A stretch of 64,000 nucleotides of DNA, taken from the NCBI GenBank assembly GCA_965203175.1, contig OZ241867.1:4960001-5024000 (forward strand), read 5' to 3'. The position numbers and the translations under genes were made by a program. This document shows, in pieces, positions 1 to 64,000 of this stretch. Under the pieces are notes generated by a model, which saw only the letters and a program-made list of their open reading frames with translations, did not search any database and was not told where the DNA came from. The first letter of the stretch is position 1; every line of letters starts with the position of its first letter. This stretch comes from Candidatus Latescibacterota bacterium. Its GTDB lineage: Bacteria > Latescibacterota > UBA2968 > UBA8231.

Positions 1-2
1 TT

Positions 3-662
3 AGCTGGAAGATTGCGCCCCAACTCGGAGTCCTCGATCCCGATCTGTCGGTCGCCCTGCCCGCCCTCGTCGGCGCAGCTACCGGCATGGACGCCCTAAC
101 CCACGCGCTCGAATCCTATATCAACTTAGCGGCCACGCCCCTCACCGAAGGCATCGCGCTGCACGCCATCCGCCTCATCGGCGACAACCTGCGCCTGGCC
201 TGCGCCAACGACCACGCGCTAGCCGCCACCGAAAACATGCTCATCGCCAGCATGCTGGCCGGCGTCGCCTTTTCGCAAACGCGCCTCGGCAATGTCCACG
301 CCATGTCCCACCCGGTCGGTGCCCACTACCACGTGCATCACGGGCTGCTCAACGCCATCTTGCTGCCCTACGTCATGGAGTTCAATTGGTTCGCCTGCCC
401 CGGCAAATTCGCCGCCATTGCCGAAGCACTCGGCGCGCACACTGCCGGATTAGACCAACGCCAAGCCGCGCACGCCGCCATCTCCGCAGTGCGACACATC
501 AACGCCGACTTAGGCATCCCCGTCAAGCTAGGGGATGTCGGCGTCGATACGGCCCGCATCCGCACTATGGCACAAACCGCCATGCAGAGCGGCAACATCT
601 CCGTCAACCCGCGCAAGACCAGCCAGCGCGACCTTGAAGTTCTATTCCAACAAGCCATTTAG
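3..662 (+). CDS. Iron-containing alcohol dehydrogenase, C-terminal part (5' end outside window)
   Basis: Frame open from window start (..LDPDLSVALP..ATGMDALTHALESY..LGNVHAMSH..HG), the Fe-ADH metal-binding motifs. Confidence 0.9.
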   Translation, partial: SWKIAPQLGVLDPDLSVALPALVGAATGMDALTHALESYINLAATPLTEGIALHAIRLIGDNLRLACANDHALAATENMLIASMLAGVAFSQTRLGNVHAMSHPVGAHYHVHHGLLNAILLPYVMEFNWFACPGKFAAIAEALGAHTAGLDQRQAAHAAISAVRHINADLGIPVKLGDVGVDTARIRTMAQTAMQSGNISVNPRKTSQRDLEVLFQQAI

Positions 663-672
663 GAGGTCCACC

Positions 673-1932
673 ATGTCTCTGCCCCGCATGCTCCGCGTCC
701 GCCAGATTTTTTCCGCGCCCACCGTCGAAGACATTCCCGCGGCCGTGCGAGCCGAAGTCCAGCGCCTCGACTTAGGCCCCAAAATCAATCCCGGTGAGAC
801 CATCGCCATCTCGGTCGGCAGCCGCGGCATTGCCAACATCGCGCTCGTGATCAAAAGCCTCGTGGACGAGTTCAAGGACCTCGGTCTCCAGCCCTTCCTC
901 GTTCCCGCCATGGGCAGCCACGGCGGCGGCATCGCCGAGGCCCAGCAGGAAATCATTGAAGGCTACGGCGTCACCGAAGAGTACACCGGCGTGCCCATAA
1001 AGTCATCTATGGAAACCGTACAGGTAGGTGCAACCGAAGACGGCGTTCCCGTCTTTTTCGACAAATACGCCTTTGAAGCCGATCACGTAGCCGTCGTCGG
1101 CCGCGTCAAGCCGCACACTAACTTTGTCGGCGAGATCGAAAGCGGCCTGCACAAGATGATGCTCATCGGCTTGGGCAAGCACAAAGGCGCGGCCCTGTAC
1201 CACCAAGCCATTGTCCACTACAGCTTCGACCGCATCATCCGCTCGGTCGGCCAAGCCGTCATTGACCAGTGCGGCGTGCTCATGGGGCTGGGCTTAGTCG
1301 AAAACCAGTACGACCAAACCGCGCTCATCAAGGGTGTAGGAGCCGACGAGTTCGTGGAACGCGAAAAGGAACTGCTAGTCCTCGCCAAGGAATGGATGCC
1401 GCGCCTGCCTTTCGACGAAGTCGATCTGCTCATCGTCGATGCGATCGGCAAAAACATCTCCGGCGCCGGCATGGACACCAACGTCGTCGGCCGCAAGTTC
1501 CACGACAACCACGCCGCCGACAAGGAATACCCCAAGGTCACCCGCATCCTAGTCCGCAACCTGACCGAAGAAACCCACGGCAACGCCTCGGGTATCGGCA
1601 TCGCCGAGTACGCCCACAGGCGCGCCATCGAGGAGATGGACCGCGAGATCACCTACATCAACTGCATGACCGGCAACCACCCCTCGGGCGCACACATCCC
1701 GCTCTACTTCGACACGGACCGCATCTGCATTGAAAAGGCCCTGGAGACCGTCGGCCTAGTCGCGCCTGAAAACGCCAAGGTCCTGCGCATCCACAACACC
1801 CTAGAGCTAGGCGAGCTCCTCGTCTCGGAAGCCTATCGAGCCGAAGTCGAACAGCGCGAGGACTTGGAAATCATCGCCGAGGCCGAGGGAATGCCCTTCG
1901 ACGAAAACGGCGATTTGCCGCTTGCGTTCTAA
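673..1932 (+). CDS. Lactate racemase (LarA)-like / DUF2088 domain protein
   Basis: AGGAGG RBS at 661, ATG 673; motifs GSRGIANI, PAMGSHGG, RVKPHT, GKNISGAGMDTNV. Confidence 0.75.
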   Translation: MSLPRMLRVRQIFSAPTVEDIPAAVRAEVQRLDLGPKINPGETIAISVGSRGIANIALVIKSLVDEFKDLGLQPFLVPAMGSHGGGIAEAQQEIIEGYGVTEEYTGVPIKSSMETVQVGATEDGVPVFFDKYAFEADHVAVVGRVKPHTNFVGEIESGLHKMMLIGLGKHKGAALYHQAIVHYSFDRIIRSVGQAVIDQCGVLMGLGLVENQYDQTALIKGVGADEFVEREKELLVLAKEWMPRLPFDEVDLLIVDAIGKNISGAGMDTNVVGRKFHDNHAADKEYPKVTRILVRNLTEETHGNASGIGIAEYAHRRAIEEMDREITYINCMTGNHPSGAHIPLYFDTDRICIEKALETVGLVAPENAKVLRIHNTLELGELLVSEAYRAEVEQREDLEIIAEAEGMPFDENGDLPLAF

Positions 1933-1962
1933 AAGTTGCGTGACTGCAAGTCAAGAGAAAAA

Positions 1963-2817
1963 ATGGACAACGACGTCCAAGACTATCTATTCGACCTCCA
2001 AGGTTATCTGGTCTTAAAAAACGCAATCTCGGCGGCAGATTTGCGCGAGATGAACCAGTGGATAGACGATCACGAATCGTATGTACAAGAGCCGTGGTCA
2101 ACCGATGGTGATCCAAAGAAAAAAGGCCGCTGGATCGGCCACATAGAAACGCACACCTACAATGAAGAAAATGGCGTCAACTTCCAAAGCATCATCGAGG
2201 GCGGCCCCGTTTTCGAGAAACTAATAGATCATCCCGCTTGGATTGACTTGGTCAAAAAGTACATTCACTCCTCAGTAAACGGCCTTTCCATCCACGAGAA
2301 CTTTCTCAACGTCCGCGGTCCGGGTGGTTACCTCCACATCCACTGCGGTGGCCATGTTCCGCTCAGTTATCTGACATTTCGCCAGAACAACACTGGAGAA
2401 TGGCTGGTCGGACAGATTAACGTATTGATGGCCCTCAACGACATCGGCGAGGGCGATGGCCCACCCGTCCTAATTCCGGGCAGCCACAAGTGCACCGAAA
2501 TCCACCCTCGGCTAGAGGTAGATGGCCGAGGCCTGATTTACGACGACGTGAGCGGCAAACCCGCCGGAACAGCCATCGCCATGCAAGAAATGTATCTAAA
2601 GGCGGGAGACGTTTTGTTATTCACCGATGCGATAACACACGGCTCGGCGGAACGCACCAATCCCGGCTATCGGCGAACGATTGTTTACCGCTATTCCCCA
2701 AAATACGTGCGCGAGCGACTCAACTATCAAATTTCAGAAGAACTGTTACAACGTTTGACTCCAGAAAGACGGGCCATTATTGTGCCCAATGCACCGCGGC
2801 GACCTCCATCCGCGTAG
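1963..2817 (+). CDS. Phytanoyl-CoA dioxygenase (PhyH) family Fe(II)/2OG dioxygenase
   Basis: YLFDLQGYLVL start, IPGSHK, GDVLLFTDAITHGS motifs. Confidence 0.85.
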   Translation: MDNDVQDYLFDLQGYLVLKNAISAADLREMNQWIDDHESYVQEPWSTDGDPKKKGRWIGHIETHTYNEENGVNFQSIIEGGPVFEKLIDHPAWIDLVKKYIHSSVNGLSIHENFLNVRGPGGYLHIHCGGHVPLSYLTFRQNNTGEWLVGQINVLMALNDIGEGDGPPVLIPGSHKCTEIHPRLEVDGRGLIYDDVSGKPAGTAIAMQEMYLKAGDVLLFTDAITHGSAERTNPGYRRTIVYRYSPKYVRERLNYQISEELLQRLTPERRAIIVPNAPRRPPSA

Positions 2818-2832
2818 CGTGCAAGCTGCCAA

Positions 2833-4923
2833 TTAGTAAACCACCGCTACACACGCCATCCGCTCCTCGCGCTGCCGATCCGTCTCCACCGCCACCCGGA
2901 CCAAATACAAACCCGGCCCCACCAACCGGCCCGATCGATCGCGGCCATCCCATAGCACCGCATGGCGACCCGCCTCCTGTCCACTTGGACCGGTGCGCCA
3001 TAAACAACGACCGCGCAGATCGAACACCTCCACTGACACTTCGGACGCATCCAACACCTTCAGCAGCGTATAGCCGATCCGCACCTCGTCGTTCACCGCG
3101 TCTCCCTGCGGCGTAAAAGCATTCGGCTCTACTTCCATTGCGGCCAATACCGACCCCTGCGCTGTGGCCACGATCCGCAACTGATTAGTTCCCATTTCCT
3201 CGCTCACATCCCCGGCCACTACCAACTGGGGAAAACCCGCTTGGCCGCGCGCAAAGACCTCGGCGGCAATTTCTCCGGCCGCGTTGTAGAGTGCCGTCTC
3301 CAGCCGCAACCGCAGCCGCTTGACACCGTCCCCCTGGATCGGTTGCGGCAAGTACACCACAAAACCTCCGGCCTCGTCCACGACGCTATCGGGCGTGACA
3401 GCTTCCCAAGGCGCACCCATCTCCAATCCACGCAACATCCCCTCGGCCGGCGTAAGAACCCGCACGGCATCAAAGCCTGCCTGCGCATCCTCGGTAAAAC
3501 GCGCCCCAATGTCGCAGACCAGATCGACGAGATCTCCAGCGTGTACCTCGGCAACAGTTCCCTCGGGGTGCAGATCTCCGACTGCGGCCACTTCGCCTAG
3601 CACGCGTTCGGCCAACAGCGGCGCAAACTCCAACGCCAGCGAGTCGAGACGGGTAAATTCCCACAAACGCTCGGTCTCAAAGCGCACTTGGACTTGGACG
3701 AAGCGCCCCGGTGGTACCCGTGGACGGTCTCCACCCTCGCGCAGCGGAGCCGTCCAAAAACTCCAGTTGTCCGTATCGTCTATGATCGGCCCCTGCCAGC
3801 CGAGGGCTAGTGGGTCACTAGTGAATCGGCGCACCTTCAGAAACTCGTACTCAGAAAGCGGCACTTCTATCGCCTGCCCCAAATCGTCGAAGGTGTAATA
3901 GATCGTGGGCGTGTCGTCTCGGCCACTCTTGATCGCGACCTTGACCGCAGCCGGTGCCTGCGGGGCTGGCACCAGTTCGCCCGCTTCGCGCCGCCAAGTA
4001 CTCGTCCTAAACGACACCCGGCCCACATTGGCCACCTGCTCTAAGTCTATGACCCGCGATTCCCAGCGCGCCCGAGGGACAAAACCGCGACCGTAAACCT
4101 CCATTTCCGCGATGGCAAAGCGAGAGTAGAAACCAGAGCCGAGCGGCGGCCCGGCCTGCGGGGACGAACCGAGTGTCATGTCGGCCTCGCCGTCAGGGAA
4201 GGGCCGGAAGCGAAAAAAGCGCAGATAGCTCAGCGGAAATTCCACCTCAATAATCGGATCGAAATTTTGCTCCTCATCGGCCAAGACGATATCCAGCGGC
4301 GCGACCGATTTGGCAAATCCGGCGATGGGGAACACCTGACCGAGATAGGTGTACGAAGAGAGGAATTTCGGCTCTTGCGTATTGACCAGTTGCTCATCGT
4401 TGCTGGCCGTCAGCGCATAGCCTTCAAAGGCCCAGAAGGGACGATAGGGTATCTGAGTTCCCGGATCCACCCCCTCCGGCGGTACGACCACAAAGCGCTC
4501 CGCTGGTATCTGGAGTCCCATATCGAGCGTAAAAAAGACCTCTCCAGCCGGCATGATGACAGCGACAAAAGCGGTACTAATGTCGCCGTCTATGAACTTC
4601 ATGAAGTTTTGAAACTGCAACCCCCGCGATGATGTGCCCGTGCCCTGCCATATCCGGGGCATGTCGGAACGCCAGAGCGGATCAACGGGCCGCCGATAGA
4701 GCGAGCGCTCCCAGTAGGGCAATTGGGTGATTACATTCTCGTCGGGCCTTAATTCCAGCGGCTGCAGCGCTGGGGTCGCATCCTCCACCATCAGATCCAA
4801 CAACGTCCATTCCGACCACGGCGCGCCGCCGGTGCCGCCAAAGTGCAATGTGGACACTTCGGCCGCGACTTCAACGGATGATCCCAGCAATCCTATTATG
4901 GCCAAGCGGCGCCACAAGCCCAT
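2833..4923 (-). CDS. Secreted protein with C-terminal FlgD-Ig-like domain
   Basis: Signal peptide MGLWRRLAIIGLLG; C-terminal FTPQGDAVND...WDGRDRSGRLVGPGLY; paralog of 46099-48423. Confidence 0.75.
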   Translation of the reverse strand: MGLWRRLAIIGLLGSSVEVAAEVSTLHFGGTGGAPWSEWTLLDLMVEDATPALQPLELRPDENVITQLPYWERSLYRRPVDPLWRSDMPRIWQGTGTSSRGLQFQNFMKFIDGDISTAFVAVIMPAGEVFFTLDMGLQIPAERFVVVPPEGVDPGTQIPYRPFWAFEGYALTASNDEQLVNTQEPKFLSSYTYLGQVFPIAGFAKSVAPLDIVLADEEQNFDPIIEVEFPLSYLRFFRFRPFPDGEADMTLGSSPQAGPPLGSGFYSRFAIAEMEVYGRGFVPRARWESRVIDLEQVANVGRVSFRTSTWRREAGELVPAPQAPAAVKVAIKSGRDDTPTIYYTFDDLGQAIEVPLSEYEFLKVRRFTSDPLALGWQGPIIDDTDNWSFWTAPLREGGDRPRVPPGRFVQVQVRFETERLWEFTRLDSLALEFAPLLAERVLGEVAAVGDLHPEGTVAEVHAGDLVDLVCDIGARFTEDAQAGFDAVRVLTPAEGMLRGLEMGAPWEAVTPDSVVDEAGGFVVYLPQPIQGDGVKRLRLRLETALYNAAGEIAAEVFARGQAGFPQLVVAGDVSEEMGTNQLRIVATAQGSVLAAMEVEPNAFTPQGDAVNDEVRIGYTLLKVLDASEVSVEVFDLRGRCLWRTGPSGQEAGRHAVLWDGRDRSGRLVGPGLYLVRVAVETDRQREERMACVAVVY

Positions 4924-5077
4924 ACACTTGCCTCCGGCAAATCGACGCTGCGCTGTGTCGATAATAACGATTTTGCCGCGTAGTCGTCCACGCGAAGCGC
5001 AAGCACTGGACAAGAAGCAGACAGCCCGGTTTCTTTAATTCGCAAGCAATGTCCACCTAACCCACAAAGCCCTGATC

Positions 5078-6172
5078 ATGACTACCGAACACATCGGCAT
5101 GACCCGCGACGCCATCGACACCCCTGTCCTCTTGGTCGATCTCGACGCGCTCGAATACAACATTGACCTACTCGCCGAGCACTTCCAAGCCGCGGGCAAA
5201 AATCTCCGGCCGCACACTAAGTCGCACAAAACCCCGGCCATCGCCCACCTCCAACTCACGGCTGGCGCGCAGGGGATCACCTGCGCCAAGGTCGGAGAGG
5301 CCGAGGTCATGGCCGACGCCGGCATCCAAGACGTTCTCATTGCCAACGAAGTCGTCGGCCGCCGCAAAATCGAGCGCCTCATGGCGCTGGCCGCTCGTTG
5401 CGACATCATGGTCGCGGTCGATGACCCGCAAAACCTCGCCGACCTCAACGAGGCCGCCCAAGCCTACAAGGTCAGCCCCCGCGTACTAGTGGAGGTCAAC
5501 ATCGGCCACAACCGCTGCGGCGTCGCGCCCGCCACCGTCGTCGGTCTCGCCCGCTCAGCAGCCCAAGCACCGCACCTGCGCTTCTGCGGTCTGATGGGCT
5601 ACGAAGGCCACATCATCGACCTCGAAGATAAAGACGCCCGCGACGACGGTGCCCGCACCTGCCTACAGCGCCTCGTCGATGCTCGCGACGACGTAGAGCG
5701 CGCCGGCCTCGACTGTCTAATTTGCAGCGCCTCGGGCACGGGCGATTACTACATCAGCACTTCCTTCGACGGCATCACCGAGGTCCAAGCTGGCTCGTAC
5801 GCGCTGATGGACGCGGCGTACGCCAAGCTAAGCTTGGGCTTCAAAAACGCCCTCAGCGTGCTGACCACCGTTACCAGCCGCCCTGCGCCCGAGCAGGTCA
5901 TCACCGATGCCGGCCTCAAGAGCCTGACGCCCGAGCACGGCTTCCCCCTCGTCAAAGATCGCCCCGACTTGGAATGCCATGCCCTCTCCGAAGAGCACGG
6001 CCGCCTCAAGACCGTAGCCGGCTCCTGCACCGACCTCCATCCCGGCGACCTGCTCGAATTTATCCCCGGCCACGGCTGCACCACTGTCAACCTCCACGAC
6101 CACCTCTACGCGCTGCGCGCCAATCGACTGGAGGCGATTTGGGAGATCGCCGGTCGCGGCAAAGTCCGCTGA
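5078..6172 (+). CDS. DSD1/D-threonine aldolase family PLP enzyme (alanine racemase fold)
   Basis: TPVLLVD, RPHTKSHK (PLP lysine), GYEGH, QAGSYALMD, SEEHG, HGCTTVN. Confidence 0.9.
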   Translation: MTTEHIGMTRDAIDTPVLLVDLDALEYNIDLLAEHFQAAGKNLRPHTKSHKTPAIAHLQLTAGAQGITCAKVGEAEVMADAGIQDVLIANEVVGRRKIERLMALAARCDIMVAVDDPQNLADLNEAAQAYKVSPRVLVEVNIGHNRCGVAPATVVGLARSAAQAPHLRFCGLMGYEGHIIDLEDKDARDDGARTCLQRLVDARDDVERAGLDCLICSASGTGDYYISTSFDGITEVQAGSYALMDAAYAKLSLGFKNALSVLTTVTSRPAPEQVITDAGLKSLTPEHGFPLVKDRPDLECHALSEEHGRLKTVAGSCTDLHPGDLLEFIPGHGCTTVNLHDHLYALRANRLEAIWEIAGRGKVR

Positions 6173-6209
6173 CTGCCAAAGTTTCGCCATGCCCTCCTCG
6201 TCGCTGCCA

Positions 6210-7178
6210 TTAACGGGCACCTGTTGAAAGCAGCGCTTTGATCCGGCCCCACGACTGGGACTCGACGCTCGTCGAAGCAGCAGAAGGGGAAACCGGTTGC
6301 CAAGCAGGATAATCTCCGCCCAAGCCGTCGGTCAGATTGACCAAGTTGCTCCCGTCTATATCAACAACCCAAACCTCCTGGTCCCCCTGCTCGTTAGCGC
6401 CAGAGAAGGCAATTCTCATGCTGTCGGGCGACCAAGTAGGCTCAGGGGTGGCCGGTATAAACTGGCCGGGTTCAAGTTCAGCTTGTTGATAGGGTAGATC
6501 AGGAAGAGGAATCACCCGGAAATCTATCCGGTTCAGGAGATCTTCTATCGGCTCAGAAGGCTGCGGGACCTCACCGGGAGCGAAGATAGCTAGATATAGG
6601 TAGGCATCGCCCTCAGAGTCCTGCAATACGACATCTGCTAGTTTGGTTCCGTCTGGAGAAAGACCGCGATTATCGAGGGAACCTTTGACTATCCAAGCCG
6701 CTTCCCTCCAATCCATAAGTGAGGATCCACTGCCGTCCAGCGCCACAACGAACACTTCAGGGTTCCCTATGCGGTGCTTTATGAAGTAAATGAGACTTCC
6801 GTCTTCAGCCCAAACAAAATCCTCCGCATTTCCATATCCGGGATTTGTTAGAGATCCCATCTGTTGCGGATTGCCGCCGTCGGCGTCCATCACCCAGACG
6901 TCACCAATGGAATAATCGACCCCGACGGAAACGGGATCTTTACTAAAGGCGAGATAGGCGATCTTCGTGCCATCTGGAGACCAAGCAGGGTTAACGCAAC
7001 GCCCATGCCGACCTTGGGTTAAATTGACGGGATCGCTACCATCCGCATTCATAATCCACACGTCACCGGCCCCCTCGCGCCACGAAGCAAATGCGATTTT
7101 ACCGTCGGCTTGCCCCCAGCCAGCGACGGCCAGCCCCAGCGTTGCCAAGCAGACGAGCAGTAGGGATCGATAGGTCAT
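6210..7178 (-). CDS. Secreted TolB-like (PD40) beta-propeller protein, paralog 1
   Basis: Signal peptide; repeated WSPDGxKIAF/Y and IWVMDADG blades; C-terminal TSVESQSWGRIKALL. Confidence 0.85.
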   Translation of the reverse strand: MTYRSLLLVCLATLGLAVAGWGQADGKIAFASWREGAGDVWIMNADGSDPVNLTQGRHGRCVNPAWSPDGTKIAYLAFSKDPVSVGVDYSIGDVWVMDADGGNPQQMGSLTNPGYGNAEDFVWAEDGSLIYFIKHRIGNPEVFVVALDGSGSSLMDWREAAWIVKGSLDNRGLSPDGTKLADVVLQDSEGDAYLYLAIFAPGEVPQPSEPIEDLLNRIDFRVIPLPDLPYQQAELEPGQFIPATPEPTWSPDSMRIAFSGANEQGDQEVWVVDIDGSNLVNLTDGLGGDYPAWQPVSPSAASTSVESQSWGRIKALLSTGAR

Positions 7179-7240
7179 AACGTAACTCCTTTCATGGATT
7201 AATCGGTTTTTTCCTTTTTAATATATAGAAAAACCTCTGA

Positions 7241-7537
7241 CTACTCATCATCTATCCACGCCTGTAAGCCCCAGCTTTCCAACGACCTCTGTATAGAAGG
7301 AGCGAGTTGCTGGAAGCGCAAAGTCAGGCCCAGTTGCCCCAAACCGATTACGTCGCGTTCAAGCAATGGACTGATGCTCCGCACTTCGTTAGCCACTATA
7401 CAGACCTCCCTTACCCCCTCCCCGACATACGATTCCATGCAGTCGTGCAGGATATCGAACTCCGTCTTATTGATATACCCCATGAGTTCGATGGTTAAGG
7501 TTCGACCGCAGCGATTCAATGTGTTAATACGCACCAT
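7241..7537 (-). CDS. Small STAS-like domain protein
   Basis: 98 aa alpha/beta pattern (LTIELMGYI..VRSIS..SIQRSLESWGL); co-oriented within the array. Confidence 0.5.
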   Translation of the reverse strand: MVRINTLNRCGRTLTIELMGYINKTEFDILHDCMESYVGEGVREVCIVANEVRSISPLLERDVIGLGQLGLTLRFQQLAPSIQRSLESWGLQAWIDDE

Positions 7538-7571
7538 GCTGATGCCTCTAATCTCAGCCCGCAGCGGTTCT

Positions 7572-9692
7572 TCATGGGAGCTTAGTCGTCTTCTTGGCTT
7601 CTACCTGTCCGTCCACCTCGACCCGATAGAGATACACCCCGGCGGCCACGGCCTTGCCCGCCTCGTCGCGGCCATCCCAAGAAAAACGATGGCTGCCCGC
7701 CCCAAGCGGCCCCTGCCACAACTGCCGCACCCGACGACCCAACACATCATACACCGTCAACGACATCTGCGCCGCGTCTGTCGCCAAATCAAGGGGGAGC
7801 ACGACTGCCGGATTGAACGGATTGGGATAGCTGTCGCCCAGCCGATACTGGACCGGCCGCGCTGCCGTCGACGTCATCACCGCGGTCGCTGGCGCTCCCA
7901 CCGAACTCTTGAGCACCTGCACGCCGCCCAAGACGCTATTTAACACCACCAAGTCCACATCGCCGTCGCCATCCACATCCCCCGGTAGCACCTGTACCCC
8001 CTCGCCGACCAAACGATGCTGCTCCACCTCCTTAGTCGGATTCGCACCCCCACCCCATTCTACGAACACTCCAAAGCCCGAGGCGCGGTCCCCGCCGATA
8101 AATGCCCAATCCTCTACTCCATCGGCGTTCAGGTCGCGCACTACCACCGGTGAGCGCATAAACAGCCCATCATACAGCACCTTCTCCTCTACACCGCCCC
8201 CTAATCGGCTGCTCTGGACGGCAAGGCCCTTGGACCCTTCCCACCTGTTGCGTTCGAGCGGCGTGAGTAGGTCCACCTGCCCGTCGCCATCAAAATCACC
8301 CACTTGTAAAAGAGAAAAAAGAATGCCCGCCATATCGGCTGCGAAATCAAAGACTACCTCGCCCACCTCCGGCGCGTCGCCCAAGCGCCCTACCACCCAC
8401 CTGCCCACCCGGCCTCTCGGTGACCACAGCACGTCCAACTGCCCATCGCCGGTAAAGTCGCCCATCCGCGAGGGAAAATAGTTTTCGGTGACCGCCAACT
8501 GGGTGGCCGTCCACCCCTCCTGCTCGACCTCCCAGACCTCTAACGCTCTTTCTTCCTCCACCGTAAAGTCGGTTGTAAACAGTTCGACCCGGCCATCGCC
8601 ATCCCAATCCACCATATCCACCAGCCCGCGATCATTAATCTGCGTGAGCACCTCCATTTGCAGCTCCGGCCCAATAGACCAGACCGTTATTTCCCAATCT
8701 TTTCTTGTCGCGATCTCGTCTTGGCCATCGCCGGTCAAATCGCCGACGTGCAGATAATCGATCCCTTCTCCGATCCTCTTCTCGGTGTGCACCGTTTCAA
8801 AGGTCCCCCTCCCATCATTGAGGGCCATGACCCAGATGTTTACAAACGGAGGCGAGTGATAATTCTCCCAAGTGGAGAACAGGTCGAGATCGCCGTCCCC
8901 ATCTAAGTCCGTCAAGGCGGCAGCGCTCCTTCCTTTTAAGAAGGCGTCTAGTTCCGATATCAGGGGAGAGAAGACTGGGGGGGCGAAAAGTCCGGCTCCC
9001 TCAAAGCGGAAATACGCTACCGACGGCGGGACTAATTCCCCCGCTAACAGCTCTTCCTCGCCGGTCAACTCGATCCAGTCGATCTCAAACCACCCGACTA
9101 GCTCGTCCACCGGCCGGGACGCCCCCATCTCGCCCCACTCCAAGCGAAAATTCAGCCGAATATCTTGTAAAAGCCCCTCCCAAACCTCCCTGTCGTCCGG
9201 TGCGATCTCCCCGTCCGATTCGGGCAGTGTGAACTCCACTTCCTGCCATTCGGTGGTATAGACGAAGCCTCTTTGTCCTAAAATCCTAAACCGGCCCCCT
9301 AAACCCCAATACTCTGGATCATGACCCGGCTTCGTGAGGTTGTGCTCATTGGTCCAAGCCAGAGAAAAGGAACCGACCGTAGGACCATGATGGACCGTGC
9401 GGACCCGAGCCCGGACCCGGTCGAACAGGCCCGAATCATGGCCTATGATAGGCGAAATTACTTCGACACTCGGGCTAGGAAGCGCATCTCCGGCCATCGA
9501 GGGCGATACATCAATCGTCCATACGCCGTCTTCGACTACCCCCGGAAACAGGTTAAATTCAAACGTGCCGCCCCATCCATTGCCTGTTTTGGCGGCCCAT
9601 CCTTGCGTCGTCCCATCCTCGAAATCCCACGTCATCGCCTCGGCGAAACTGCTCCACAGCACAACGCATGCAATGCTAGCGAACCTCAACAT
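7572..9692 (-). CDS. Secreted CBM-like + FG-GAP/VCBS repeat + FlgD-Ig protein, paralog 1
   Basis: GGAGG RBS, signal peptide, multiple DxDGDGxxD motifs, C-terminal YPNPFNP...WDGRDEAG. Confidence 0.85.
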   Translation of the reverse strand: MLRFASIACVVLWSSFAEAMTWDFEDGTTQGWAAKTGNGWGGTFEFNLFPGVVEDGVWTIDVSPSMAGDALPSPSVEVISPIIGHDSGLFDRVRARVRTVHHGPTVGSFSLAWTNEHNLTKPGHDPEYWGLGGRFRILGQRGFVYTTEWQEVEFTLPESDGEIAPDDREVWEGLLQDIRLNFRLEWGEMGASRPVDELVGWFEIDWIELTGEEELLAGELVPPSVAYFRFEGAGLFAPPVFSPLISELDAFLKGRSAAALTDLDGDGDLDLFSTWENYHSPPFVNIWVMALNDGRGTFETVHTEKRIGEGIDYLHVGDLTGDGQDEIATRKDWEITVWSIGPELQMEVLTQINDRGLVDMVDWDGDGRVELFTTDFTVEEERALEVWEVEQEGWTATQLAVTENYFPSRMGDFTGDGQLDVLWSPRGRVGRWVVGRLGDAPEVGEVVFDFAADMAGILFSLLQVGDFDGDGQVDLLTPLERNRWEGSKGLAVQSSRLGGGVEEKVLYDGLFMRSPVVVRDLNADGVEDWAFIGGDRASGFGVFVEWGGGANPTKEVEQHRLVGEGVQVLPGDVDGDGDVDLVVLNSVLGGVQVLKSSVGAPATAVMTSTAARPVQYRLGDSYPNPFNPAVVLPLDLATDAAQMSLTVYDVLGRRVRQLWQGPLGAGSHRFSWDGRDEAGKAVAAGVYLYRVEVDGQVEAKKTTKLP

Positions 9693-9759
9693 GACATTAC
9701 CTCCATATTCCCCGCGATAGTCGCGGCGTGTGGTGATTGTGAGAGCTTGGACGACTCCC

Positions 9760-11823
9760 TCACAGGTTTTCCTCGATTTTCGCCACAACCTCATCAACGT
9801 CAAATACTCTCAAACGATCCTCCACAATCAGCCCTTGGGAATCCACCAGATAATACCGAGGAATGCCGCTCACATTATAGGCTTGCGCGACTTGCTCCGA
9901 GCGCACATGGACGCCTTTGATCTCGTGTTTGGCAATGGCCTGTTTCCAGGCTGCTTCATTCGCGTCTAACGAGATATTGAGGAAGACGACCGGCTGAGCG
10001 GCCACTTGCTCTTTGATCTTGCGGAGAGTCCCCAAATCGGCGATGCACGGTCCGCACCAACTCGCCCAGAAGTCCAGCAAGACCACTTTGCCTTTGAACT
10101 GGCTCAGCGATACAGATTGGCCATCGAGGTCATGGAGGGTGAAATCGGGCGCGGGTTGCCCCGGTTTCAGCATCGAGAGCTTGTTCAGTTCCGCTTGGAG
10201 AGCCTCGGTGTATTCGGGGAAGGGGTTGCTCTCTACAAAGGACCGCCAGCGGGCATCCACAAAGGCTTCGTTGTCGAAGCTAATTCCAAGCATCAAGTCT
10301 CTGGCCAGAGACCAATAGAGCACTCGCCCTTGCAGTCTTTGCTGGGCTAGGTCGTATCGTTCTGGAGTCCTGCGAAAAATTGGAAAACTCGGTCCGGCAA
10401 AGATGGAGTCGAGTTGGGCTTGGACGGCCTCCGATAGACCCAAGGCCGCTAAATCAATCCTCTCGGACAGTTTGGGCGGTGGACTGTTTTGGTACGCGAA
10501 GTACATGGAGTCGAGTTGGGCTTGGACGGCCTCCGATAACTCCAAATCCGACAAGTCAATCCATGCCGACAGCGGGCGATTATTTACGTATTCGTACCAC
10601 TCTCTATTTTTTGCCAGTGGCAAATGGAAGGTCAACTTCCCGTCCGTCGTATCGATCCTCGTGGTATCTTCCATGCCGAAGGTCATGTGATGATCCTCAT
10701 AAGAGTCGAGTTCGGCTAAGGCGGCTGGCGATAACTCCAAACCCAACCAAGCGGCCTTTTCGGACGCACTGATCTCTTTGTGGTTTTCGTACATGGAGTC
10801 GAGGCGGGCGTAGGCACTCTCCGCTAATCCCAGCCCCGCCAGATCAATCATCTGCGATAGTTTAGGGTGGGCGTGGGGTTGGATGTCCGCGTTGTACATG
10901 GAGTCGAGGCGGACGTGGACAGCGGGCGACAAACCCAACCCCGACAGCTTGTACCTATCGGCAAGCCTAGATGGCCTGTCCTCCTCCGCGTTATCCACCT
11001 CCAAGTCTAGCGCGTTCACCACAAACCAGCGATACTCCTGCACGCCAATAGCCTTTTCATTTATCAAGGGGATTTCTTGCAGGAAATCGTAGTAGTCCGG
11101 AGGAACTTCTCTTCTCTCGGAGGGTTTGACGTGGAATCGGCGCATCCAATGGCCGTCTCTAAACGCAAACATCGGATAGGAAATCATCAGATCGGCCCAC
11201 TTGTAGTTGAAAAAGGCCGTCATATAGTCGATGAATCCCGGAGAAAGCGCGTATTGCTCGCGCCCCTCGGCTAGCAAGGCAAATTCATCCTGCCGCCGCT
11301 GTTTGACTTGGCGCGTAAACGCCTCGGGCTCCAGCCCATTGTCTGGGTCGAAGGCATTGTGTTGCGGCCAGAACTCCGCTAAAAAGCGATTGTTATCCGC
11401 TCCCCGGCCGCTAAAAGCCAGGGTATAGGCGGGCGGGGCCTCCTCTTCGGCCGTGTCCAAACTGTCAGATTCCACTGCCGCCGCAGAATCGGTCTCCGTC
11501 ACCTCGGCGAAGGCTACGACCGCGTGTAGGCTGTCGCCGGGTTCGACAAAGAAGGGGATGCGGAAGTATCGCTCACCTCTGTAATACCCGGTGACGAAAG
11601 TTCCTTTGGCAATGTTCAAGTGCAGGGCAAAGCGGTTTTGCTCGTCCAAGACGATGTGGTGTTCGGACGGTCCGGGAGCGAGTAGGGGTTCGTGGTGGAA
11701 CGCGACATCCCGCGACGGAGGGTTGTGGACTTCGCCGGTGACGATTGCGGCGCGTGATGATTGGGCTAGCCCTACACTCGCTGTACTGAGCAGGGCGACG
11801 AGGATGCGAAGGTATCGATTCAT
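9760..11823 (-). CDS. Secreted TlpA-family thiol:disulfide oxidoreductase with internal helical repeats
   Basis: Signal peptide MNRYLRILVALL; C-terminal APDFTL..GKVVLLDFWASWCGPC..GIP. Confidence 0.85.
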   Translation of the reverse strand: MNRYLRILVALLSTASVGLAQSSRAAIVTGEVHNPPSRDVAFHHEPLLAPGPSEHHIVLDEQNRFALHLNIAKGTFVTGYYRGERYFRIPFFVEPGDSLHAVVAFAEVTETDSAAAVESDSLDTAEEEAPPAYTLAFSGRGADNNRFLAEFWPQHNAFDPDNGLEPEAFTRQVKQRRQDEFALLAEGREQYALSPGFIDYMTAFFNYKWADLMISYPMFAFRDGHWMRRFHVKPSERREVPPDYYDFLQEIPLINEKAIGVQEYRWFVVNALDLEVDNAEEDRPSRLADRYKLSGLGLSPAVHVRLDSMYNADIQPHAHPKLSQMIDLAGLGLAESAYARLDSMYENHKEISASEKAAWLGLELSPAALAELDSYEDHHMTFGMEDTTRIDTTDGKLTFHLPLAKNREWYEYVNNRPLSAWIDLSDLELSEAVQAQLDSMYFAYQNSPPPKLSERIDLAALGLSEAVQAQLDSIFAGPSFPIFRRTPERYDLAQQRLQGRVLYWSLARDLMLGISFDNEAFVDARWRSFVESNPFPEYTEALQAELNKLSMLKPGQPAPDFTLHDLDGQSVSLSQFKGKVVLLDFWASWCGPCIADLGTLRKIKEQVAAQPVVFLNISLDANEAAWKQAIAKHEIKGVHVRSEQVAQAYNVSGIPRYYLVDSQGLIVEDRLRVFDVDEVVAKIEENL

Positions 11824-11864
11824 TGGTCTTTTCCTTTCTAATGGTCTGTGAAAGACCTCCTCCC

Positions 11865-13961
11865 TCATGGGAGTCTGGTCGTCTTCTTGGCTTCTATCTG
11901 TCCGTCCACTTCGACCTTGTAGATATACACCCCGGCGGCTACCCCCTTGCCCACCTCGTCGCGGCCATCCCAAGTAAAACGATGCGCACCCGCTCCGAGT
12001 GCCCCTTGCCACAACTGCCGCACCCGCCGTCCCAACACATCGTACACGGTCAACGACACCCCCGCCGCGTCCATCGCCAAATCAAGGGGGATCACTACAG
12101 CCGGATTGAACGGATTGGGATAGCTGTCGCCGAGCTGATATTCCGCCGGTCGAACTATCGTCGGCGTCTGCACTGCTGTCGGCTGCCCGCCCAGCGAACT
12201 TTTGAGCACATGCACCCCACCCAACAGCGGATCTAACACGACCAAGTCGAGATCGCCGTCGCTATCGACATCCCCGGAGAGCACTTCTACCCCATGGCCC
12301 TCTAGGCGATGCCTTTCCACGGCTCGCGTTGGATTCACGCCTCCGCCCCATTCGACAAATACCCCAAAGCCCGAGGCGCGGTCCCCACCGACAAACACCC
12401 AATCCTCTACCCCGTCGGCGTCCAAGTCGCGCACCATCACCGGCGAGCGCAGAAATAGCCGCTCGTCGTATAGTACTTCCTCTTCTACTACGCCCCCGGC
12501 TCCTCCTAGCTGTACGACCAAGCCCTTGAGGCCTTCGTATTGGACGCGGACGAGCGGCGTGAGCATATCTACTTGCCCATCGCCATCGAAATCGCCTACT
12601 CCTAACACCTCCTTCTCCGCATCGAATTCAAATATCTCACCTCTTTGAAGCTCGTCGCCCAAGGCCCCCACGATCCGCGTGTTCGCCTGCCCGTGGATCG
12701 GTAGCCACAGCACTTCCAGCATTCCATCACCCGTAAAGTCGCCGATCTGAGCGACCACATGGTTTTCAGCGGTAGCCACCTCGGAAGCGGTCCACATCCC
12801 GTTCTCTATATCCCAGACATCTAACGTGCTTCCTTCTAACGTAGCATGCCCTACAAACAACTCGACATCGCCATCGCCATCCCAATCCGCCATATCCCTC
12901 AACCAACGATCATCTATCTCGGTGAGCACTTCCAGTTGGAGGTCCGACTCAATGGACCAAACCTCGATCACGGCAATGATACGCCTATTCCCATGTTCAT
13001 CCTGCGTCACCTTGGCGAGTCGATACATCACTATTTCGTCCTTGCCATCGCCGGTCAAATCGCCGGCAAGCATCTCTATCGTCCCAGGATGGCCGACCTC
13101 CTCTGTGAGCACGGCCTCAAAGGTACCCTCGCCGTTATTGAGGGCCATGGTCCAGCCGCTTTCTTCTGTAACACTATCCCAAACACTATCCCAAGAGGCA
13201 AAAAGGTCTGCGTCGCCATCGCCATCCAAGTCCGTCAAGATGCCGGCCCTCTCTCCATAAGCTCCTACTCCCGGCGTAATCGGATAGAAAACCGGCGGGG
13301 CAAAAAATCCAGTCCCATCAAAGCGAAAGTACTCTACGTGCGGCGGGGGGAGTTCACCCTGTAGGAATTCTTCAACGCCGCTCAACTCAATCCAGTCAAT
13401 CTCAATCTCCCCAACCACATCGTCCTCGTTCCGATCTAGGATAAAATTCAGCCGAATATCCCTTAATAGACCCTCCCACATGACCTCGTCTTGGCCGATA
13501 AATGAAAACTCTATTTCCTGCCACTCAGTGGTGTAAACGAAATCTGTTTGTCCTGAAAGCTCAAATCGACTTTTGAACCGATTATCTGGGTCCTCACCCG
13601 GAGATATAAGGTTGTGCTCATTGGTCCAGGTGAGCCAAAAGGAACCGACCGTAGAGCTGTGATGTACGGTGCGGAATCGGATCCAGATCTGGTCGAACAG
13701 ATGCGAATCGTGCCCTATGGTGGGAGAAATCAATTTGACATTCGGCTTAGACCAATGCCCGGTGACTGAGGACGAGACATCGATCTTCCACACGCCGTCT
13801 GCGACTATACCGGGAAAAACGTCAAATTCACGCGGCCCACCCAATGTAAGAGTTTCTTTAGCGACCCATCCTTGCGTCATCCCATCGTCGAACTCCCAAA
13901 CGATCGCCTCGGCGAGGCTAGGCCACAGCGCAATCCACACAACAACGGCCAGCTTCAGCAT
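11865..13961 (-). CDS. Secreted CBM-like + FG-GAP/VCBS repeat + FlgD-Ig protein, paralog 2
   Basis: Same architecture as 7572-9692; GGAGG RBS. Confidence 0.85.
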   Translation of the reverse strand: MLKLAVVVWIALWPSLAEAIVWEFDDGMTQGWVAKETLTLGGPREFDVFPGIVADGVWKIDVSSSVTGHWSKPNVKLISPTIGHDSHLFDQIWIRFRTVHHSSTVGSFWLTWTNEHNLISPGEDPDNRFKSRFELSGQTDFVYTTEWQEIEFSFIGQDEVMWEGLLRDIRLNFILDRNEDDVVGEIEIDWIELSGVEEFLQGELPPPHVEYFRFDGTGFFAPPVFYPITPGVGAYGERAGILTDLDGDGDADLFASWDSVWDSVTEESGWTMALNNGEGTFEAVLTEEVGHPGTIEMLAGDLTGDGKDEIVMYRLAKVTQDEHGNRRIIAVIEVWSIESDLQLEVLTEIDDRWLRDMADWDGDGDVELFVGHATLEGSTLDVWDIENGMWTASEVATAENHVVAQIGDFTGDGMLEVLWLPIHGQANTRIVGALGDELQRGEIFEFDAEKEVLGVGDFDGDGQVDMLTPLVRVQYEGLKGLVVQLGGAGGVVEEEVLYDERLFLRSPVMVRDLDADGVEDWVFVGGDRASGFGVFVEWGGGVNPTRAVERHRLEGHGVEVLSGDVDSDGDLDLVVLDPLLGGVHVLKSSLGGQPTAVQTPTIVRPAEYQLGDSYPNPFNPAVVIPLDLAMDAAGVSLTVYDVLGRRVRQLWQGALGAGAHRFTWDGRDEVGKGVAAGVYIYKVEVDGQIEAKKTTRLP

Positions 13962-13999
13962 GACAGCACCTCCATACCGAACTCCGCAGGACGACTTCC

Positions 14000-14036
14000 T
14001 CACAGATTCTCCTCGATTTTGGCCACAACCTCATCA
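14000..14036 (-). pseudogene. Remnant 3' end of a second TlpA gene copy
   Basis: Encodes DEVVAKIEENL*, identical to the C-terminus of 9760-11823; DNA matches 9760-9796. Confidence 0.7.
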
Positions 14037-14088
14037 TCCCGTTGGGGTTTGGGAAGGACCGTGCGGTGCACGGTTTGAGAAGACATAT

Positions 14089-14103
14089 GCACATTCCGTG
14101 CCA
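14089..14103 (-). promoter_or_regulatory. Sigma-54 -24/-12 promoter
   Basis: TGGCACGGAATGTGC matches TGGCACG-N4-TTGC except at one base; downstream of a sigma-54 activator gene. Confidence 0.8.
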
Positions 14104-14118
14104 GATACTACGCCTCGA

Positions 14119-14152
14119 ACAAAAAAACCCTTTAGGATCAACCTAAAGGGTT
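14119..14152 (-). terminator. Intrinsic terminator after activator gene 1
   Basis: AACCCTTTAGG-N5-CCTAAAGGGTT stem followed by T-run on the minus strand. Confidence 0.6.
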
Positions 14153-14226
14153 ATAAAAAAGACACTTAAAATAATGTTGGGAGAGCTTTCCCGGTGCGCA
14201 GCCTCAGCCGTCAGCCCAAAACTTCC

Positions 14227-14303
14227 CACGACTTTCCGTGGACCGCGCACGACTTTTCGTGTTTTTCCACGACTTTTCGTGTTGACCGCCTACGACTTCT
14301 CCG
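14227..14303. promoter_or_regulatory. Tandem palindromic putative enhancer (UAS) sites
   Basis: CACGA-N4-TCGTG-like boxes at 14227, 14248, 14268 and a degenerate one at 14291; 20-23 bp spacing. Confidence 0.6.
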
Positions 14304-14335
14304 GTCAGTTCTTAAGACTCAGAGTATCCTGCGGA

Positions 14336-17300
14336 TTACTTCTTCGGGCGACGCAACCCATACTTCCGCAGGCGATAGCGCAGCTTCTCCGGATTCATGC
14401 CCAACAAACGCGCCGCACCCCGCTCCCCATAGATCATCCAGTTAGTCGCTTGCAGCGCCTCCACAAGCTGCTGCTTCTCGTCCAAGCCTTCGCTAGCCGC
14501 TGGCGCGGGTGGCACTGCATCTCCAGACCGCCGACCAACCGACGGCAGCAGTAAATCACCAACGCGGATCACCCCGTCCTCGCATAGCAAGACCGCCCTG
14601 TTGATCAAGTGCTCCAACTCGCGCACATTCCCCGGCCAAGCATACCCCTGCAAGTGCCCGATCACTCCCTCGTCTAGCGTTGGCGCTGGACGCCGCAGAT
14701 GCTGGGCATACCGCTCGGCAAAATGTGCCGCCAAAGCCGGGATATCCTCTTGCCGCTGCCGCAACGGCGGAAGCTCTAGCGTAAAAACGCTCAGGCGGTA
14801 GAACAGGTCTTCGCGGAACGTGCCTTCCTGGATCGCCTGTCGCAAGTCGCGGTTCGTCGCCGCAATGACCCGCACGTCCACGCGCACAGGCTGCTCGCCA
14901 CCGACGCGGGTCAGGGCATTCTCCTCCAAGATGTGCAGCAGCACCCGCTGAGACTCCAACGGCAAATCGCCGATCTCGTCCAGAAAGAGGGTGCCGCCAT
15001 TGGCCAGTTCAAAGCGGCCAAGCTGACGGCTCGCCGCCCCGGTAAAGGCCCCCTTCTCGTGGCCGAATAACTCGCTTTCGACCAATCCGGCTGGCAACGC
15101 CCCGCAATTGACTTGGATAAAGGGCCGCTTGCGGCGAGTGCTTGTCTCGTGGATGGTCTGCGCCAATAAGCCCTTGCCCGTGCCCGTCTCGCCCAGTACC
15201 AACACCGTCATTGCCGTCTCGGCGACGCGCACGGTCTGCTCCATCACTTGCCGCATAGCCCAACTCTGACTGTGCACCACGTGGTCGGTCGCGCGCAATA
15301 CGCTTTCAAGAGCGTGGATGCGTTCGGTTTTGGCGTCGGGGAGAATTTGAATCTCTAGGCTGGCGACCTCCGACAGCAAACCATCGCGGTCCATCGTCCT
15401 CACCTCAAAGTGGTACTCGCCCACCGACAGGGTACTATACGCGACCGCATCGGCAGCCGTAAACGCGCTCCATTGTTCCGTCGGATCGTGGCCTACCAAG
15501 CGATGACTATAGCGCATTTGTCCAGCACCAGTGCGAAAACTGATGCCCTGGAAGTGAATGCGGATCTCAGGCGTGCTCTCTGGGCAGGATACGGCTTCGG
15601 GCGCGGCCAAGGGCGTACCGGCCATCACCTCGCGGATGACCAAACACGGCGGCGTGTGTCCCGGCTCGTAGGCGACTAGCCCTGCCCGCGTGCCAAACCA
15701 CAGCCGGCCGCGACGGTCGCACAGGACGGCTTCGACCATGTTTTCAAGGGCAGATGGCCCCAAGCGGATGCTTTGGAAGGTCTGGCCGTCGTAGCGGAGG
15801 ACGCCGCCGCCGCTGGTGCCCATCCAGATATGGCCTTGCGAATCGGCTGTCAGCGCCAAGATGCCATTGGCCGACAACCCGAACTGTTCGGCGGTAAAGT
15901 GGCGGATCTGCCGAGACGAGAGATCAAGGGTGAAAAGCCCCTTAGCCGTGCCTATCCACAGGGTGTTTTGGTGCTCCCACAAGACGTTGACATAGGCGAT
16001 GGACTCCGCTACGGCTATATCTGCCGGGCGCAAGTGCCCATCCTCGTAGCAGTAGAGTGATGGTATTAGTCCAACTGAACCGATCCATAGTACACCGTCT
16101 CGGTCTCGCAGCAGCACTCCGGCACAGAATACCCCGTCTTTGTCTTGTATCACGGCACTGCATTCACCAAGATAGATAAAGCGATTTTTCTCAATCCAAC
16201 CGAAGCGGCCCTCGGACGTGCCGACCCAGATACGCCCTTGCCCATCTTCACATAGCCCAGCGATTTCTTCGGGATGGGTCTCTTCGGCCACCGGGATCGC
16301 TTGTGGCGTTTGGCCCTCCCACTTGTACACCTTGCCCGCCCCCCCACCACTCCAGACCTGACCTTGGCCATCTACCACCATCGCTTCGACAATTTCCCCT
16401 GTCTCGACCAGGTGAACTTGGCCTTCTTCCATGCAGGCCATGCCCGCCATCGTGCCAATCCACATCCGACCCTCATGGTCCTCTCCTAAGTGGCGAATCT
16501 CGCGGTCTGGTAGGCCATCGGCTTCCGTGTAGCACCGGATGCTGATTGGATCGCAAAAAATCAATCCGCCGCCCCAAAGCCCGATCCAGATATTGCCCTC
16601 GCGGTCCTCGTACGTCAGCCGCGTAGCCGAAAAGTCAATATCCGGCAAGGAAGCAGAAAAGGGATGCCACGCCTGCCCGTCGTGTACCACCACGCCCCGG
16701 TGAGTCAGCCAGAGCCAGCCCCTCTCGTCAGCCCGCACGTGCCGCGTCCCGTGATTCACCACCCCCTCGTCGCCCTTGCCCACGTTAATGCACGCAATCT
16801 GTTGGTCCCGTGGATCGTAGCGGCCGATTAAGACTTCGGTACCCGTGTAATGGAAACTAATCCACAGGTGGCCGGAGGGATCTTGGGCGAATTTCCAGGG
16901 CCATTGGCTCACCCGGTCACCGAAACCCATGCGCCGCCCAGCCAAGCTGATGACGCCTCCCCACGCTGCCAGCCAAGTAGTGCCGCTCGCGTCGGTAGCC
17001 ATGTCGTACACGCGCCCCAATGGTTGGCCGTCAATATGGGTTATGCACTTTATACAGCGGCCCTCGGCAAACCACGCCACGCCCGCGCTAGTCAGCACCA
17101 AAATCGATCCATCCGGCTGAGCTTGCAGGCCCACAATCTCATTGGAAGGCAAACCGTGCTCAGTGGTGTACACCTGAAAGCCGCGCCCGTCATACGCGGC
17201 AAGTCCCCCGCCGAACGTGCCGAACAAAAGCCGCCCATCCGCATCCTCGGCAATGGCCATGACCGTCAGATTGGGCAAACCGTCCTTGAGGCCAAACGTA

Positions 17301-17461
17301 TCAAACCGGGCGCTGTCGAACCGGCTGACGCCGCCATCGGCCGTGGCAATCCAGAGAAAGCCCTGGCGGTCTTGGTAGATGTCTTCCACGTGCATCCCGG
17401 CTAGCCCATCAAAGACGGTGTATTGGCTGCTCAACACGTGCTCAAAGGATATGTCGCTCAT
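14336..17461 (-). CDS. Sigma-54-dependent activator: Reg_prop beta-propellers + Y_Y_Y + AAA+ + Fis-type HTH, paralog 1
   Basis: Repeated DxxGxLWxGT blades, GEYHFEVRT, GETGTGK, ESELFGHEKGAFTGA, LFLDEIG, WPGNVREL, C-terminal HTH. Confidence 0.92.
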   Translation of the reverse strand: MSDISFEHVLSSQYTVFDGLAGMHVEDIYQDRQGFLWIATADGGVSRFDSARFDTFGLKDGLPNLTVMAIAEDADGRLLFGTFGGGLAAYDGRGFQVYTTEHGLPSNEIVGLQAQPDGSILVLTSAGVAWFAEGRCIKCITHIDGQPLGRVYDMATDASGTTWLAAWGGVISLAGRRMGFGDRVSQWPWKFAQDPSGHLWISFHYTGTEVLIGRYDPRDQQIACINVGKGDEGVVNHGTRHVRADERGWLWLTHRGVVVHDGQAWHPFSASLPDIDFSATRLTYEDREGNIWIGLWGGGLIFCDPISIRCYTEADGLPDREIRHLGEDHEGRMWIGTMAGMACMEEGQVHLVETGEIVEAMVVDGQGQVWSGGGAGKVYKWEGQTPQAIPVAEETHPEEIAGLCEDGQGRIWVGTSEGRFGWIEKNRFIYLGECSAVIQDKDGVFCAGVLLRDRDGVLWIGSVGLIPSLYCYEDGHLRPADIAVAESIAYVNVLWEHQNTLWIGTAKGLFTLDLSSRQIRHFTAEQFGLSANGILALTADSQGHIWMGTSGGGVLRYDGQTFQSIRLGPSALENMVEAVLCDRRGRLWFGTRAGLVAYEPGHTPPCLVIREVMAGTPLAAPEAVSCPESTPEIRIHFQGISFRTGAGQMRYSHRLVGHDPTEQWSAFTAADAVAYSTLSVGEYHFEVRTMDRDGLLSEVASLEIQILPDAKTERIHALESVLRATDHVVHSQSWAMRQVMEQTVRVAETAMTVLVLGETGTGKGLLAQTIHETSTRRKRPFIQVNCGALPAGLVESELFGHEKGAFTGAASRQLGRFELANGGTLFLDEIGDLPLESQRVLLHILEENALTRVGGEQPVRVDVRVIAATNRDLRQAIQEGTFREDLFYRLSVFTLELPPLRQRQEDIPALAAHFAERYAQHLRRPAPTLDEGVIGHLQGYAWPGNVRELEHLINRAVLLCEDGVIRVGDLLLPSVGRRSGDAVPPAPAASEGLDEKQQLVEALQATNWMIYGERGAARLLGMNPEKLRYRLRKYGLRRPKK

Positions 17462-17528
17462 AATCGTCCTTCCGGCGATAGGGAGGTCCCAGTCTTTAAT
17501 ACAGGACCCACCCCTGAGGTACGACTGC

Positions 17529-17580
17529 CGACATCCTAAATCTGATTCTAGGCTAGGATTGCCTCAAGTTGAATTTCACC
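17529..17580. repeat. Conserved upstream block shared by both activator genes
   Basis: Near-identical to 27319-27370 (..GCCTCAAGTTGAATTTCACC). Confidence 0.75.
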
Positions 17581-17737
17581 AGCAGCGCACGAGAGGACGG
17601 AAGGATGCGCAGCTTCAGCCGTCAGCGCAAGGATTCCCACGACTGTGCTGTGTTGGCCGCCTACGACTTTTTCGGGTAGGATTACTTTTGGATTCTGAGC
17701 TTGTGGACCGATAAGGAAGGATTAGTGCGGAAGGGCG

Positions 17738-17774
17738 CGTAGGGGGCGGTGCGGAGCACAATCCGCCCCCTACG
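17738..17774. repeat. GTAG-type REP-like hairpin / terminator
   Basis: CGTAGGGGGCGG-N13-CCGCCCCCTACG perfect 12-bp inverted repeat just downstream of 17787-18755. Confidence 0.55.
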
Positions 17775-17786
17775 GATGAGGCGAGA

Positions 17787-18755
17787 TTAATGAATACCCG
17801 TTGAAAGCAGCGATTTGATCCGTCCCCACGACTGGACTTCGACGCTTGTCGCGGTAGCGGAAGGGACGACAGGTTGCCAAATGGGATATTCTCCGCCCAA
17901 ACCATTGGTCAGATTGACCAAGTTGCTCCCGTCTATATCCACAACCCAAATCTCTCCATCGCCGGTGAAGGAATAAGAAGTGTCAGTGCTGCTGAGAATG
18001 GTGTATGAAGTGAAGGCTACCCTCGTGCCGTTGGGTGCCCAAGTGAGGGGAAAACTAGTAAGGATCCAAGAATCGCCGTAATCCCGAAAAAAGAGATCGA
18101 CAGGTTGACTAGACAGGAGAAGGGCCGGGACCCTGTCTTTACTGGTCCTTTTCCAGTCTTCGCTGTTCATAACGAGGAGAGCTTGTTCATATTCGTCACC
18201 ACGTAGCAAGACGGTGGAAGCTCGTTTGGTTCCGTCCGGAGAAAAATCACGGCTATCCCGGAAGCGGCGGAGTAGCAAAGCCGCCTCTGTCCATTCCATA
18301 ATTGAGGAGCCGCTGCCATCCAGTGCCACGGCGAACAGCTCAGAGCGGTCCCACACATGGTAGTAAATACTACTTCCGTCTTCAGACCAAAACAGGTCAT
18401 CTGCACTGTTAGGGCCTACTTTCTCAATATCGTCTGTTAGCTGCTTTCGATTGCCGCCGTCGGCATCTACTACCCAAATGTACCTACCGGAATAATCGTC
18501 TCCAGTGGCCATATAGGCGATCTTCGTGCCATCTGGGGACCAAATCGGACTAGCGCAATACTGTCCTTGGGTTAGGTTCACCGGGTCGCTCCCATCCGCA
18601 TTCACAATCCACACATCCCGGACCCATATATCTCGGGGATTCTCGTAGTTCTCGCGGTAGGAGAGAAATGCGATTTTGCCATCGGCTTGTCCCCATCCAG
18701 CGACGGCCAGCCCCAGCGTTGCCAAGCAGGCGAGCAGTAGGGATCGATAGCTCAT
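17787..18755 (-). CDS. Secreted TolB-like (PD40) beta-propeller protein, paralog 2
   Basis: Near-identical signal peptide MSYRSLLL..GWGQADGKIAF; PD40 blades; SWGRIK tail. Confidence 0.85.
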   Translation of the reverse strand: MSYRSLLLACLATLGLAVAGWGQADGKIAFLSYRENYENPRDIWVRDVWIVNADGSDPVNLTQGQYCASPIWSPDGTKIAYMATGDDYSGRYIWVVDADGGNRKQLTDDIEKVGPNSADDLFWSEDGSSIYYHVWDRSELFAVALDGSGSSIMEWTEAALLLRRFRDSRDFSPDGTKRASTVLLRGDEYEQALLVMNSEDWKRTSKDRVPALLLSSQPVDLFFRDYGDSWILTSFPLTWAPNGTRVAFTSYTILSSTDTSYSFTGDGEIWVVDIDGSNLVNLTNGLGGEYPIWQPVVPSATATSVEVQSWGRIKSLLSTGIH

Positions 18756-18802
18756 AACGTAGCTCCTTTCATAAGGTTATGAATAAGACGGTTAGATGTA
18801 TG

Positions 18803-19741
18803 TCATGGGACTGCAAGCAGCGCTTTGATCTGTCCCCACGACTGGACTTCGACGCTCGTCGCAGCCGGGGTCGTCGGCTGCCAAGAGGGTTTGCGTCCAC
18901 CTAAACCGTTGGTCAAATTGACCAAGTTGCTCCCGTCTATATCAACAACCCAAATCTCATCGCCCCCTTGCTCGCTAGCAGCAGAGAAGGCGATTCTCAT
19001 GCTATCAGGCGACCAAGTAGTTGGGTCAGACATTCTCTCCCAGCCGGGTTCAAGTTCAGCTTGTTGATAGGGTAGATCGGGAAGGAGGATCTCCGAGAAA
19101 TCTTCTATCTGTTTAGAAGGCTGCGGCCCCTCACTGGGAGCGTAGCTAACTAGGCGTAGGTAGGCATTGCCCTCGTCGTCCTGCAACACGACTTCTGCTT
19201 GTTTGGTTCCGTCTGGAGAACGATTATCGCGGAAACGGCGGGCTATCCCAGCTCCCTCCTTCCAATCCACGGGTGAGGAGCCACTGCCGTCCAACTCCAC
19301 CGCGAACAGTTCATTGGGGGACCCCCTCCTATAGTAGTAAATGCGACTCCCGTCTTCAGCCCAAAAGATCTCTTCAAATCCGGATTCGGATCCGGGATCT
19401 ACTAGATATCCCACTTGTTGCGGATTGCCGCCATCGGCGTCCATCACCCAGATGGCACCTTGGGAATAATCGACATAGAGGACCCCATCGGAATCGAAAA
19501 GATCGTCAAAGGCGAGATAGGCGATCTTCGTGCCATCTGGAGACCAAGCCGGGCTAACGCACTGCAGATGTCGTCCTGGGGTTAAGTTGACGGGGACGCT
19601 CCCATCCGCATTCATAATCCACACGTCAGAACGCCCCTCGTGTCTGGAGAGAAATGCTATTTTACCGTCGGCTTGCCCCCAGCCAGCGACGGCTAGCCCC
19701 AGTGTTGCCAAGCAGACGATCATTAGGGAGCGATAGTTCAT
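18803..19741 (-). CDS. Secreted TolB-like (PD40) beta-propeller protein, paralog 3
   Basis: AGGAGG RBS, MNYRSL start; PD40 blades; SWGQIK tail. Confidence 0.85.
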   Translation of the reverse strand: MNYRSLMIVCLATLGLAVAGWGQADGKIAFLSRHEGRSDVWIMNADGSVPVNLTPGRHLQCVSPAWSPDGTKIAYLAFDDLFDSDGVLYVDYSQGAIWVMDADGGNPQQVGYLVDPGSESGFEEIFWAEDGSRIYYYRRGSPNELFAVELDGSGSSPVDWKEGAGIARRFRDNRSPDGTKQAEVVLQDDEGNAYLRLVSYAPSEGPQPSKQIEDFSEILLPDLPYQQAELEPGWERMSDPTTWSPDSMRIAFSAASEQGGDEIWVVDIDGSNLVNLTNGLGGRKPSWQPTTPAATSVEVQSWGQIKALLAVP

Positions 19742-19804
19742 AACGTGCCTCCTTGCATAAGGTGTATGAATAGAATGTACTACTAACAGTAAATCTATAT
19801 GCCT

Positions 19805-19819
19805 GCACATTCCGTGCCA
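19805..19819 (-). promoter_or_regulatory. Sigma-54 -24/-12 promoter
   Basis: TGGCACGGAATGTGC, identical to 14089-14103 and 23941-23955. Confidence 0.75.
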
Positions 19820-19868
19820 AAAATTCGAGCACCGACAAAAAATCCTTAAGGACTAGTGCGAACCGCCC

Positions 19869-20870
19869 CTACGGACGAGGCGAGATTGACGGGGAACCCG
19901 TTGAAAGCAGCGATTTGATCCGGCCCCACGACTGGGACTCGACGCTCGTAGAGGAAGGAACGACAGGTTGCCAAGCGGGAGAATGTCCACCTAAACCGTT
20001 AGTCAATTCGACTAGGTTGCTCCCGTCTATATCAACGGCCCAAATGAAATCGGTGAAATCAGAGAAGGCTATTCTCATGCTGTTGGGTGCCCAAGTATGG
20101 AAAAACAGCCATGTGTCGTCGGACACGCACACACCGTCCTGGCCATACCAAGTGCGAAACGAGTCTGGGGACTCGCGCACGCACAGACCACTCTGGTCTA
20201 GGTCCGGTAGAGGGATAACCGAAAGCTCGGCTCTGATACGCTGAAGAAAAACCGAGGCATCGACTCCTCTGCTGGTAGGCTCATGAAAAATAGAGAAAAC
20301 CGAGGGCTCATTTTCTCTAACATCGCTGACGTAGAAGCGGGCGAGGTTCACTTCGTCTCCTTTTTCCCGCAGCACGACAACGGCTTCTTTAGTCCCGTCC
20401 GGGGAACGATTGTGGCCGTTGTAGGGCGCCTCTCTCCAGTCCACGGGCGAGGAGCCACTGCCGTCTAGCGCCATGACAAACGTACTAGTACTAGTAGTCC
20501 ACTCGGTATAGTAAATGCTACTTCCATCTGCAGACCACGAAAGACGTATTCTATCGACTGAATCGTCTGTTAGCTGCTGTGGATTGCCGCCATCGGCATC
20601 CATCAACCAAATCTCTCCACCATACTGATCATCGTCAAAAACATCGCTGATATAGGCGATCTTCGCGCCATCCGGGGACCAAGCCGGGCTAATGCAATCC
20701 CGTCCTTGGGTTAGATTTACGGGATCGCTCCCATCCGCATTCATAATCCACACGTCACCGTGCCCCTCGCGGTCGGAGATAAATGCTATTTTACTGTCGG
20801 CTTGCCCCCAGCCAGCGACGGCCAGCCCCAGCATTGCCAAGCAGACGAGCAGTAGGGATCGATAGCTCAT
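19869..20870 (-). CDS. Secreted TolB-like (PD40) beta-propeller protein, paralog 4
   Basis: AGGAG RBS, MSYRSL start; PD40 blades; SWGRIK tail with short extension. Confidence 0.85.
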   Translation of the reverse strand: MSYRSLLLVCLAMLGLAVAGWGQADSKIAFISDREGHGDVWIMNADGSDPVNLTQGRDCISPAWSPDGAKIAYISDVFDDDQYGGEIWLMDADGGNPQQLTDDSVDRIRLSWSADGSSIYYTEWTTSTSTFVMALDGSGSSPVDWREAPYNGHNRSPDGTKEAVVVLREKGDEVNLARFYVSDVRENEPSVFSIFHEPTSRGVDASVFLQRIRAELSVIPLPDLDQSGLCVRESPDSFRTWYGQDGVCVSDDTWLFFHTWAPNSMRIAFSDFTDFIWAVDIDGSNLVELTNGLGGHSPAWQPVVPSSTSVESQSWGRIKSLLSTGSPSISPRP

Positions 20871-20939
20871 AACGTAGCTCCTTTCACAATATGGATTCAT
20901 CGGTCTTTCCTTTTTAATAATGCTAAAAAACCTCCCTCC

Positions 20940-22940
20940 TTATGGGAGCTTGGTCGTCTTTTTCGCTTCCACCTGTCCGTCCACCTCGACCCGATAGATA
21001 TACACCCCAGCGGCTACTGCCTTCCCCGCCTCATCGCGGCCATTCCAAGCAAGACGATGGCTACCCGCCCCAAGCGGCCCCTGCCACAACTGCCGCACCC
21101 GACGACCCAACACATCGTACACCGTCAACGACATCTGCGCCGCGTCTGTTGCCAAATCAAGGGGGATCACGACAGCCGGATTGAACGGATTGGGATAGCT
21201 GTCGCCGAGCCGATACTGCGTCGGTCGAACCATCGTCGGCGTCTGCACGGCCGTCGGCTGCCCGCTCAGCGAATTCTTGAGCACATGCACCCCGCCCAGT
21301 ATCGGATCTAACACCACCAAATCGAGATCGCCGTCGCTATCTATATCCCCGGAGAGCACGTGGGTACCACTTCCCTGCAGACGATGCCGCTCCCCTGCTT
21401 GGGTAGGATGGCCCCCCCCACTCCATTCGACAAACACCCCAAAGCCCGACGCGCGGTCTCCACCGATAAACACCCAGTCCTCAACCCCATCGGCGTTTAG
21501 ATCGCGTACCATCACCGACGAGCGGAGGAACAGCCGATCATCATATAATACCTCTGCGACTTCTAGGCCGCCTCCGGCGCTCTTACTCTTCAAGACCAGC
21601 CCCTTACGACCTTCAAATTGATCGTGTGTGAACTCTGTGACGAAATCCATCTGCCCATCGCCGTCAAAATCTACCATTTCTTCGCCCCCCACAATCAGCG
21701 TGTTCGGCCACAATATGTCTAGTAATGACCCATCGCCGATAAGGTCGTCGGTCTCCACCTCCTCGTAAGTCCGCACGCCCTGTTCTATATACCATATCTC
21801 GCCTTCTTCAAAAGCAATATCTTTTACATATAATTCACCCCGTCCGTCGTCATTCCAATCAACCACAGCCACGAGCCATCTATCCTCGATCTGTACCAGC
21901 ACCTCGACTTGGAGTGCCGGCCCGATAGACCAAACTTCTATCATCTGCTCTTCTTCCCCATTCCAGCGGGGATATATCACGATTTCGTCTTGACCATCGC
22001 CGGTCAAGTCAGCACCTACCACACCTAAGTATGACCTAGCGACCACCGTTGAGTAATCACCTGTGGCCTCTACCTCTATAGGTCCCAGTTCCAACGCACC
22101 TTGTCCGTCATTGAGTGCCATCAGCCATCCAGCTTTATCCTCAGGCCACCCTCCGTTGTAATCTTTAAAATAAAAGAAGGCGAAAAGGTCTAGTGCCCCA
22201 TCGCCATCCAAATCCGTCAAGACACCAGCCACATCACTCGCCTTTTCTCCCCCTATGCCCCGCGCAATCGGATAGAAAACCGGCGGGGCAAAAAGTCCGA
22301 CCTCATCAAAGCGAAAGTACTCCACGGGTGGAGGAGGCAGGTCTCCCTGTGCGAGCTCTTCCTCACCGGTCAACTCAATCCAGTCAATCTCCAACCATTC
22401 GACCGTCTCTGCCGACGGGTCCCCATCATCCAGTGAAAAACTGAGCTGAATATCTTTTAACCAGCCCTCCCAATCGTCTTGACCTGCTAACGAGAACACT
22501 ACTTCCTTCCACTCAGTGGTATAGACTGGTGCTTCTCGAGAGACGATTCTAAACGGGTATCTAGATAGCTGTTCGAAATCCCGCATGTTGTGCTCGTTGG
22601 CCCACTCCATCGTAAAACCACCACTACCAACCGTAGGGCGGTCGGTGCGGAACCGGATGCGGACTTGGTCGAACAGACCCGAATCGTACCCAATGGTAGG
22701 AGAAACCAACTCGACAGTCGTCCAAGAGTAGTAACTCTTGGTGACGGAGGGCGCGACCGCAATCCTCCACACGCCATCTTCGACCTCCCCTGGAAACAGG
22801 TGCAATTCACGCTTACCACCCCACAAAAAAGCCTCTTTGGCAGACCACCCCTGCGCCGTCCCATCGTCGAACTCCCACGTGATCGCCACGGCAGGACCGC
22901 TCCATAGCATCGCGCATACAACAACGGAGAATTTCAACAT
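20940..22940 (-). CDS. Secreted CBM-like + FG-GAP/VCBS repeat + FlgD-Ig protein, paralog 3
   Basis: Same architecture as 7572-9692; GGAGG RBS. Confidence 0.85.
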   Translation of the reverse strand: MLKFSVVVCAMLWSGPAVAITWEFDDGTAQGWSAKEAFLWGGKRELHLFPGEVEDGVWRIAVAPSVTKSYYSWTTVELVSPTIGYDSGLFDQVRIRFRTDRPTVGSGGFTMEWANEHNMRDFEQLSRYPFRIVSREAPVYTTEWKEVVFSLAGQDDWEGWLKDIQLSFSLDDGDPSAETVEWLEIDWIELTGEEELAQGDLPPPPVEYFRFDEVGLFAPPVFYPIARGIGGEKASDVAGVLTDLDGDGALDLFAFFYFKDYNGGWPEDKAGWLMALNDGQGALELGPIEVEATGDYSTVVARSYLGVVGADLTGDGQDEIVIYPRWNGEEEQMIEVWSIGPALQVEVLVQIEDRWLVAVVDWNDDGRGELYVKDIAFEEGEIWYIEQGVRTYEEVETDDLIGDGSLLDILWPNTLIVGGEEMVDFDGDGQMDFVTEFTHDQFEGRKGLVLKSKSAGGGLEVAEVLYDDRLFLRSSVMVRDLNADGVEDWVFIGGDRASGFGVFVEWSGGGHPTQAGERHRLQGSGTHVLSGDIDSDGDLDLVVLDPILGGVHVLKNSLSGQPTAVQTPTMVRPTQYRLGDSYPNPFNPAVVIPLDLATDAAQMSLTVYDVLGRRVRQLWQGPLGAGSHRLAWNGRDEAGKAVAAGVYIYRVEVDGQVEAKKTTKLP

Positions 22941-22956
22941 GACATCACCTCCCAAC

Positions 22957-23898
22957 CTAACGGGTACCCGTTGAAAGCAGCGCTTTGATCCGTCCCCATG
23001 ACTGGACTTCGACGCTCGTGGCAGTAGCAGAAGGAGAAACTGGTTGCCAAGCGGGACTAGCTCCGTCCAAGCCGTTGGTCAGATTGACCAAGTTACTCCC
23101 GTCTATATTAACAACCCAAACTCCCCGGTACCCTTGCTCGTCATTGGCAGTGAAGGCGATTCTCATGCTGTCAGGCGACCAAGTAGGGTCGCGATCCATT
23201 CTCTCGTAGCCGGGTTCAAGTTCAGCTTGTTGATAGGGTAGATCAGGAAGGAGAATCTCCGAGAAATCCTCTATCTGGTTGGAAGGATACGGCCCCTCAG
23301 TGGGAGCGAAGACAACTAGGCGTAGGTAGGCATTGCCCTCTCCGTCCTGCAACACGACGGTTGCTCGTTTGGTTCCGTCTGGAGAGCGATCGAGGGAACG
23401 ACGGACTATCCCAGCCGCATCCCTCCAGTCCATAAGTGAGGAGCCACTGCCGTCCAGCGGCACAACGAACAGTTCATAGCGGGGATGCTGCACGTAGTAG
23501 TAAATGTTACTTCCGTCTTCAGCCCAAAAAAGCTCCTTAGACATGGTCTCTCCTATACTGGTCTCTGGTAGAGATGCCACTTGTTGCGGATTGCCGCCAT
23601 CGGCGTCCATCACCCAGATATCGGCAACGGAATAATCGGCCCAGGCGGAATCGGGATCGGCACTAAAGGCGAAATAGGCGATCTTCGTGCCATCTGGAGA
23701 CCAAGACTGTCTAATGCAATGGGCATGCCGACCTTGGGTTAAGTTGACGGGGGCGCTCCCATCCGCATTCATAATCCACACGTCACCGGCCCCCTCGCGC
23801 CACGAAGTAAATGCTATTTTACCGTCGGCTTGCCCCCAGCCAGCGACAGCCAGCCCCAGCGTTGCCAAGCAGACGATTAGTAGGGATCGATAGCTCAT
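22957..23898 (-). CDS. Secreted TolB-like (PD40) beta-propeller protein, paralog 5
   Basis: AGGAG RBS, MSYRSL start; PD40 blades; SWGRIK tail. Confidence 0.85.
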   Translation of the reverse strand: MSYRSLLIVCLATLGLAVAGWGQADGKIAFTSWREGAGDVWIMNADGSAPVNLTQGRHAHCIRQSWSPDGTKIAYFAFSADPDSAWADYSVADIWVMDADGGNPQQVASLPETSIGETMSKELFWAEDGSNIYYYVQHPRYELFVVPLDGSGSSLMDWRDAAGIVRRSLDRSPDGTKRATVVLQDGEGNAYLRLVVFAPTEGPYPSNQIEDFSEILLPDLPYQQAELEPGYERMDRDPTWSPDSMRIAFTANDEQGYRGVWVVNIDGSNLVNLTNGLDGASPAWQPVSPSATATSVEVQSWGRIKALLSTGTR

Positions 23899-23940
23899 AA
23901 TGTGGCTCCTTGTATAAGGTTGTGAATAGGGTACATATAG

Positions 23941-23955
23941 GCACATTCCGTGCCA
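23941..23955 (-). promoter_or_regulatory. Sigma-54 -24/-12 promoter
   Basis: TGGCACGGAATGTGC, downstream of activator paralog 2. Confidence 0.8.
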
Positions 23956-23972
23956 AAAATTCGGCCGCCGAC

Positions 23973-24001
23973 AAAAAAGTTCTTTAGGAATACCCTAAAG
24001 G
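23973..24001 (-). terminator. Intrinsic terminator after activator gene 2
   Basis: CTTTAGG-N5-CCTAAAG stem then T-run on the minus strand; homologous to 14119-14152. Confidence 0.5.
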
Positions 24002-24078
24002 ATTGAAAAACATAATACTTAAAATATGAAACGAGTCTTTTTACGATGCGCGGCCTCAGCCCTCGGCATAAGCCTTTC

Positions 24079-24157
24079 CACGTTTTTTCGTGCAATCTGA
24101 ACGACTTTCCGTGCAATCTGAACGACTTTCCGTGTTGGCCGCCTACGACTTCTTCGG
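24079..24157. promoter_or_regulatory. Tandem palindromic putative enhancer (UAS) sites
   Basis: Boxes at 24079, 24100, 24121, 24144 (21/21/23 bp spacing), including a 21-bp tandem duplication GTGCAATCTGAACGACTTTCC. Confidence 0.6.
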
Positions 24158-27100
24158 TCGGCGCAACCCGTACTTCCTCATGCGATAGCGCAGCTTCTCT
24201 GGGCTCATCCCCAACAAATGCGCCGCACCCCGCTCGCCGTATATCATCCAGTTAGTCGCTTGCAGAGCCTCCACAAGCTGCTGCTTTTCATCCAAGCCTT
24301 CGCCAGCCGCTGGCGCGGGTGGCCCTGCATCTCCAGACCGCCGCGCAACCGACGGCAGCAGCAAATCACCAACGCGTATCACCCCACCCTCGCACAGCAA
24401 CACCGCCCGATGGATCAGGTGCTCCAACTCGCGCACATTCCCCGGCCAAGCATACCCCTGCAAGTGCGCGACCACCCCCTCGTCTAAGGTCGGTGCCGGA
24501 CGTCGCAGATGCTGGGCATACCGCTCGGCAAAATGTGCCGCCAAAGCCGGGATATCCTCTTGCCGCTGACGCAGAGGTGGAAGCTCTAGCGTGAAGACAC
24601 TCAGACGGTAGAACAGGTCTTCGCGGAACGTGCCCTCTTGGATGGCCTGTCGCAAGTCGCGGTTCGTCGCCGCGATGACCCGCACATCCACGCGCACAGG
24701 CTGCTCGCCGCCGACGCGGGTCAAGGCATTCTCCTCTAAGATGTGCAGCAGCACCCGCTGAGACTCCAACGGCAAATCGCCGATCTCGTCCAGAAAGAGG
24801 GTGCCGCCATCGGCCAGTTCAAAGCGGCCGAGTTGACGGCTCGCCGCCCCGGTAAAAGCCCCCTTCTCGTGGCCGAATAACTCGCTTTCGATCAACCCAG
24901 CCGGCAGTGCCCCGCAATTGACTTGGATGAAAGGCCGCTTGCGGCGAGTGCTTGTCTCGTGGATGGTCTGCGCCAATAAGCCCTTGCCCGTGCCGGTCTC
25001 GCCCAGCACCAGCACAGTCATCGCCGTCTCAGCGACGAGCACGGTCTGCTCCATCACTTGGCGCATCGCCCAACTCTCGCTATGTACGACGTGGTCGGCC
25101 GCACGCAGAAAGTTTTCAAAAGCGTGGATGCGTTCGGTTTTAGCGTCGGGGAGGATCTGAATCTCCAGGCTGGCGACCTCCGACAGCAAACCATCGCGGT
25201 CCATCGTCCTCACCTCAAAGTGGTACTCGCCCACCGGCAGGGAGCTATACACGACCTCATCGGCGACCGTAAACGCACTCCACTGTTCCGTCGGATCGTG
25301 CCCTAACAGCCGGTGGCTGTAGCGCATCTGTCCCGCGCCGGTGCGGAAACTGATGCCTTGGAAGTGAATGCGGATTTCCGGGGTGCTTTCTGGGCAGGAT
25401 ACAGCTTCGGGCGCGGTCAAGAGGGTGCCGGCCATGACCTCGCGGATGACCAAGCGCGGCGGCGTGTGTCCCGGCTGGTAGGCAACCAGCCCCGCCCGCG
25501 TGCCAAACCACAGCCGACCGCGCCGGTCGCACAGGACGGCTTCGACCATGTTGTCGAGGGCAGACGGCCCCAAGCGGATGCTTTGGAAGGTCTCGCCATC
25601 GTAGCGAAGGACGCCGCCGCCGCTGGTGCCCATCCAAATATGGCCCTCCGAGTCGGCCGTCAGCGCCAAGATGCCATTGGCTGACAGCCCAAACTGTTCG
25701 GCGGTAAAGTGGCGCACCTTCCGCGATGAGAGATCAAGGGCGAACAATCCCTTAGCCGTACCCACCCACAGGGTGTTTTGGTGCTCCCATAAGATGTTGA
25801 CATAGGCGATGGACTCCGCTTCGGCCATATCCGCTGGGCGCAAGCGATCATCCTCGTAACAGTAGAGTGCCGGGACTTCTCCGTATAAACCCATCCAGAG
25901 TACACCGTCTCGGTCTTGCAACAACGATCCGACCCAGAATACCCTGTCTTGATCTTGCAGCAAGGTGCCACATTCATCAAGGGGAATAAAGTGATTTTCC
26001 CCTATCCAGCCGAAGCGACCGGTGGACGTACCGACCCAGATACGCCCTTGTCCATCTCCGCATAGCCCAGTGATTGTTTCTGGATGGGTCTCTTCGGCCA
26101 CGGAGATCGCTTGTGGCGTTTGGCCCTCCCACTTGTACACCTTGCCCGTATCCCCGCTACTCCAGACCTGTCCCTGGCCATCCACCACCATCGCCCAGAC
26201 GGTTTCCCCCGTCTTGACCGGACGGACTTGCCCTTCTTCCATATAGGCCATGCCCCCCATCGTGCCAATCCACATCCGACCCTCATGGTCTTCTCCCAAG
26301 TGGCGAATCTCGCGGTCGGGCAGGCCATCGGCTTCCGTGTAGCGACGGATGCTAGTCGGGTCACAAAAAATCAGTCCACCACCCCAAAGTCCAATCCAGA
26401 TATTGCCCTCGCGGTCTTCGTACGTCAGACGCGTAAGCGAAAAGTCAATATCTGGCAAAGAAGCAGAAAAGGACTGCCACTCCTGCCCGTCGTGTACCAT
26501 CACGCCTCGGTGGGTCAGCCAGAGCCAGCCCCTCTCGTCAGTCCGCACGTGCCGCGTCCCGCTCTGCGCCACTCCTTCGTCGCCCTTGCCCGCATTAATG
26601 CACGCAACCTGTTGGTCCCGTGGATCATAGCGGCCGATCAAGACTTCGCTACTTGAGTAACCGAAGGCGATCCACAGATGGCCGGAGGAGTCTTGGGCAA
26701 ATTTCCAAGGCCATTGGCCCGCCTCCTCGCCGATACCCATACCCATATACCGCCCATCCAAGCTGAGGACGCCTTGACCCACCGTCGCCAGCCAAGTAGT
26801 ACCACTCGCGTCAGTAGCCATGTCGTACACGCGCCCCAACGGTTGGCCGCCAACATCGGTTATACTCCTTATGCAGCGGCCCTCGGCAAACCAAGCCACG
26901 CCCGCGCCCGTCAACGCCAAAATCGAGCCGTCCGGCTGAGCTTGCAGGCCCACAATCTCATTGGAAGGTAGGCCGTGCTCAGTGGTGTACACCTGAAAAT
27001 CGCGCCCGTCATAGGCGGCAATCCCACCGCCGAACGTGCCGAACAAAAGCCGACCGTCCGCGTCTTCGGCAATGGCCATGACCGTCAGATTGGGCAGACC

Positions 27101-27280
27101 GTCCTTGAGGCTAAACGTATCGAACCGGGCACTGTCGAACCGGCTGACGCCCCCGTCGGCCGTGGCGACCCAGAGAAAACCCTGGCGATCTTGGTAGATG
27201 TCTTCCACGTGCATCCCAGCCAGCCCATCAAAAACAGTGTACTGATTGCTCAACACGTGCTCAAAGGATAGGTCGCTCAT
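24143..27280 (-). CDS. Sigma-54-dependent activator: Reg_prop beta-propellers + Y_Y_Y + AAA+ + HTH, paralog 2
   Basis: Co-linear paralog of 14336-17461 with intact GAFTGA and Walker motifs. Confidence 0.92.
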   Translation of the reverse strand: MSDLSFEHVLSNQYTVFDGLAGMHVEDIYQDRQGFLWVATADGGVSRFDSARFDTFSLKDGLPNLTVMAIAEDADGRLLFGTFGGGIAAYDGRDFQVYTTEHGLPSNEIVGLQAQPDGSILALTGAGVAWFAEGRCIRSITDVGGQPLGRVYDMATDASGTTWLATVGQGVLSLDGRYMGMGIGEEAGQWPWKFAQDSSGHLWIAFGYSSSEVLIGRYDPRDQQVACINAGKGDEGVAQSGTRHVRTDERGWLWLTHRGVMVHDGQEWQSFSASLPDIDFSLTRLTYEDREGNIWIGLWGGGLIFCDPTSIRRYTEADGLPDREIRHLGEDHEGRMWIGTMGGMAYMEEGQVRPVKTGETVWAMVVDGQGQVWSSGDTGKVYKWEGQTPQAISVAEETHPETITGLCGDGQGRIWVGTSTGRFGWIGENHFIPLDECGTLLQDQDRVFWVGSLLQDRDGVLWMGLYGEVPALYCYEDDRLRPADMAEAESIAYVNILWEHQNTLWVGTAKGLFALDLSSRKVRHFTAEQFGLSANGILALTADSEGHIWMGTSGGGVLRYDGETFQSIRLGPSALDNMVEAVLCDRRGRLWFGTRAGLVAYQPGHTPPRLVIREVMAGTLLTAPEAVSCPESTPEIRIHFQGISFRTGAGQMRYSHRLLGHDPTEQWSAFTVADEVVYSSLPVGEYHFEVRTMDRDGLLSEVASLEIQILPDAKTERIHAFENFLRAADHVVHSESWAMRQVMEQTVLVAETAMTVLVLGETGTGKGLLAQTIHETSTRRKRPFIQVNCGALPAGLIESELFGHEKGAFTGAASRQLGRFELADGGTLFLDEIGDLPLESQRVLLHILEENALTRVGGEQPVRVDVRVIAATNRDLRQAIQEGTFREDLFYRLSVFTLELPPLRQRQEDIPALAAHFAERYAQHLRRPAPTLDEGVVAHLQGYAWPGNVRELEHLIHRAVLLCEGGVIRVGDLLLPSVARRSGDAGPPAPAAGEGLDEKQQLVEALQATNWMIYGERGAAHLLGMSPEKLRYRMRKYGLRRPKKS

Positions 27281-27396
27281 ACTCGCCTTTCCGACGATTG
27301 GGAGGTTTTTAATACATACGACATCCTAAACCTGATCCTAGGCTGAGGTTGCCTCAAGTTGAATTTCACCGGACGAATATGCTTCTTTATTATCCC

Positions 27397-28326
27397 ATGC
27401 AGTCCACTTCTTCTCCATCCTCGCCCCTCTTCCCCGGGTTTACCAAACACCGCCTCTCTCTCGCCGACCAAGTCGAAATGGCGTATATCGACAATGGCGG
27501 TAGCGGCGACCAACCCCCCTTAGTTCTGCTGCACGGCATCTTTGACAACAAGGCCACGTGGTTCCGCTTGGCCGCACGCCTGCCCGGCCACCGCATCATC
27601 GCACCCGACTTGATCGGCCACGGGCACAGCAGCAAGCCGACCTTTGCCGCACGCCCAGCGCACGAGCGCTACTCGCCGGACATGCAGGTCGGCTACCTCG
27701 CAGCCTTCATCGCCGCGCTGGATTCGGACGACGCAATCCTCGTGGGCAACTCGCTCGGCGGAGGCCTAGCCCTGCGCCTGTACCTCGACTTCCCTGCGCT
27801 CGCGACCAAAGTGCGCGGGCTGGTGCTCATCGACGCAGCCGGCTACCCGCACAAACTCCCCGTGCACGTGCGCACCCTCGGCAGCTATCCGGGCAAGCTG
27901 TTGACCTACGCTTCGGTCCACACCCTAGCGCGAACCTGCGGCCTGTTGCGCTTAGCCGCTTGGCGCACCTTCCGGCGCTGCTTCTACGACCGAGGCAAAA
28001 TCCCCCCCGAACTCGCAACGGTCGCCCGCGCCGCACTTGAGACGCCCAACGCCACGTATGCCTACCACTACTCCGCGCGGAACCTCATCCCCCCCGACAT
28101 AGCAACGTTCCACCAGCGCTTTGGCGACATCACCTGCCCGACCTTGGTCTTGTGGGGCCAGCAGGACCGCATCCTACCCGTGCGCTCGGCCCAGCTCTTC
28201 GCCGCTGCGCTGCCCCGCGCCGATCTACACGTCTTCCCCAATTGCGGACACGCGCCCCACCTCGAATACCCCGACGAGACAGCCGACTGCATAAAACGGT
28301 GGATAAAAGAGCGCGATATTGCATAA
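27397..28326 (+). CDS. Alpha/beta hydrolase
   Basis: LLHG, DLIGHGHS, GNSLGG nucleophile elbow, WGQQD, CGHAPHLE; start approximate. Confidence 0.88.
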   Translation: MQSTSSPSSPLFPGFTKHRLSLADQVEMAYIDNGGSGDQPPLVLLHGIFDNKATWFRLAARLPGHRIIAPDLIGHGHSSKPTFAARPAHERYSPDMQVGYLAAFIAALDSDDAILVGNSLGGGLALRLYLDFPALATKVRGLVLIDAAGYPHKLPVHVRTLGSYPGKLLTYASVHTLARTCGLLRLAAWRTFRRCFYDRGKIPPELATVARAALETPNATYAYHYSARNLIPPDIATFHQRFGDITCPTLVLWGQQDRILPVRSAQLFAAALPRADLHVFPNCGHAPHLEYPDETADCIKRWIKERDIA

Positions 28327-28389
28327 GTACCTATATTTGAAGAAATAAAAATTTGCCCTCCCATTTTTTCCCTTCCCATAAATATGCCG

Positions 28390-28417
28390 GCAACTATTAT
28401 CTAGTACCGGCGTCTAA
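28390..28417 (+). promoter_or_regulatory. ECF-sigma-type promoter candidate
   Basis: GCAAC-N16-CGTCTAA upstream of the small ORF at 28451. Confidence 0.4.
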
Positions 28418-28450
28418 GCTACAGAAAACCTTTTGCCAAGGAGGGACAAC

Positions 28451-28660
28451 ATGCCACTCTATCGCCACGTAGAAGCTTCGGGAGGCCCAGACGATATCCT
28501 CGTGATTGAGGATCCGGGAATGCTCGGGCAGGACCAGCCTAGTTTCGAATTTATCGACTCGCGTACCATCAAGGCCCATCCCCTCATCATCGAGGCCCTA
28601 ATCGCTGACTCCGAGCGTTTGTGGACTCTCGAAGAAATACTCGCCGACGTAGAGGGATGA
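28451..28660 (+). CDS. Small acidic hypothetical protein (69 aa)
   Basis: Strong AAGGAGGG RBS before ATG; intergenic location with no competing gene. Confidence 0.6.
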   Translation: MPLYRHVEASGGPDDILVIEDPGMLGQDQPSFEFIDSRTIKAHPLIIEALIADSERLWTLEEILADVEG

Positions 28661-28844
28661 CGCGCTGCTCGCCCTAGCGCGTCACTTAGCAAAAAACACC
28701 TGTTAGTCCCTCCCCCCGACCTCTCCTTCTCTACGGCAAAAATTCAGTCCACCCCTAGCCATCTACGTTATTATAAGTAGGACGGCAATCTACGTTTGTA
28801 ATATATTGCCCTGCAGGATATCCACATCCAACGCATGAGGCCCC

Positions 28845-29060
28845 ATGAGTTCACCTGAGTTGCGCTTTGAGTGCCCCAAATGCCATCACACCTCCTGCGA
28901 GACCGGCGAAATCCGCGCCTCTGGCGGTTTTTGGTCCAAGATATTCGACGTGCAAAACCGCAAGCTGACAACCGTAACTTGTGAGCAGTGCCGCTACACC
29001 GAATTCTACGCAGCCGACAGCTCGCGCCTCGGCCACATCTTCGACCTCTTCACGGGATAG
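28845..29060 (+). CDS. Zinc-ribbon domain protein
   Basis: CPKC...GGFWSKIFDVQN...CEQCRYTEFY, typical of small nucleic-acid-binding zinc ribbons. Confidence 0.8.
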   Translation: MSSPELRFECPKCHHTSCETGEIRASGGFWSKIFDVQNRKLTTVTCEQCRYTEFYAADSSRLGHIFDLFTG

Positions 29061-29069
29061 CGGCAGCGG

Positions 29070-30461
29070 TCAATTGTAATCCGGTCCACCGACCGGCCCC
29101 AGCAACGCGCGATTTTCCTCGGGCGTCTCCATTTCGTCGAGAAAGTCCGCCAAGGATTGCTGCATCCGCCGAGCTATCTCTGGATGCTCGCCGATCACAT
29201 TCGTCTGCTGCTGAGGGTCGGCCTGCATGTCGTACAGCTCGGGCGCACCGCCGTGCTCGCCATACGCCAAGTAAGTCCAGCGCTCGTCAGTCACCGTCGG
29301 CCCGCCATTGCGAATAAAGGTTGAACTGAAAGCGTACTGCCGCGGCCACGCGGCCAACCCGGCCAGCAGCGGCGCGAGCGAGTACCCGTGCACCGCGAGG
29401 TCGCTCTTTTCCACGCCAGCTAAAGCCAGCAGCGTCGGCAGCAAATCCACCGATTGCGTCAATGCGCTCACCCGCCGTCCGCCCACAACCTCGGGGGCGG
29501 CGATCATCAGCGGGATGTGGCTGATCTCTTCGTACAGGGGCCAGACGCGGTCGTCGTCGGGGTGGATGTTGGACTTGCCCGTACGATTGTGCTCGCCGAC
29601 GAACATGCCGTGATCCGAGGTAAAGATCACCACGCTGTTGTCGAATAGCCCGAGCTCTTCAATTTTGTCCAACACATAGCCGATCCACTTATTGACCAAG
29701 TAAACCTCAGCCGCGTAGTGCGCTTGGAGATTGGCCAGTTCCTCTTTGGTATAGGCGGTCGCTGGGCCGTAGTTGGGATGGATCATCGGCGAGCCGTCGT
29801 ACCCTGATGAGTCATAGCGGCCCACGAGATGTTCCGGCGGATCCCACGGCTCGTGCGCGTCGAAAAAATCCACCCACAGCAAAAACGGCTCGCAGCCGCG
29901 ATTTTCCTCCAGCCAGCGGCTCGCCGTCTGCGCCGTGCGCACGCAGAAGCGGTCTTCTTCCCAAGCCCAGTCGCGGTTGGTCCACGCGTGCAAAGTCGCC
30001 AAATTGCCAAAGCGCGACTGAGCCAAATGCGGATCGACGCGCGTCTTCGCCCCGTCAACCTCCATGCGCGGCGGCAGATTGCCCTTCAACAGCGGCTTGT
30101 CTCCTTCCTGCCCCCGAATCCAATATGCCCCGTCAAACCCCCGGTCAAAATGGTGGACGCCCTTCATCAGATGCGGCGTGTCGCAGATAAGCTGGCTGTG
30201 GTAGCCAACCGCGCCGAAAATCGTGCTCAGCACCGGGATGTCTGCGTCGAGAGGTTTCCAGCCGTGGAAGGGAAAACTGTAGCGGCCAGTAAAGAGATCA
30301 GTGCGGTTGGGAATGGTCGGAAAGCTCGACAAATAGTGCCGGTCGAAGCACACCGCCCGCTCGGCAAAGCGGTCGAGCGCCGCCGTGCCGATCCACGCAT
30401 TGCCGTTGCATCCCAAATAGTCGTAGCGAAAGGTGTCGCTGACCAATACGATGATGTTCAT
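29070..30461 (-). CDS. Sulfatase-like hydrolase (alkaline phosphatase superfamily), Thr at the nucleophile position
   Basis: NIIVLVSDTFR, TIPNRTDLFTG, DAHEPW, FTSDHG, ELYDMQADP. Confidence 0.85.
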   Translation of the reverse strand: MNIIVLVSDTFRYDYLGCNGNAWIGTAALDRFAERAVCFDRHYLSSFPTIPNRTDLFTGRYSFPFHGWKPLDADIPVLSTIFGAVGYHSQLICDTPHLMKGVHHFDRGFDGAYWIRGQEGDKPLLKGNLPPRMEVDGAKTRVDPHLAQSRFGNLATLHAWTNRDWAWEEDRFCVRTAQTASRWLEENRGCEPFLLWVDFFDAHEPWDPPEHLVGRYDSSGYDGSPMIHPNYGPATAYTKEELANLQAHYAAEVYLVNKWIGYVLDKIEELGLFDNSVVIFTSDHGMFVGEHNRTGKSNIHPDDDRVWPLYEEISHIPLMIAAPEVVGGRRVSALTQSVDLLPTLLALAGVEKSDLAVHGYSLAPLLAGLAAWPRQYAFSSTFIRNGGPTVTDERWTYLAYGEHGGAPELYDMQADPQQQTNVIGEHPEIARRMQQSLADFLDEMETPEENRALLGPVGGPDYN

Positions 30462-30501
30462 AGAAAATCTGCTCCTTGTGTTTACAATCTGCCGTGGCGC
30501 T

Positions 30502-31395
30502 TCACGACGACAGCGCGCGGCGCAACGCACCCTCCAATTCGGGATACGCAAACTCGAAACCCGCTTCCAATAGCCGCGTTGGTAGCACTCGCTGGCTAGC
30601 CAGCAATCCCTCCTCGGCCAACTCGCCCAAGAGCAGCTTGGCGGCAAACGCCGGCAGCGGCAACAGCGTCGGCCGCCGTAGCACGCGCCCCAACGTCCGC
30701 GTCAATTCGGCGTTAGTCACCTGCTGCGGTGCGGTCAGGTTCACCGGCCCGCGCAAGGCGTCGTTTTCCACCGCATAAACCAGCGCTGCTATCGCGTCTT
30801 CCAAGCTAATCCAACCAACGTACTGCCGCCCGTCGCCGATCTTGCCACCCACCCCCAAGCGGAAGGGCAACAGCATCTTGGCCAGCGCTCCGCCTCGGCG
30901 ACTGAGGACAATACCCAAGCGGGCCTGCACGACGCGGATACCAGCCTCAGATGCCACAGTACTCGCCCCCTCCCACGCTCGGCCCAACTCGGCCAAAAAC
31001 CCCTCGCCAGTGTCGCTTTCCTCGTCTAACTCCTCGTCGCGCCGATGGCCGTAAATGCCGATGGCCGACGCACAGACCAGCACCCTCGGCAGCGCAGCCA
31101 ATCCCGCCAAGCGCGTAGCGAGTAGCTGCGTCGTCTGCACCCTACTCTGGCGCAACTGCTCCTTGACGGCGGCAGTCCAGCGCCCGGCAGCTATGTTCCG
31201 GCCCCCTAAATGCACTGCCGCCTCTATTCCCTCTAGGGTCTCTTGCTCTAACTCGCCGGCTTCTGGATCCCAGCGCAACTCCCCTTGCGCCGGCTCCCGC
31301 CGCACCAAGCGCACTATCTCGTGCCCTTCGCGCTCCAACCGGCTACAGAGCGCCGTACCGATCAAGCCGCTACTGCCCGCTACCAATATTTTCAC
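30502..31395 (-). CDS. TIGR01777/YfcH-like NAD-dependent epimerase
   Basis: GSSGLIG, SAIGIYG, GGALAKML.PFRLGVGG, SQRVLP; GTG start with AGGAG RBS. Confidence 0.9.
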   Translation of the reverse strand: MKILVAGSSGLIGTALCSRLEREGHEIVRLVRREPAQGELRWDPEAGELEQETLEGIEAAVHLGGRNIAAGRWTAAVKEQLRQSRVQTTQLLATRLAGLAALPRVLVCASAIGIYGHRRDEELDEESDTGEGFLAELGRAWEGASTVASEAGIRVVQARLGIVLSRRGGALAKMLLPFRLGVGGKIGDGRQYVGWISLEDAIAALVYAVENDALRGPVNLTAPQQVTNAELTRTLGRVLRRPTLLPLPAFAAKLLLGELAEEGLLASQRVLPTRLLEAGFEFAYPELEGALRRALSS

Positions 31396-31602
31396 CAGCC
31401 GATCTCCTTGGGAAAATCGAAGAATTAGTTGCTACTAAAACGCATTCTCGCATTCGACACAAGGCTGGCCTTGGGGCAGGTAGCGGCTCCACACTCGTGC
31501 GCTTGACCCGGTCTGTTCCCCTTGTTTTTCTCTTATAGAAACAAGCAGGCTGTCCCATTTGCCGGACCAACATCGGCCCCACTTTCACAGCAAGGATGCA
31601 TC

Positions 31603-33105
31603 ATGCCTGACGATTATGGAAGCACTACTGCAACTTGGGGCAACTCCACGGGACGCGTTTCTACCCGACATGGCAAACAAGCTAATGGCACAGCCTTTAA
31701 CGCAGCAGATTGGATCGGCCGGCTAGCAGCAGCACTTGAAGACGTTGCCGCGCAGGCGCGACCTGCTTTCCCCTTTTCACCAGAGACCCCACACTACGGC
31801 CCGCTAGACGAATACTGGCCGAGCATACACCAGCAATACCGAGATCTCGCCGCTCGCACAAAGCACGATCCCGACGCCGCGAAGCTCTTCGCAGAATCCC
31901 ACCTCTGGCTCAAGTCCGATCCTGCAGAAGCAAGAGCAATCCTGCGGGAGCATCCCTTGCTGCGACCGGGACTGATAGGTTTGAGCAAGCGCGAAGGGGT
32001 CGGCTTCATTCTGCCCACGCACGATTGGTTCCACGTCGACCTGAAATCCCTCGTGTCCCATCTGGCCAAACGCGCTATGAAGGATAGCGGGGAGCAGGCG
32101 GCGCAATTGCTGCACCGCTATCTGACGGCCGGAGAGGAAGCCAATCTCCCGGCATACGAGATCACGCTCTTGCACGGCTTGAAACTCGACCGGCGCTTCG
32201 ATCTTGGCAGCGAAGCCTATCTGGCTCCCTACGAGGACGCCAAGGCAACCTATGGCCTGCCCGACGAACCCGAGAAGTGGCTCAACGGCGCTGGCCGGAA
32301 TCCCCGTCCCGTTAGCACGGCCGCGCTCGTGCGCAGTCTAAGGTGGGGGCCAGGCGTCGCACCTCCTCCAGACGACGGCAATTTTTCCAATAAGTCCTGC
32401 CGCGCGTGCGCCCCGAAAGTGAAGTACCGCTTCCCCGGTGACTACGAGCTCGACCTTGCAAACCGCTTTCCAGACGACAGCAAAGTCCTAATTGATCTGC
32501 TGTCGATCGCCACGAGAAGTCCGCTGATCTCCCACACGAGCTTCGTCCGCGTCGCCAAGTGGGTCGAGGAGATTGATCCCAACTTTGCTTGCGGTTTTCG
32601 CAGCTCCTCTGCCTACTTGTCCGATGCATGGCCCAAGGAACACCAATTCTGCCAGCACGATGCAGCTACTTTCGCTGCATTGGCCAGCCGCTGGTGTACC
32701 TATCGCGGCAAGCGCGATGTTATCGACCTGGCGATCCGCCGCCTCGCCGCCTCTTTCGCTCGGGGCGGCGGCCCCTTTAGCGCGGAGGACCGCATCCTCG
32801 ATGTCTCCATCGCCTTGGAGATCATGTACGGTCCGATCAAACATAAACTGACCTACCAACTGGCGACCCGGGCGAAACGCCTACTCGGCCAAGGCACCGA
32901 CCAACGCGGCTGGATATCCGCTAGAGTAAAGTCCTTCTACGAAGTCCGTTCGGCCATCGTGCACGGGCAAAAGAAGATCAAAGGCGGTCGCCGCGCTATC
33001 GACAAGGCACTGGAGGACGGCCGCGACCTAGCCTGCCTCACGCTCTCGGAATTGCTATCCCGAGGGCCGGTAAGGAATTGGAATAAACCCATGGGGGACA
33101 TATAA
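31603..33105 (+). CDS. HEPN domain protein (ApeA-like)
   Basis: C-terminal LDVSIALE..YEVRSAIVHG (R-x4-H); start approximate. Confidence 0.75.
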   Translation: MPDDYGSTTATWGNSTGRVSTRHGKQANGTAFNAADWIGRLAAALEDVAAQARPAFPFSPETPHYGPLDEYWPSIHQQYRDLAARTKHDPDAAKLFAESHLWLKSDPAEARAILREHPLLRPGLIGLSKREGVGFILPTHDWFHVDLKSLVSHLAKRAMKDSGEQAAQLLHRYLTAGEEANLPAYEITLLHGLKLDRRFDLGSEAYLAPYEDAKATYGLPDEPEKWLNGAGRNPRPVSTAALVRSLRWGPGVAPPPDDGNFSNKSCRACAPKVKYRFPGDYELDLANRFPDDSKVLIDLLSIATRSPLISHTSFVRVAKWVEEIDPNFACGFRSSSAYLSDAWPKEHQFCQHDAATFAALASRWCTYRGKRDVIDLAIRRLAASFARGGGPFSAEDRILDVSIALEIMYGPIKHKLTYQLATRAKRLLGQGTDQRGWISARVKSFYEVRSAIVHGQKKIKGGRRAIDKALEDGRDLACLTLSELLSRGPVRNWNKPMGDI

Positions 33106-34602
33106 ATGACAGAATCGACGCAACGCGACTTTGACCCGCGCCGTCTGCAACTGGCGTCGGATCCGTACCGTCCAGCATACCACTTTCTAGCCCCGATCAA
33201 CTGGATGAACGACCCAAACGGGACCATTTTCTGGAAGGGCCGATACCACATCTTTTACCAGTACAATCCCAATGGCGCTTTCCACGGCACGATCCATTGG
33301 GGCCACGCCTCCAGTGCGGATTTGGTTCACTGGACGGACCATCCCATTGCGCTGCCGCCCGGCCCAGAGGGAGCCGACCGGGACCAGTGCTACAGCGGCG
33401 CGGCGTTTATCAACAAAGAAGGGGTACCCACATTCATCTATCACGGCTTGCCGGATGGCATCTGTCTCGCCACCAGCGACGATGATATGCTCATCCATTG
33501 GGAAAAGCACCCGGCGAACCCGATTATACCCAATCCGCAGTCAGGCGATGAATATCGGATTGCTGGTGCCCCGTGCGCTTGGGTCGAAGGAGATACCTAC
33601 TACGCACTGACCGGCAACAGCGGTGCTGCCCCGCCAGACGCGGCGTATCTATTCACCTCCACAGACCTCGCACATTGGGAGTATTTGCATCCCTTCTACG
33701 AGGGCGGCCGTTTCACCGAGTGGGGCGAGGACTGCGGCTGTCCCGATTTTTTTCGTTTGGGGGACAAACATATCCTGTCCTTCACCAGTCACCCGCGCGG
33801 GGCGCAATTCTACATCGGCACGTACGCCAACCACAGGTTCACCCCGGAACGCCACAAGCGATTAGCACTCGGCGAAACAGGTCGTCCCGGTGTGTACAAC
33901 GAGGGCTTGACGCTGCTGGACGACAAGGGCCGACGCATTCTATTCGGCCGCCTCCACGAAGGACGCTATAGTTACGTCCAACGCGCCTCGGGCTGGGCGG
34001 GGATGTTTGCCCTGCCGATGGTGCTGTCGTTGTCCGAGGGCGGAGATTTGCTCGTGGAACCCGTTCCAGAGCTAGAGGCGTTGCGCGGCGAGCACGCGCA
34101 CTCTTCCGACATCCAATTGACCGCGGACGAAGATTGTCACCTCGATGCAATCAAAGGGAACCGGCTGGAAATTCGCGCGGTGTTTGAATGGGAGAGCGCC
34201 GAAGAATTCGGCCTAAAGGTTTGCTGTTCTCCAGACGGCGCAGAGCAAACCCTCATTCGCTTCAACCTCAATCCATGGTCAGCCAACCGCGCGCCGCAAG
34301 AGATTCGCCCGCTCAGGGAGTTGATTTTGGACGTAAGTCGGTCCAGCATCAGTCCAGAGGTGAGCAACCGCGAATCCCAACGGTGTGCGTTTGATCTCCC
34401 TTACGGCGAGCCGCTAGAATTGCGGGTATTCGTGGATCGGAGCGTGGTAGAGGTTTTTGCCAATGACCGCCACTATCTGGCCAAGCGCATCTATCCCGCC
34501 CGCCCAGATAGCCTCGGCGTACAGCTATTTGCCCGAGGCGGCAAGGCGACCGTGCGATCGCTAGACGTGTGGCAGATGGGGGCGGTCTGGCATATTGAAT
34601 AG
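33106..34602 (+). CDS. Glycoside hydrolase family 32-like protein with degenerate catalytic motifs
   Basis: WMNDPNG, WGHA.S.DLVHW, SG, C-terminal DRSVVEVF..RIYP; RDP and EC motifs altered. Confidence 0.88.
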   Translation: MTESTQRDFDPRRLQLASDPYRPAYHFLAPINWMNDPNGTIFWKGRYHIFYQYNPNGAFHGTIHWGHASSADLVHWTDHPIALPPGPEGADRDQCYSGAAFINKEGVPTFIYHGLPDGICLATSDDDMLIHWEKHPANPIIPNPQSGDEYRIAGAPCAWVEGDTYYALTGNSGAAPPDAAYLFTSTDLAHWEYLHPFYEGGRFTEWGEDCGCPDFFRLGDKHILSFTSHPRGAQFYIGTYANHRFTPERHKRLALGETGRPGVYNEGLTLLDDKGRRILFGRLHEGRYSYVQRASGWAGMFALPMVLSLSEGGDLLVEPVPELEALRGEHAHSSDIQLTADEDCHLDAIKGNRLEIRAVFEWESAEEFGLKVCCSPDGAEQTLIRFNLNPWSANRAPQEIRPLRELILDVSRSSISPEVSNRESQRCAFDLPYGEPLELRVFVDRSVVEVFANDRHYLAKRIYPARPDSLGVQLFARGGKATVRSLDVWQMGAVWHIE

Positions 34603-34636
34603 GGCCGTTTCGCGGTTTTAGCTGTGGAACGCTGAA

Positions 34637-35995
34637 CTAGGTCGGCTCCCAGCCCTTTTGCCGCAGTTCCTCTTCCAACAGGCCCAAACACTCGTCGATA
34701 ATGGCCAGAGACGCGTCGAGTTGTTCTTGCGTAATGATCAACGGCGGATAAAAGCGCAAATCGTCGCCCTCGACCCAATCGGCTCCCCCGCTAGCGCCCG
34801 AAATAGCCAAGCCCCGTTCCAAGGTCAGTTGAGGCACGCGCCGCGACACACCCCACTCGGGGGGAAAGGGCTTGCGGCTGCGGCGATCCTGGACCAGTTC
34901 AATGCCCAACATTAGGCCCTTACCGCGCACTTGGCCGACGCAAGCATGGCGCGTTAAGCCCTGGGCCTTTTCCTGCAAATAGTCCCCGACTTGAGCGGCG
35001 TGTTCTACGATGCCTTCTTCTTTTAGCAACTCCAGTACGGCCAAGCCAGCGCGCATAGACACCGGATTATTGACATAGGTAAAAACGTGCGGCAGAGCTT
35101 GGCCGCTGCGGGTGAGGTCCTGCCGCATCTGTCCGCTCAGTAACACCCCTCCTAAGGGAGCGTACCCGCTGCTGGCCCCTTTGCCGAAAACGATCATATC
35201 GGGCACCACATCCCAGTGCTCAATGGCAAAGAGTTTGCCGGTGCGGCCAAAGCCAGTGATGATCTCGTCGGCGATAAAGAGGACGTCGTGCTCGTCGCAT
35301 ATCTGACGGATGAGAGGGTAGTAGTCGGACGGCGGAACCCCGGCGGCAATCCCGGCCATGACCACCGGCTCGGCGATAAAAGCGGCGATATTATCCGCTC
35401 CTACCTCGCGGATGGTCTCTTCTAACTGACGGGCACATGTCAAATTGCAGTGATCTTCGCAACCGGCAAAAGCACAGCGGTAGGGATAGCACGAGGCTAT
35501 GTGCGGAAAAGTCGGCAGATATGGCTCAAAGGGTGCTCGCAGCCCCGGCATCCCGGTAGCAGCCAAAGCACCCAAGGTAGCACCGTGATAGCCGCGCCAG
35601 CGACCAATGATCTGGTGCTTTTGCGCCTGGCCCCGCTGCACATGGTACAGGCGGGCCAGTTTAATAGCCGTCTCCACGCCTTCAGAGCCGCCCGAGACAA
35701 AGTACGCGTGGTTCAAATCGCCGGGGGCCAATTCGGCCAAGCGGTGGGCGTACTCGAGGGCTGGCTGGTTGGTAAAAAACGTCGAAAAGCAATAGGCCAA
35801 CTCCCGTCCCTGGTCGGCCATGGCCTCGACGATGGCGTGACGACCGTGGCCCAAGGTGACGTTGCCAGCCCCGGCCGTGCCGTCGATATAGCGATTGCCC
35901 GCTTCGTCGTATAAGTAAATCCCCTCGCCCTTGACGAGGACCGGGTAAGTGTAGTGTGGGTCGCGGTGGAGAAGCGCTGGGTCGGTGGTGGTCAT
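34637..35995 (-). CDS. Class III PLP aminotransferase
   Basis: GGSEGVETA, YHG, FIAEPV, DEIITGFGRTG, GKGASSGY. Confidence 0.92.
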   Translation of the reverse strand: MTTTDPALLHRDPHYTYPVLVKGEGIYLYDEAGNRYIDGTAGAGNVTLGHGRHAIVEAMADQGRELAYCFSTFFTNQPALEYAHRLAELAPGDLNHAYFVSGGSEGVETAIKLARLYHVQRGQAQKHQIIGRWRGYHGATLGALAATGMPGLRAPFEPYLPTFPHIASCYPYRCAFAGCEDHCNLTCARQLEETIREVGADNIAAFIAEPVVMAGIAAGVPPSDYYPLIRQICDEHDVLFIADEIITGFGRTGKLFAIEHWDVVPDMIVFGKGASSGYAPLGGVLLSGQMRQDLTRSGQALPHVFTYVNNPVSMRAGLAVLELLKEEGIVEHAAQVGDYLQEKAQGLTRHACVGQVRGKGLMLGIELVQDRRSRKPFPPEWGVSRRVPQLTLERGLAISGASGGADWVEGDDLRFYPPLIITQEQLDASLAIIDECLGLLEEELRQKGWEPT

Positions 35996-35997
35996 CT

Positions 35998-37101
35998 TTA
36001 TCCATCCTCATCTAATTTTGGCAACACCTCGCGCAACACCTTCGCAAAGGCTTGCCGCTCGGCTGCCGGCCCCACAGTCAGACGGATGCAGCGGTCGAGC
36101 GGGGCCACGCCCGGCATCCGCACGAAAACTCCGTGCTGCAAGAGCACCTGCATCAGGCTCCGCGCACGCTCGCCACTGACCACGTCAAGCGCCACGAAGT
36201 TAGTCGCCGAGGGCACCGTTTTCAGTCCCAATTCCACTGCCAGCGCCTCGTAATCCCGCCGTCCTTCCTCCACTTGCCGCACCACCGAGTGCACAAACTC
36301 ATCGTCGCCCAGCGAAGCCAGCGCCCCAGCTTGGGCAATGCGATTGACGCCAAAGTGATTGCGCACCTTGTCGAGCGCGGCCACCATGTCGCGGTGCGCC
36401 AGCGCGTAGCCGACCCTAGCTCCGGCCATGCCGTGCGCCTTGGAAAACGTCCGCAGCCGCACCACCTGTGCCCGTTCTGTATCCAGCGGCAACAGAGCAT
36501 CCTCCGGCGCGAAGTCGATATACGCCTCGTCGAGCAGCAACACACAATCCGGCGGCAACCCCGCGATAAAATCCCGCAACTCGTCAACCCGCTGATAGGT
36601 GCCCATGGGATTGTCGGGATTGGCCACGTAAATCAGCTTGGGACGCACTTGCCGCGCCTTGTCCAACAGGGCCGGCAAATCCTCCCGGTCCGCGCGATAG
36701 GGCACCTTGTGCAATACCGCCCCGTGCCCCTCGACATGGTAGTTAAACGTCGGATAGGCCCCCAGCGACGTCACCACCGCATCGCCCGGCTCGGCGAAGA
36801 GACGCACTAGTAGCCCCAACAGTTCATCAATCCCCGCGCCCAAGGCGACCTCTTCCCGCGCCACCCCATGCCGCACCGCCAGCGCCGAGCGCAGCTCGTA
36901 TCCCTCTGGATCGTTGTACCAATGCACTTGATCCACCGCCTCCACCATGGCCTGCCGCGCCTTCGGCGAAATCCCAAAATTGCTCTCGTTAGCCCCAACC
37001 CGCAGGGCAAGCGGCTGTCCCTGCTCCCTCTCCAGCGCCTCGGGTGGCACAAAGGGAACGGTCGCTGGCAAAGCGCGGACGATGTGCGTAAACGGCAGCA
37101 C
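35998..37101 (-). CDS. HisC-like class I/II PLP aminotransferase
   Basis: GANE, ANPDNPMG, DEAY, RTFSKAHGMAGARVGY; GTG start. Confidence 0.88.
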   Translation of the reverse strand: MLPFTHIVRALPATVPFVPPEALEREQGQPLALRVGANESNFGISPKARQAMVEAVDQVHWYNDPEGYELRSALAVRHGVAREEVALGAGIDELLGLLVRLFAEPGDAVVTSLGAYPTFNYHVEGHGAVLHKVPYRADREDLPALLDKARQVRPKLIYVANPDNPMGTYQRVDELRDFIAGLPPDCVLLLDEAYIDFAPEDALLPLDTERAQVVRLRTFSKAHGMAGARVGYALAHRDMVAALDKVRNHFGVNRIAQAGALASLGDDEFVHSVVRQVEEGRRDYEALAVELGLKTVPSATNFVALDVVSGERARSLMQVLLQHGVFVRMPGVAPLDRCIRLTVGPAAERQAFAKVLREVLPKLDEDG

Positions 37102-37104
37102 GAG

Positions 37105-37932
37105 TTAAGACCACACGTAGATTTCGTCGTCGTCTTCGGCATAGCCAATGAAGACGGCGAGCACCACCCGCGGATCGTCCCCCTGTACTGCCGGGACCTC
37201 GTGGATGCAGCGAGTATTGAAGAAATACAAATCGCCCGGCTCAAGCGCGACCTCGCAGTGCTCCACGCCGTGCGCAGCCGCGTACTCGTGAAAACGGCCC
37301 TCGGCGATATACGGCTGTATCTCGTCAGTCCACAGGCAACGGTGCAACACAGCCTGTACTCCGGGACCCGCAGAATCCGCGTTCTGCACGCACAGCACGC
37401 CGGCAAATTGGTGGGTAAAGCGCGCCACCTCGTAATTGAACCGCTTTTCGCGCAGGACTACGTGGTCGATGTGCGGACTATAGGAGTGCCTCTCGTAGTG
37501 GATGCGAAAAATCGCCGGGCCGTACAAGCGCCCGTCGCGCTCACGCGCCGTCTTAACCTCCTTGTTGGAAGTCAACGCCTGCAAGTGCTGATAGAGCAGT
37601 TGCACCGGGTCGATCAAACCCTCAAAAAGGGTAGCAAAAAGCGCGTGCGTCTCCTCCGCATCCGCCAAGAATGCCTCTTGGTCTCCGCCCAAGTTACCGA
37701 GACTAGTACCGATGTCGATGCGCGAGCGCACGTCGCCTGGAGCGCGCAGCAATCCGCGCTCGGCAAAGCGCTCCATCAGCCGCTGACAGTCGGTTGGCAT
37801 GCAGACCTGGGGCAACAGGATCGCCGGTATATCCGCCCGCGCCAAGGCGCGAAGCGGATCGGCGCACTCGTCCGGCCCCACGGGCCGCCACAATGCACTC
37901 GCGGCGTTTTCTTCGTACGTTGTTCTCTGCAA
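37105..37932 (-). CDS. Fe(II)/2OG-dependent oxygenase
   Basis: HxD (PHIDH), GDLYFFN..IHEV..R; TTG start chosen from the AGGAG RBS at 37941-37945. Confidence 0.7.
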   Translation of the reverse strand: MQRTTYEENAASALWRPVGPDECADPLRALARADIPAILLPQVCMPTDCQRLMERFAERGLLRAPGDVRSRIDIGTSLGNLGGDQEAFLADAEETHALFATLFEGLIDPVQLLYQHLQALTSNKEVKTARERDGRLYGPAIFRIHYERHSYSPHIDHVVLREKRFNYEVARFTHQFAGVLCVQNADSAGPGVQAVLHRCLWTDEIQPYIAEGRFHEYAAAHGVEHCEVALEPGDLYFFNTRCIHEVPAVQGDDPRVVLAVFIGYAEDDDEIYVWS

Positions 37933-37945
37933 ATCTAAGACTCCT

Positions 37946-38962
37946 ATGGATAGCGTTACGCAAATCGCACTCGGCGCAGCCGTCGGCGAAAAAGTTTTAG
38001 GCAAAAAGGTTGGCAACAAGGCCCCCCTGTGGGGCGCGGCTCTCGGTATCCTCCCAGACCTCGACGTATTGGGCGCGGCCTTTCTGTCGGGGACCGACCA
38101 ATTGGGCTTTCACCGCTGGATGTCGCACTCCCTGCTCTTTGCGGTAGGCGGCGGCCTCGGGATAGGCTGGGCATTGTCTAAGCTACACCGCGACGCGAGC
38201 TGGCGCGAGTGGGCCACACTGGCGTTCTGGGCGATTCTCACGCACGCCCTCCTCGACTGCTTCACCGGGTACGGCACCCAATTGTTCAGCCCGTTCAGCA
38301 ATTACCCAGTCGCCTTCGGTTCCATCTTCGTCATAGACCCGCTCTATACCCTGCCCTTAGCCATTGGCCTCATCGCCGCCCTGTGCCAACGGCAACAGCA
38401 CTGGAGGCGGCGGCTCAACGCGCTGGGACTGTGCTTGAGCACGGCGTACTTGCTCGCCACCGCCGCAATCTGCCTGCACGTGCGCAGCACCTTTGCCCAC
38501 GCCCTTGCGGACCAAGGCATTGCCTACGAGCGCCTGCACGTCGTGCCGACCCCGTTCAACGCCGTGCTGTGGTCAGGCTTGGCTGGCGAGGACGATCACC
38601 TGTGGACCGGACTATATTCCCTGCTCGACGACTCGGCGATCCGCTTCCGCCGCATCGAGCGCAACACCCATCTCATCGCCCCCCAGCGCGACGACCCGCC
38701 AGTCCAGCGCCTGTTCTGGTTTTCTCGCGGGTACTATCGGGTGGAGCGCCGCGCCGACGCGCTCTACTTCTACGACTTGCGCTTTGGCCGCTCTGACTTC
38801 TATCTCGACTCCACCGGGACCTACTTCTTCGCGTTCCACCTGTTGCCGGATCCATCCCATCCTGAGCGCATCGCCGATCTCCAGCGTATCGGCAATCCGT
38901 TCAATGCCCTGCGCACCGATCAATCCCTTACGCGGCTCTGGCACCGCCTAACTGGTATCTAA
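37946..38962 (+). CDS. YdjM-like membrane-bound metal-dependent hydrolase
   Basis: MDSVTQ start, LPDLD, HRWMSHS, THALLD.FT.YG, IDP.YT, DLRFG. Confidence 0.88.
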   Translation: MDSVTQIALGAAVGEKVLGKKVGNKAPLWGAALGILPDLDVLGAAFLSGTDQLGFHRWMSHSLLFAVGGGLGIGWALSKLHRDASWREWATLAFWAILTHALLDCFTGYGTQLFSPFSNYPVAFGSIFVIDPLYTLPLAIGLIAALCQRQQHWRRRLNALGLCLSTAYLLATAAICLHVRSTFAHALADQGIAYERLHVVPTPFNAVLWSGLAGEDDHLWTGLYSLLDDSAIRFRRIERNTHLIAPQRDDPPVQRLFWFSRGYYRVERRADALYFYDLRFGRSDFYLDSTGTYFFAFHLLPDPSHPERIADLQRIGNPFNALRTDQSLTRLWHRLTGI

Positions 38963-39148
38963 GAAGCGATCCTGAAAATTCTCGGCGAGCCGTGTTAAGC
39001 AGGGTCGAGAGACCTTTCGCGGACGAGCCGCCCTTGCTCTAGCACCCAAGGGACGACACCCAGAGCTTTCAATTGCCTGCCTCCCTTAGGCTAAGTATAT
39101 TTTTCTCAACTTGCCTCTTTTTTTTGATAGAGTTATCGAGGCTCCCCC

Positions 39149-41203
39149 ATGCTACGCTTGATCTTCCTCCTCGCCCTATTCGTTAGTCTTTCCTGCTCCA
39201 AGGAGTCGCCGCCGACCGCGCCGGCTGCAAAAAGAACCTGCGAATTGTGCGACTTTTTCGGCTCCTTTCAAGATCAATCGGACGGGGATACTGCGTCCGA
39301 TAGTTCCTCGGTTTCGTCGCCTGACAGTTCCTCGATTTCGCCGCCTGACAGTTCCTCGATTTCGTCGCCTGACAGTTCCTCGGTTTCGTCGCCTGACAGT
39401 TCCTCGGCTTCGTCGCCGTCCGATGGGGTGTTCATCCCGGATGCAAATCTGAGGACGTATATCGAGCAGTTGCTAAATAAGAATCCCGGGGAGCCGATCA
39501 CGCAAGCGGAGATGCTTACGATACAGTACTTTATGGGAGGAATCGGTTTAGGGATTAAAGACCTTAGAGGTTTAGAAACAGCGAAGAATCTGCGATACGT
39601 ATATCTTTCTAACAATCAGATTTCGGATCTGACGCCCTTGGCCAACTTGGACAAGCTGCAAAACTTATTTCTTAACCAGAATAATATTTCAGATATATCG
39701 CCATTGATCGCGTTGCCTCGCTTGAAAACATTAGTGATTGGTGATAACCCTTTAAGTGCAGCTTCTATCCAAGAACATATCCCAGCCATTCAAGGCCGTG
39801 GGGTCAATGTAGATTTTTGGATTCCCTCTTCCTCATCGCCGTCCGATGGGGTGTTCATCCCGGATGCAAATCTGAGGACGCTTATAGAACAGGTGTTAAA
39901 TAAGAGACCCGGAGAGCCGATCACGAAGAGGCCCGGAGAGCCGATCACGCAAGAGGAGATGCTTACGATAGAGTACTTGAGGGGACACAGTAGAAGGATT
40001 AAAGACCTTCGAGGTTTAGAAACAGCGAAGAATCTGCGATCATTAGATCTTGGTTCCAATCAGATTTCGGATCTGACACCCTTGGCCAACTTAAACCAAC
40101 TGACCACCTTAGATCTTGGTTCCAATCAGATTTCGGATCTGACGCCCTTGGCCAACTTAAACCAACTGACCCGCTTAGAGCTTTCTGACAATCGGATTTC
40201 GGATCTGATACCATTAGTGAACTTAGACAAGCTGATATTCTTAAGTATTGGCATGAATGATTTTCTAGATATATCGCCGCTAACCGAGTTGCTTGACTTG
40301 GAAACTTTATCTCTTTGGATGAATGTCTTAAATGAAGTCTCCGTCCAAGAATACATCCCAGCTCTTCAAGGCCGTGGGGTCGATGTAGATTTTTCCCCTG
40401 TATATACAATTCCAAATGTGGAAAGTCCCTTCGATATTGAGTTAGTCTTTCTCGATGATTTCACAGAGTTAGAGCGGGAGCTGTGGCACCTGATTGCGAA
40501 GCGTTGGGAAGCGGTGATACAGATGGAACTTCCCGATTACGAGCTTTCTCGTGAGTTTTTTGCCTCGTTTGCTGGACGCCAGGTTAAAGTACCTGCCGGC
40601 GAATACATAGACGACCTACGAATTTATGTAACGAAGTTTGACCCAGACGAGTATGAGCTAGCATATGGGCGAAGACCAAATGGCATTGCGAGTCCCCTGC
40701 TATTGCGCTCAAGCTCTTTGCCGATTATTGGTCATGTTGGAATTAACCAAGAGAGAGCTACTCGACTCACTGATGCTTGGCATACAGGACGCCATGAAAT
40801 AGGACACGTTTTGGGAATTGGCAGCATCTGGTTCGACAGTGGGATGCTTCCTGATCTAGGTACCGTTATTCATCCTCATTTTGCCGGTCCGCAAGCGATT
40901 GCGGCTTTTGATCGAGCCGGGGGCACCAATTACCAAGGTGCGAAAATCCCAACAGAACTAGGAAGGCATTGGCACGGTGGCGTTTTGTCCGGTGAGCTTA
41001 TGTCAACAACCTCTAATGGATTTCGTCAACTTTCAGCCATAACGCTTGGAGCGCTGAGTGATCTGGGCTACACAGTTGATTTTTCCGCGGCCGATCCCTA
41101 CGAGCTCCACACAGGCGCATACGGATTCGCAAAACCCGTCGCCGACGCGGTGCCCTTATGCTCGTTTGAGGGACTGCCCGCGCCAGTCTATGTGGACGAT
41201 TGA
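39149..41203 (+). CDS. Lipoprotein with internalin-like LRRs and C-terminal leishmanolysin (M8)-like metallopeptidase
   Basis: Lipobox LSC; IPDANLR caps; LxLxxNQISDLTPL repeats; HEIGHVLG, HW, ELM Met-turn. Confidence 0.85.
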   Translation: MLRLIFLLALFVSLSCSKESPPTAPAAKRTCELCDFFGSFQDQSDGDTASDSSSVSSPDSSSISPPDSSSISSPDSSSVSSPDSSSASSPSDGVFIPDANLRTYIEQLLNKNPGEPITQAEMLTIQYFMGGIGLGIKDLRGLETAKNLRYVYLSNNQISDLTPLANLDKLQNLFLNQNNISDISPLIALPRLKTLVIGDNPLSAASIQEHIPAIQGRGVNVDFWIPSSSSPSDGVFIPDANLRTLIEQVLNKRPGEPITKRPGEPITQEEMLTIEYLRGHSRRIKDLRGLETAKNLRSLDLGSNQISDLTPLANLNQLTTLDLGSNQISDLTPLANLNQLTRLELSDNRISDLIPLVNLDKLIFLSIGMNDFLDISPLTELLDLETLSLWMNVLNEVSVQEYIPALQGRGVDVDFSPVYTIPNVESPFDIELVFLDDFTELERELWHLIAKRWEAVIQMELPDYELSREFFASFAGRQVKVPAGEYIDDLRIYVTKFDPDEYELAYGRRPNGIASPLLLRSSSLPIIGHVGINQERATRLTDAWHTGRHEIGHVLGIGSIWFDSGMLPDLGTVIHPHFAGPQAIAAFDRAGGTNYQGAKIPTELGRHWHGGVLSGELMSTTSNGFRQLSAITLGALSDLGYTVDFSAADPYELHTGAYGFAKPVADAVPLCSFEGLPAPVYVDD
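39299..39418 (+). repeat. 24-bp tandem repeat x5 encoding DSSS(V/I/A)S(S/P)P
   Basis: GACAGTTCCTCG(G/A)TTTCGTCGCCT-like units read directly. Confidence 0.9.
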
Positions 41204-41213
41204 CCAAACAGAA

Positions 41214-41245
41214 GCGGGCGCGAAGGATGCCGCCTCCGCGCCCGC
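41214..41245. terminator. GC-rich hairpin between convergent genes
   Basis: GCGGGCGCG...CGCGCCCGC inverted repeat just after the stop at 41203; no clear U-tract. Confidence 0.4.
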
Positions 41246-41368
41246 ACATGCCATCATCCTTTTGCTATTTTTCTGCTGGCGCGTTGACTGCACAACCAAT
41301 GGCTAGGATCAGCCGATAGCGATTAAAGTAACTAGACCCCAGCTACTCCCCATTCCTAATTCCCAATT

Positions 41369-42580
41369 CTAAAGCCCCCACGCCAGATCGACATCGCGCT
41401 GGTACGCGTCGATTTTGCCTTCCAGTACATCGGCAACCTGTACCACCTGACCAGACTGACCGGATTCATAGATGGCCTCGCTGACGGCCTTGCTGCTCAA
41501 GCCCTCCGCCGCGTCGATTTCCACCGGCCGCCCCTCGCTCAACGCGTCGATAAAATCCCACAACTCCAGCGTCACCCCGCCGGTGATCCCATACGGGAAG
41601 AGCGCGTCCTTTTCCTCCTCGCTCAGGGTCGCCAAATACATCTCTTGCAGCTCGGACATGCTGTGCGTGGTACCGTCGGCTAGCTGGCACTCGCCATTGG
41701 CCTGAAAGGCGGCCGGATGGAAGATGTCCGTGTCGATGATCGACCCCTTCTCGCCGCTCAGCGTCAGTTGGGTAAAGCCCTTGCCCGGCGCGCTGATGGT
41801 CCACGACCACGTGCCGATTAAGCCGCTCTTGAAGTTGAATATGCTGGTCCAAAAGTCCTCGGACGCGCTATTGACGATTTCCTCGCCTTGGCGATGGGGG
41901 CGCGGGTAGATCTGTTCAACTCGGGCGTACACGCTCTCGATCTCGCCAAACCAATAGCGCATGGTGTCAACCCAGTGCGCCCCGCTGTCCATGACCATGC
42001 CGCAGCCGCCTAACTTGCGATCGATGCGCCAGTGCCAATTGGGCACTTGGGCCGGATCGTTCCACCCCGCCTGCACGGCCCACCACATCTTCGGCGCACC
42101 CAACAAACCGTCGTTGAAAGCCCAGTGAATCGTGCGCTGCCCCAGGGCGCGGCGGCACTGCTCGGCCGTGGCGGCGACTCGCCCACAGCGCTGCGCCGTC
42201 TGCGCGATCTTCTTCGAGGCCCGCACCGTGACGCCAATTGGCTTTTCGACCAGCACGTTAACCCCGCCTTCTAGCAGTTCACAGGCCAGCACGTGATGCA
42301 AGCCGTGTGGGCTGCATATATCGGCCCCATCGAGCGCGTCTTCCCCGGCGAGCAATTCGGCCACGCTCGCATAAGCATTTACCTCCCAGCCAGCGAACCC
42401 ATTGATGCGCGCAGCAAAATCCTCGGCGCGCGCTAGCACCGCATCTACCGCCGCGACAATGCGGAACCGCGTCTCGCCTTTTTCCAACAGCTCTTCGTAT
42501 CCCCGCAAGTGCGCTCCGGCCATGCCGCCGCAACCCACCATCGCCAATCGGACGACCTCGCCCTTCTTAGTTTTGCCCAT
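41369..42580 (-). CDS. Gfo/Idh/MocA family oxidoreductase
   Basis: GCGGMA, EKP, DSGAHWVD. Confidence 0.9.
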   Translation of the reverse strand: MGKTKKGEVVRLAMVGCGGMAGAHLRGYEELLEKGETRFRIVAAVDAVLARAEDFAARINGFAGWEVNAYASVAELLAGEDALDGADICSPHGLHHVLACELLEGGVNVLVEKPIGVTVRASKKIAQTAQRCGRVAATAEQCRRALGQRTIHWAFNDGLLGAPKMWWAVQAGWNDPAQVPNWHWRIDRKLGGCGMVMDSGAHWVDTMRYWFGEIESVYARVEQIYPRPHRQGEEIVNSASEDFWTSIFNFKSGLIGTWSWTISAPGKGFTQLTLSGEKGSIIDTDIFHPAAFQANGECQLADGTTHSMSELQEMYLATLSEEEKDALFPYGITGGVTLELWDFIDALSEGRPVEIDAAEGLSSKAVSEAIYESGQSGQVVQVADVLEGKIDAYQRDVDLAWGL

Positions 42581-42638
42581 TTCTACCTCCACAGGTTGTA
42601 TGTAGCCCTATTATATCGCAAAGGAATAAGTCACTCAA

Positions 42639-43490
42639 TCACCACCCCAGCACCTCCGTCAAAAACGCCTCCACCCCAGCCTCATACGTGGCTGCATCCT
42701 CGCTAAAGGCCGAGCTGTGGCCGCCCCGCAGCTTGGTAAACGCCTTGGGGTGACTAGCAGCCTCGTACAGCCGCTGGCCGTGTTTAAATACAATAAACAT
42801 GTCGTCGCGGCTGTGGCTTACTAGCACCGGGCATTGTACCTGCTTTAGGTACTCCAGCGTGGGATACTTATAGCGGGCGAGCAAGCCGACCGGAAAGATC
42901 GGATACAAATCTCGGCCCAACTCGGGTATGGAAGTAAAGGTCTCCTCCAAGAACAGAGCCGCCGGCGTCTTGTCCCGTGCCAGCCGCGCAGCGATTGGCC
43001 CACCCAGCGATCGACCGATAATCGCAATTTGATCTGGGGCTAGCCCGGCTTCTTGCACCAAGTAGTTCCAAGCCGCCTCGGCATCGCGGTGCGTACCTTC
43101 CTCAGAGGGCGTGCCTTCGCTTTGGCCATAGCCGCGATAATCAAACAGCAGAATCCCCAAGCCCAACCGGTGCGCGTCCTCGGCCACTCCGAGCAGATGC
43201 GAGATGTTGCCTGCATTGCCGTGGCAAAAAAGCACCGTGCCTCGCGCATCGGCTAGCGGCAAGTACCACCCGGTCAGCCGCACTCCGTCGCTGGCGACTA
43301 GCGCGACTTCTTCGTAGTGCATTCCAACCGCGGCCGGCGTGGTCTCGATTGCGGCCCCGGGCACGTAGACCAGCTTGCTCTGGAAGATGTAGAGCGCAAT
43401 CCCAGCCAAGACGTAGAGCACCCCAACCAGCAGCACAATTCCCAGCGCAAGGCGTCCTATGCTACAACCAATGAGTGGTATAAAGGACAT
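42639..43490 (-). CDS. Membrane-anchored alpha/beta hydrolase (ABHD13/Bem46-like)
   Basis: N-terminal TM, HGNAGN, DYRGYG.SEG.PSE, GRSLGG, HS.DD, GGH. Confidence 0.88.
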   Translation of the reverse strand: MSFIPLIGCSIGRLALGIVLLVGVLYVLAGIALYIFQSKLVYVPGAAIETTPAAVGMHYEEVALVASDGVRLTGWYLPLADARGTVLFCHGNAGNISHLLGVAEDAHRLGLGILLFDYRGYGQSEGTPSEEGTHRDAEAAWNYLVQEAGLAPDQIAIIGRSLGGPIAARLARDKTPAALFLEETFTSIPELGRDLYPIFPVGLLARYKYPTLEYLKQVQCPVLVSHSRDDMFIVFKHGQRLYEAASHPKAFTKLRGGHSSAFSEDAATYEAGVEAFLTEVLGW

Positions 43491-43653
43491 CAGTATCAGG
43501 TCCTCCGACTAAGTAGAAAGTGAAAAGTGCCCGTCCGCTCCCAATGGGACACTCGCCACTGGCGATTCATGCTATAATTAGAATTATTGACATACCTAAG
43601 ACAAAAAATGCTAATTTAGAACCTAAGTACCTATCCCACCCCGAAAGATCCCC

Positions 43654-46086
43654 ATGCCTATCGGCATCTCATTTGCCCTCACCCTTGGTTTTGCCACTGC
43701 TGCCCTCGCCCAAGACGAAGGCTACCCCGACGGGACGCTGGTCCCCGAAGTCGATCTGGGCTTGCAGCCGACTTCACTGATTGTGCCCGAGCCCTTCCGC
43801 GGTGCCATACCCCAAGACTTGGTGCTCAATCTCCCTCCTGGCTTCTCGGCCCACGTCTTCGCCCACGAGGGCCTGCGCAAACCCCGCTTTATGACCTTTG
43901 ACCCCAACGGCGTGTTGCACGTGGCCAACATGGGCGCTAGCCAGATCGTCGCCCTACCCGACCGCAATCGCGATGGCGTCGCTGACGAGCGCATCGTCTC
44001 TCTGCGCGGCCTCGCAGAAGCCCACAGCCTATTGTTCTACAAAGGCGCGCTCTATGTCGCCGAGGAACACCAAGTCATCCGCGTGCGCGACACCGATGGC
44101 GACCTAGTATATGAACAAGAAGAAGTCGTCCTGCCCGACGTTCCTTGGGAGGGTTGGCACGATACCCGCACCCTCGTCGTCGATCGCCTCAACGACAAAA
44201 TGTATCTGTCGGTCGGCTCGCCCTGCGACCTATGCCGCATGGACGAGGGCTTTCAGGCTGTCGGCAACACCAACAGCTCCGTGCCTCACCACCCCGAGCG
44301 CGGCACCATCTTGCAATTTAATCCCGACGGCAGCGGTCGCCGCATATTTGCCACTGGCATCCGCCACGTCATCGGCATGGACTTCCACCCGCAGACCAAT
44401 GCGCTGTGGGCCAATCACAACGGCCACGACCTCGAAGGCCGCACTCGTCCGCCTGAGTGGATTGACATCATCGGCGACCAAGACTTTATGGGCTATCCTT
44501 TGGTCCACAGCCACCAAGTCTGGAGCGACTTTACCATTGATGGCTACGAAAAAGTACTGCCCATCACCCGCCAAGACAGCCTCCTCGCCGCCACCCAAAA
44601 ACGCCCAGTGGCCTTGGTACCAGCTCACTACGCGCCGATGGGCCTTCACTTCTATACCGGCGACCTGTTTCCCCCCCGCTACCACAATGCCGCCTTCGTC
44701 GCCTTCCGCGCCGGCAAAGCCAAGCTCTCGTCGCACCCCGGCTACCTAGTGGCCGCCCTCTTTAGTCAACCCGATGGTAGCGACGCCCGCATGGGCAGCT
44801 TCATCACCGGCTTTCAAGCCGGACAGACGCAAGGCGATGTCTGGGGCTTTCCCGTCGGACTTGCCAGCGACGCCGAGGGCAGTCTATACGTCACCAGCGA
44901 CAACCGCAATCATCTCGTCATTAAGATCACCTATAGCCCCATCGGCGGCTCGTGGGAACACCAGATACCCGACACCCTGTCCATCGGCGACGCGCTCCAA
45001 GTCCACGCCACAGTGCGCGTCGAACGGCTCATCCCCGACGGCGGGCCACCTCGCCTAATCGCAGACCTAACTTCCTTGGGCGGCCCGGCAGCTCTGCCGC
45101 TAGTCGCCCTCGACGACCAGACCTACCAACTCGACACCCGCTTGGAGACCGCCGACCTGCCCAAGGGCTTCTACAAAGTAGTCGTGCGCCTCGAACAGGA
45201 GGTCGATGGCGTCTTCCAAGGCATCGACTTTATCCACCCAATCACCCTCCTGCCGCCGGACTTGTCCGTCTTCGACGAGAGCGTAGCTGCCGACTGGCAA
45301 TTGGTCGGCAACAGCGGTGCCCAAATGCAGGTCACAGGCGATGGTCCCATCTTCTACGGCACCCGCGCCGTCGCTGTCGCAGCGGAGCCCAAAAACTTCT
45401 ATACCCCGTGGACCATTGAATTCCGTCCGACTGCTCCTGTCGATCCCCTCGGTTTTGCTGGTGTGCGCTTCGCCTTCCACCCCGGCGACATCGAACTGCC
45501 CAACTTTCCCATATTCGCCCTCTTCATCGACGGTCTCGGCGTGGATTTGGCGCGCGACCCCGAACAGTTCTACCTCGACTTTGCACGCCGCGAATGGCAG
45601 GTCATAGAAATCCCCTTCACGACTTTCGATCAGCCCAACTACTACGGCCCCGGTCTTCTCGATCAAGTGGACTCGATTGACGCCCTCCGCTTCGGGGGCA
45701 ATATGACGGGCACCTTCTACTTAGACGATGTGCGCCTGGTGACGCGCATTCCGGCCGCGCCGCGCGTGCCGACGGCCATCTCAGAAGTATCCGGCACGGA
45801 CCAACCTGCCGCCTTCGTCCTCGCCCAAAACGTCCCCAACCCCTTCAACAGCAGCACCACCTTCCGCTTCGCACTGCCGCAGGCAGCCAACATCGAATTA
45901 GCCATTTACAACCTCGCTGGCCAAAAGGTCGCCCGCCTCGCACGCGGCTGGCACGCAGCCGGGCACTACACGGCCCACTGGGACGGGCGCAACGACGCTG
46001 GGATGCGCTTGGCTACTGGTGCTTACATTTATCGCCTGCGCGCTGGTGAGCAGGTCCAGGTGCGCAAGTTGCTCTTGTTGCGCTGA
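43654..46086 (+). CDS. Secreted glucose/sorbosone dehydrogenase-like beta-propeller with CBM-like and FlgD/T9SS-type C-terminal domains
   Basis: GL.KPRFM, SVGSPCD, IFATGIR, AHYAPMGLHFY, GSLYVTSD; PNPFN..WDGRND tail. Confidence 0.8.
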   Translation: MPIGISFALTLGFATAALAQDEGYPDGTLVPEVDLGLQPTSLIVPEPFRGAIPQDLVLNLPPGFSAHVFAHEGLRKPRFMTFDPNGVLHVANMGASQIVALPDRNRDGVADERIVSLRGLAEAHSLLFYKGALYVAEEHQVIRVRDTDGDLVYEQEEVVLPDVPWEGWHDTRTLVVDRLNDKMYLSVGSPCDLCRMDEGFQAVGNTNSSVPHHPERGTILQFNPDGSGRRIFATGIRHVIGMDFHPQTNALWANHNGHDLEGRTRPPEWIDIIGDQDFMGYPLVHSHQVWSDFTIDGYEKVLPITRQDSLLAATQKRPVALVPAHYAPMGLHFYTGDLFPPRYHNAAFVAFRAGKAKLSSHPGYLVAALFSQPDGSDARMGSFITGFQAGQTQGDVWGFPVGLASDAEGSLYVTSDNRNHLVIKITYSPIGGSWEHQIPDTLSIGDALQVHATVRVERLIPDGGPPRLIADLTSLGGPAALPLVALDDQTYQLDTRLETADLPKGFYKVVVRLEQEVDGVFQGIDFIHPITLLPPDLSVFDESVAADWQLVGNSGAQMQVTGDGPIFYGTRAVAVAAEPKNFYTPWTIEFRPTAPVDPLGFAGVRFAFHPGDIELPNFPIFALFIDGLGVDLARDPEQFYLDFARREWQVIEIPFTTFDQPNYYGPGLLDQVDSIDALRFGGNMTGTFYLDDVRLVTRIPAAPRVPTAISEVSGTDQPAAFVLAQNVPNPFNSSTTFRFALPQAANIELAIYNLAGQKVARLARGWHAAGHYTAHWDGRNDAGMRLATGAYIYRLRAGEQVQVRKLLLLR

Positions 46087-46098
46087 GCGTCTAAACCC

Positions 46099-48423
46099 AT
46101 GTTCATCGTCCTTTTGTTGCTCTGCTTGGCCGCCGCTGCTGACGCCGACCAATTGCGCTTTAGTTCGGCGCGCCAGTGGAGCGATTGGCAACTGCCCCTC
46201 GGCGCAGTCGAGGTTGCACCCAATGGCTCGATCCAACCGGTGCGCATCCAAAAGGGTGTAGATGCCGTACTCGATGCCACAGCTTTAGGGGGAGGCATCC
46301 GCCGGGCCGGCTCCAATCCCAGAGCCGCGACCGCGCTCCTCGACGGCGATCCAGCGACCGGCTGGGCACCTAGCCCGGACGACGACCCGGACGACTGGTT
46401 CGTGGAAATCGACCTCGGCCGCAGCGTCTCGGCGCACAGCATCGCGCTCATCTTTGCCGACGACGCGCCCCCTTTTGAGCTATTCGACCTTTTGCTCTCC
46501 TCCGGCGAGCCGCAGCTCGACCAAGTCGCCAGTCCGATCGAAGGCTCCCTGATCTACCGCATTAAGGAACGCTTCAAAGAAAACGCGCGCCACCGCGTCA
46601 CATTCGCCCCGGGCGCTGCGCTCTACCTAACGCCGATCCGCTACCTGCAAATCCGCAACCTCAAGCACATCCCCAACGCCCAGCTCGTCGCCGTCGAGGT
46701 CGAGAGCATTGGTGACAATCTCACCCTCAACCTCATCGAGCGCGGCGGGGCTATCGACATAGTCATCGACCCCTTTGTCCGCGCCGAAGAAGTCACCTTG
46801 GGCAACGCGCTCAACCTAGTCGATGGCTCGATCTTTAATCGCTGGCGCAACGGGCGCGAGCCGCGCAACACCTACGATACTTGGAGCCACATCACCATCG
46901 ACTTAGGGGCCGTCTATCCAGTGGACTTCGTGCGCCTGATTACTGGCATAGCCATCCGCGGTGGCTTTGGCGAACACCTGCTGCGCACCCGGGCCGGAGC
47001 CAGCGGTCCGCGTTCATTCAGCTACAAAAACTACGAGATCCTCACTTCGGACGGCACCATCGCCCCCGACGGCACCCGCCGCTGGACGCGGCACTTTGCC
47101 GGGTTCCCCGACAGCGAAAACCACAGGGCTGGACTAGCCGACCACCAGTTCCCCACCTTGCCAGCCCGCTACGTCCGCATCGCTTGGCTAGTTTGGGACG
47201 CCGCCTGTGCCACAACCGTGCCCGACGCCGCCGCGAGCTGGGGCTGCCGAGCATCTGGCTCGGCCGAAGAGATCCAAGTGTACGGCGAAGGCTATCCCCT
47301 GGCGATCCGTCTCCGTTCGCCGCTCATCGACTTAGGCAACGGCAAGAATCTCAACTCGATTGAGTGGCAGGCCCAGACCCCCTTGGGCACTCACATCGAA
47401 ATCCGCTCGCGCACGGGCAACGAAGTAGTAGAGCAATACACTTTTCACGATAAAAACGGCAAAAAAGTAACTCAGAGGCGCTACGACAAACTGATCCCCA
47501 GTTTTAAGGGCAAAATCGACACCACGCGCATTCCCGGGGCGGACTGGAGCCCCTGGAGCAATATCTACAGCGCTTCGGGCGCGGCCTTCCAGTCGCCCTC
47601 GCCGCGCCGCTTTATGGAACTCGATGTGCGCTTGGTGTCCGACAGCCCGACGCAAGCTCCCCACTTCGACTGGCTGGCCGTCAACTTCAGCGACCCGCTG
47701 GCTTCTGAGGTCGTCGGCGAAGTGTTTCCCCTCCAAGTTGCGCCTGGCCAAGAGACCCTGTTTTCCTACTTCCTGCGACCCGCGATAACCCAAGACGGCT
47801 TCGACCAGATCGCAATTGAAGCCACCACAGCCCCCCGCTTTGACGCCGCCTTTATCGATGGCGAGTCCGTCGAAGTCACCACCGAGTCTCTCGCTCAGGG
47901 CTTCCGCGCCACCTTCCCGCGCCGCATCCGCAGTCGCCAACTCGTCGAACTGCGCTTCACTGCGCCGGTCTATGTACAAGCAACCCGCTTTGATGCCTTC
48001 CTCGAAGACAGCCAAAAGGCGCAGGTGCGGCAGCTTGTTGACCCAGGCGACGCCGCGCCGCAAGTCGAGAGCAGTTCCAACGTCGTGCGCCTGCCCGTAG
48101 CCGATCAGCTCTTTGCCGGCCTCTCGTTCAGCCCCGCGCTCATTACGCCCAACGGCGACGGGATCAACGATCAACTCCTCATCTCCTTCGACCTCATCAA
48201 CGTACTCTCCGCCCGCCCCTTGCACCTGCGGCTCTATGATCTGTCCGGCCGGCTGCTTTTTGCCCAAGAGCAGGACGGCCAAGCCGGCCACATCGCATGG
48301 CACTGGGACGGCCGCGACCAACGCGGCCAGCGCGTGCCGCCCGGCCTCTACATAGTCGAGTTGCACGTCGCTGGCGACGCCGGCGACCGCAGCGCACGAC
48401 GCATCGTGGCCGTGGCCTACTAA
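46099..48423 (+). CDS. Secreted protein with C-terminal FlgD-Ig-like domain
   Basis: Signal peptide; EIQVYGEGY, RSRTG, WSPWS, TPNGDGIND, WDGRD; paralog of 2833-4923. Confidence 0.78.
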   Translation: MFIVLLLLCLAAAADADQLRFSSARQWSDWQLPLGAVEVAPNGSIQPVRIQKGVDAVLDATALGGGIRRAGSNPRAATALLDGDPATGWAPSPDDDPDDWFVEIDLGRSVSAHSIALIFADDAPPFELFDLLLSSGEPQLDQVASPIEGSLIYRIKERFKENARHRVTFAPGAALYLTPIRYLQIRNLKHIPNAQLVAVEVESIGDNLTLNLIERGGAIDIVIDPFVRAEEVTLGNALNLVDGSIFNRWRNGREPRNTYDTWSHITIDLGAVYPVDFVRLITGIAIRGGFGEHLLRTRAGASGPRSFSYKNYEILTSDGTIAPDGTRRWTRHFAGFPDSENHRAGLADHQFPTLPARYVRIAWLVWDAACATTVPDAAASWGCRASGSAEEIQVYGEGYPLAIRLRSPLIDLGNGKNLNSIEWQAQTPLGTHIEIRSRTGNEVVEQYTFHDKNGKKVTQRRYDKLIPSFKGKIDTTRIPGADWSPWSNIYSASGAAFQSPSPRRFMELDVRLVSDSPTQAPHFDWLAVNFSDPLASEVVGEVFPLQVAPGQETLFSYFLRPAITQDGFDQIAIEATTAPRFDAAFIDGESVEVTTESLAQGFRATFPRRIRSRQLVELRFTAPVYVQATRFDAFLEDSQKAQVRQLVDPGDAAPQVESSSNVVRLPVADQLFAGLSFSPALITPNGDGINDQLLISFDLINVLSARPLHLRLYDLSGRLLFAQEQDGQAGHIAWHWDGRDQRGQRVPPGLYIVELHVAGDAGDRSARRIVAVAY

Positions 48424-48545
48424 AATGATTTAGGACTGCTATATCCCTATGTTGCCAATGGCGTCGAGAAGGCGAGCCTAGGTCCGTGCGGCTGATATCC
48501 CTTGATGGTTATGCTTTTTGTCGAGGAGTGCGCAAAGTCAACGGC

Positions 48546-49112
48546 TCACCCCCACACCAAGAACGCAGCCAACAGCGCAATCCACACCGCTTCGAGGAAA
48601 TGCCAGTACGCGGCGCAGGCCCGCACGGAGAACAAATGCTCGCTGTCGAGCCGATCCACGCGCGCCTTCCACGCCAGCATCGACAACGGCACCATCCCGC
48701 CCACCACGTGCAATGCGTGAACCACAACCAGCGCGAACGCAATGCCATAGACACTCACCTCCAGCGCCCTATGGCGATCGAGTAGCTGCACTAGCGCCGG
48801 CACTTGCACGGCGATAAACAACGCGCTCGTCACCCATGCCCACGCCAACCACCGCCGCAGAAGCGGGAAGTGCCCGCGCTTGGCGTTCTGCGTCGCCTTG
48901 TACATCGCCACCCCAGCGCCCAACAGCACTGCCGTCGAAACGCCAAGCGCCAGCGGCAGTTCAATGCGCTCGCTCCCCTGCAGCGCTGGGCTGGTCAGCC
49001 GCAGGTAGGCAAAAGCCGCAATGCTGGCCCCAAAGAGCATGCCCAGCGAGATCAAAAACAGGGCCAAGCCCAACTGGCGACGCCCCCGCAGATCGGGTGA
49101 GTTCCAGCTCAT
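48546..49112 (-). CDS. Cytochrome c oxidase subunit III family protein
   Basis: Five TM segments; LFLISLGMLF, HALHVVGG, YWHFLEAVW. Confidence 0.8.
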   Translation of the reverse strand: MSWNSPDLRGRRQLGLALFLISLGMLFGASIAAFAYLRLTSPALQGSERIELPLALGVSTAVLLGAGVAMYKATQNAKRGHFPLLRRWLAWAWVTSALFIAVQVPALVQLLDRHRALEVSVYGIAFALVVVHALHVVGGMVPLSMLAWKARVDRLDSEHLFSVRACAAYWHFLEAVWIALLAAFLVWG

Positions 49113-49894
49113 CCCCAGCGATACTCAGGCGGGTCGAAGACGAATCCGTGGAAAAAGCGCCGCTGCGCCGGCGAAAGCTCCTGCAAAAAGGCCTGGTCGT
49201 AGCGCCACTGCTCGGCACACGCCAGCATCCACGGATGTTCGTACCCATAGTACAGCATCACCCGCTTGCCCCCGCTGCGCGTAAAGGGACCAGCCGTATG
49301 CCACATCGCGTTGTGGAAGAGCACCGCCGTCCCCGGGCCGCCACATATCTGCACGGCTCCGGGCATACCATTCCCCGTGTCAGGCTCTAGCAGCGCCTTG
49401 TGGCTGCCGGGCACCAAGGTCAGGTTGCCTTGATCGGGCGCGCTCATGTCGCTCAGGTAGTACCCGACCTTGAACTGCAACAGCGGGATGTGCGGCTTGA
49501 GGTTGCGGAAACCATCCTGAATGCCATCGATGTGCCAGCCCTGACCGTGGTAGTCGGCGGGTTCGACCTCGTAGAAGGCGTCCGTCGAGTGCAGGTGCGG
49601 CATCTCGTTAAACAGACCGTGGACGTAGGCCATCATCGGCTCGTAGTCGAGCATTTCCAAAAAGAGGGGATCCTCGGCTAGCAGGTGCATGACTCGCACG
49701 TTGGCCGCGTCGAGCCGATCGGCAAAAGCTGGCTCGTGCGCGCGCTTGAACTGGGAGTCACGCCGACGCTCAATGGTGCGCTCCAGTGCCGCATAGAGGT
49801 CCGCAACCCGATCCGGCACGAGGAAATCTTCCAGCACCAAGTAGCCGTTGTTGTCGAAGAAGAAACGCTCGGCGTCTGTGGGATGGTCGGTCAT
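49109..49894 (-). CDS. PhyH family Fe(II)/2OG dioxygenase
   Basis: FFFDNNGYLV, WHID, VPGSHK, FHNAMWH. Confidence 0.88.
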   Translation of the reverse strand: MTDHPTDAERFFFDNNGYLVLEDFLVPDRVADLYAALERTIERRRDSQFKRAHEPAFADRLDAANVRVMHLLAEDPLFLEMLDYEPMMAYVHGLFNEMPHLHSTDAFYEVEPADYHGQGWHIDGIQDGFRNLKPHIPLLQFKVGYYLSDMSAPDQGNLTLVPGSHKALLEPDTGNGMPGAVQICGGPGTAVLFHNAMWHTAGPFTRSGGKRVMLYYGYEHPWMLACAEQWRYDQAFLQELSPAQRRFFHGFVFDPPEYRWG

Positions 49895-49907
49895 AATCAA
49901 ATCCTTC

Positions 49908-50846
49908 CTAGGGAGTCCACTCTTCCATCATCTCGGCGTACTGGCGCGCTTGATCGGAGATATCCACGCCGACTTCTTCAGACCACGCCGCGAGCAACTG
50001 GCTATACACCGGCCCCACTTGGCCATCGCCCACCGCCTGAAAATTAAAGCGCGTGATTGGCACCATGCAGATCGTGGTGCTGGTAAACCACGCCTCATCG
50101 GCTTCGCGTACATCGTAAGGCTCGATGTCGGCTTCGCACAGGGGAAGGCCGAGTTTACAGGCCAGCTCCATACACGCGCCGCGCGACACGCCGCGCAGGA
50201 CATTGTGTCCTTTGGGCGTTATTACTTGGCCGTCGCGGACCATGAAGAAGTTGTTGCCCGTTCCCTCGGTGATAAAGCCGTGCTCGTCAGTCAGCAGCGC
50301 CTGGGCACCAGCTTCCATCTGCGCGGCCTGCAACTCGGCGATCTTGTAGAAGATGCGGCTGCGGTTTTTGGCCTTGGGATCGATGTAGCGCGAAGGCACC
50401 GACTGTTGGGGCGGGACGACGAAGTGCGCCCCCTCCTGATAGAGATGCGCCATCCCGCCGATGTGCCGCACCAGTGGGAAGACGTTGATGGTGACAATGG
50501 GGGCCGTGCCCTCCTTGACGATGGTATTGTACAGCGGCAGGGCACCGCGCGTGACGTCGTGCATGATCTGGAAGTCCAGCGCGCCGATTGCGGGCAGGTT
50601 GCGGGCAATGGTCTCGTGGGTCGCCTCTTCCATCGCGTCGATGTCCATCCCGCAGTCGATCTGCGCGTATTTGAGCGAGCCGTAGAGCCGCTCCAGATGC
50701 TCGCGCAGTCGGAAGGGCTTTTGCCCAAAGCTCCGCGTCATCTCAAAAACCATGTCCCCATACATCAGGGCGCAGTCGAAAATCGAGATCCGCGCCTCCG
50801 GCTCGGGGACGAACTCGCCGTTGAAATAAACCAGTCGTTTGGCCAT
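49908..50846 (-). CDS. Class IV PLP aminotransferase (IlvE/D-amino acid transaminase-like)
   Basis: YGDMVFE, HLERL, ITEGTGNNFF, LRGVSR, DEAWFTST. Confidence 0.9.
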   Translation of the reverse strand: MAKRLVYFNGEFVPEPEARISIFDCALMYGDMVFEMTRSFGQKPFRLREHLERLYGSLKYAQIDCGMDIDAMEEATHETIARNLPAIGALDFQIMHDVTRGALPLYNTIVKEGTAPIVTINVFPLVRHIGGMAHLYQEGAHFVVPPQQSVPSRYIDPKAKNRSRIFYKIAELQAAQMEAGAQALLTDEHGFITEGTGNNFFMVRDGQVITPKGHNVLRGVSRGACMELACKLGLPLCEADIEPYDVREADEAWFTSTTICMVPITRFNFQAVGDGQVGPVYSQLLAAWSEEVGVDISDQARQYAEMMEEWTP

Positions 50847-50897
50847 AGCTGCCTCCCTGTGATATGAGCGGTCAATCCGCTACCACCCTCCAGCCGT

Positions 50898-50947
50898 AAA
50901 GAAAGGCCAGATAGCCCTTGCCCGAAAGGTCAAAGACTATCTGGCCT
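50898..50947 (-). terminator. Intrinsic terminator downstream of the ECF sigma gene
   Basis: AGGCCAGATAG...CTATCTGGCCT long stem followed by TTCTTT on the minus strand. Confidence 0.7.
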
Positions 50948-51034
50948 AAAACGATCTGGTATAATTTGAAATTTGAATATTAAATGGCCGCGCCGGAGAC
51001 AGCGCTTTTCGCTGGAGCCGACCTCAATACCCCG

Positions 51035-52798
51035 TTACCGCCCCTTGCTCCACGCTCGCATGATCCGCGGTGCCCCGTACCACGCATGGCAGCCGAAACC
51101 CTTGGGCGGATCGACCGGATCGGGTATCAGCCCTTCTTCGCGGCAGGCAACCGTCAGTTCCTTACACGCCGCTATGAGGCCCAAAAATCCCAGATAGTGA
51201 GGCTGTCCCAGCAAGTGTGAAAACTCCAACTCATCTACCTTCTCGGCAAAAGCCGTTATCGCACCGTCAAGCACGTTGCAGGCGAGTTCAGCGCAGATCT
51301 CATCGATCGTTCCGATCAGCCTCTCCTCGTCTGCTCCAGTCACAACCGGCATGCCCAACCGCCAGCGCCCGTCTTCTACCTGGACTAAATAGCCTTCTTC
51401 GCTGTATTCCGCCAGTCTCGATCTCGCTCCCTCGTCCACGTCATCAAGCAAATCCTCCTCGTCCGCGTCGCCGAGCAAATCCTCCTCACTTATAGGTCCC
51501 TCGCACAAGCGGCCGACAAATCGATCTAGGTCTTCGAAGCGCAGAATCTTCCTATAATCGCCTCCGACCATAAGGCGAGATTCCGCTACATTACCCATGC
51601 CCATATCGTCCCCTTCCGTCATCATTCCGGCAAACCAGAGAGAAGGCTCCTTTTCGGCACCGCAATTGCCTACCAGATACCAAAAGTCCACCGGCCTGAG
51701 TGGATAGGTCAGAATGCGATGTTTGCCCCAATTGGGCAGTGATGACACTTGCCGCCCCAGACCACGCAAGACAATCCACTGCGGCAACGCGATCCAAGCT
51801 AGTTCCTCCCAAGTAAATCCCTGCCAGCCGCACAGCGAAGTATGGCCTAGAGCCTCTCTGAACTGCGGCAGGCGGCGCTTGAGGATAGCTATGCCCTTCC
51901 GTACAGAATGCACGCTCTCGAAGAGCGGCAAGCACTCTTGGCGCGCCATAAAAAGAAAGGCAGTCTGATAACGACCGGGGAAGGGCTCCTCCAGCATTTC
52001 TCCTTCCACTAAGCCCGGCACGATGTCTTGCACATAGGCCCTGTCGGCGTGCAACAGACGGGCCAGTTCCTCTACGCTTTTTGCACCCTTGCGGCAGAAG
52101 TAGAGCAAGCGCTTGGCCAGTAAGTTGTCCGTCTGCCGCAGCGGATGCAGTGGGTCGTGCTGGTTTGCGCACTCGCCTAGGACCTCGATGTCAAGCGTTT
52201 CAGGTATTTCCATTGGCATCGTCGTCTCGGGTGCCATGTTCTCCAACTCCTTTCTCAATCTTTTGCGCCCTTGGAAGAGTCGGGCCTTCACCGCCCCCAC
52301 CGAAAGCCCCATCTCCTCGGAGATCTCCATGATAGATTTGTCCTCTATGTGAAAGGCAGTGAAAATGCGGCGCGAAGACTCCGACAGATTCTGGGCCGCT
52401 TCTGCGATGGCTGCCCCTATTTCACTCGATAGCAACCGCTGCTCCGGCGTGCGTTCCCCCTCCTTGACCATCGCGTACCGGGCGAGCAACTGATCCCGGT
52501 GCTGCTGCTTATCGCACCGATCGAGTGCCAAGCGATACACCAGGGTGCGCAGCCAAGCGTGAAAAGCGGCCCCCGACTGCAACTCGCCAAGCCGACTCCA
52601 AGCGCGGACAAAGGTCTCCTGCAACAAATCCTGCGCCTCATCGATCTCGCCGCCGCTCAAGGCACAGGCATAGGGCCACAGCCGTGCCGAATGCCGCTCG
52701 AAAAGCCGCGCAAAGGCCCATTCGTGGCCTTCCTGTGCGGCGGCCACCAAATAGGCGTCATCTACTGTCTGGCCATGGATTAGCTGATATTCTCGCAT
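51035..52798 (-). CDS. ECF RNA polymerase sigma factor with ~400 aa C-terminal extension
   Basis: Region 2 AQDLLQETFVRAW..AFHAWL; region 4 SIMEISEEMGLSVGAVKARLFQGR. Confidence 0.88.
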   Translation of the reverse strand: MREYQLIHGQTVDDAYLVAAAQEGHEWAFARLFERHSARLWPYACALSGGEIDEAQDLLQETFVRAWSRLGELQSGAAFHAWLRTLVYRLALDRCDKQQHRDQLLARYAMVKEGERTPEQRLLSSEIGAAIAEAAQNLSESSRRIFTAFHIEDKSIMEISEEMGLSVGAVKARLFQGRKRLRKELENMAPETTMPMEIPETLDIEVLGECANQHDPLHPLRQTDNLLAKRLLYFCRKGAKSVEELARLLHADRAYVQDIVPGLVEGEMLEEPFPGRYQTAFLFMARQECLPLFESVHSVRKGIAILKRRLPQFREALGHTSLCGWQGFTWEELAWIALPQWIVLRGLGRQVSSLPNWGKHRILTYPLRPVDFWYLVGNCGAEKEPSLWFAGMMTEGDDMGMGNVAESRLMVGGDYRKILRFEDLDRFVGRLCEGPISEEDLLGDADEEDLLDDVDEGARSRLAEYSEEGYLVQVEDGRWRLGMPVVTGADEERLIGTIDEICAELACNVLDGAITAFAEKVDELEFSHLLGQPHYLGFLGLIAACKELTVACREEGLIPDPVDPPKGFGCHAWYGAPRIMRAWSKGR

Positions 52799-52825
52799 CG
52801 CACTTTACGCCTTTCTGTCTCCTAA

Positions 52826-52850
52826 GACGGGGCAAAGGCGTTAGAGGTTA
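52826..52850 (-). promoter_or_regulatory. Putative autoregulatory ECF promoter
   Basis: TAACC-N16-CGTC immediately upstream of the ECF sigma start. Confidence 0.5.
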
Positions 52851-52922
52851 TATTGGGCGAGAAAATAATGGCAACAACGGGGGGTTCACCTTGCGGTGAT
52901 GGGGGATTGATCTAACTGCAAG

Positions 52923-52940
52923 AAATTGTAACTACAATTT
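52923..52940. promoter_or_regulatory. Perfect palindromic operator candidate (GntR/FadR-like)
   Basis: AAATTGTA-AC-TACAATTT in an AT-rich intergenic region. Confidence 0.5.
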
Positions 52941-53043
52941 TAACAAATGCTTAGCACTTACACACTTATTCAGCGATCCCTGCGATAATCGGACTCAGAT
53001 TGGGCGGCGAATAGAGTTCACCTTGCCGTCGGCGCGGTGAATC

Positions 53044-54057
53044 TCACGGCGTCGGTGCCCCCGCCGGCAGCAGCCCTTCCGCCTTCAACTCCGCCCACAG
53101 AGCCGACGGAATCTCCACCTGCATCACGCGCGCGTTGTCCTCCAACTCGGCCACCGACGCCGCACCGGGCACCGCCGAAATCACCGCCTCGTGCCCAAAG
53201 GGAAATTGCAATGCCGCGGCCCGTAACTCAACGCCGTGCCGGTCGCAGACGGCCTTGAGCGCCTTGGCCTGTTGCACCAGATGCTCAGGCGCGGGCAGGT
53301 AATCAAAAGACACCGGCTGGTTCAAATCGCGGGCGAGGATGCCGCTGTTGTACGGCCCGCCCATGGTCAGCTTTACCCCGCGCTCTACGCACAGCGGCAA
53401 AAACTCGGGCAGCGCCGATTGGTCCAGCAGCGTGTAACGCCCGGCCAACAGGATGTAATCCAGATCAAAGCGCTCGACCATCCGTCCGGTGCGCTCCCAC
53501 TCGTTCATGCCCATGCCAATGGCCTTGACCGTGCCCTTTGCCCGCAATTCGACTGCGGCCTCTAGCGCTTCGATAAAGTCTTCGTCGGTATGCTGCCCTT
53601 TGAAATCGCTATCGTGGACAAAGAAAATATCCACCGCCGCCAACCCCAGCCGTTCCAAGCTCGAATCGAGCGAGGCCCGCAGGCCCGCAGCGCTGAAGTC
53701 AAAATCGTAGGTGTAGGGCGGAATCCCATCCTCGCTGTAAGGCTCCAAGTCGTCCGGATTTTCAGGCCGCAACACCCGCGATCCTTTGGTCGAGATAGCA
53801 AATGACTCGCGCGGAAACTCGCCCAGCACCCGCCCATAGCGCACCTCGCTGCGCCCATCGCCGTACATCGGCGCGGTATCAAAATAGCGCACGCCTATTT
53901 CATAGGCCCGGCGGATGATGGCCAATGCCTCGTCGTAGCCGCTCCCCTCAAAAATCCCATCGGCTAAGATCATCCCGCCCAACGGCGCGCCACCCAACCC
54001 CAGCCGCGTAACCTCCACGCCCGTATTGCCAATCGCTACTTTTTCAAAAGGGTCCAT
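53044..54057 (-). CDS. Aldo/keto reductase (D-threo-aldose/L-fucose dehydrogenase-like)
   Basis: LGLGGAPLG, DTAPMYG.G.SE, STK, HD, LAGRYTLL, NSGILA. Confidence 0.88.
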   Translation of the reverse strand: MDPFEKVAIGNTGVEVTRLGLGGAPLGGMILADGIFEGSGYDEALAIIRRAYEIGVRYFDTAPMYGDGRSEVRYGRVLGEFPRESFAISTKGSRVLRPENPDDLEPYSEDGIPPYTYDFDFSAAGLRASLDSSLERLGLAAVDIFFVHDSDFKGQHTDEDFIEALEAAVELRAKGTVKAIGMGMNEWERTGRMVERFDLDYILLAGRYTLLDQSALPEFLPLCVERGVKLTMGGPYNSGILARDLNQPVSFDYLPAPEHLVQQAKALKAVCDRHGVELRAAALQFPFGHEAVISAVPGAASVAELEDNARVMQVEIPSALWAELKAEGLLPAGAPTP

Positions 54058-54059
54058 AC

Positions 54060-54956
54060 TCACTCCAGTCCATAGAGCCGCTCGGCATTGCCGGCGAACA
54101 ATTTGGCCTGCTCTTCCTCTGGGCGCCCGGAGACGATCTCCCGCAGCGCAGCCACCCATGCGCTCAAACTCGCCCCGAAGTTGCACACCGGCCAGTCGCC
54201 GCCAAACACCACCCGGTCCGGCCCAAAGCTGTCCAAACAGTGATTGACCGTCGGTGCCAGCGTGTCGGCGCTCCACCCTGCGGGTGCCCGGGCGATAATC
54301 CCAGATATTTTGCACACTGCGTGATCGCGCTCGGCCAAAGTCGCCATGTCGCGCTGCCACTGCTCTTTGGTATGGCTGAACGGGTTGGCCGGATCGTGCT
54401 CCGCCGCGCCGTTGACGATCTGCGGGTCGGCATTGCCGCAGTGATCGACGATGAAAAGCGTACCTGGACACTGATCCACCAGGCCGACCGCGTCTCCTAA
54501 CTCGCTCGGCCGCAGACACAGATCGAAGCTCATGCCGATCTCTCCTAGGTACTGCACGTCCCGGACGAAACGCTCCTGCAGACAATGGCCCGGCTCGGCG
54601 TCGGGCACGTGCAACACCTGCCGCACGCCCTTAATAGCATCCTCGTCCTTAAAGCGGTCGATATAAGCGCGGAAACCCTCCCCTCCCGGGCTGCCCCCGA
54701 TAACCGCCCCGGCCATTGGATTGTCATCGGCCCTGCACAAGCCAGCAACAAACTCCGCTTCCGCAATGTGCTGCGCAGCGGCGACATCCACTTCCATGTA
54801 AATGGTGCGGGCGATACCAGCCCCAGCACCCGCGACCAAGTAATCGCTCATCAAGTAATTTTTCCGCAGCGGGTCCATTCCCTCGCTCTCCAACCACGGC
54901 AGCGCGAACTGAGCCAAATCCCACATGTGTTGGTGCGTATCGACAATGGGTAGCAT
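54060..54956 (-). CDS. Amidohydrolase 2 family (sugar lactonase-like)
   Basis: DTHQHMWD, GVRQVL, DHCG, CKISG, FGGDWPV. Confidence 0.88.
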   Translation of the reverse strand: MLPIVDTHQHMWDLAQFALPWLESEGMDPLRKNYLMSDYLVAGAGAGIARTIYMEVDVAAAQHIAEAEFVAGLCRADDNPMAGAVIGGSPGGEGFRAYIDRFKDEDAIKGVRQVLHVPDAEPGHCLQERFVRDVQYLGEIGMSFDLCLRPSELGDAVGLVDQCPGTLFIVDHCGNADPQIVNGAAEHDPANPFSHTKEQWQRDMATLAERDHAVCKISGIIARAPAGWSADTLAPTVNHCLDSFGPDRVVFGGDWPVCNFGASLSAWVAALREIVSGRPEEEQAKLFAGNAERLYGLE

Positions 54957-54977
54957 GATCTTTCCTCTGTTTAGTGG

Positions 54978-56069
54978 TTAAATCTCAACTCGACACTCGT
55001 ACACTTGGGCATGGCCACTTTGATCCGACGCAAAGACCACGTAGCGCCCATCCGGCGAAAAATTCGGATGCGGATGCGTGTGCTGCGGCGCATAGACCTC
55101 GACCGGGCCGTCGTCGTACGGGCAGTGGTCAATATTCCAGTGTTTGCCCTCGTTGCTCGACTGCGACCGGCAGAGCAGTTGCGGCGCGCCGACCCCGTCG
55201 TTGGGATCGAACACCTGCAACCCGCTATCGGGAAACGTCGTATCCGCCACCATCCGCGCGCCATCCCGGCTGACCATCGGATGCCAAGCGTTGAACGAAC
55301 AGACCTGCCGCACGGCTCCAGTATCGACATCGACGCCGATGACCCCGTGCGGCCAGCGCGTCGTCAGCAGCTCTCGCTTGCGCGGGTGCCAGGTCTCGTG
55401 GACGATCCACTCGTTTCCCTCGCGCGCGTACGCCAGCCGATGGTCGCTTCCATCCCGATTTACCACCCACATCCGCTCGTAATACGGCCCGGCATAGCGC
55501 AACAGCGAACTGTCATTCGGATGAAACTCTGGATGGCCAATCGAATCTCGCTCCACGATCACCTCACTCGCACCGCTACAGGTGTTGATCACCACAAAGC
55601 GCGCCACATCGCCCATCTTCACCGGCACCGCCCACCACTGGTCGTCGTAACTAAGCGCCGTCGTCCCCATCGCCGCTGCAACCATGCCTTTTTCGCGCAT
55701 GGCCTCGGTGGCAAAAGAAGCCAATTGCTCTTCCTCACAGCTCTCGGTATCCACCCGCCAAGCCCCTTGCCCATCGGTGAAATAGACATAGCGGCCATCG
55801 TGCGATGGCGCGATCGAAAACTCGGCTAGTCCCTCGTGCTCGGTTAGCTGCAGCAACTGCCCAGAATCGCGCAATTCCAGAAAAAGTTCCGCGCGGCCCG
55901 TGCGGTACGAGACAAACACCAAATGCCGCATCGCGTCGTCGTACGCGGGAACATAATAGAACGGATGGTGGTGAATGGACGCGTGCGCGGTAATCTGGCG
56001 GACTTCAGCACCCGTCTGTGCGTCGCGCGAGGTCTGCGACTCGGGCGGATAAAGCGTGCCCCGTCCCAC
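54978..56069 (-). CDS. Oligogalacturonate lyase (PL22)-like beta-propeller protein
   Basis: D..TG.EV.QIT, HHPFYY, GHPEFHP, HETW, THPHPNFSPDG. Confidence 0.75.
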   Translation of the reverse strand: MGRGTLYPPESQTSRDAQTGAEVRQITAHASIHHHPFYYVPAYDDAMRHLVFVSYRTGRAELFLELRDSGQLLQLTEHEGLAEFSIAPSHDGRYVYFTDGQGAWRVDTESCEEEQLASFATEAMREKGMVAAAMGTTALSYDDQWWAVPVKMGDVARFVVINTCSGASEVIVERDSIGHPEFHPNDSSLLRYAGPYYERMWVVNRDGSDHRLAYAREGNEWIVHETWHPRKRELLTTRWPHGVIGVDVDTGAVRQVCSFNAWHPMVSRDGARMVADTTFPDSGLQVFDPNDGVGAPQLLCRSQSSNEGKHWNIDHCPYDDGPVEVYAPQHTHPHPNFSPDGRYVVFASDQSGHAQVYECRVEI

Positions 56070-56071
56070 GG

Positions 56072-57352
56072 TCAGGGCTGGGCGTAGTTGACCGACATCA
56101 TGCCCTCTACGTCCATTGGATCGATGCCGTATTGTTTGGTGAGGCGCTGGTGCTCCGGCGCGTCCGCGGCCGCCTCATCGCTCAGCGGCAGGGCTACCCG
56201 CTGCCCCTCGTTCTGCGCCGACAAATCGCAAGCCATATTCATCGCCAGCGACATCAACGCGTCTTCTTCGTCGAACTCGCTCAGCTGCACTCCCCGCACG
56301 GCGAGCGCAAAATCGGCAATGTGGCTCATGGCCGACGCGCCGTAGTCCTTGCGCAGATTCGAATACTCATTGGTGCGGAAGGGATTTTCGTATTCGATCC
56401 GGCCCATGCTGGTGTCGGCATAGCTCCGGGTCCAGCTACAGCCGTCGTCCTCGTCAGTGACGTCGATGATCTCGTCGGCAATCGAGCGGATTGTCTCCAC
56501 CCCGTGCTCAGGGTCGATCCCAGCGTCCGAACAGCGCCTAAGCTGCATCTTGGCGACCGTAAAGCCCCCCTTGCTTGCTCCCACTCCCGGGTCCTGCGCC
56601 CTGTAGAGCAGCGTCCCCCGCTCGCCCTGCCATTCGGTGTACCCAGGCCGCGGATGCCGCCCCAACCAACCTTTGCCATTGGCGAGCTGATCGGCAACCA
56701 TCTCGCCATCGGCAAAACCGAAGTAATGTGCCGTGAAGTGCTCGCCGGAGTGAAAGCGGTGCGGCATAGAGCGGAAGGACGGCGTCTCTATCGAATGCCC
56801 GATGGCCTGCGCCCACACAGGATGGCCAAAAAAGCGTATCCAGCGCGAGTTGTTGTGATACCCGGTGTGGTCAGCGTAGCTGAAGATGCGGCCAATGCGG
56901 CCGATAAACCCGCTGTCCTTTACCGTAAGGGCGAAGCGGTCGCAGGCAAAGCGGAAGAAATTTTCCGCCACGCGCACCACCACCCCCTGTTCGCGCGCCA
57001 CCCGGATCATCTCCCGCGCCTGGCTTATCAAGCTGCACCAAGAGGTCTCGCACATATTGTGCATACCGTGGCTCGACAGATAGACCGAATACGCGTAGTG
57101 CGACTGCACCGGCGTGACGACCAATGCCGCCTCGGCGATCCCGTCCTTAACTAACTCGCGGACGTTGTAATAAGCCCGTGCGCCGAGTGCTGCGGCCGCC
57201 CGGTCGCAATGCTCCTGGACTGGATCGACGCAAGCCACCACCTCGACCCAATCTTTAAGCGCCGGCAGCAAGGGCTGGTAAGTGGTGCTGGCGCGATTGC
57301 CCGTGCCGATCAGCGCGACTTGTACTGGATTATCTAACTTGGGAACTTCCAT
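56072..57352 (-). CDS. Gfo/Idh/MocA family oxidoreductase (divergent)
   Basis: IGTGNRA Rossmann start, VAEN; EKP replaced by ETS. Confidence 0.75.
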   Translation of the reverse strand: MEVPKLDNPVQVALIGTGNRASTTYQPLLPALKDWVEVVACVDPVQEHCDRAAAALGARAYYNVRELVKDGIAEAALVVTPVQSHYAYSVYLSSHGMHNMCETSWCSLISQAREMIRVAREQGVVVRVAENFFRFACDRFALTVKDSGFIGRIGRIFSYADHTGYHNNSRWIRFFGHPVWAQAIGHSIETPSFRSMPHRFHSGEHFTAHYFGFADGEMVADQLANGKGWLGRHPRPGYTEWQGERGTLLYRAQDPGVGASKGGFTVAKMQLRRCSDAGIDPEHGVETIRSIADEIIDVTDEDDGCSWTRSYADTSMGRIEYENPFRTNEYSNLRKDYGASAMSHIADFALAVRGVQLSEFDEEDALMSLAMNMACDLSAQNEGQRVALPLSDEAAADAPEHQRLTKQYGIDPMDVEGMMSVNYAQP

Positions 57353-57367
57353 GACAGACCTTTCCGT

Positions 57368-58327
57368 CTACTTGCGAACGCACTCGTAACCAAGCGCCTC
57401 CAACCCCTGCCGAATACTCGCGATCTCCGCCGGTGCCAAGTCCCGCAGGGGCCGCCGCATCTTCGGCGAGGGGAACTTGCCCAGCAGCCAGCGGGCGCAC
57501 TTCATGCGCTGATGCGCGCTCGACGATGGCTCGCCAAAAGCATAGACGATGCGGTTGAGCGGCTCGACCTTTTTCTGCACCTCCTTGGCTCCAGCCAAAT
57601 CCCCATCCAACGCCCGCTGCACCAACTCGACGATCAGCTCGGGCACAAAACCGGCAAAGCCGACTAGCGCCCCATCAGCCGCCTCCAGCAAGCTGGGCAA
57701 CAAAAACTCGTCGTGGCAGGTGATGATCGGCACGTCCGCGTTGACCTTTTTCAACTCTTGGTAGTCGTAGAGCCAACGGCTCATATCGCGGGTGCCCATC
57801 TTGATGCACTTGACTCGGGGAATCTGCACCAGCGCCTTCATCTCGTCGAGCGTATAGCCGGCCTTGGTCCACGCTGGATACTGATGCACCACAATGTCGA
57901 TCCCGGCCGAGGCCACATCCTCAAAAAAGCCCACCGCGGTCTGGCTCGACCGACCAAAGCGCAACCAGTGGTGCGGCGGCATCAACAAGATCGCATCGGC
58001 CCCGGCTTCCCTAGCCGCCAGCGCATGGTCGATGCCCTCCAAGCTGCCCTCGACCGACACGCCGGAGATCGTCTTCACCGCGCGCCCAGAAGCCTGGACC
58101 GTCTCGGCCACAATCTGCGTCACCCGATTGCGCTCGGCCGGGCGCAGCGACATGATCTCGCCAGTATGACCGTTGCAGGTCAAGCCATCGACGCCATCGA
58201 CCGCAGCTAATTCGGCGATATAGTCCCGCAGCCCTTCTTCATCAATCGACTCGTCGGCGTGGAAGGGGCACAGGGTCGCGGGAAACACACCCGCCCAGGG
58301 GTGATCCCGCCAACTAGTAGCAGACAT
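57368..58327 (-). CDS. DHDPS/NAL family aldolase-dehydratase
   Basis: NGHTGE, GADAILLMPP, Schiff-base Lys in CIKMG. Confidence 0.85.
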   Translation of the reverse strand: MSATSWRDHPWAGVFPATLCPFHADESIDEEGLRDYIAELAAVDGVDGLTCNGHTGEIMSLRPAERNRVTQIVAETVQASGRAVKTISGVSVEGSLEGIDHALAAREAGADAILLMPPHHWLRFGRSSQTAVGFFEDVASAGIDIVVHQYPAWTKAGYTLDEMKALVQIPRVKCIKMGTRDMSRWLYDYQELKKVNADVPIITCHDEFLLPSLLEAADGALVGFAGFVPELIVELVQRALDGDLAGAKEVQKKVEPLNRIVYAFGEPSSSAHQRMKCARWLLGKFPSPKMRRPLRDLAPAEIASIRQGLEALGYECVRK

Positions 58328-58456
58328 AGGGCCTTCCTTTGGCTATGTGAGGCCGGGAATTAAGGGAGGCGCGCTTGGCCCGTCAAGCGGCCTTGACACC
58401 GCCATTGCCCCATTCGACACTACTGCCCATCACTCCAAACCAAGGAAGGCCCACCC

Positions 58457-59710
58457 ATGACTGCCACTATCACCCACGTCGAACGCTTCACCCTGCAAGT
58501 GCCGTTTGTCGAGCGCGTCCGCCGCGACATGGAACGCGCCGGCATCCACACTTGGTCCGAGCTTGAAATCACCCGCGTCGAAACCGACGCCGGCGTTGTC
58601 GGCTGGGGCGAGACCATTCAGAACTATACTTGGGGCCGCGTCCAAACCCACGAGCGCGTCCTCGGCCAATCGCCCTTTGCCGTCATGTGGGACGACTCCT
58701 TGGGTGCCGGCCTGCAGATGGCCCTCTTCGACGCCGCGGGCAAACTAGCCGGCGTGCCGCTCTACAAGCTGTTGGGCACCAAGTGCCGCGACTGGTGCGC
58801 CATTTCGTTTTGGGACCACGACATGTCGCCGGAGCGATACGCCATTGAGGCGCAAACCGCGGTCGAACTCGGCTACACCTGTATAAAAATCAAGACCCGG
58901 CCGTGGTTCGACGTCCGCGAGACCATCCTCCAAATCAGTGCCGTCACCCCCGACCACTTCCGCATCGACGCCGACTGGAACGCCTTTTTGAACAACGCCT
59001 CCAACGCCATCCCCCTGCTGCGCGAGTTGGAGCAGACCTTCCCCAAGATCAAAATTTTCGAAGATCCCATCCCGCGCCACGACGCCTCCGGCAACCGCTT
59101 CCTGCGCACCCAGATCAGCACGGCTATCGCCCATCACTACGGCGTAATCCACCCCCGCGAGGCCATGGAGCTAGGCGGCGTCTGCGACGGCTGGATCTTG
59201 GGCGGCGGCGTCAACGGGATCACCAGCCAAGGCCACACATGCGAGGCGCTGCGCATGCCCTTCTTCCTGCAAATGGTCGGTGCCGGGCCAACCACCGCAC
59301 TTTCGCTGCACCTGAGCGCCGTGCTAGTCCAAGCCCAGTGGCCGACCATCACCTGTCACGAGTTGTACGAGCACAGCCTGCTCAAACAGCGAATCGAGGT
59401 CATCGGCGGCCACGCCCAGGTGCCCGAAGCGCCGGGCTTGGGCATTGAGATCGACGAAGAGGCGCTGGCAAAGTACCGCGTCGATCAAGCCGACCACAGC
59501 CTACCCAAACGGCTGGTCAAGGTAGCCCGCGCCGGCGGCATCAACATCTACTTTGCCAACTCCGGGCAGAAGTGGACTTTCTTCCAGGGCGGCAACCATC
59601 CTGTTGACGAATGGGGATCGAGCACCGAGCTACTCGACGACGACGGCAGCGCCGAATTCGCCGACCTCTACGCCCGCGCCGCCGAGTCGCCGGTACTGAC
59701 GACGGAATGA
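58457..59710 (+). CDS. Mandelate racemase/enolase superfamily protein
   Basis: GVVGWGE, ALFDAAGK.AG.PLY.LLG, KIK, D.N, EDP, PGLGIEID. Confidence 0.88.
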   Translation: MTATITHVERFTLQVPFVERVRRDMERAGIHTWSELEITRVETDAGVVGWGETIQNYTWGRVQTHERVLGQSPFAVMWDDSLGAGLQMALFDAAGKLAGVPLYKLLGTKCRDWCAISFWDHDMSPERYAIEAQTAVELGYTCIKIKTRPWFDVRETILQISAVTPDHFRIDADWNAFLNNASNAIPLLRELEQTFPKIKIFEDPIPRHDASGNRFLRTQISTAIAHHYGVIHPREAMELGGVCDGWILGGGVNGITSQGHTCEALRMPFFLQMVGAGPTTALSLHLSAVLVQAQWPTITCHELYEHSLLKQRIEVIGGHAQVPEAPGLGIEIDEEALAKYRVDQADHSLPKRLVKVARAGGINIYFANSGQKWTFFQGGNHPVDEWGSSTELLDDDGSAEFADLYARAAESPVLTTE

Positions 59711-59736
59711 GGCGGAGCTGAGCGGCTACGCGGTCG

Positions 59737-59769
59737 TCCACGGGCGCAAGATGCTCCTCGTCAAATAGG
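59737..59769 (+). repeat. 33-bp direct repeat, left copy
   Basis: TCCACGGGCGCAAGATGCTCCTCGTCAAATAGG, identical to 60507-60539. Confidence 0.92.
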
Positions 59770-59854
59770 AGGCGGTTTGGTAATGTCTGGGCACAGCGTG
59801 CATCTAATTGGCAATACGCTAGAAGAGGACTATTATAAAGTCTGCCGTGGTCAC
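59765..59854 (-). pseudogene. Possible degraded transposase N-terminal fragment
   Basis: AGAGGA RBS, GTG, then MTTADFIIVLF*RIAN*MHAVPRH, resembling from memory IS982-like N-termini (MTTxDFIxxLFCRVDD..VPKH); two in-frame stops. Confidence 0.35.
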
Positions 59855-59925
59855 GGGTGTCCTCTTTGGCGTCGGGGCAGTCTGGGTCGGTGGCCCTGCT
59901 GAAGCGGCGTGCAGGGCAAATGCCA

Positions 59926-60213
59926 ATGGGACAACTTTTTGACGTGATTCGACAACTGATCGCCGAGGAGCGTTATATCATCGGCCAGCACGCCTCCGAG
60001 CGCTTGGAAGAGCGTGGTATCATGGAATGGCAGGTGGTTGCAGGAGTGGAGGACGGAGAATTGATCGCCGAGCGACCAGACGCGACGCCTAATCCGGCCG
60101 TCGAGATGCGCGAATCATTGCCCGACGGTATGGAGTACAAGGCCGTTTGGTCTCATCTGCGTCATGTTGGTGTCGCTAAGCTGGTAACTGTGCATTTTTT
60201 CGACGGAGGTTAA
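59926..60213 (+). CDS. DUF4258-like putative toxin
   Basis: Y.I.QHA.ERL.ERGI...GELI..P...LVTVH pattern. Confidence 0.7.
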   Translation: MGQLFDVIRQLIAEERYIIGQHASERLEERGIMEWQVVAGVEDGELIAERPDATPNPAVEMRESLPDGMEYKAVWSHLRHVGVAKLVTVHFFDGG

Positions 60214-60216
60214 GTC

Positions 60217-60444
60217 ATGCGTATTCCTGGACAGCGAATCAAGCGGACACGACTGATTCAGACCGATAAGTATGTCGTTGCGGTAGAGGTGGAAATGGTC
60301 ATCCCGGCCGATGATCCGAGCGAGCCATGCTATGAATCTGAAACTATTCAGTTCCTCCGGGAGATCGAAGCGCACGCCAAGCGGGAAGATGTGGCTTGGT
60401 TGACCAAAAAGGGTAAGGTCTATGCTGCCGTGGATGCGGCTTAA
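60217..60444 (+). CDS. Putative antitoxin partner of the DUF4258 protein
   Basis: GGAGG RBS, 3 bp after the upstream stop; 75 aa, Y..VEVE.I..D..P...GKVY. Confidence 0.6.
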   Translation: MRIPGQRIKRTRLIQTDKYVVAVEVEMVIPADDPSEPCYESETIQFLREIEAHAKREDVAWLTKKGKVYAAVDAA

Positions 60445-60506
60445 GAGATGGATCCTTGCACCCGCCAGCGGCGTATATGTGTATCAGTTGCAGGCCGGTC
60501 CGATCA

Positions 60507-60539
60507 TCCACGGGCGCAAGATGCTCCTCGTCAAATAGG
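60507..60539 (+). repeat. 33-bp direct repeat, right copy
   Basis: Identical to 59737-59769. Confidence 0.92.
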
Positions 60540-60654
60540 TTCTGTTATTCCAAAAATAAATAGTATATATTTCACCTAAGTGTGGAGTCGGCCGAAACTC
60601 TTTCCCGCCTCTGGTAGCACCCCGCAACCCGCCCCTCGATCGGAGAGTCGTCCC

Positions 60655-62091
60655 ATGCACTTCGACGCTTACGATCTCAACGCCGCAATTTACGATGAGA
60701 TGTTTCTGCCCGACGGCACGCCCCGCGAGCACTGCCGTGAGTTATACGACACCCTGCGCCGGCTTTCCGACGAGGAACTCGGCGCAATCCAAGAGCGAGT
60801 AACGCACTCCTTTTCCAGCGAAGGCATCACCTTCACCGTCTATGGCGATGACGAGGCCGACGAGCGCATCATTCCCATCGACTGCGTGCCCCGGCTCCTC
60901 TCGGCTGCCGAATGGAGGCATCTCGAAAGCGGCCTAACCCAGCGCATCAGTGCCCTGAACCGCTTCTTAGAAGACGTGTACGGCGAAGCCCGCATCATCG
61001 CCGATGGCGTGATCCCGGCCGACGTGGTGCGCGGCTGTCCCCAGTACCGCATAGAAATGCGCGGCGTCTCCGTCCCCCACGGCACGTGGGTCGCCGTCTG
61101 CGGCACCGATCTAGTGCGCACCCTCGACGATGGCTTCCTAGTGCTTGAGGACAACCTGCGCGTGCCCTCGGGCGTGTCCTACATGATCGCCAACCGCAAG
61201 GTGGTGAAGACCAGCTTACGCCGCCTCTACCGGAGTTGCCGCGTGCGCGAGGTAGAGCACTACGGACAGGTCCTACTCCAGACTTTGCGCGACCTCGCCC
61301 CCGATGGATGCACCGACCCCTGCATCGTCCTCCTGACGCCCGGAGTCTATAACTCGGCCTTTTACGAACACATGTTCCTAGCGTATGAGATTGGCGCGTC
61401 GCTCGTAGAAGGCCGCGACCTGCTGGTCAACGATGGCTTCGTGTACATGCGCACCACCAAGGGACTGCGGCGCGTCGATGTGATCTATCGCCGAGTAGAT
61501 GACGATTTCCTCGACCCTCTCGTCTTCCGCCCCGACTCCCTGCTCGGGGTGCCTGGGCTACTGCACGCCTTTAAGCTCGGAAACGTAGCTTTGGCAAACG
61601 CACCGGGGACGGGCGTAGCCGACGACAAAAGCGTCTATGCCTACGTCCCCGACATGATCCGCTACTATCTAGGCGAAGAGCCAATCCTCGCCAATGTAGA
61701 AACCCACCTGTGCCGACGGCCGGAGGACCTGGAGTACACTCTCGACAACCTCGAAAACCTAGTGGTGAAGCGCGTGGGCGAATCCGGCGGTTACGGTATG
61801 CTCATCGGCCCGCACGCAACGCCCGCCGAGCGCACAGCCTACGCCGAGGAGCTTCGCGCCGACCCAGCCGATTTCATCTCTCAGCCGGTCCTCTCGCTGT
61901 CAAGCGCACCCTGCTTCATTGAGGGCCGAGCCGAGCCGCGCCACGTTGACCTGCGTCCTTTTGTCCTCCACGGCCGCGAAACCCGCATCGTGCCCGGGGC
62001 CTTCTGCCGCGTGGCACTGCGCCGGGGCAGCCTCGTGGTCAATTCCAGCCAAGGTGGAGGCGGCAAGGACCTTTGGGTACTGGAGGACTGA
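60655..62091 (+). CDS. Circularly permuted type 2 ATP-grasp protein
   Basis: GITFTVY, LEDNLRVPSGVSY, NSAFYEH, DVIYRRVDD, ADDK, SGGYG, VVNSSQGGGGKD. Confidence 0.92.
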   Translation: MHFDAYDLNAAIYDEMFLPDGTPREHCRELYDTLRRLSDEELGAIQERVTHSFSSEGITFTVYGDDEADERIIPIDCVPRLLSAAEWRHLESGLTQRISALNRFLEDVYGEARIIADGVIPADVVRGCPQYRIEMRGVSVPHGTWVAVCGTDLVRTLDDGFLVLEDNLRVPSGVSYMIANRKVVKTSLRRLYRSCRVREVEHYGQVLLQTLRDLAPDGCTDPCIVLLTPGVYNSAFYEHMFLAYEIGASLVEGRDLLVNDGFVYMRTTKGLRRVDVIYRRVDDDFLDPLVFRPDSLLGVPGLLHAFKLGNVALANAPGTGVADDKSVYAYVPDMIRYYLGEEPILANVETHLCRRPEDLEYTLDNLENLVVKRVGESGGYGMLIGPHATPAERTAYAEELRADPADFISQPVLSLSSAPCFIEGRAEPRHVDLRPFVLHGRETRIVPGAFCRVALRRGSLVVNSSQGGGGKDLWVLED

Positions 62092-63066
62092 ATGCTCTCG
62101 CGCAGTGCTCAAGGGCTGTACTGGATGGGCCGCTACCTTGCGCGGGCGGAATATCTGTGCCGCCTGCTACGCCTGCAAGTAGAAGCGCTGGTGGACCGGC
62201 CAATTGCTGAGATCCATTTTGGCTGGAACCGGATCTACACTACCCTAGGGCGGCAACCACCTTGGGGTAATCTCACGTTCGACGAGAGCGACGACTACAC
62301 CTTGGCCGATTCCTACACCCTAGCGGGCGATCTCACGTTCGAGCGCGACAACCACGATTCGGTGCGGAACTGCTTCGCCCTCGGCCGCGAGAACGCCCGC
62401 CAAGTGCGCCACTGCATCAGCGCCGAGATGTGGACTTGCCTGAACTTGGCTTGGCTGCGTATCCGCGACCTCGACATCGAGGACATCTGGAAGGTCTCCC
62501 CAGAGAGCTTTTACGCGGAGACCTCGCGGGAAATCGACACCTTCGCCGGAGTGGCCGAATCGACCATGTACCGCGACGAGGGCTGGAACTTCATGCGGCT
62601 CGGCCGGTTCATCGAACGCGCCCAGCTTAGAGTCTCCTTGCTCCTCGCGCAGTGCACCGCTAGGCGCGCGCAGAGCGAGACCTCAGATGCGGACTGGACG
62701 AGCCTGTTGCGTTCATGCAAGGCATTCGACGCCTACAAGCGCAACTACAGCGTCGAAATCCAGCCCGATCGGGTGATAGACCTGCTCGTTACCGATCCCC
62801 TGCTGCCCGGCTCGCTGTGCCGCGTGCTCGACGCGCTGGCGACCGAGCTAGCGGCCATTGGCGTGAGCCCCGGCTCACACGCGGGAGAAGCAGCCGAGCG
62901 GCTCGCCGGCCGGCTCGGCACCTTGATCCGCTACGAGTGGCCGGATCGGGAAGATCGAGAAGCAGTCCTCGCGCAGGTGGGCGACGACTGCCGCAAGCTC
63001 CACTCACTCGTGACTACTGCGTATATCGACTACGCCATCGAGGACTCTCCAGTGCAAACGCCATGA
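62092..63066 (+). CDS. Alpha-E domain protein (DUF403)
   Basis: MLSR.A..LYW.GRY..RAE, RENAR..R..IS.EMW, GRFIERA. Confidence 0.9.
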   Translation: MLSRSAQGLYWMGRYLARAEYLCRLLRLQVEALVDRPIAEIHFGWNRIYTTLGRQPPWGNLTFDESDDYTLADSYTLAGDLTFERDNHDSVRNCFALGRENARQVRHCISAEMWTCLNLAWLRIRDLDIEDIWKVSPESFYAETSREIDTFAGVAESTMYRDEGWNFMRLGRFIERAQLRVSLLLAQCTARRAQSETSDADWTSLLRSCKAFDAYKRNYSVEIQPDRVIDLLVTDPLLPGSLCRVLDALATELAAIGVSPGSHAGEAAERLAGRLGTLIRYEWPDREDREAVLAQVGDDCRKLHSLVTTAYIDYAIEDSPVQTP

Positions 63067-63935
63067 CCGGAGCCGTCCGCTACGAAATCGAACACATTTC
63101 TCACTATTCCTACACGGCCCCAGTACAGCAGTGCGTAATGCTTCTGTGTCTGGAGCCGCGCCAGGACCGAGGGCAGCAGCTCCTCGACTTTGAGATTGAG
63201 ACATCCCCTCCGGCCAACCTAAACCGCGAGACGGACTGTTTCGGCAACACGCGGCACCTCCTCGACCTCCACCAAACGCACCAAATCTTAGAGATCACAA
63301 CCCGCTCCACGGTCGAGGTTGTGTCCGCCCGACCGCTCCCAGCGCGCTTGCACTCCGGTGCCTGGGCAGAGATCCGCTCCCGCAGAGAATCGTGCGCCGA
63401 TTGGGATTTCACGCACCCGAGCGCACTGGTGCGCCCCTCGCCCGCACTCACCGAGTTCGTCGACCGGCACCGCATCGAGCCTGGAGACGACCCACTCGAA
63501 AGTCTGATGCAACTGTCGCACACACTCCACGACTGCCTGCAATACATCCCGGGAAGCACCACGGCGGAATCCCCCGTCGAGCACATCATCGAAACCGGTC
63601 GTGGCGTCTGCCAAGACTACGCCCACCTCATGATCACCATTGCGCGCTCTTGGGGCATCCCCACCCGCTATGTCTCGGGCTACCTGAACCCAACCGATCA
63701 ATCCGGCGAGCAGACACCAAGCAACGCCACGCACGCTTGGGTCGAATGCCGATTGCCAGAGCTTGGCTGGGTCGGCTTCGACCCAACCAACCAGAGTTTC
63801 GCCAGCGAGGGAGGGAAAGTACACATCGCCGTAGGACGCGATTACCGCGACGTGTCGCCGACGCGCGGCGTCCTCCAAGGCGGCGGAGCAACCCGTCTCG
63901 AAGTCGATGTGCGGACGCGTTCTTTTCCTACTTGA
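63063..63935 (+). CDS. Transglutaminase-like protein
   Basis: ATGA overlap with alpha-E; D.FGN, GVCQDYAH, RYVSGY, HAWVE, FDPTN, GRDY.DV.P. Confidence 0.92.
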   Translation: MTGAVRYEIEHISHYSYTAPVQQCVMLLCLEPRQDRGQQLLDFEIETSPPANLNRETDCFGNTRHLLDLHQTHQILEITTRSTVEVVSARPLPARLHSGAWAEIRSRRESCADWDFTHPSALVRPSPALTEFVDRHRIEPGDDPLESLMQLSHTLHDCLQYIPGSTTAESPVEHIIETGRGVCQDYAHLMITIARSWGIPTRYVSGYLNPTDQSGEQTPSNATHAWVECRLPELGWVGFDPTNQSFASEGGKVHIAVGRDYRDVSPTRGVLQGGGATRLEVDVRTRSFPT

Positions 63936-64000
63936 ACCACCCTAGGCATAGTTCTTAACTTGAGGGGAAATTCAACCACATCACATGGGAGGGAATTATG

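What the first reader, a model, noticed from the sequence alone, without database searches (positions are those of the whole stretch)
6210..27280. Sigma-54-controlled, modular array of secreted beta-propeller proteins driven by two propeller-sensor activators
All 12 genes are on the minus strand in the order: activator2 - P54 - TolB5 - FG-GAP3 - TolB4 - P54 - TolB3 - TolB2 - hairpin - activator1 - P54 - FG-GAP2 - TlpA - FG-GAP1 - STAS - TolB1. Seen directly: the promoters, enhancer-like repeats, terminators and duplication scars. Inferred: a self-contained sense-and-secrete system in which a cytoplasmic propeller sensor induces a diversified library of exported propeller proteins (adhesins, lectins or host-interaction factors), with a dedicated disulfide oxidoreductase. 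I know of no described system with this make-up.
Basis: partly seen in the sequence, partly recalled or inferred. Interest (0 to 1): 0.88.

Follow-up and report, generated by a model that had tools for sequence, protein, structure and literature searches.

The report
Propeller-sensor sigma-54 switches driving secreted propeller genes
A sponge-associated Latescibacterota bacterium carries many copies of an unusual gene switch, a cytoplasmic sugar-sensor-like propeller fused to a sigma-54 activator, and each copy sits next to cassettes of exported propeller-shaped proteins of untested function.

Summary
Window 6210-27280 holds 12 minus-strand genes in the stated order:
- two 1041/1045-aa activators (Reg_prop + Y_Y_Y + Sigma54_activat + HTH_8, no signal peptide or TM)
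- five PD40 "TolB-like" proteins
- three FG-GAP proteins with a T9SS type-A C-terminal domain
- one TlpA-like redoxin
- one 98-aa STAS-fold protein

There are three identical TGGCACGGAATGTGC elements, two sets of three palindromes, hairpins and a truncated module scar.

It is not a one-off. All 9 activator paralogs in the genome (8 whole, 1 split) carry the same downstream module: three palindromes, hairpin plus T-run, then a -24/-12 element. In relatives, 42 of 48 activators are followed by the same cargo families. The palindrome half-site tracks a residue of the HTH helix (LRYR with CACG, LRSR with TACG, no crossovers), which marks the repeats as activator binding sites. Activator and TolB-like families were found only in one genus of sponge-associated Latescibacterota.

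The regulatory logic is well supported. The function (surface glycan or host-matrix binding) is inferred. The "dedicated disulfide oxidoreductase" idea is not supported, because the cargo lacks cysteine pairs.

Verdict: a new variant of a known kind, a bEBP regulon with an HTCS-type sensor. No description was found in print.

The parts
24143..27280 (-). Activator 2 (1045 aa): two Reg_prop propellers + Y_Y_Y + sigma-54 AAA+ (GAFTGA) + HTH_8; cytoplasmic
   Evidence: Pfam; no hydrophobic segment; 89% identical to activator 1; per-domain identity 83-87% in the propellers and 96% in the AAA+ domain
24080..24134 (-). Three tandem CACG-N-CGT repeats (period 21): inferred enhancer (UAS) for activator binding
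   Evidence: HTH/half-site covariation
23982..24000 (-). Hairpin CTTTAGG/CCTAAAG + T-run, about 26 nt upstream of the -24 element: probable terminator of the activator transcript
23941..23955 (-). Sigma-54 -24/-12 element TGGCACGGAATGTGC (promoter 3)
   Evidence: same motif at other bEBP-linked sites in the genome
22957..23898 (-). TolB-like 5: secreted PD40 propeller with C-terminal SWGRIK tag
20940..22943 (-). FG-GAP 3: signal peptide, CBM-like N-domain, FG-GAP/VCBS propeller, FlgD_ig/T9SS tail
19869..20870 (-). TolB-like 4
19805..19819 (-). Sigma-54 element (promoter 2) with a degenerate hairpin and no enhancer repeats: orphan core promoter or duplication relic
18803..19741 (-). TolB-like 3
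17787..18755 (-). TolB-like 2
17739..17774 (-). GC-rich hairpin after TolB-like 2 (-29.3 kcal/mol, z -4.5), without T-run
17600..17690 (-). Scar: truncated copy of a post-activator module (end of an activator gene, one degenerate repeat, GC box) lacking hairpin and promoter
14336..17461 (-). Activator 1 (1041 aa), same architecture as activator 2
   Evidence: Pfam; sensor matches solved Bacteroides hybrid two-component sensor domains 3v9f (2.7e-48) and 4a2l (4.9e-40)
14228..14281 (-). Three tandem palindromes CACGRAAAGTCGTG (period about 20-21): inferred enhancer
14126..14152 (-). 11-bp hairpin + T7, terminator-shaped, 22 nt upstream of the -24 element
14089..14103 (-). Sigma-54 element (promoter 1)
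11865..13964 (-). FG-GAP 2
9760..11823 (-). TlpA-like: signal peptide, about 490-aa N-region with five ~34-aa repeats and no family match, C-terminal redoxin domain with WCGPC
   Evidence: (family D16)
7572..9695 (-). FG-GAP 1; T9SS type-A sorting domain over the NCBIfam cut-off (30.6 against 23 bits)
7241..7537 (-). 98-aa cytoplasmic STAS-fold protein, the only non-exported product of the operon
6210..7178 (-). TolB-like 1, last gene of the array

Best explanation
These are two adjacent units of a lineage-specific, multi-copy sigma-54 regulon. Each unit starts with a one-component enhancer-binding protein. Its N-terminal sensor is a cytoplasmic homologue of the double-propeller/Y_Y_Y glycan sensor of Bacteroides hybrid two-component systems. 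The sensor is fused directly to a sigma-54 AAA+ motor and a Fis-type HTH.

Inferred mechanism:
1. The activator gene is transcribed on its own and stops at a conserved hairpin plus T-run.
2. When the sensor is occupied by a cytoplasmic ligand (my guess: an imported oligosaccharide or related metabolite), three activator dimers sit on three palindromes spaced two helical turns apart. The palindromes lie between the activator's stop codon and that hairpin.
3. The dimers form the hexamer and open the sigma-54 promoter about 150 bp downstream.
4. The operons then express Sec-exported proteins. FG-GAP/VCBS propellers with a CBM-like N-domain and a T9SS type-A tail probably go to the cell surface through the T9SS. 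Small PD40 propellers carry a short C-terminal tag. Also expressed are a TlpA-like thiol reductase and one cytoplasmic STAS-fold protein that may feed back on the switch.

Shown: gene content, motifs, recurrence, HTH/site covariation and genus restriction. Inferred: the ligand, activation, localisation, and a role in binding glycans or host matrix in the sponge.
For: Domains and GAFTGA are present. There is no TM segment or signal peptide in the activators. One rpoN is present. TGGCACG-N4-GTGC also occurs beside other bEBP genes in the genome. All 9 activator paralogs in the genome (8 whole, 1 split) have the repeats, hairpin and promoter module; where my tandem-repeat script located the three repeats, their centre lies about 145-170 nt from GG. 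In 58 distinct activator 3' ends, helix LRYR (31) goes with CACG..CGTG (19) and never with TACG; LRSR (25) goes with TACG..CGTA (14) and never with CACG. Hairpin stems keep pairing through paired changes (AATCC, AAGCC, AACCC, AATTC and others), with loops of 4-8 nt and a near-fixed distance of 21-26 nt to GG in 55 of 57. Cargo follows 15 of 17 activators and 42 of 48, including a genome with a single activator hit (G004), arranged Act-P54-FG-FG-STAS. The sensor matches solved hybrid two-component sensors at 2.7e-48. T9SS tail is over cut-off. PorU and SprA are over cut-off and a PorV-like gene lies next to PorU. The FG N-domain shows weak pointers to a CBM-like beta-sandwich. Four genus genomes had no close activator match (best E 1e-28 to 1e-33) and no TolB-like match.
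Against: There is no transcript 5' end, no binding data and no ligand. The only RNA-library evidence is contigs 90-97% alike from relatives, which cannot show starts and may include DNA. 15 of 58 activators have no -24/-12 match within the roughly 470 nt scanned downstream, and 23 of the 58 have no clean palindrome by my regex. Promoter 2 lacks repeats. The hairpin core sequence is invariant, so a protein-binding palindrome is not excluded. The FG N-domain model is mediocre (pLDDT 68.7, TM to targets about 0.5). Related genomes are not independent samples. The ligand guess rests only on homology to periplasmic glycan sensors, and here the domain is in another compartment.
Confidence: 0.72

Rival explanations
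1. It is a variable surface-protein library. The main point of the array would be diversification of exposed propellers by recombination among cassettes, to escape phage or host recognition, with the sigma-54 switch only a generic on/off control.
For: Paralogs are mosaic: the ends are 85-92% identical at DNA level while the middles are 60-70%. TolB-like proteins keep blade cores but vary in loops and inserts. Cassette number and order differ between species. Metagenome contigs join cassettes in other orders, for example 19844 to 23982 and 7543 to 9755. Module scars are present.
Against: The joints come from metagenome contigs laid at 90% likeness with short sides, so they may stem from other strains or from repeats (caveat). 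No invertase, recombinase or diversity-generating element was seen in the array, although I made no dedicated search for one. Diversification and regulated expression do not exclude each other.
Confidence: 0.3
2. The propeller domain is not a small-molecule sensor. It is a protein-docking platform, and activity is set by a partner protein (the STAS-fold protein or another) in a partner-switch-like circuit.
For: The only cytoplasmic product of the operon has a STAS fold like RsbV/SpoIIAA. It is present in the genome with a single activator hit (L013). Propellers often bind proteins (general knowledge).
Against: This genome has only 2 STAS genes for 9 activators. No GHKL kinase or PP2C phosphatase gene was seen in the arrays. 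No precedent is known to me for a STAS protein controlling a bEBP.
Confidence: 0.15
3. It is an envelope redox or stress regulon. The signal would be oxidative or thiol stress and the key outputs the exported thioredoxin-fold proteins, with the propellers as accessory factors.
For: TlpA-like genes recur in these arrays. One activator paralog (genome position 1061511) is followed by five secreted ORFs, and the three of them that I scanned all have a redoxin fold. An invariant single Cys is present in mature TolB-like proteins.
Against: The genome with a single activator hit and several diverged loci have only FG-GAP and STAS cargo with no redoxin. Nothing links the sensor fold to redox sensing.
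Confidence: 0.12
4. It is an assembly collapse or chimera of repeated genes.
For: The region is highly repetitive.
Against: The genome is a single 6.58-Mb contig. Contigs of run X2 with 0 differences span 12106-15184, across the enhancer and promoter 1, and other junctions; this may be the source sample. Comparable arrays exist in 12 other species-level genomes and in named Latescibacterota records.
Confidence: 0.02

Closest known systems
Bacteroides hybrid two-component systems (HTCS) that control polysaccharide utilisation loci (solved sensors 3v9f, 4a2l/4a2m, 3ott/3va6)
   Same: The sensor region is homologous: Reg_prop propellers + Y_Y_Y, E 2.7e-48 to 1.2e-26. The regulator sits beside the secreted or surface proteins it presumably controls.
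   Different: Here the sensor has no signal peptide or TM and is cytoplasmic. There are no HisKA, HATPase, receiver or AraC domains. Output is through a sigma-54 AAA+ motor. No SusC/SusD-like family appeared among the Pfam hits of the 12 array proteins.
One-component bacterial enhancer-binding proteins with ligand-binding N-domains (XylR/DmpR, NorR, FhlA type; recalled from general knowledge)
   Same: The layout is sensor, then AAA+ with GAFTGA, then HTH_8, with tandem upstream sites and a -24/-12 promoter. NCBIfam hits to NifA, NorR and NtrC models all fall below their equivalog cut-offs.
   Different: The sensor fold (double propeller + Y_Y_Y) is not among the sensor domains I know for characterised bEBPs, and my searches found none described. 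The family has expanded to 9 copies per genome (8 whole, 1 split) with two HTH/site classes.
Type IX secretion cargo of Bacteroidota (type-A C-terminal domain proteins)
   Same: The FG-GAP proteins pass TIGR04183. The genome encodes PorU, SprA and a PorV-like protein.
   Different: The phylum is different (Latescibacterota), and the tail is of the FlgD_ig-like kind. Control by a sigma-54 activator is not something I know for T9SS cargo (recalled, not searched specifically).
Tol-Pal TolB
   Same: PD40 beta-propeller repeats.
   Different: The score is 83 bits against a 343-bit equivalog cut-off. The proteins are about 100 aa shorter than TolB and lack its N-terminal domain. There are up to 14 matches per genome. 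They carry a C-terminal SWGRIK tag. They are not TolB.
Repeat-rich 'eukaryotic-like' proteins reported in sponge symbionts, including Latescibacterota MAGs (PMC12993501, passages read)
   Same: Same habitat and the same theme of repeat or propeller proteins (WD40, NHL, PQQ, LRR are listed there). An LRR protein follows a distant paralog of the activator.
   Different: That paper has no occurrence of sigma, TolB, propeller or type IX. No regulatory unit is described there.

Membership tests
Sigma-54-dependent enhancer-binding protein (bEBP) | AAA+ sigma-54 interaction domain with GAFTGA loop | tested here: met
   PF00158 at 1e-69 and 3e-69; GAFTGA read in the translation
Sigma-54-dependent enhancer-binding protein (bEBP) | DNA-binding HTH and cognate upstream sites | tested here: met
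   HTH_8 present; three palindromes downstream of the gene; half-site covaries with an HTH residue. Binding itself was not tested.
Sigma-54-dependent enhancer-binding protein (bEBP) | rpoN in the genome and GG-N10-GC promoter at the target | tested here: met
   rpoN found; promoters
Sigma-54-dependent enhancer-binding protein (bEBP) | Transcription starts about 12 nt downstream of GC and depends on the activator | not testable with these tools
   Only contigs were available for the RNA run
Bacteroides-type hybrid two-component system | Reg_prop/Y_Y_Y sensor | tested here: met
Bacteroides-type hybrid two-component system | Periplasmic sensor flanked by TM helices; HisKA + HATPase + receiver + AraC output | tested here: not met
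   No hydrophobic segment; none of these domains in Pfam
Tol-Pal TolB | Equivalog score and TolB N-terminal domain | tested here: not met
   83 and 73 bits against a 343-bit cut-off; matches only to the propeller part
T9SS type-A cargo | C-terminal sorting domain over the curated cut-off | tested here: met
   TIGR04183 at 30.6 against 23 bits for FG-GAP 1; Pfam Por_Secre_tail is below its cut-off for all three
T9SS type-A cargo | T9SS machinery present | tested here: met
   PorU 632 bits; SprA 618 bits; PorV-like 147 bits, below cut-off, adjacent to PorU. GldKLMN not searched.
T9SS type-A cargo | Actual export and tail cleavage | not testable with these tools
   Needs proteomics
STAS / anti-sigma-factor antagonist | STAS fold | tested here: met
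   Foldseek top hits RsbV and SpoIIAA, TM 0.69-0.81
STAS / anti-sigma-factor antagonist | Sequence-family membership and a partner kinase or phosphatase | tested here: inconclusive
   No Pfam or NCBIfam hit; a Ser sits at the start of helix 2 in most homologs; no kinase in the array; genome not searched for one
TlpA/ResA-type thiol:disulfide oxidoreductase | Exported thioredoxin fold with CxxC | tested here: met
   Redoxin 6e-23; WCGPC and a signal peptide read in the sequence; below the TlpA and ResA equivalog cut-offs
Polysaccharide utilisation locus | SusC/SusD pair and glycan-degrading enzymes in the locus | tested here: not met
   None among the 12 genes. A sulfatase and a GH32 lie 2-7 kb away but outside the array.

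The most novel reading that the evidence does not exclude
A Bacteroides-type double-propeller glycan sensor has been moved into the cytoplasm and wired directly to a sigma-54 motor. It has then radiated within one sponge-symbiont genus into up to a dozen parallel switches per genome. These fall into at least two DNA-recognition classes, with a single Tyr/Ser change in the helix read against CACG or TACG. Each switch displays its own cassette of surface propeller lectins through the T9SS and through a so far undescribed short C-terminal tag (T-A/S-V-E-x3-S/T-W-G-x-I-K), which marks about 86 secreted proteins in this genome. Together this would be a PUL-like sense-and-display system for living inside an animal matrix.
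Probability: 0.25. Interest if true: 0.8.

Novelty: new variant of a known kind. Interest (0 to 1): 0.6.

Why it matters
- It would add a new sensor class to the enhancer-binding proteins.
- It shows how a periplasmic glycan sensor can be re-used in the cytoplasm.
- It offers a natural set of activator/site pairs in which one residue tracks one base of the site. That is useful for studying specificity and for building orthogonal sigma-54 switches.
- For sponge symbiosis it gives a defined, regulated gene set to test: surface propellers, redoxins and tagged secreted proteins, in place of a bare list of repeat proteins.
- The genome-wide C-terminal tag may point to an unrecognised sorting route.

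Tried and rejected
- Complex prediction of activator 1 sensor (1-720) with the STAS-fold protein gave no answer (score 0.02 against a mark of 0.32). It counts neither for nor against binding.
- Pfam and NCBIfam gave nothing for the 98-aa protein or for the TlpA N-region. A profile of the 98-aa family against PDB sequences gave only a chance hit.
- Atlas hits for the 98-aa protein (0.89) and the FG N-domain (0.84-0.86) are below 0.9, so they are leads only.
- Rfam found nothing in 5500-28500. There are no tRNAs in the window.
- The sigma-70 and terminator consensus scan was at chance level overall.
- RNA run X1 held 5% of the sampled words. Its contigs are mostly 90-95% alike, so they come from relatives. 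They cannot show 5' ends or prove transcription.
- Parts of the stretch without cover in X1 or X2 mean nothing.
- I rejected "dedicated disulfide-forming helper" because of the cysteine counts and sequences.
- I rejected "true TolB" and "assembly artefact".
- I looked for an IHF-like site in the AT-rich tract by eye only and claim none.
- Literature searches found no description of a propeller-sensor bEBP, of this regulon or of the tag. Of PMC12993501 I read matched passages only. Supplements were not available and could hold gene lists that bear on this.

Full report
WHAT IS THERE

Pfam gives:
- Two activators of 1041 and 1045 aa: Reg_prop repeats (4e-45, 5e-44), Y_Y_Y, Sigma54_activat (1e-69, 3e-69), AAA_lid_14 and HTH_8.
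- Five proteins of 312-333 aa with PD40 repeats.
- Three proteins of about 670-710 aa with FG-GAP/FG-GAP_3 repeats and a C-terminal FlgD_ig/Por_Secre_tail region.
- One 687-aa protein with a C-terminal Redoxin/AhpC-TSA domain.
- One 98-aa protein without any match.

The activators have GAFTGA and no hydrophobic segment (maximum 19-residue Kyte-Doolittle mean 1.29 and 1.46), so the whole protein is cytoplasmic. All the others except the 98-aa protein begin with a signal peptide.

Three identical TGGCACGGAATGTGC elements lie at 14089-14103, 19805-19819 and 23941-23955. Two of them overlap the mechanical ORF starts. The true starts, behind good ribosome-binding sites, are 19741 and 23898.

Upstream of promoters 1 and 3 there are three repeats of CACGRAAAGTCGT(G) at about 21-nt spacing. 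Closer in there is a hairpin followed by a T-run: -16.2 kcal/mol, z -4.3 at promoter 1, and weaker at promoter 3.

Promoter 2 has only a degenerate hairpin and no repeats.

A strong GC hairpin follows TolB-like 2. Just upstream of activator 1 lies a truncated copy of the sequence that normally follows an activator gene, with one repeat left and the GC box kept but hairpin and promoter missing. That is a duplication scar.

IT IS A RECURRING UNIT, NOT A CHANCE ARRANGEMENT

The genome is one 6.58-Mb contig. It holds 8 full-length paralogs of the activator at 63-89% identity, one split copy, and two distant relatives at about 30-44%.

All 9 close copies, the split one included, are followed by the same module:
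1. stop codon
2. three tandem palindromes
3. a GC-rich box
4. an AT-rich tract
5. hairpin CCTTTAGG..CCTAAAGG plus T-run
6. about 22 nt of spacer
7. TGGCAC-N5-xTGC

Where my tandem-repeat script located the three repeats, their centre lies about 145-170 nt upstream of GG. The two distant relatives lack this module.

Downstream of the close copies lie the same cargo families:
- a 27-kb cluster with 2 activators, 9 TolB-like and 3 FG-GAP genes
- activator-promoter-TolB-like
- activator-TlpA-like-STAS
- split activator-FG-GAP-TlpA-like

One paralog is instead followed by five secreted ORFs. The three of them that I scanned all have a redoxin fold.

The motif TGGCACG-N4-GTGC also stands next to other, unrelated bEBP genes of this genome. 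It is therefore the organism's ordinary sigma-54 promoter form. One rpoN is present.

ACROSS GENOMES

In 14 loci from 12 other species-level genomes of the same genus:
- 15 of 17 full-length activators are followed on the same strand by FG-GAP, TolB-like, TlpA-like or STAS genes.
- 12 of 17 have a -24/-12 match in the gap.

Order and number of cassettes differ from species to species. A 4.2-Mb genome with a single activator hit (G004) has activator-promoter-FG-GAP-FG-GAP-STAS. I take this as the likely core.

In named public records (titles "Candidatus Latescibacterota bacterium"; older ones "Gemmatimonadetes bacterium"), 42 of 48 full-length activators with enough flank are followed by such cargo.

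The activator family in full length was found only in the window's own genus. 23 of 24 other genus genomes had a match at E <= 1e-20, but in four of these (G015, G016, G017, G024) it was only a distant partial hit (best E 1e-28 to 1e-33). Other families of the class gave only partial 30-42% matches.

The TolB-like family was found in 17 of 21 genus genomes and in 0 of 129 genomes of other genera of the phylum at E <= 1e-25. The four genus genomes without a close activator are the same four without a TolB-like match. These genomes are kin, so the counts overstate independence.

THE REPEATS ARE THE ACTIVATOR'S SITES

Among 58 distinct activator 3' ends:
- The 31 with helix ...PEKLRYR... have CACG-N5-7-CGTG palindromes downstream in 19 cases and TACG-type in none.
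- The 25 with ...LRSR... have TACG..CGTA in 14, GACG in 2 and CACG in none.
- The remaining cases show no clean palindrome by my pattern.

One residue of the recognition helix therefore tracks one base of the half-site, across paralogs that are 57-91% identical. I read this as good indirect evidence that the repeats are enhancer sites.

Three dimer sites two helical turns apart fit the assembly of a hexamer (inference from what is known of NtrC-type activators).

The two activators in the window share the CACG class and nearly the same helix, so they may cross-act on each other's promoters. They differ most in the propellers (83-87% identity) and least in the AAA+ part (96%).

THE HAIRPIN

Of 168 distinct contexts upstream of -24/-12-like matches in the sequences held, 57 have a perfect stem of 6 or more pairs plus a T-run.
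- Nearly all are the CTTTAGG type.
- The outer stem varies by paired changes (AATCC 29, AAGCC 5, AACCC 2, AATTC 2 and others).
- Loops are 4-8 nt.
- The distance to GG is 21-26 nt in 55 of the 57.

This favours a structural element. The simplest reading is the intrinsic terminator of the activator transcript, which shields the sigma-54 promoter from read-through. Because the core is invariant, a protein-binding palindrome cannot be excluded.

THE PROTEINS

Activator sensor. It matches the solved periplasmic sensor domains of Bacteroides hybrid two-component systems (3v9f 2.7e-48, 4a2l 4.9e-40). From memory, not from a call, these bind oligosaccharides.

FG-GAP proteins. They consist of:
- a signal peptide
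- a roughly 200-aa N-domain
- the propeller
- a tail that passes NCBIfam TIGR04183 "T9SS type A sorting domain" (30.6 against 23 bits)

The N-domain model is mediocre (pLDDT 68.7). Its best PDB matches are carbohydrate-binding modules CBM4, 11, 22, 28 and 15 at TM about 0.5 to the target. A weak Pfam CBM_17_28 hit and Atlas leads point the same way. The genome has PorU and SprA over cut-off and a PorV-like gene next to PorU.

TolB-like proteins. These are PD40 propellers far below the TolB equivalog cut-off. Their blade motifs are conserved and their loops vary.

98-aa protein. It belongs to a tiny family (18 representatives in 1.8 billion). It folds as STAS (pLDDT 87.5; RsbV and SpoIIAA at TM about 0.8).

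TlpA-like protein. It has WCGPC and a signal peptide. Its 490-aa N-region with five internal repeats matches nothing.

Cysteine content of the cargo. Mature FG-GAP proteins have no Cys. Mature TolB-like proteins have 1-3, one of them invariant. The redoxin therefore cannot be there to form disulfides in the FG-GAP proteins, and most TolB-like proteins offer no pair either.

HOW IT LIKELY WORKS

See Best explanation for the mechanism. The regulatory chain from sensor to AAA+ to enhancer to sigma-54 promoter to exported cargo is supported by anatomy, recurrence and covariation. The following are inferred:
- the nature of the signal
- actual induction
- the surface location of the cargo
- a role in binding glycans or host matrix

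The habitat hint is weak. An RNA library labelled coral metagenome and several unlabelled runs hold related sequence. Named relatives carry sponge-study style isolate names. A paper on sponge-associated Latescibacterota MAGs lists repeat proteins but has no occurrence of sigma, TolB, propeller or type IX (passages only).

NOVELTY

Each part belongs to a known family, and the activator is annotated in databases as "sigma 54-interacting transcriptional regulator". What I did not find described:
- the sensor type on a bEBP
- the conserved module with the enhancer placed between stop codon and terminator
- the two recognition classes
- the cargo set

I rate it a new variant of a known kind, interest 0.6. 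It is real, tidy and testable, but the function is open and the system is confined to one uncultured genus.

SIDE FINDING

The motif [ST]WG.[IVLM]K occurs 87 times in ORFs of 100 aa or more in this genome, and 86 of these lie 9-20 residues from the stop codon. Consensus: T-A/S-V-E-x3-S/T-W-G-R/Q-I/V-K-x2-F/L. Most of the 86 carriers show a signal-peptide-like hydrophobic N-terminus in my listing; a few do not. They include:
- all five TolB-like proteins of the window
- CBM9-like, Cache, HmuY-like and Temptin_C proteins

No TM helix follows the motif, and no Pfam or NCBIfam model covers it. I found nothing in print for the motif strings. It looks like a sorting or recognition tag, and I could not follow it beyond this genome.

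Noticed in passing
window 6210-6270, 17787-17850, 18803-18860, 19869-19950, 22957-23020 (C-termini of the TolB-like genes), and about 80 other genes genome-wide: A short C-terminal motif, T-A/S-V-E-x3-S/T-W-G-x-I/V-K-x2-F/L, sits 9-20 aa before the stop. 86 of 87 genome-wide matches are C-terminal. It occurs on diverse proteins, most with a signal-peptide-like N-terminus (PD40, CBM9-like, Cache, HmuY-like, Temptin_C). There is no TM helix, no database model and nothing in print for the strings searched. It is a candidate new sorting tag.
   Followed up: partly
window 10403-10965: Five tandem ~100-nt repeats inside the TlpA-like gene encode five ~34-aa repeats (L-x-LGLS-x-A-x-A-x-LDSMY) in an N-region of about 490 aa with no family match.
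   Followed up: no
window, TolB-like genes (residue 61 of 6210-7178): One cysteine in the mature TolB-like proteins is invariant in 9 of 9 aligned paralogs, and these genes often sit beside exported thioredoxin-fold genes. A thiol-based link is possible.
   Followed up: no
window 18000-24000: G+C is 0.535-0.544 in the TolB/FG-GAP part of the array against about 0.60 in the flanks and in the activator genes.
   Followed up: no
window 2833-5013, 29070-30647, 33106-34602, 39149-41203, 43654-46086, 46099-48423, 51035-52798: The neighbourhood is rich in secreted and glycan-related genes: another FlgD_ig-tailed protein, a sulfatase, a GH32, an LRR protein, a GSDH-type propeller with T9SS tail, a discoidin-domain protein with T9SS tail, and a 587-aa protein with an N-terminal ECF-type sigma-70 domain.
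   Followed up: partly
L088 (G000:C1:1061001-1075000): An activator paralog (62% identical), with its own repeats (AACG..CGTT type), hairpin and promoter, is followed by five secreted ORFs. The three I scanned have a redoxin fold, one of them with TPR repeats.
   Followed up: partly
L089 (G000:C1:4324001-4338000): A distant relative of the activator (about 33-44% identical, same domain order) lacks the conserved module. It is followed by an LRR protein, two GSDH-propeller proteins with T9SS tails and an FG-GAP protein. This subfamily has thousands of database relatives.
   Followed up: partly
L090 (G000:C1:3320001-3329000): One activator copy is split (a TAG inside, two frames) yet keeps an intact repeat-hairpin-promoter module and FG-GAP and TlpA-like genes downstream.
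   Followed up: no
proteins P0133, P0135: Two proteins of about 930 aa match the 98-aa STAS-fold protein in 5-7 separate stretches, as if built from repeats of part of it.
   Followed up: no
window 6305-23982 (joints): Metagenome contigs from two runs join cassettes in other orders (for example 7543 to 9755 without FG-GAP 1, and 19844 to 23982 joining the two hairpin modules). This hints at cassette gain and loss between strains. The likeness threshold was 90%, so other strains or repeats may explain the joints.
   Followed up: no
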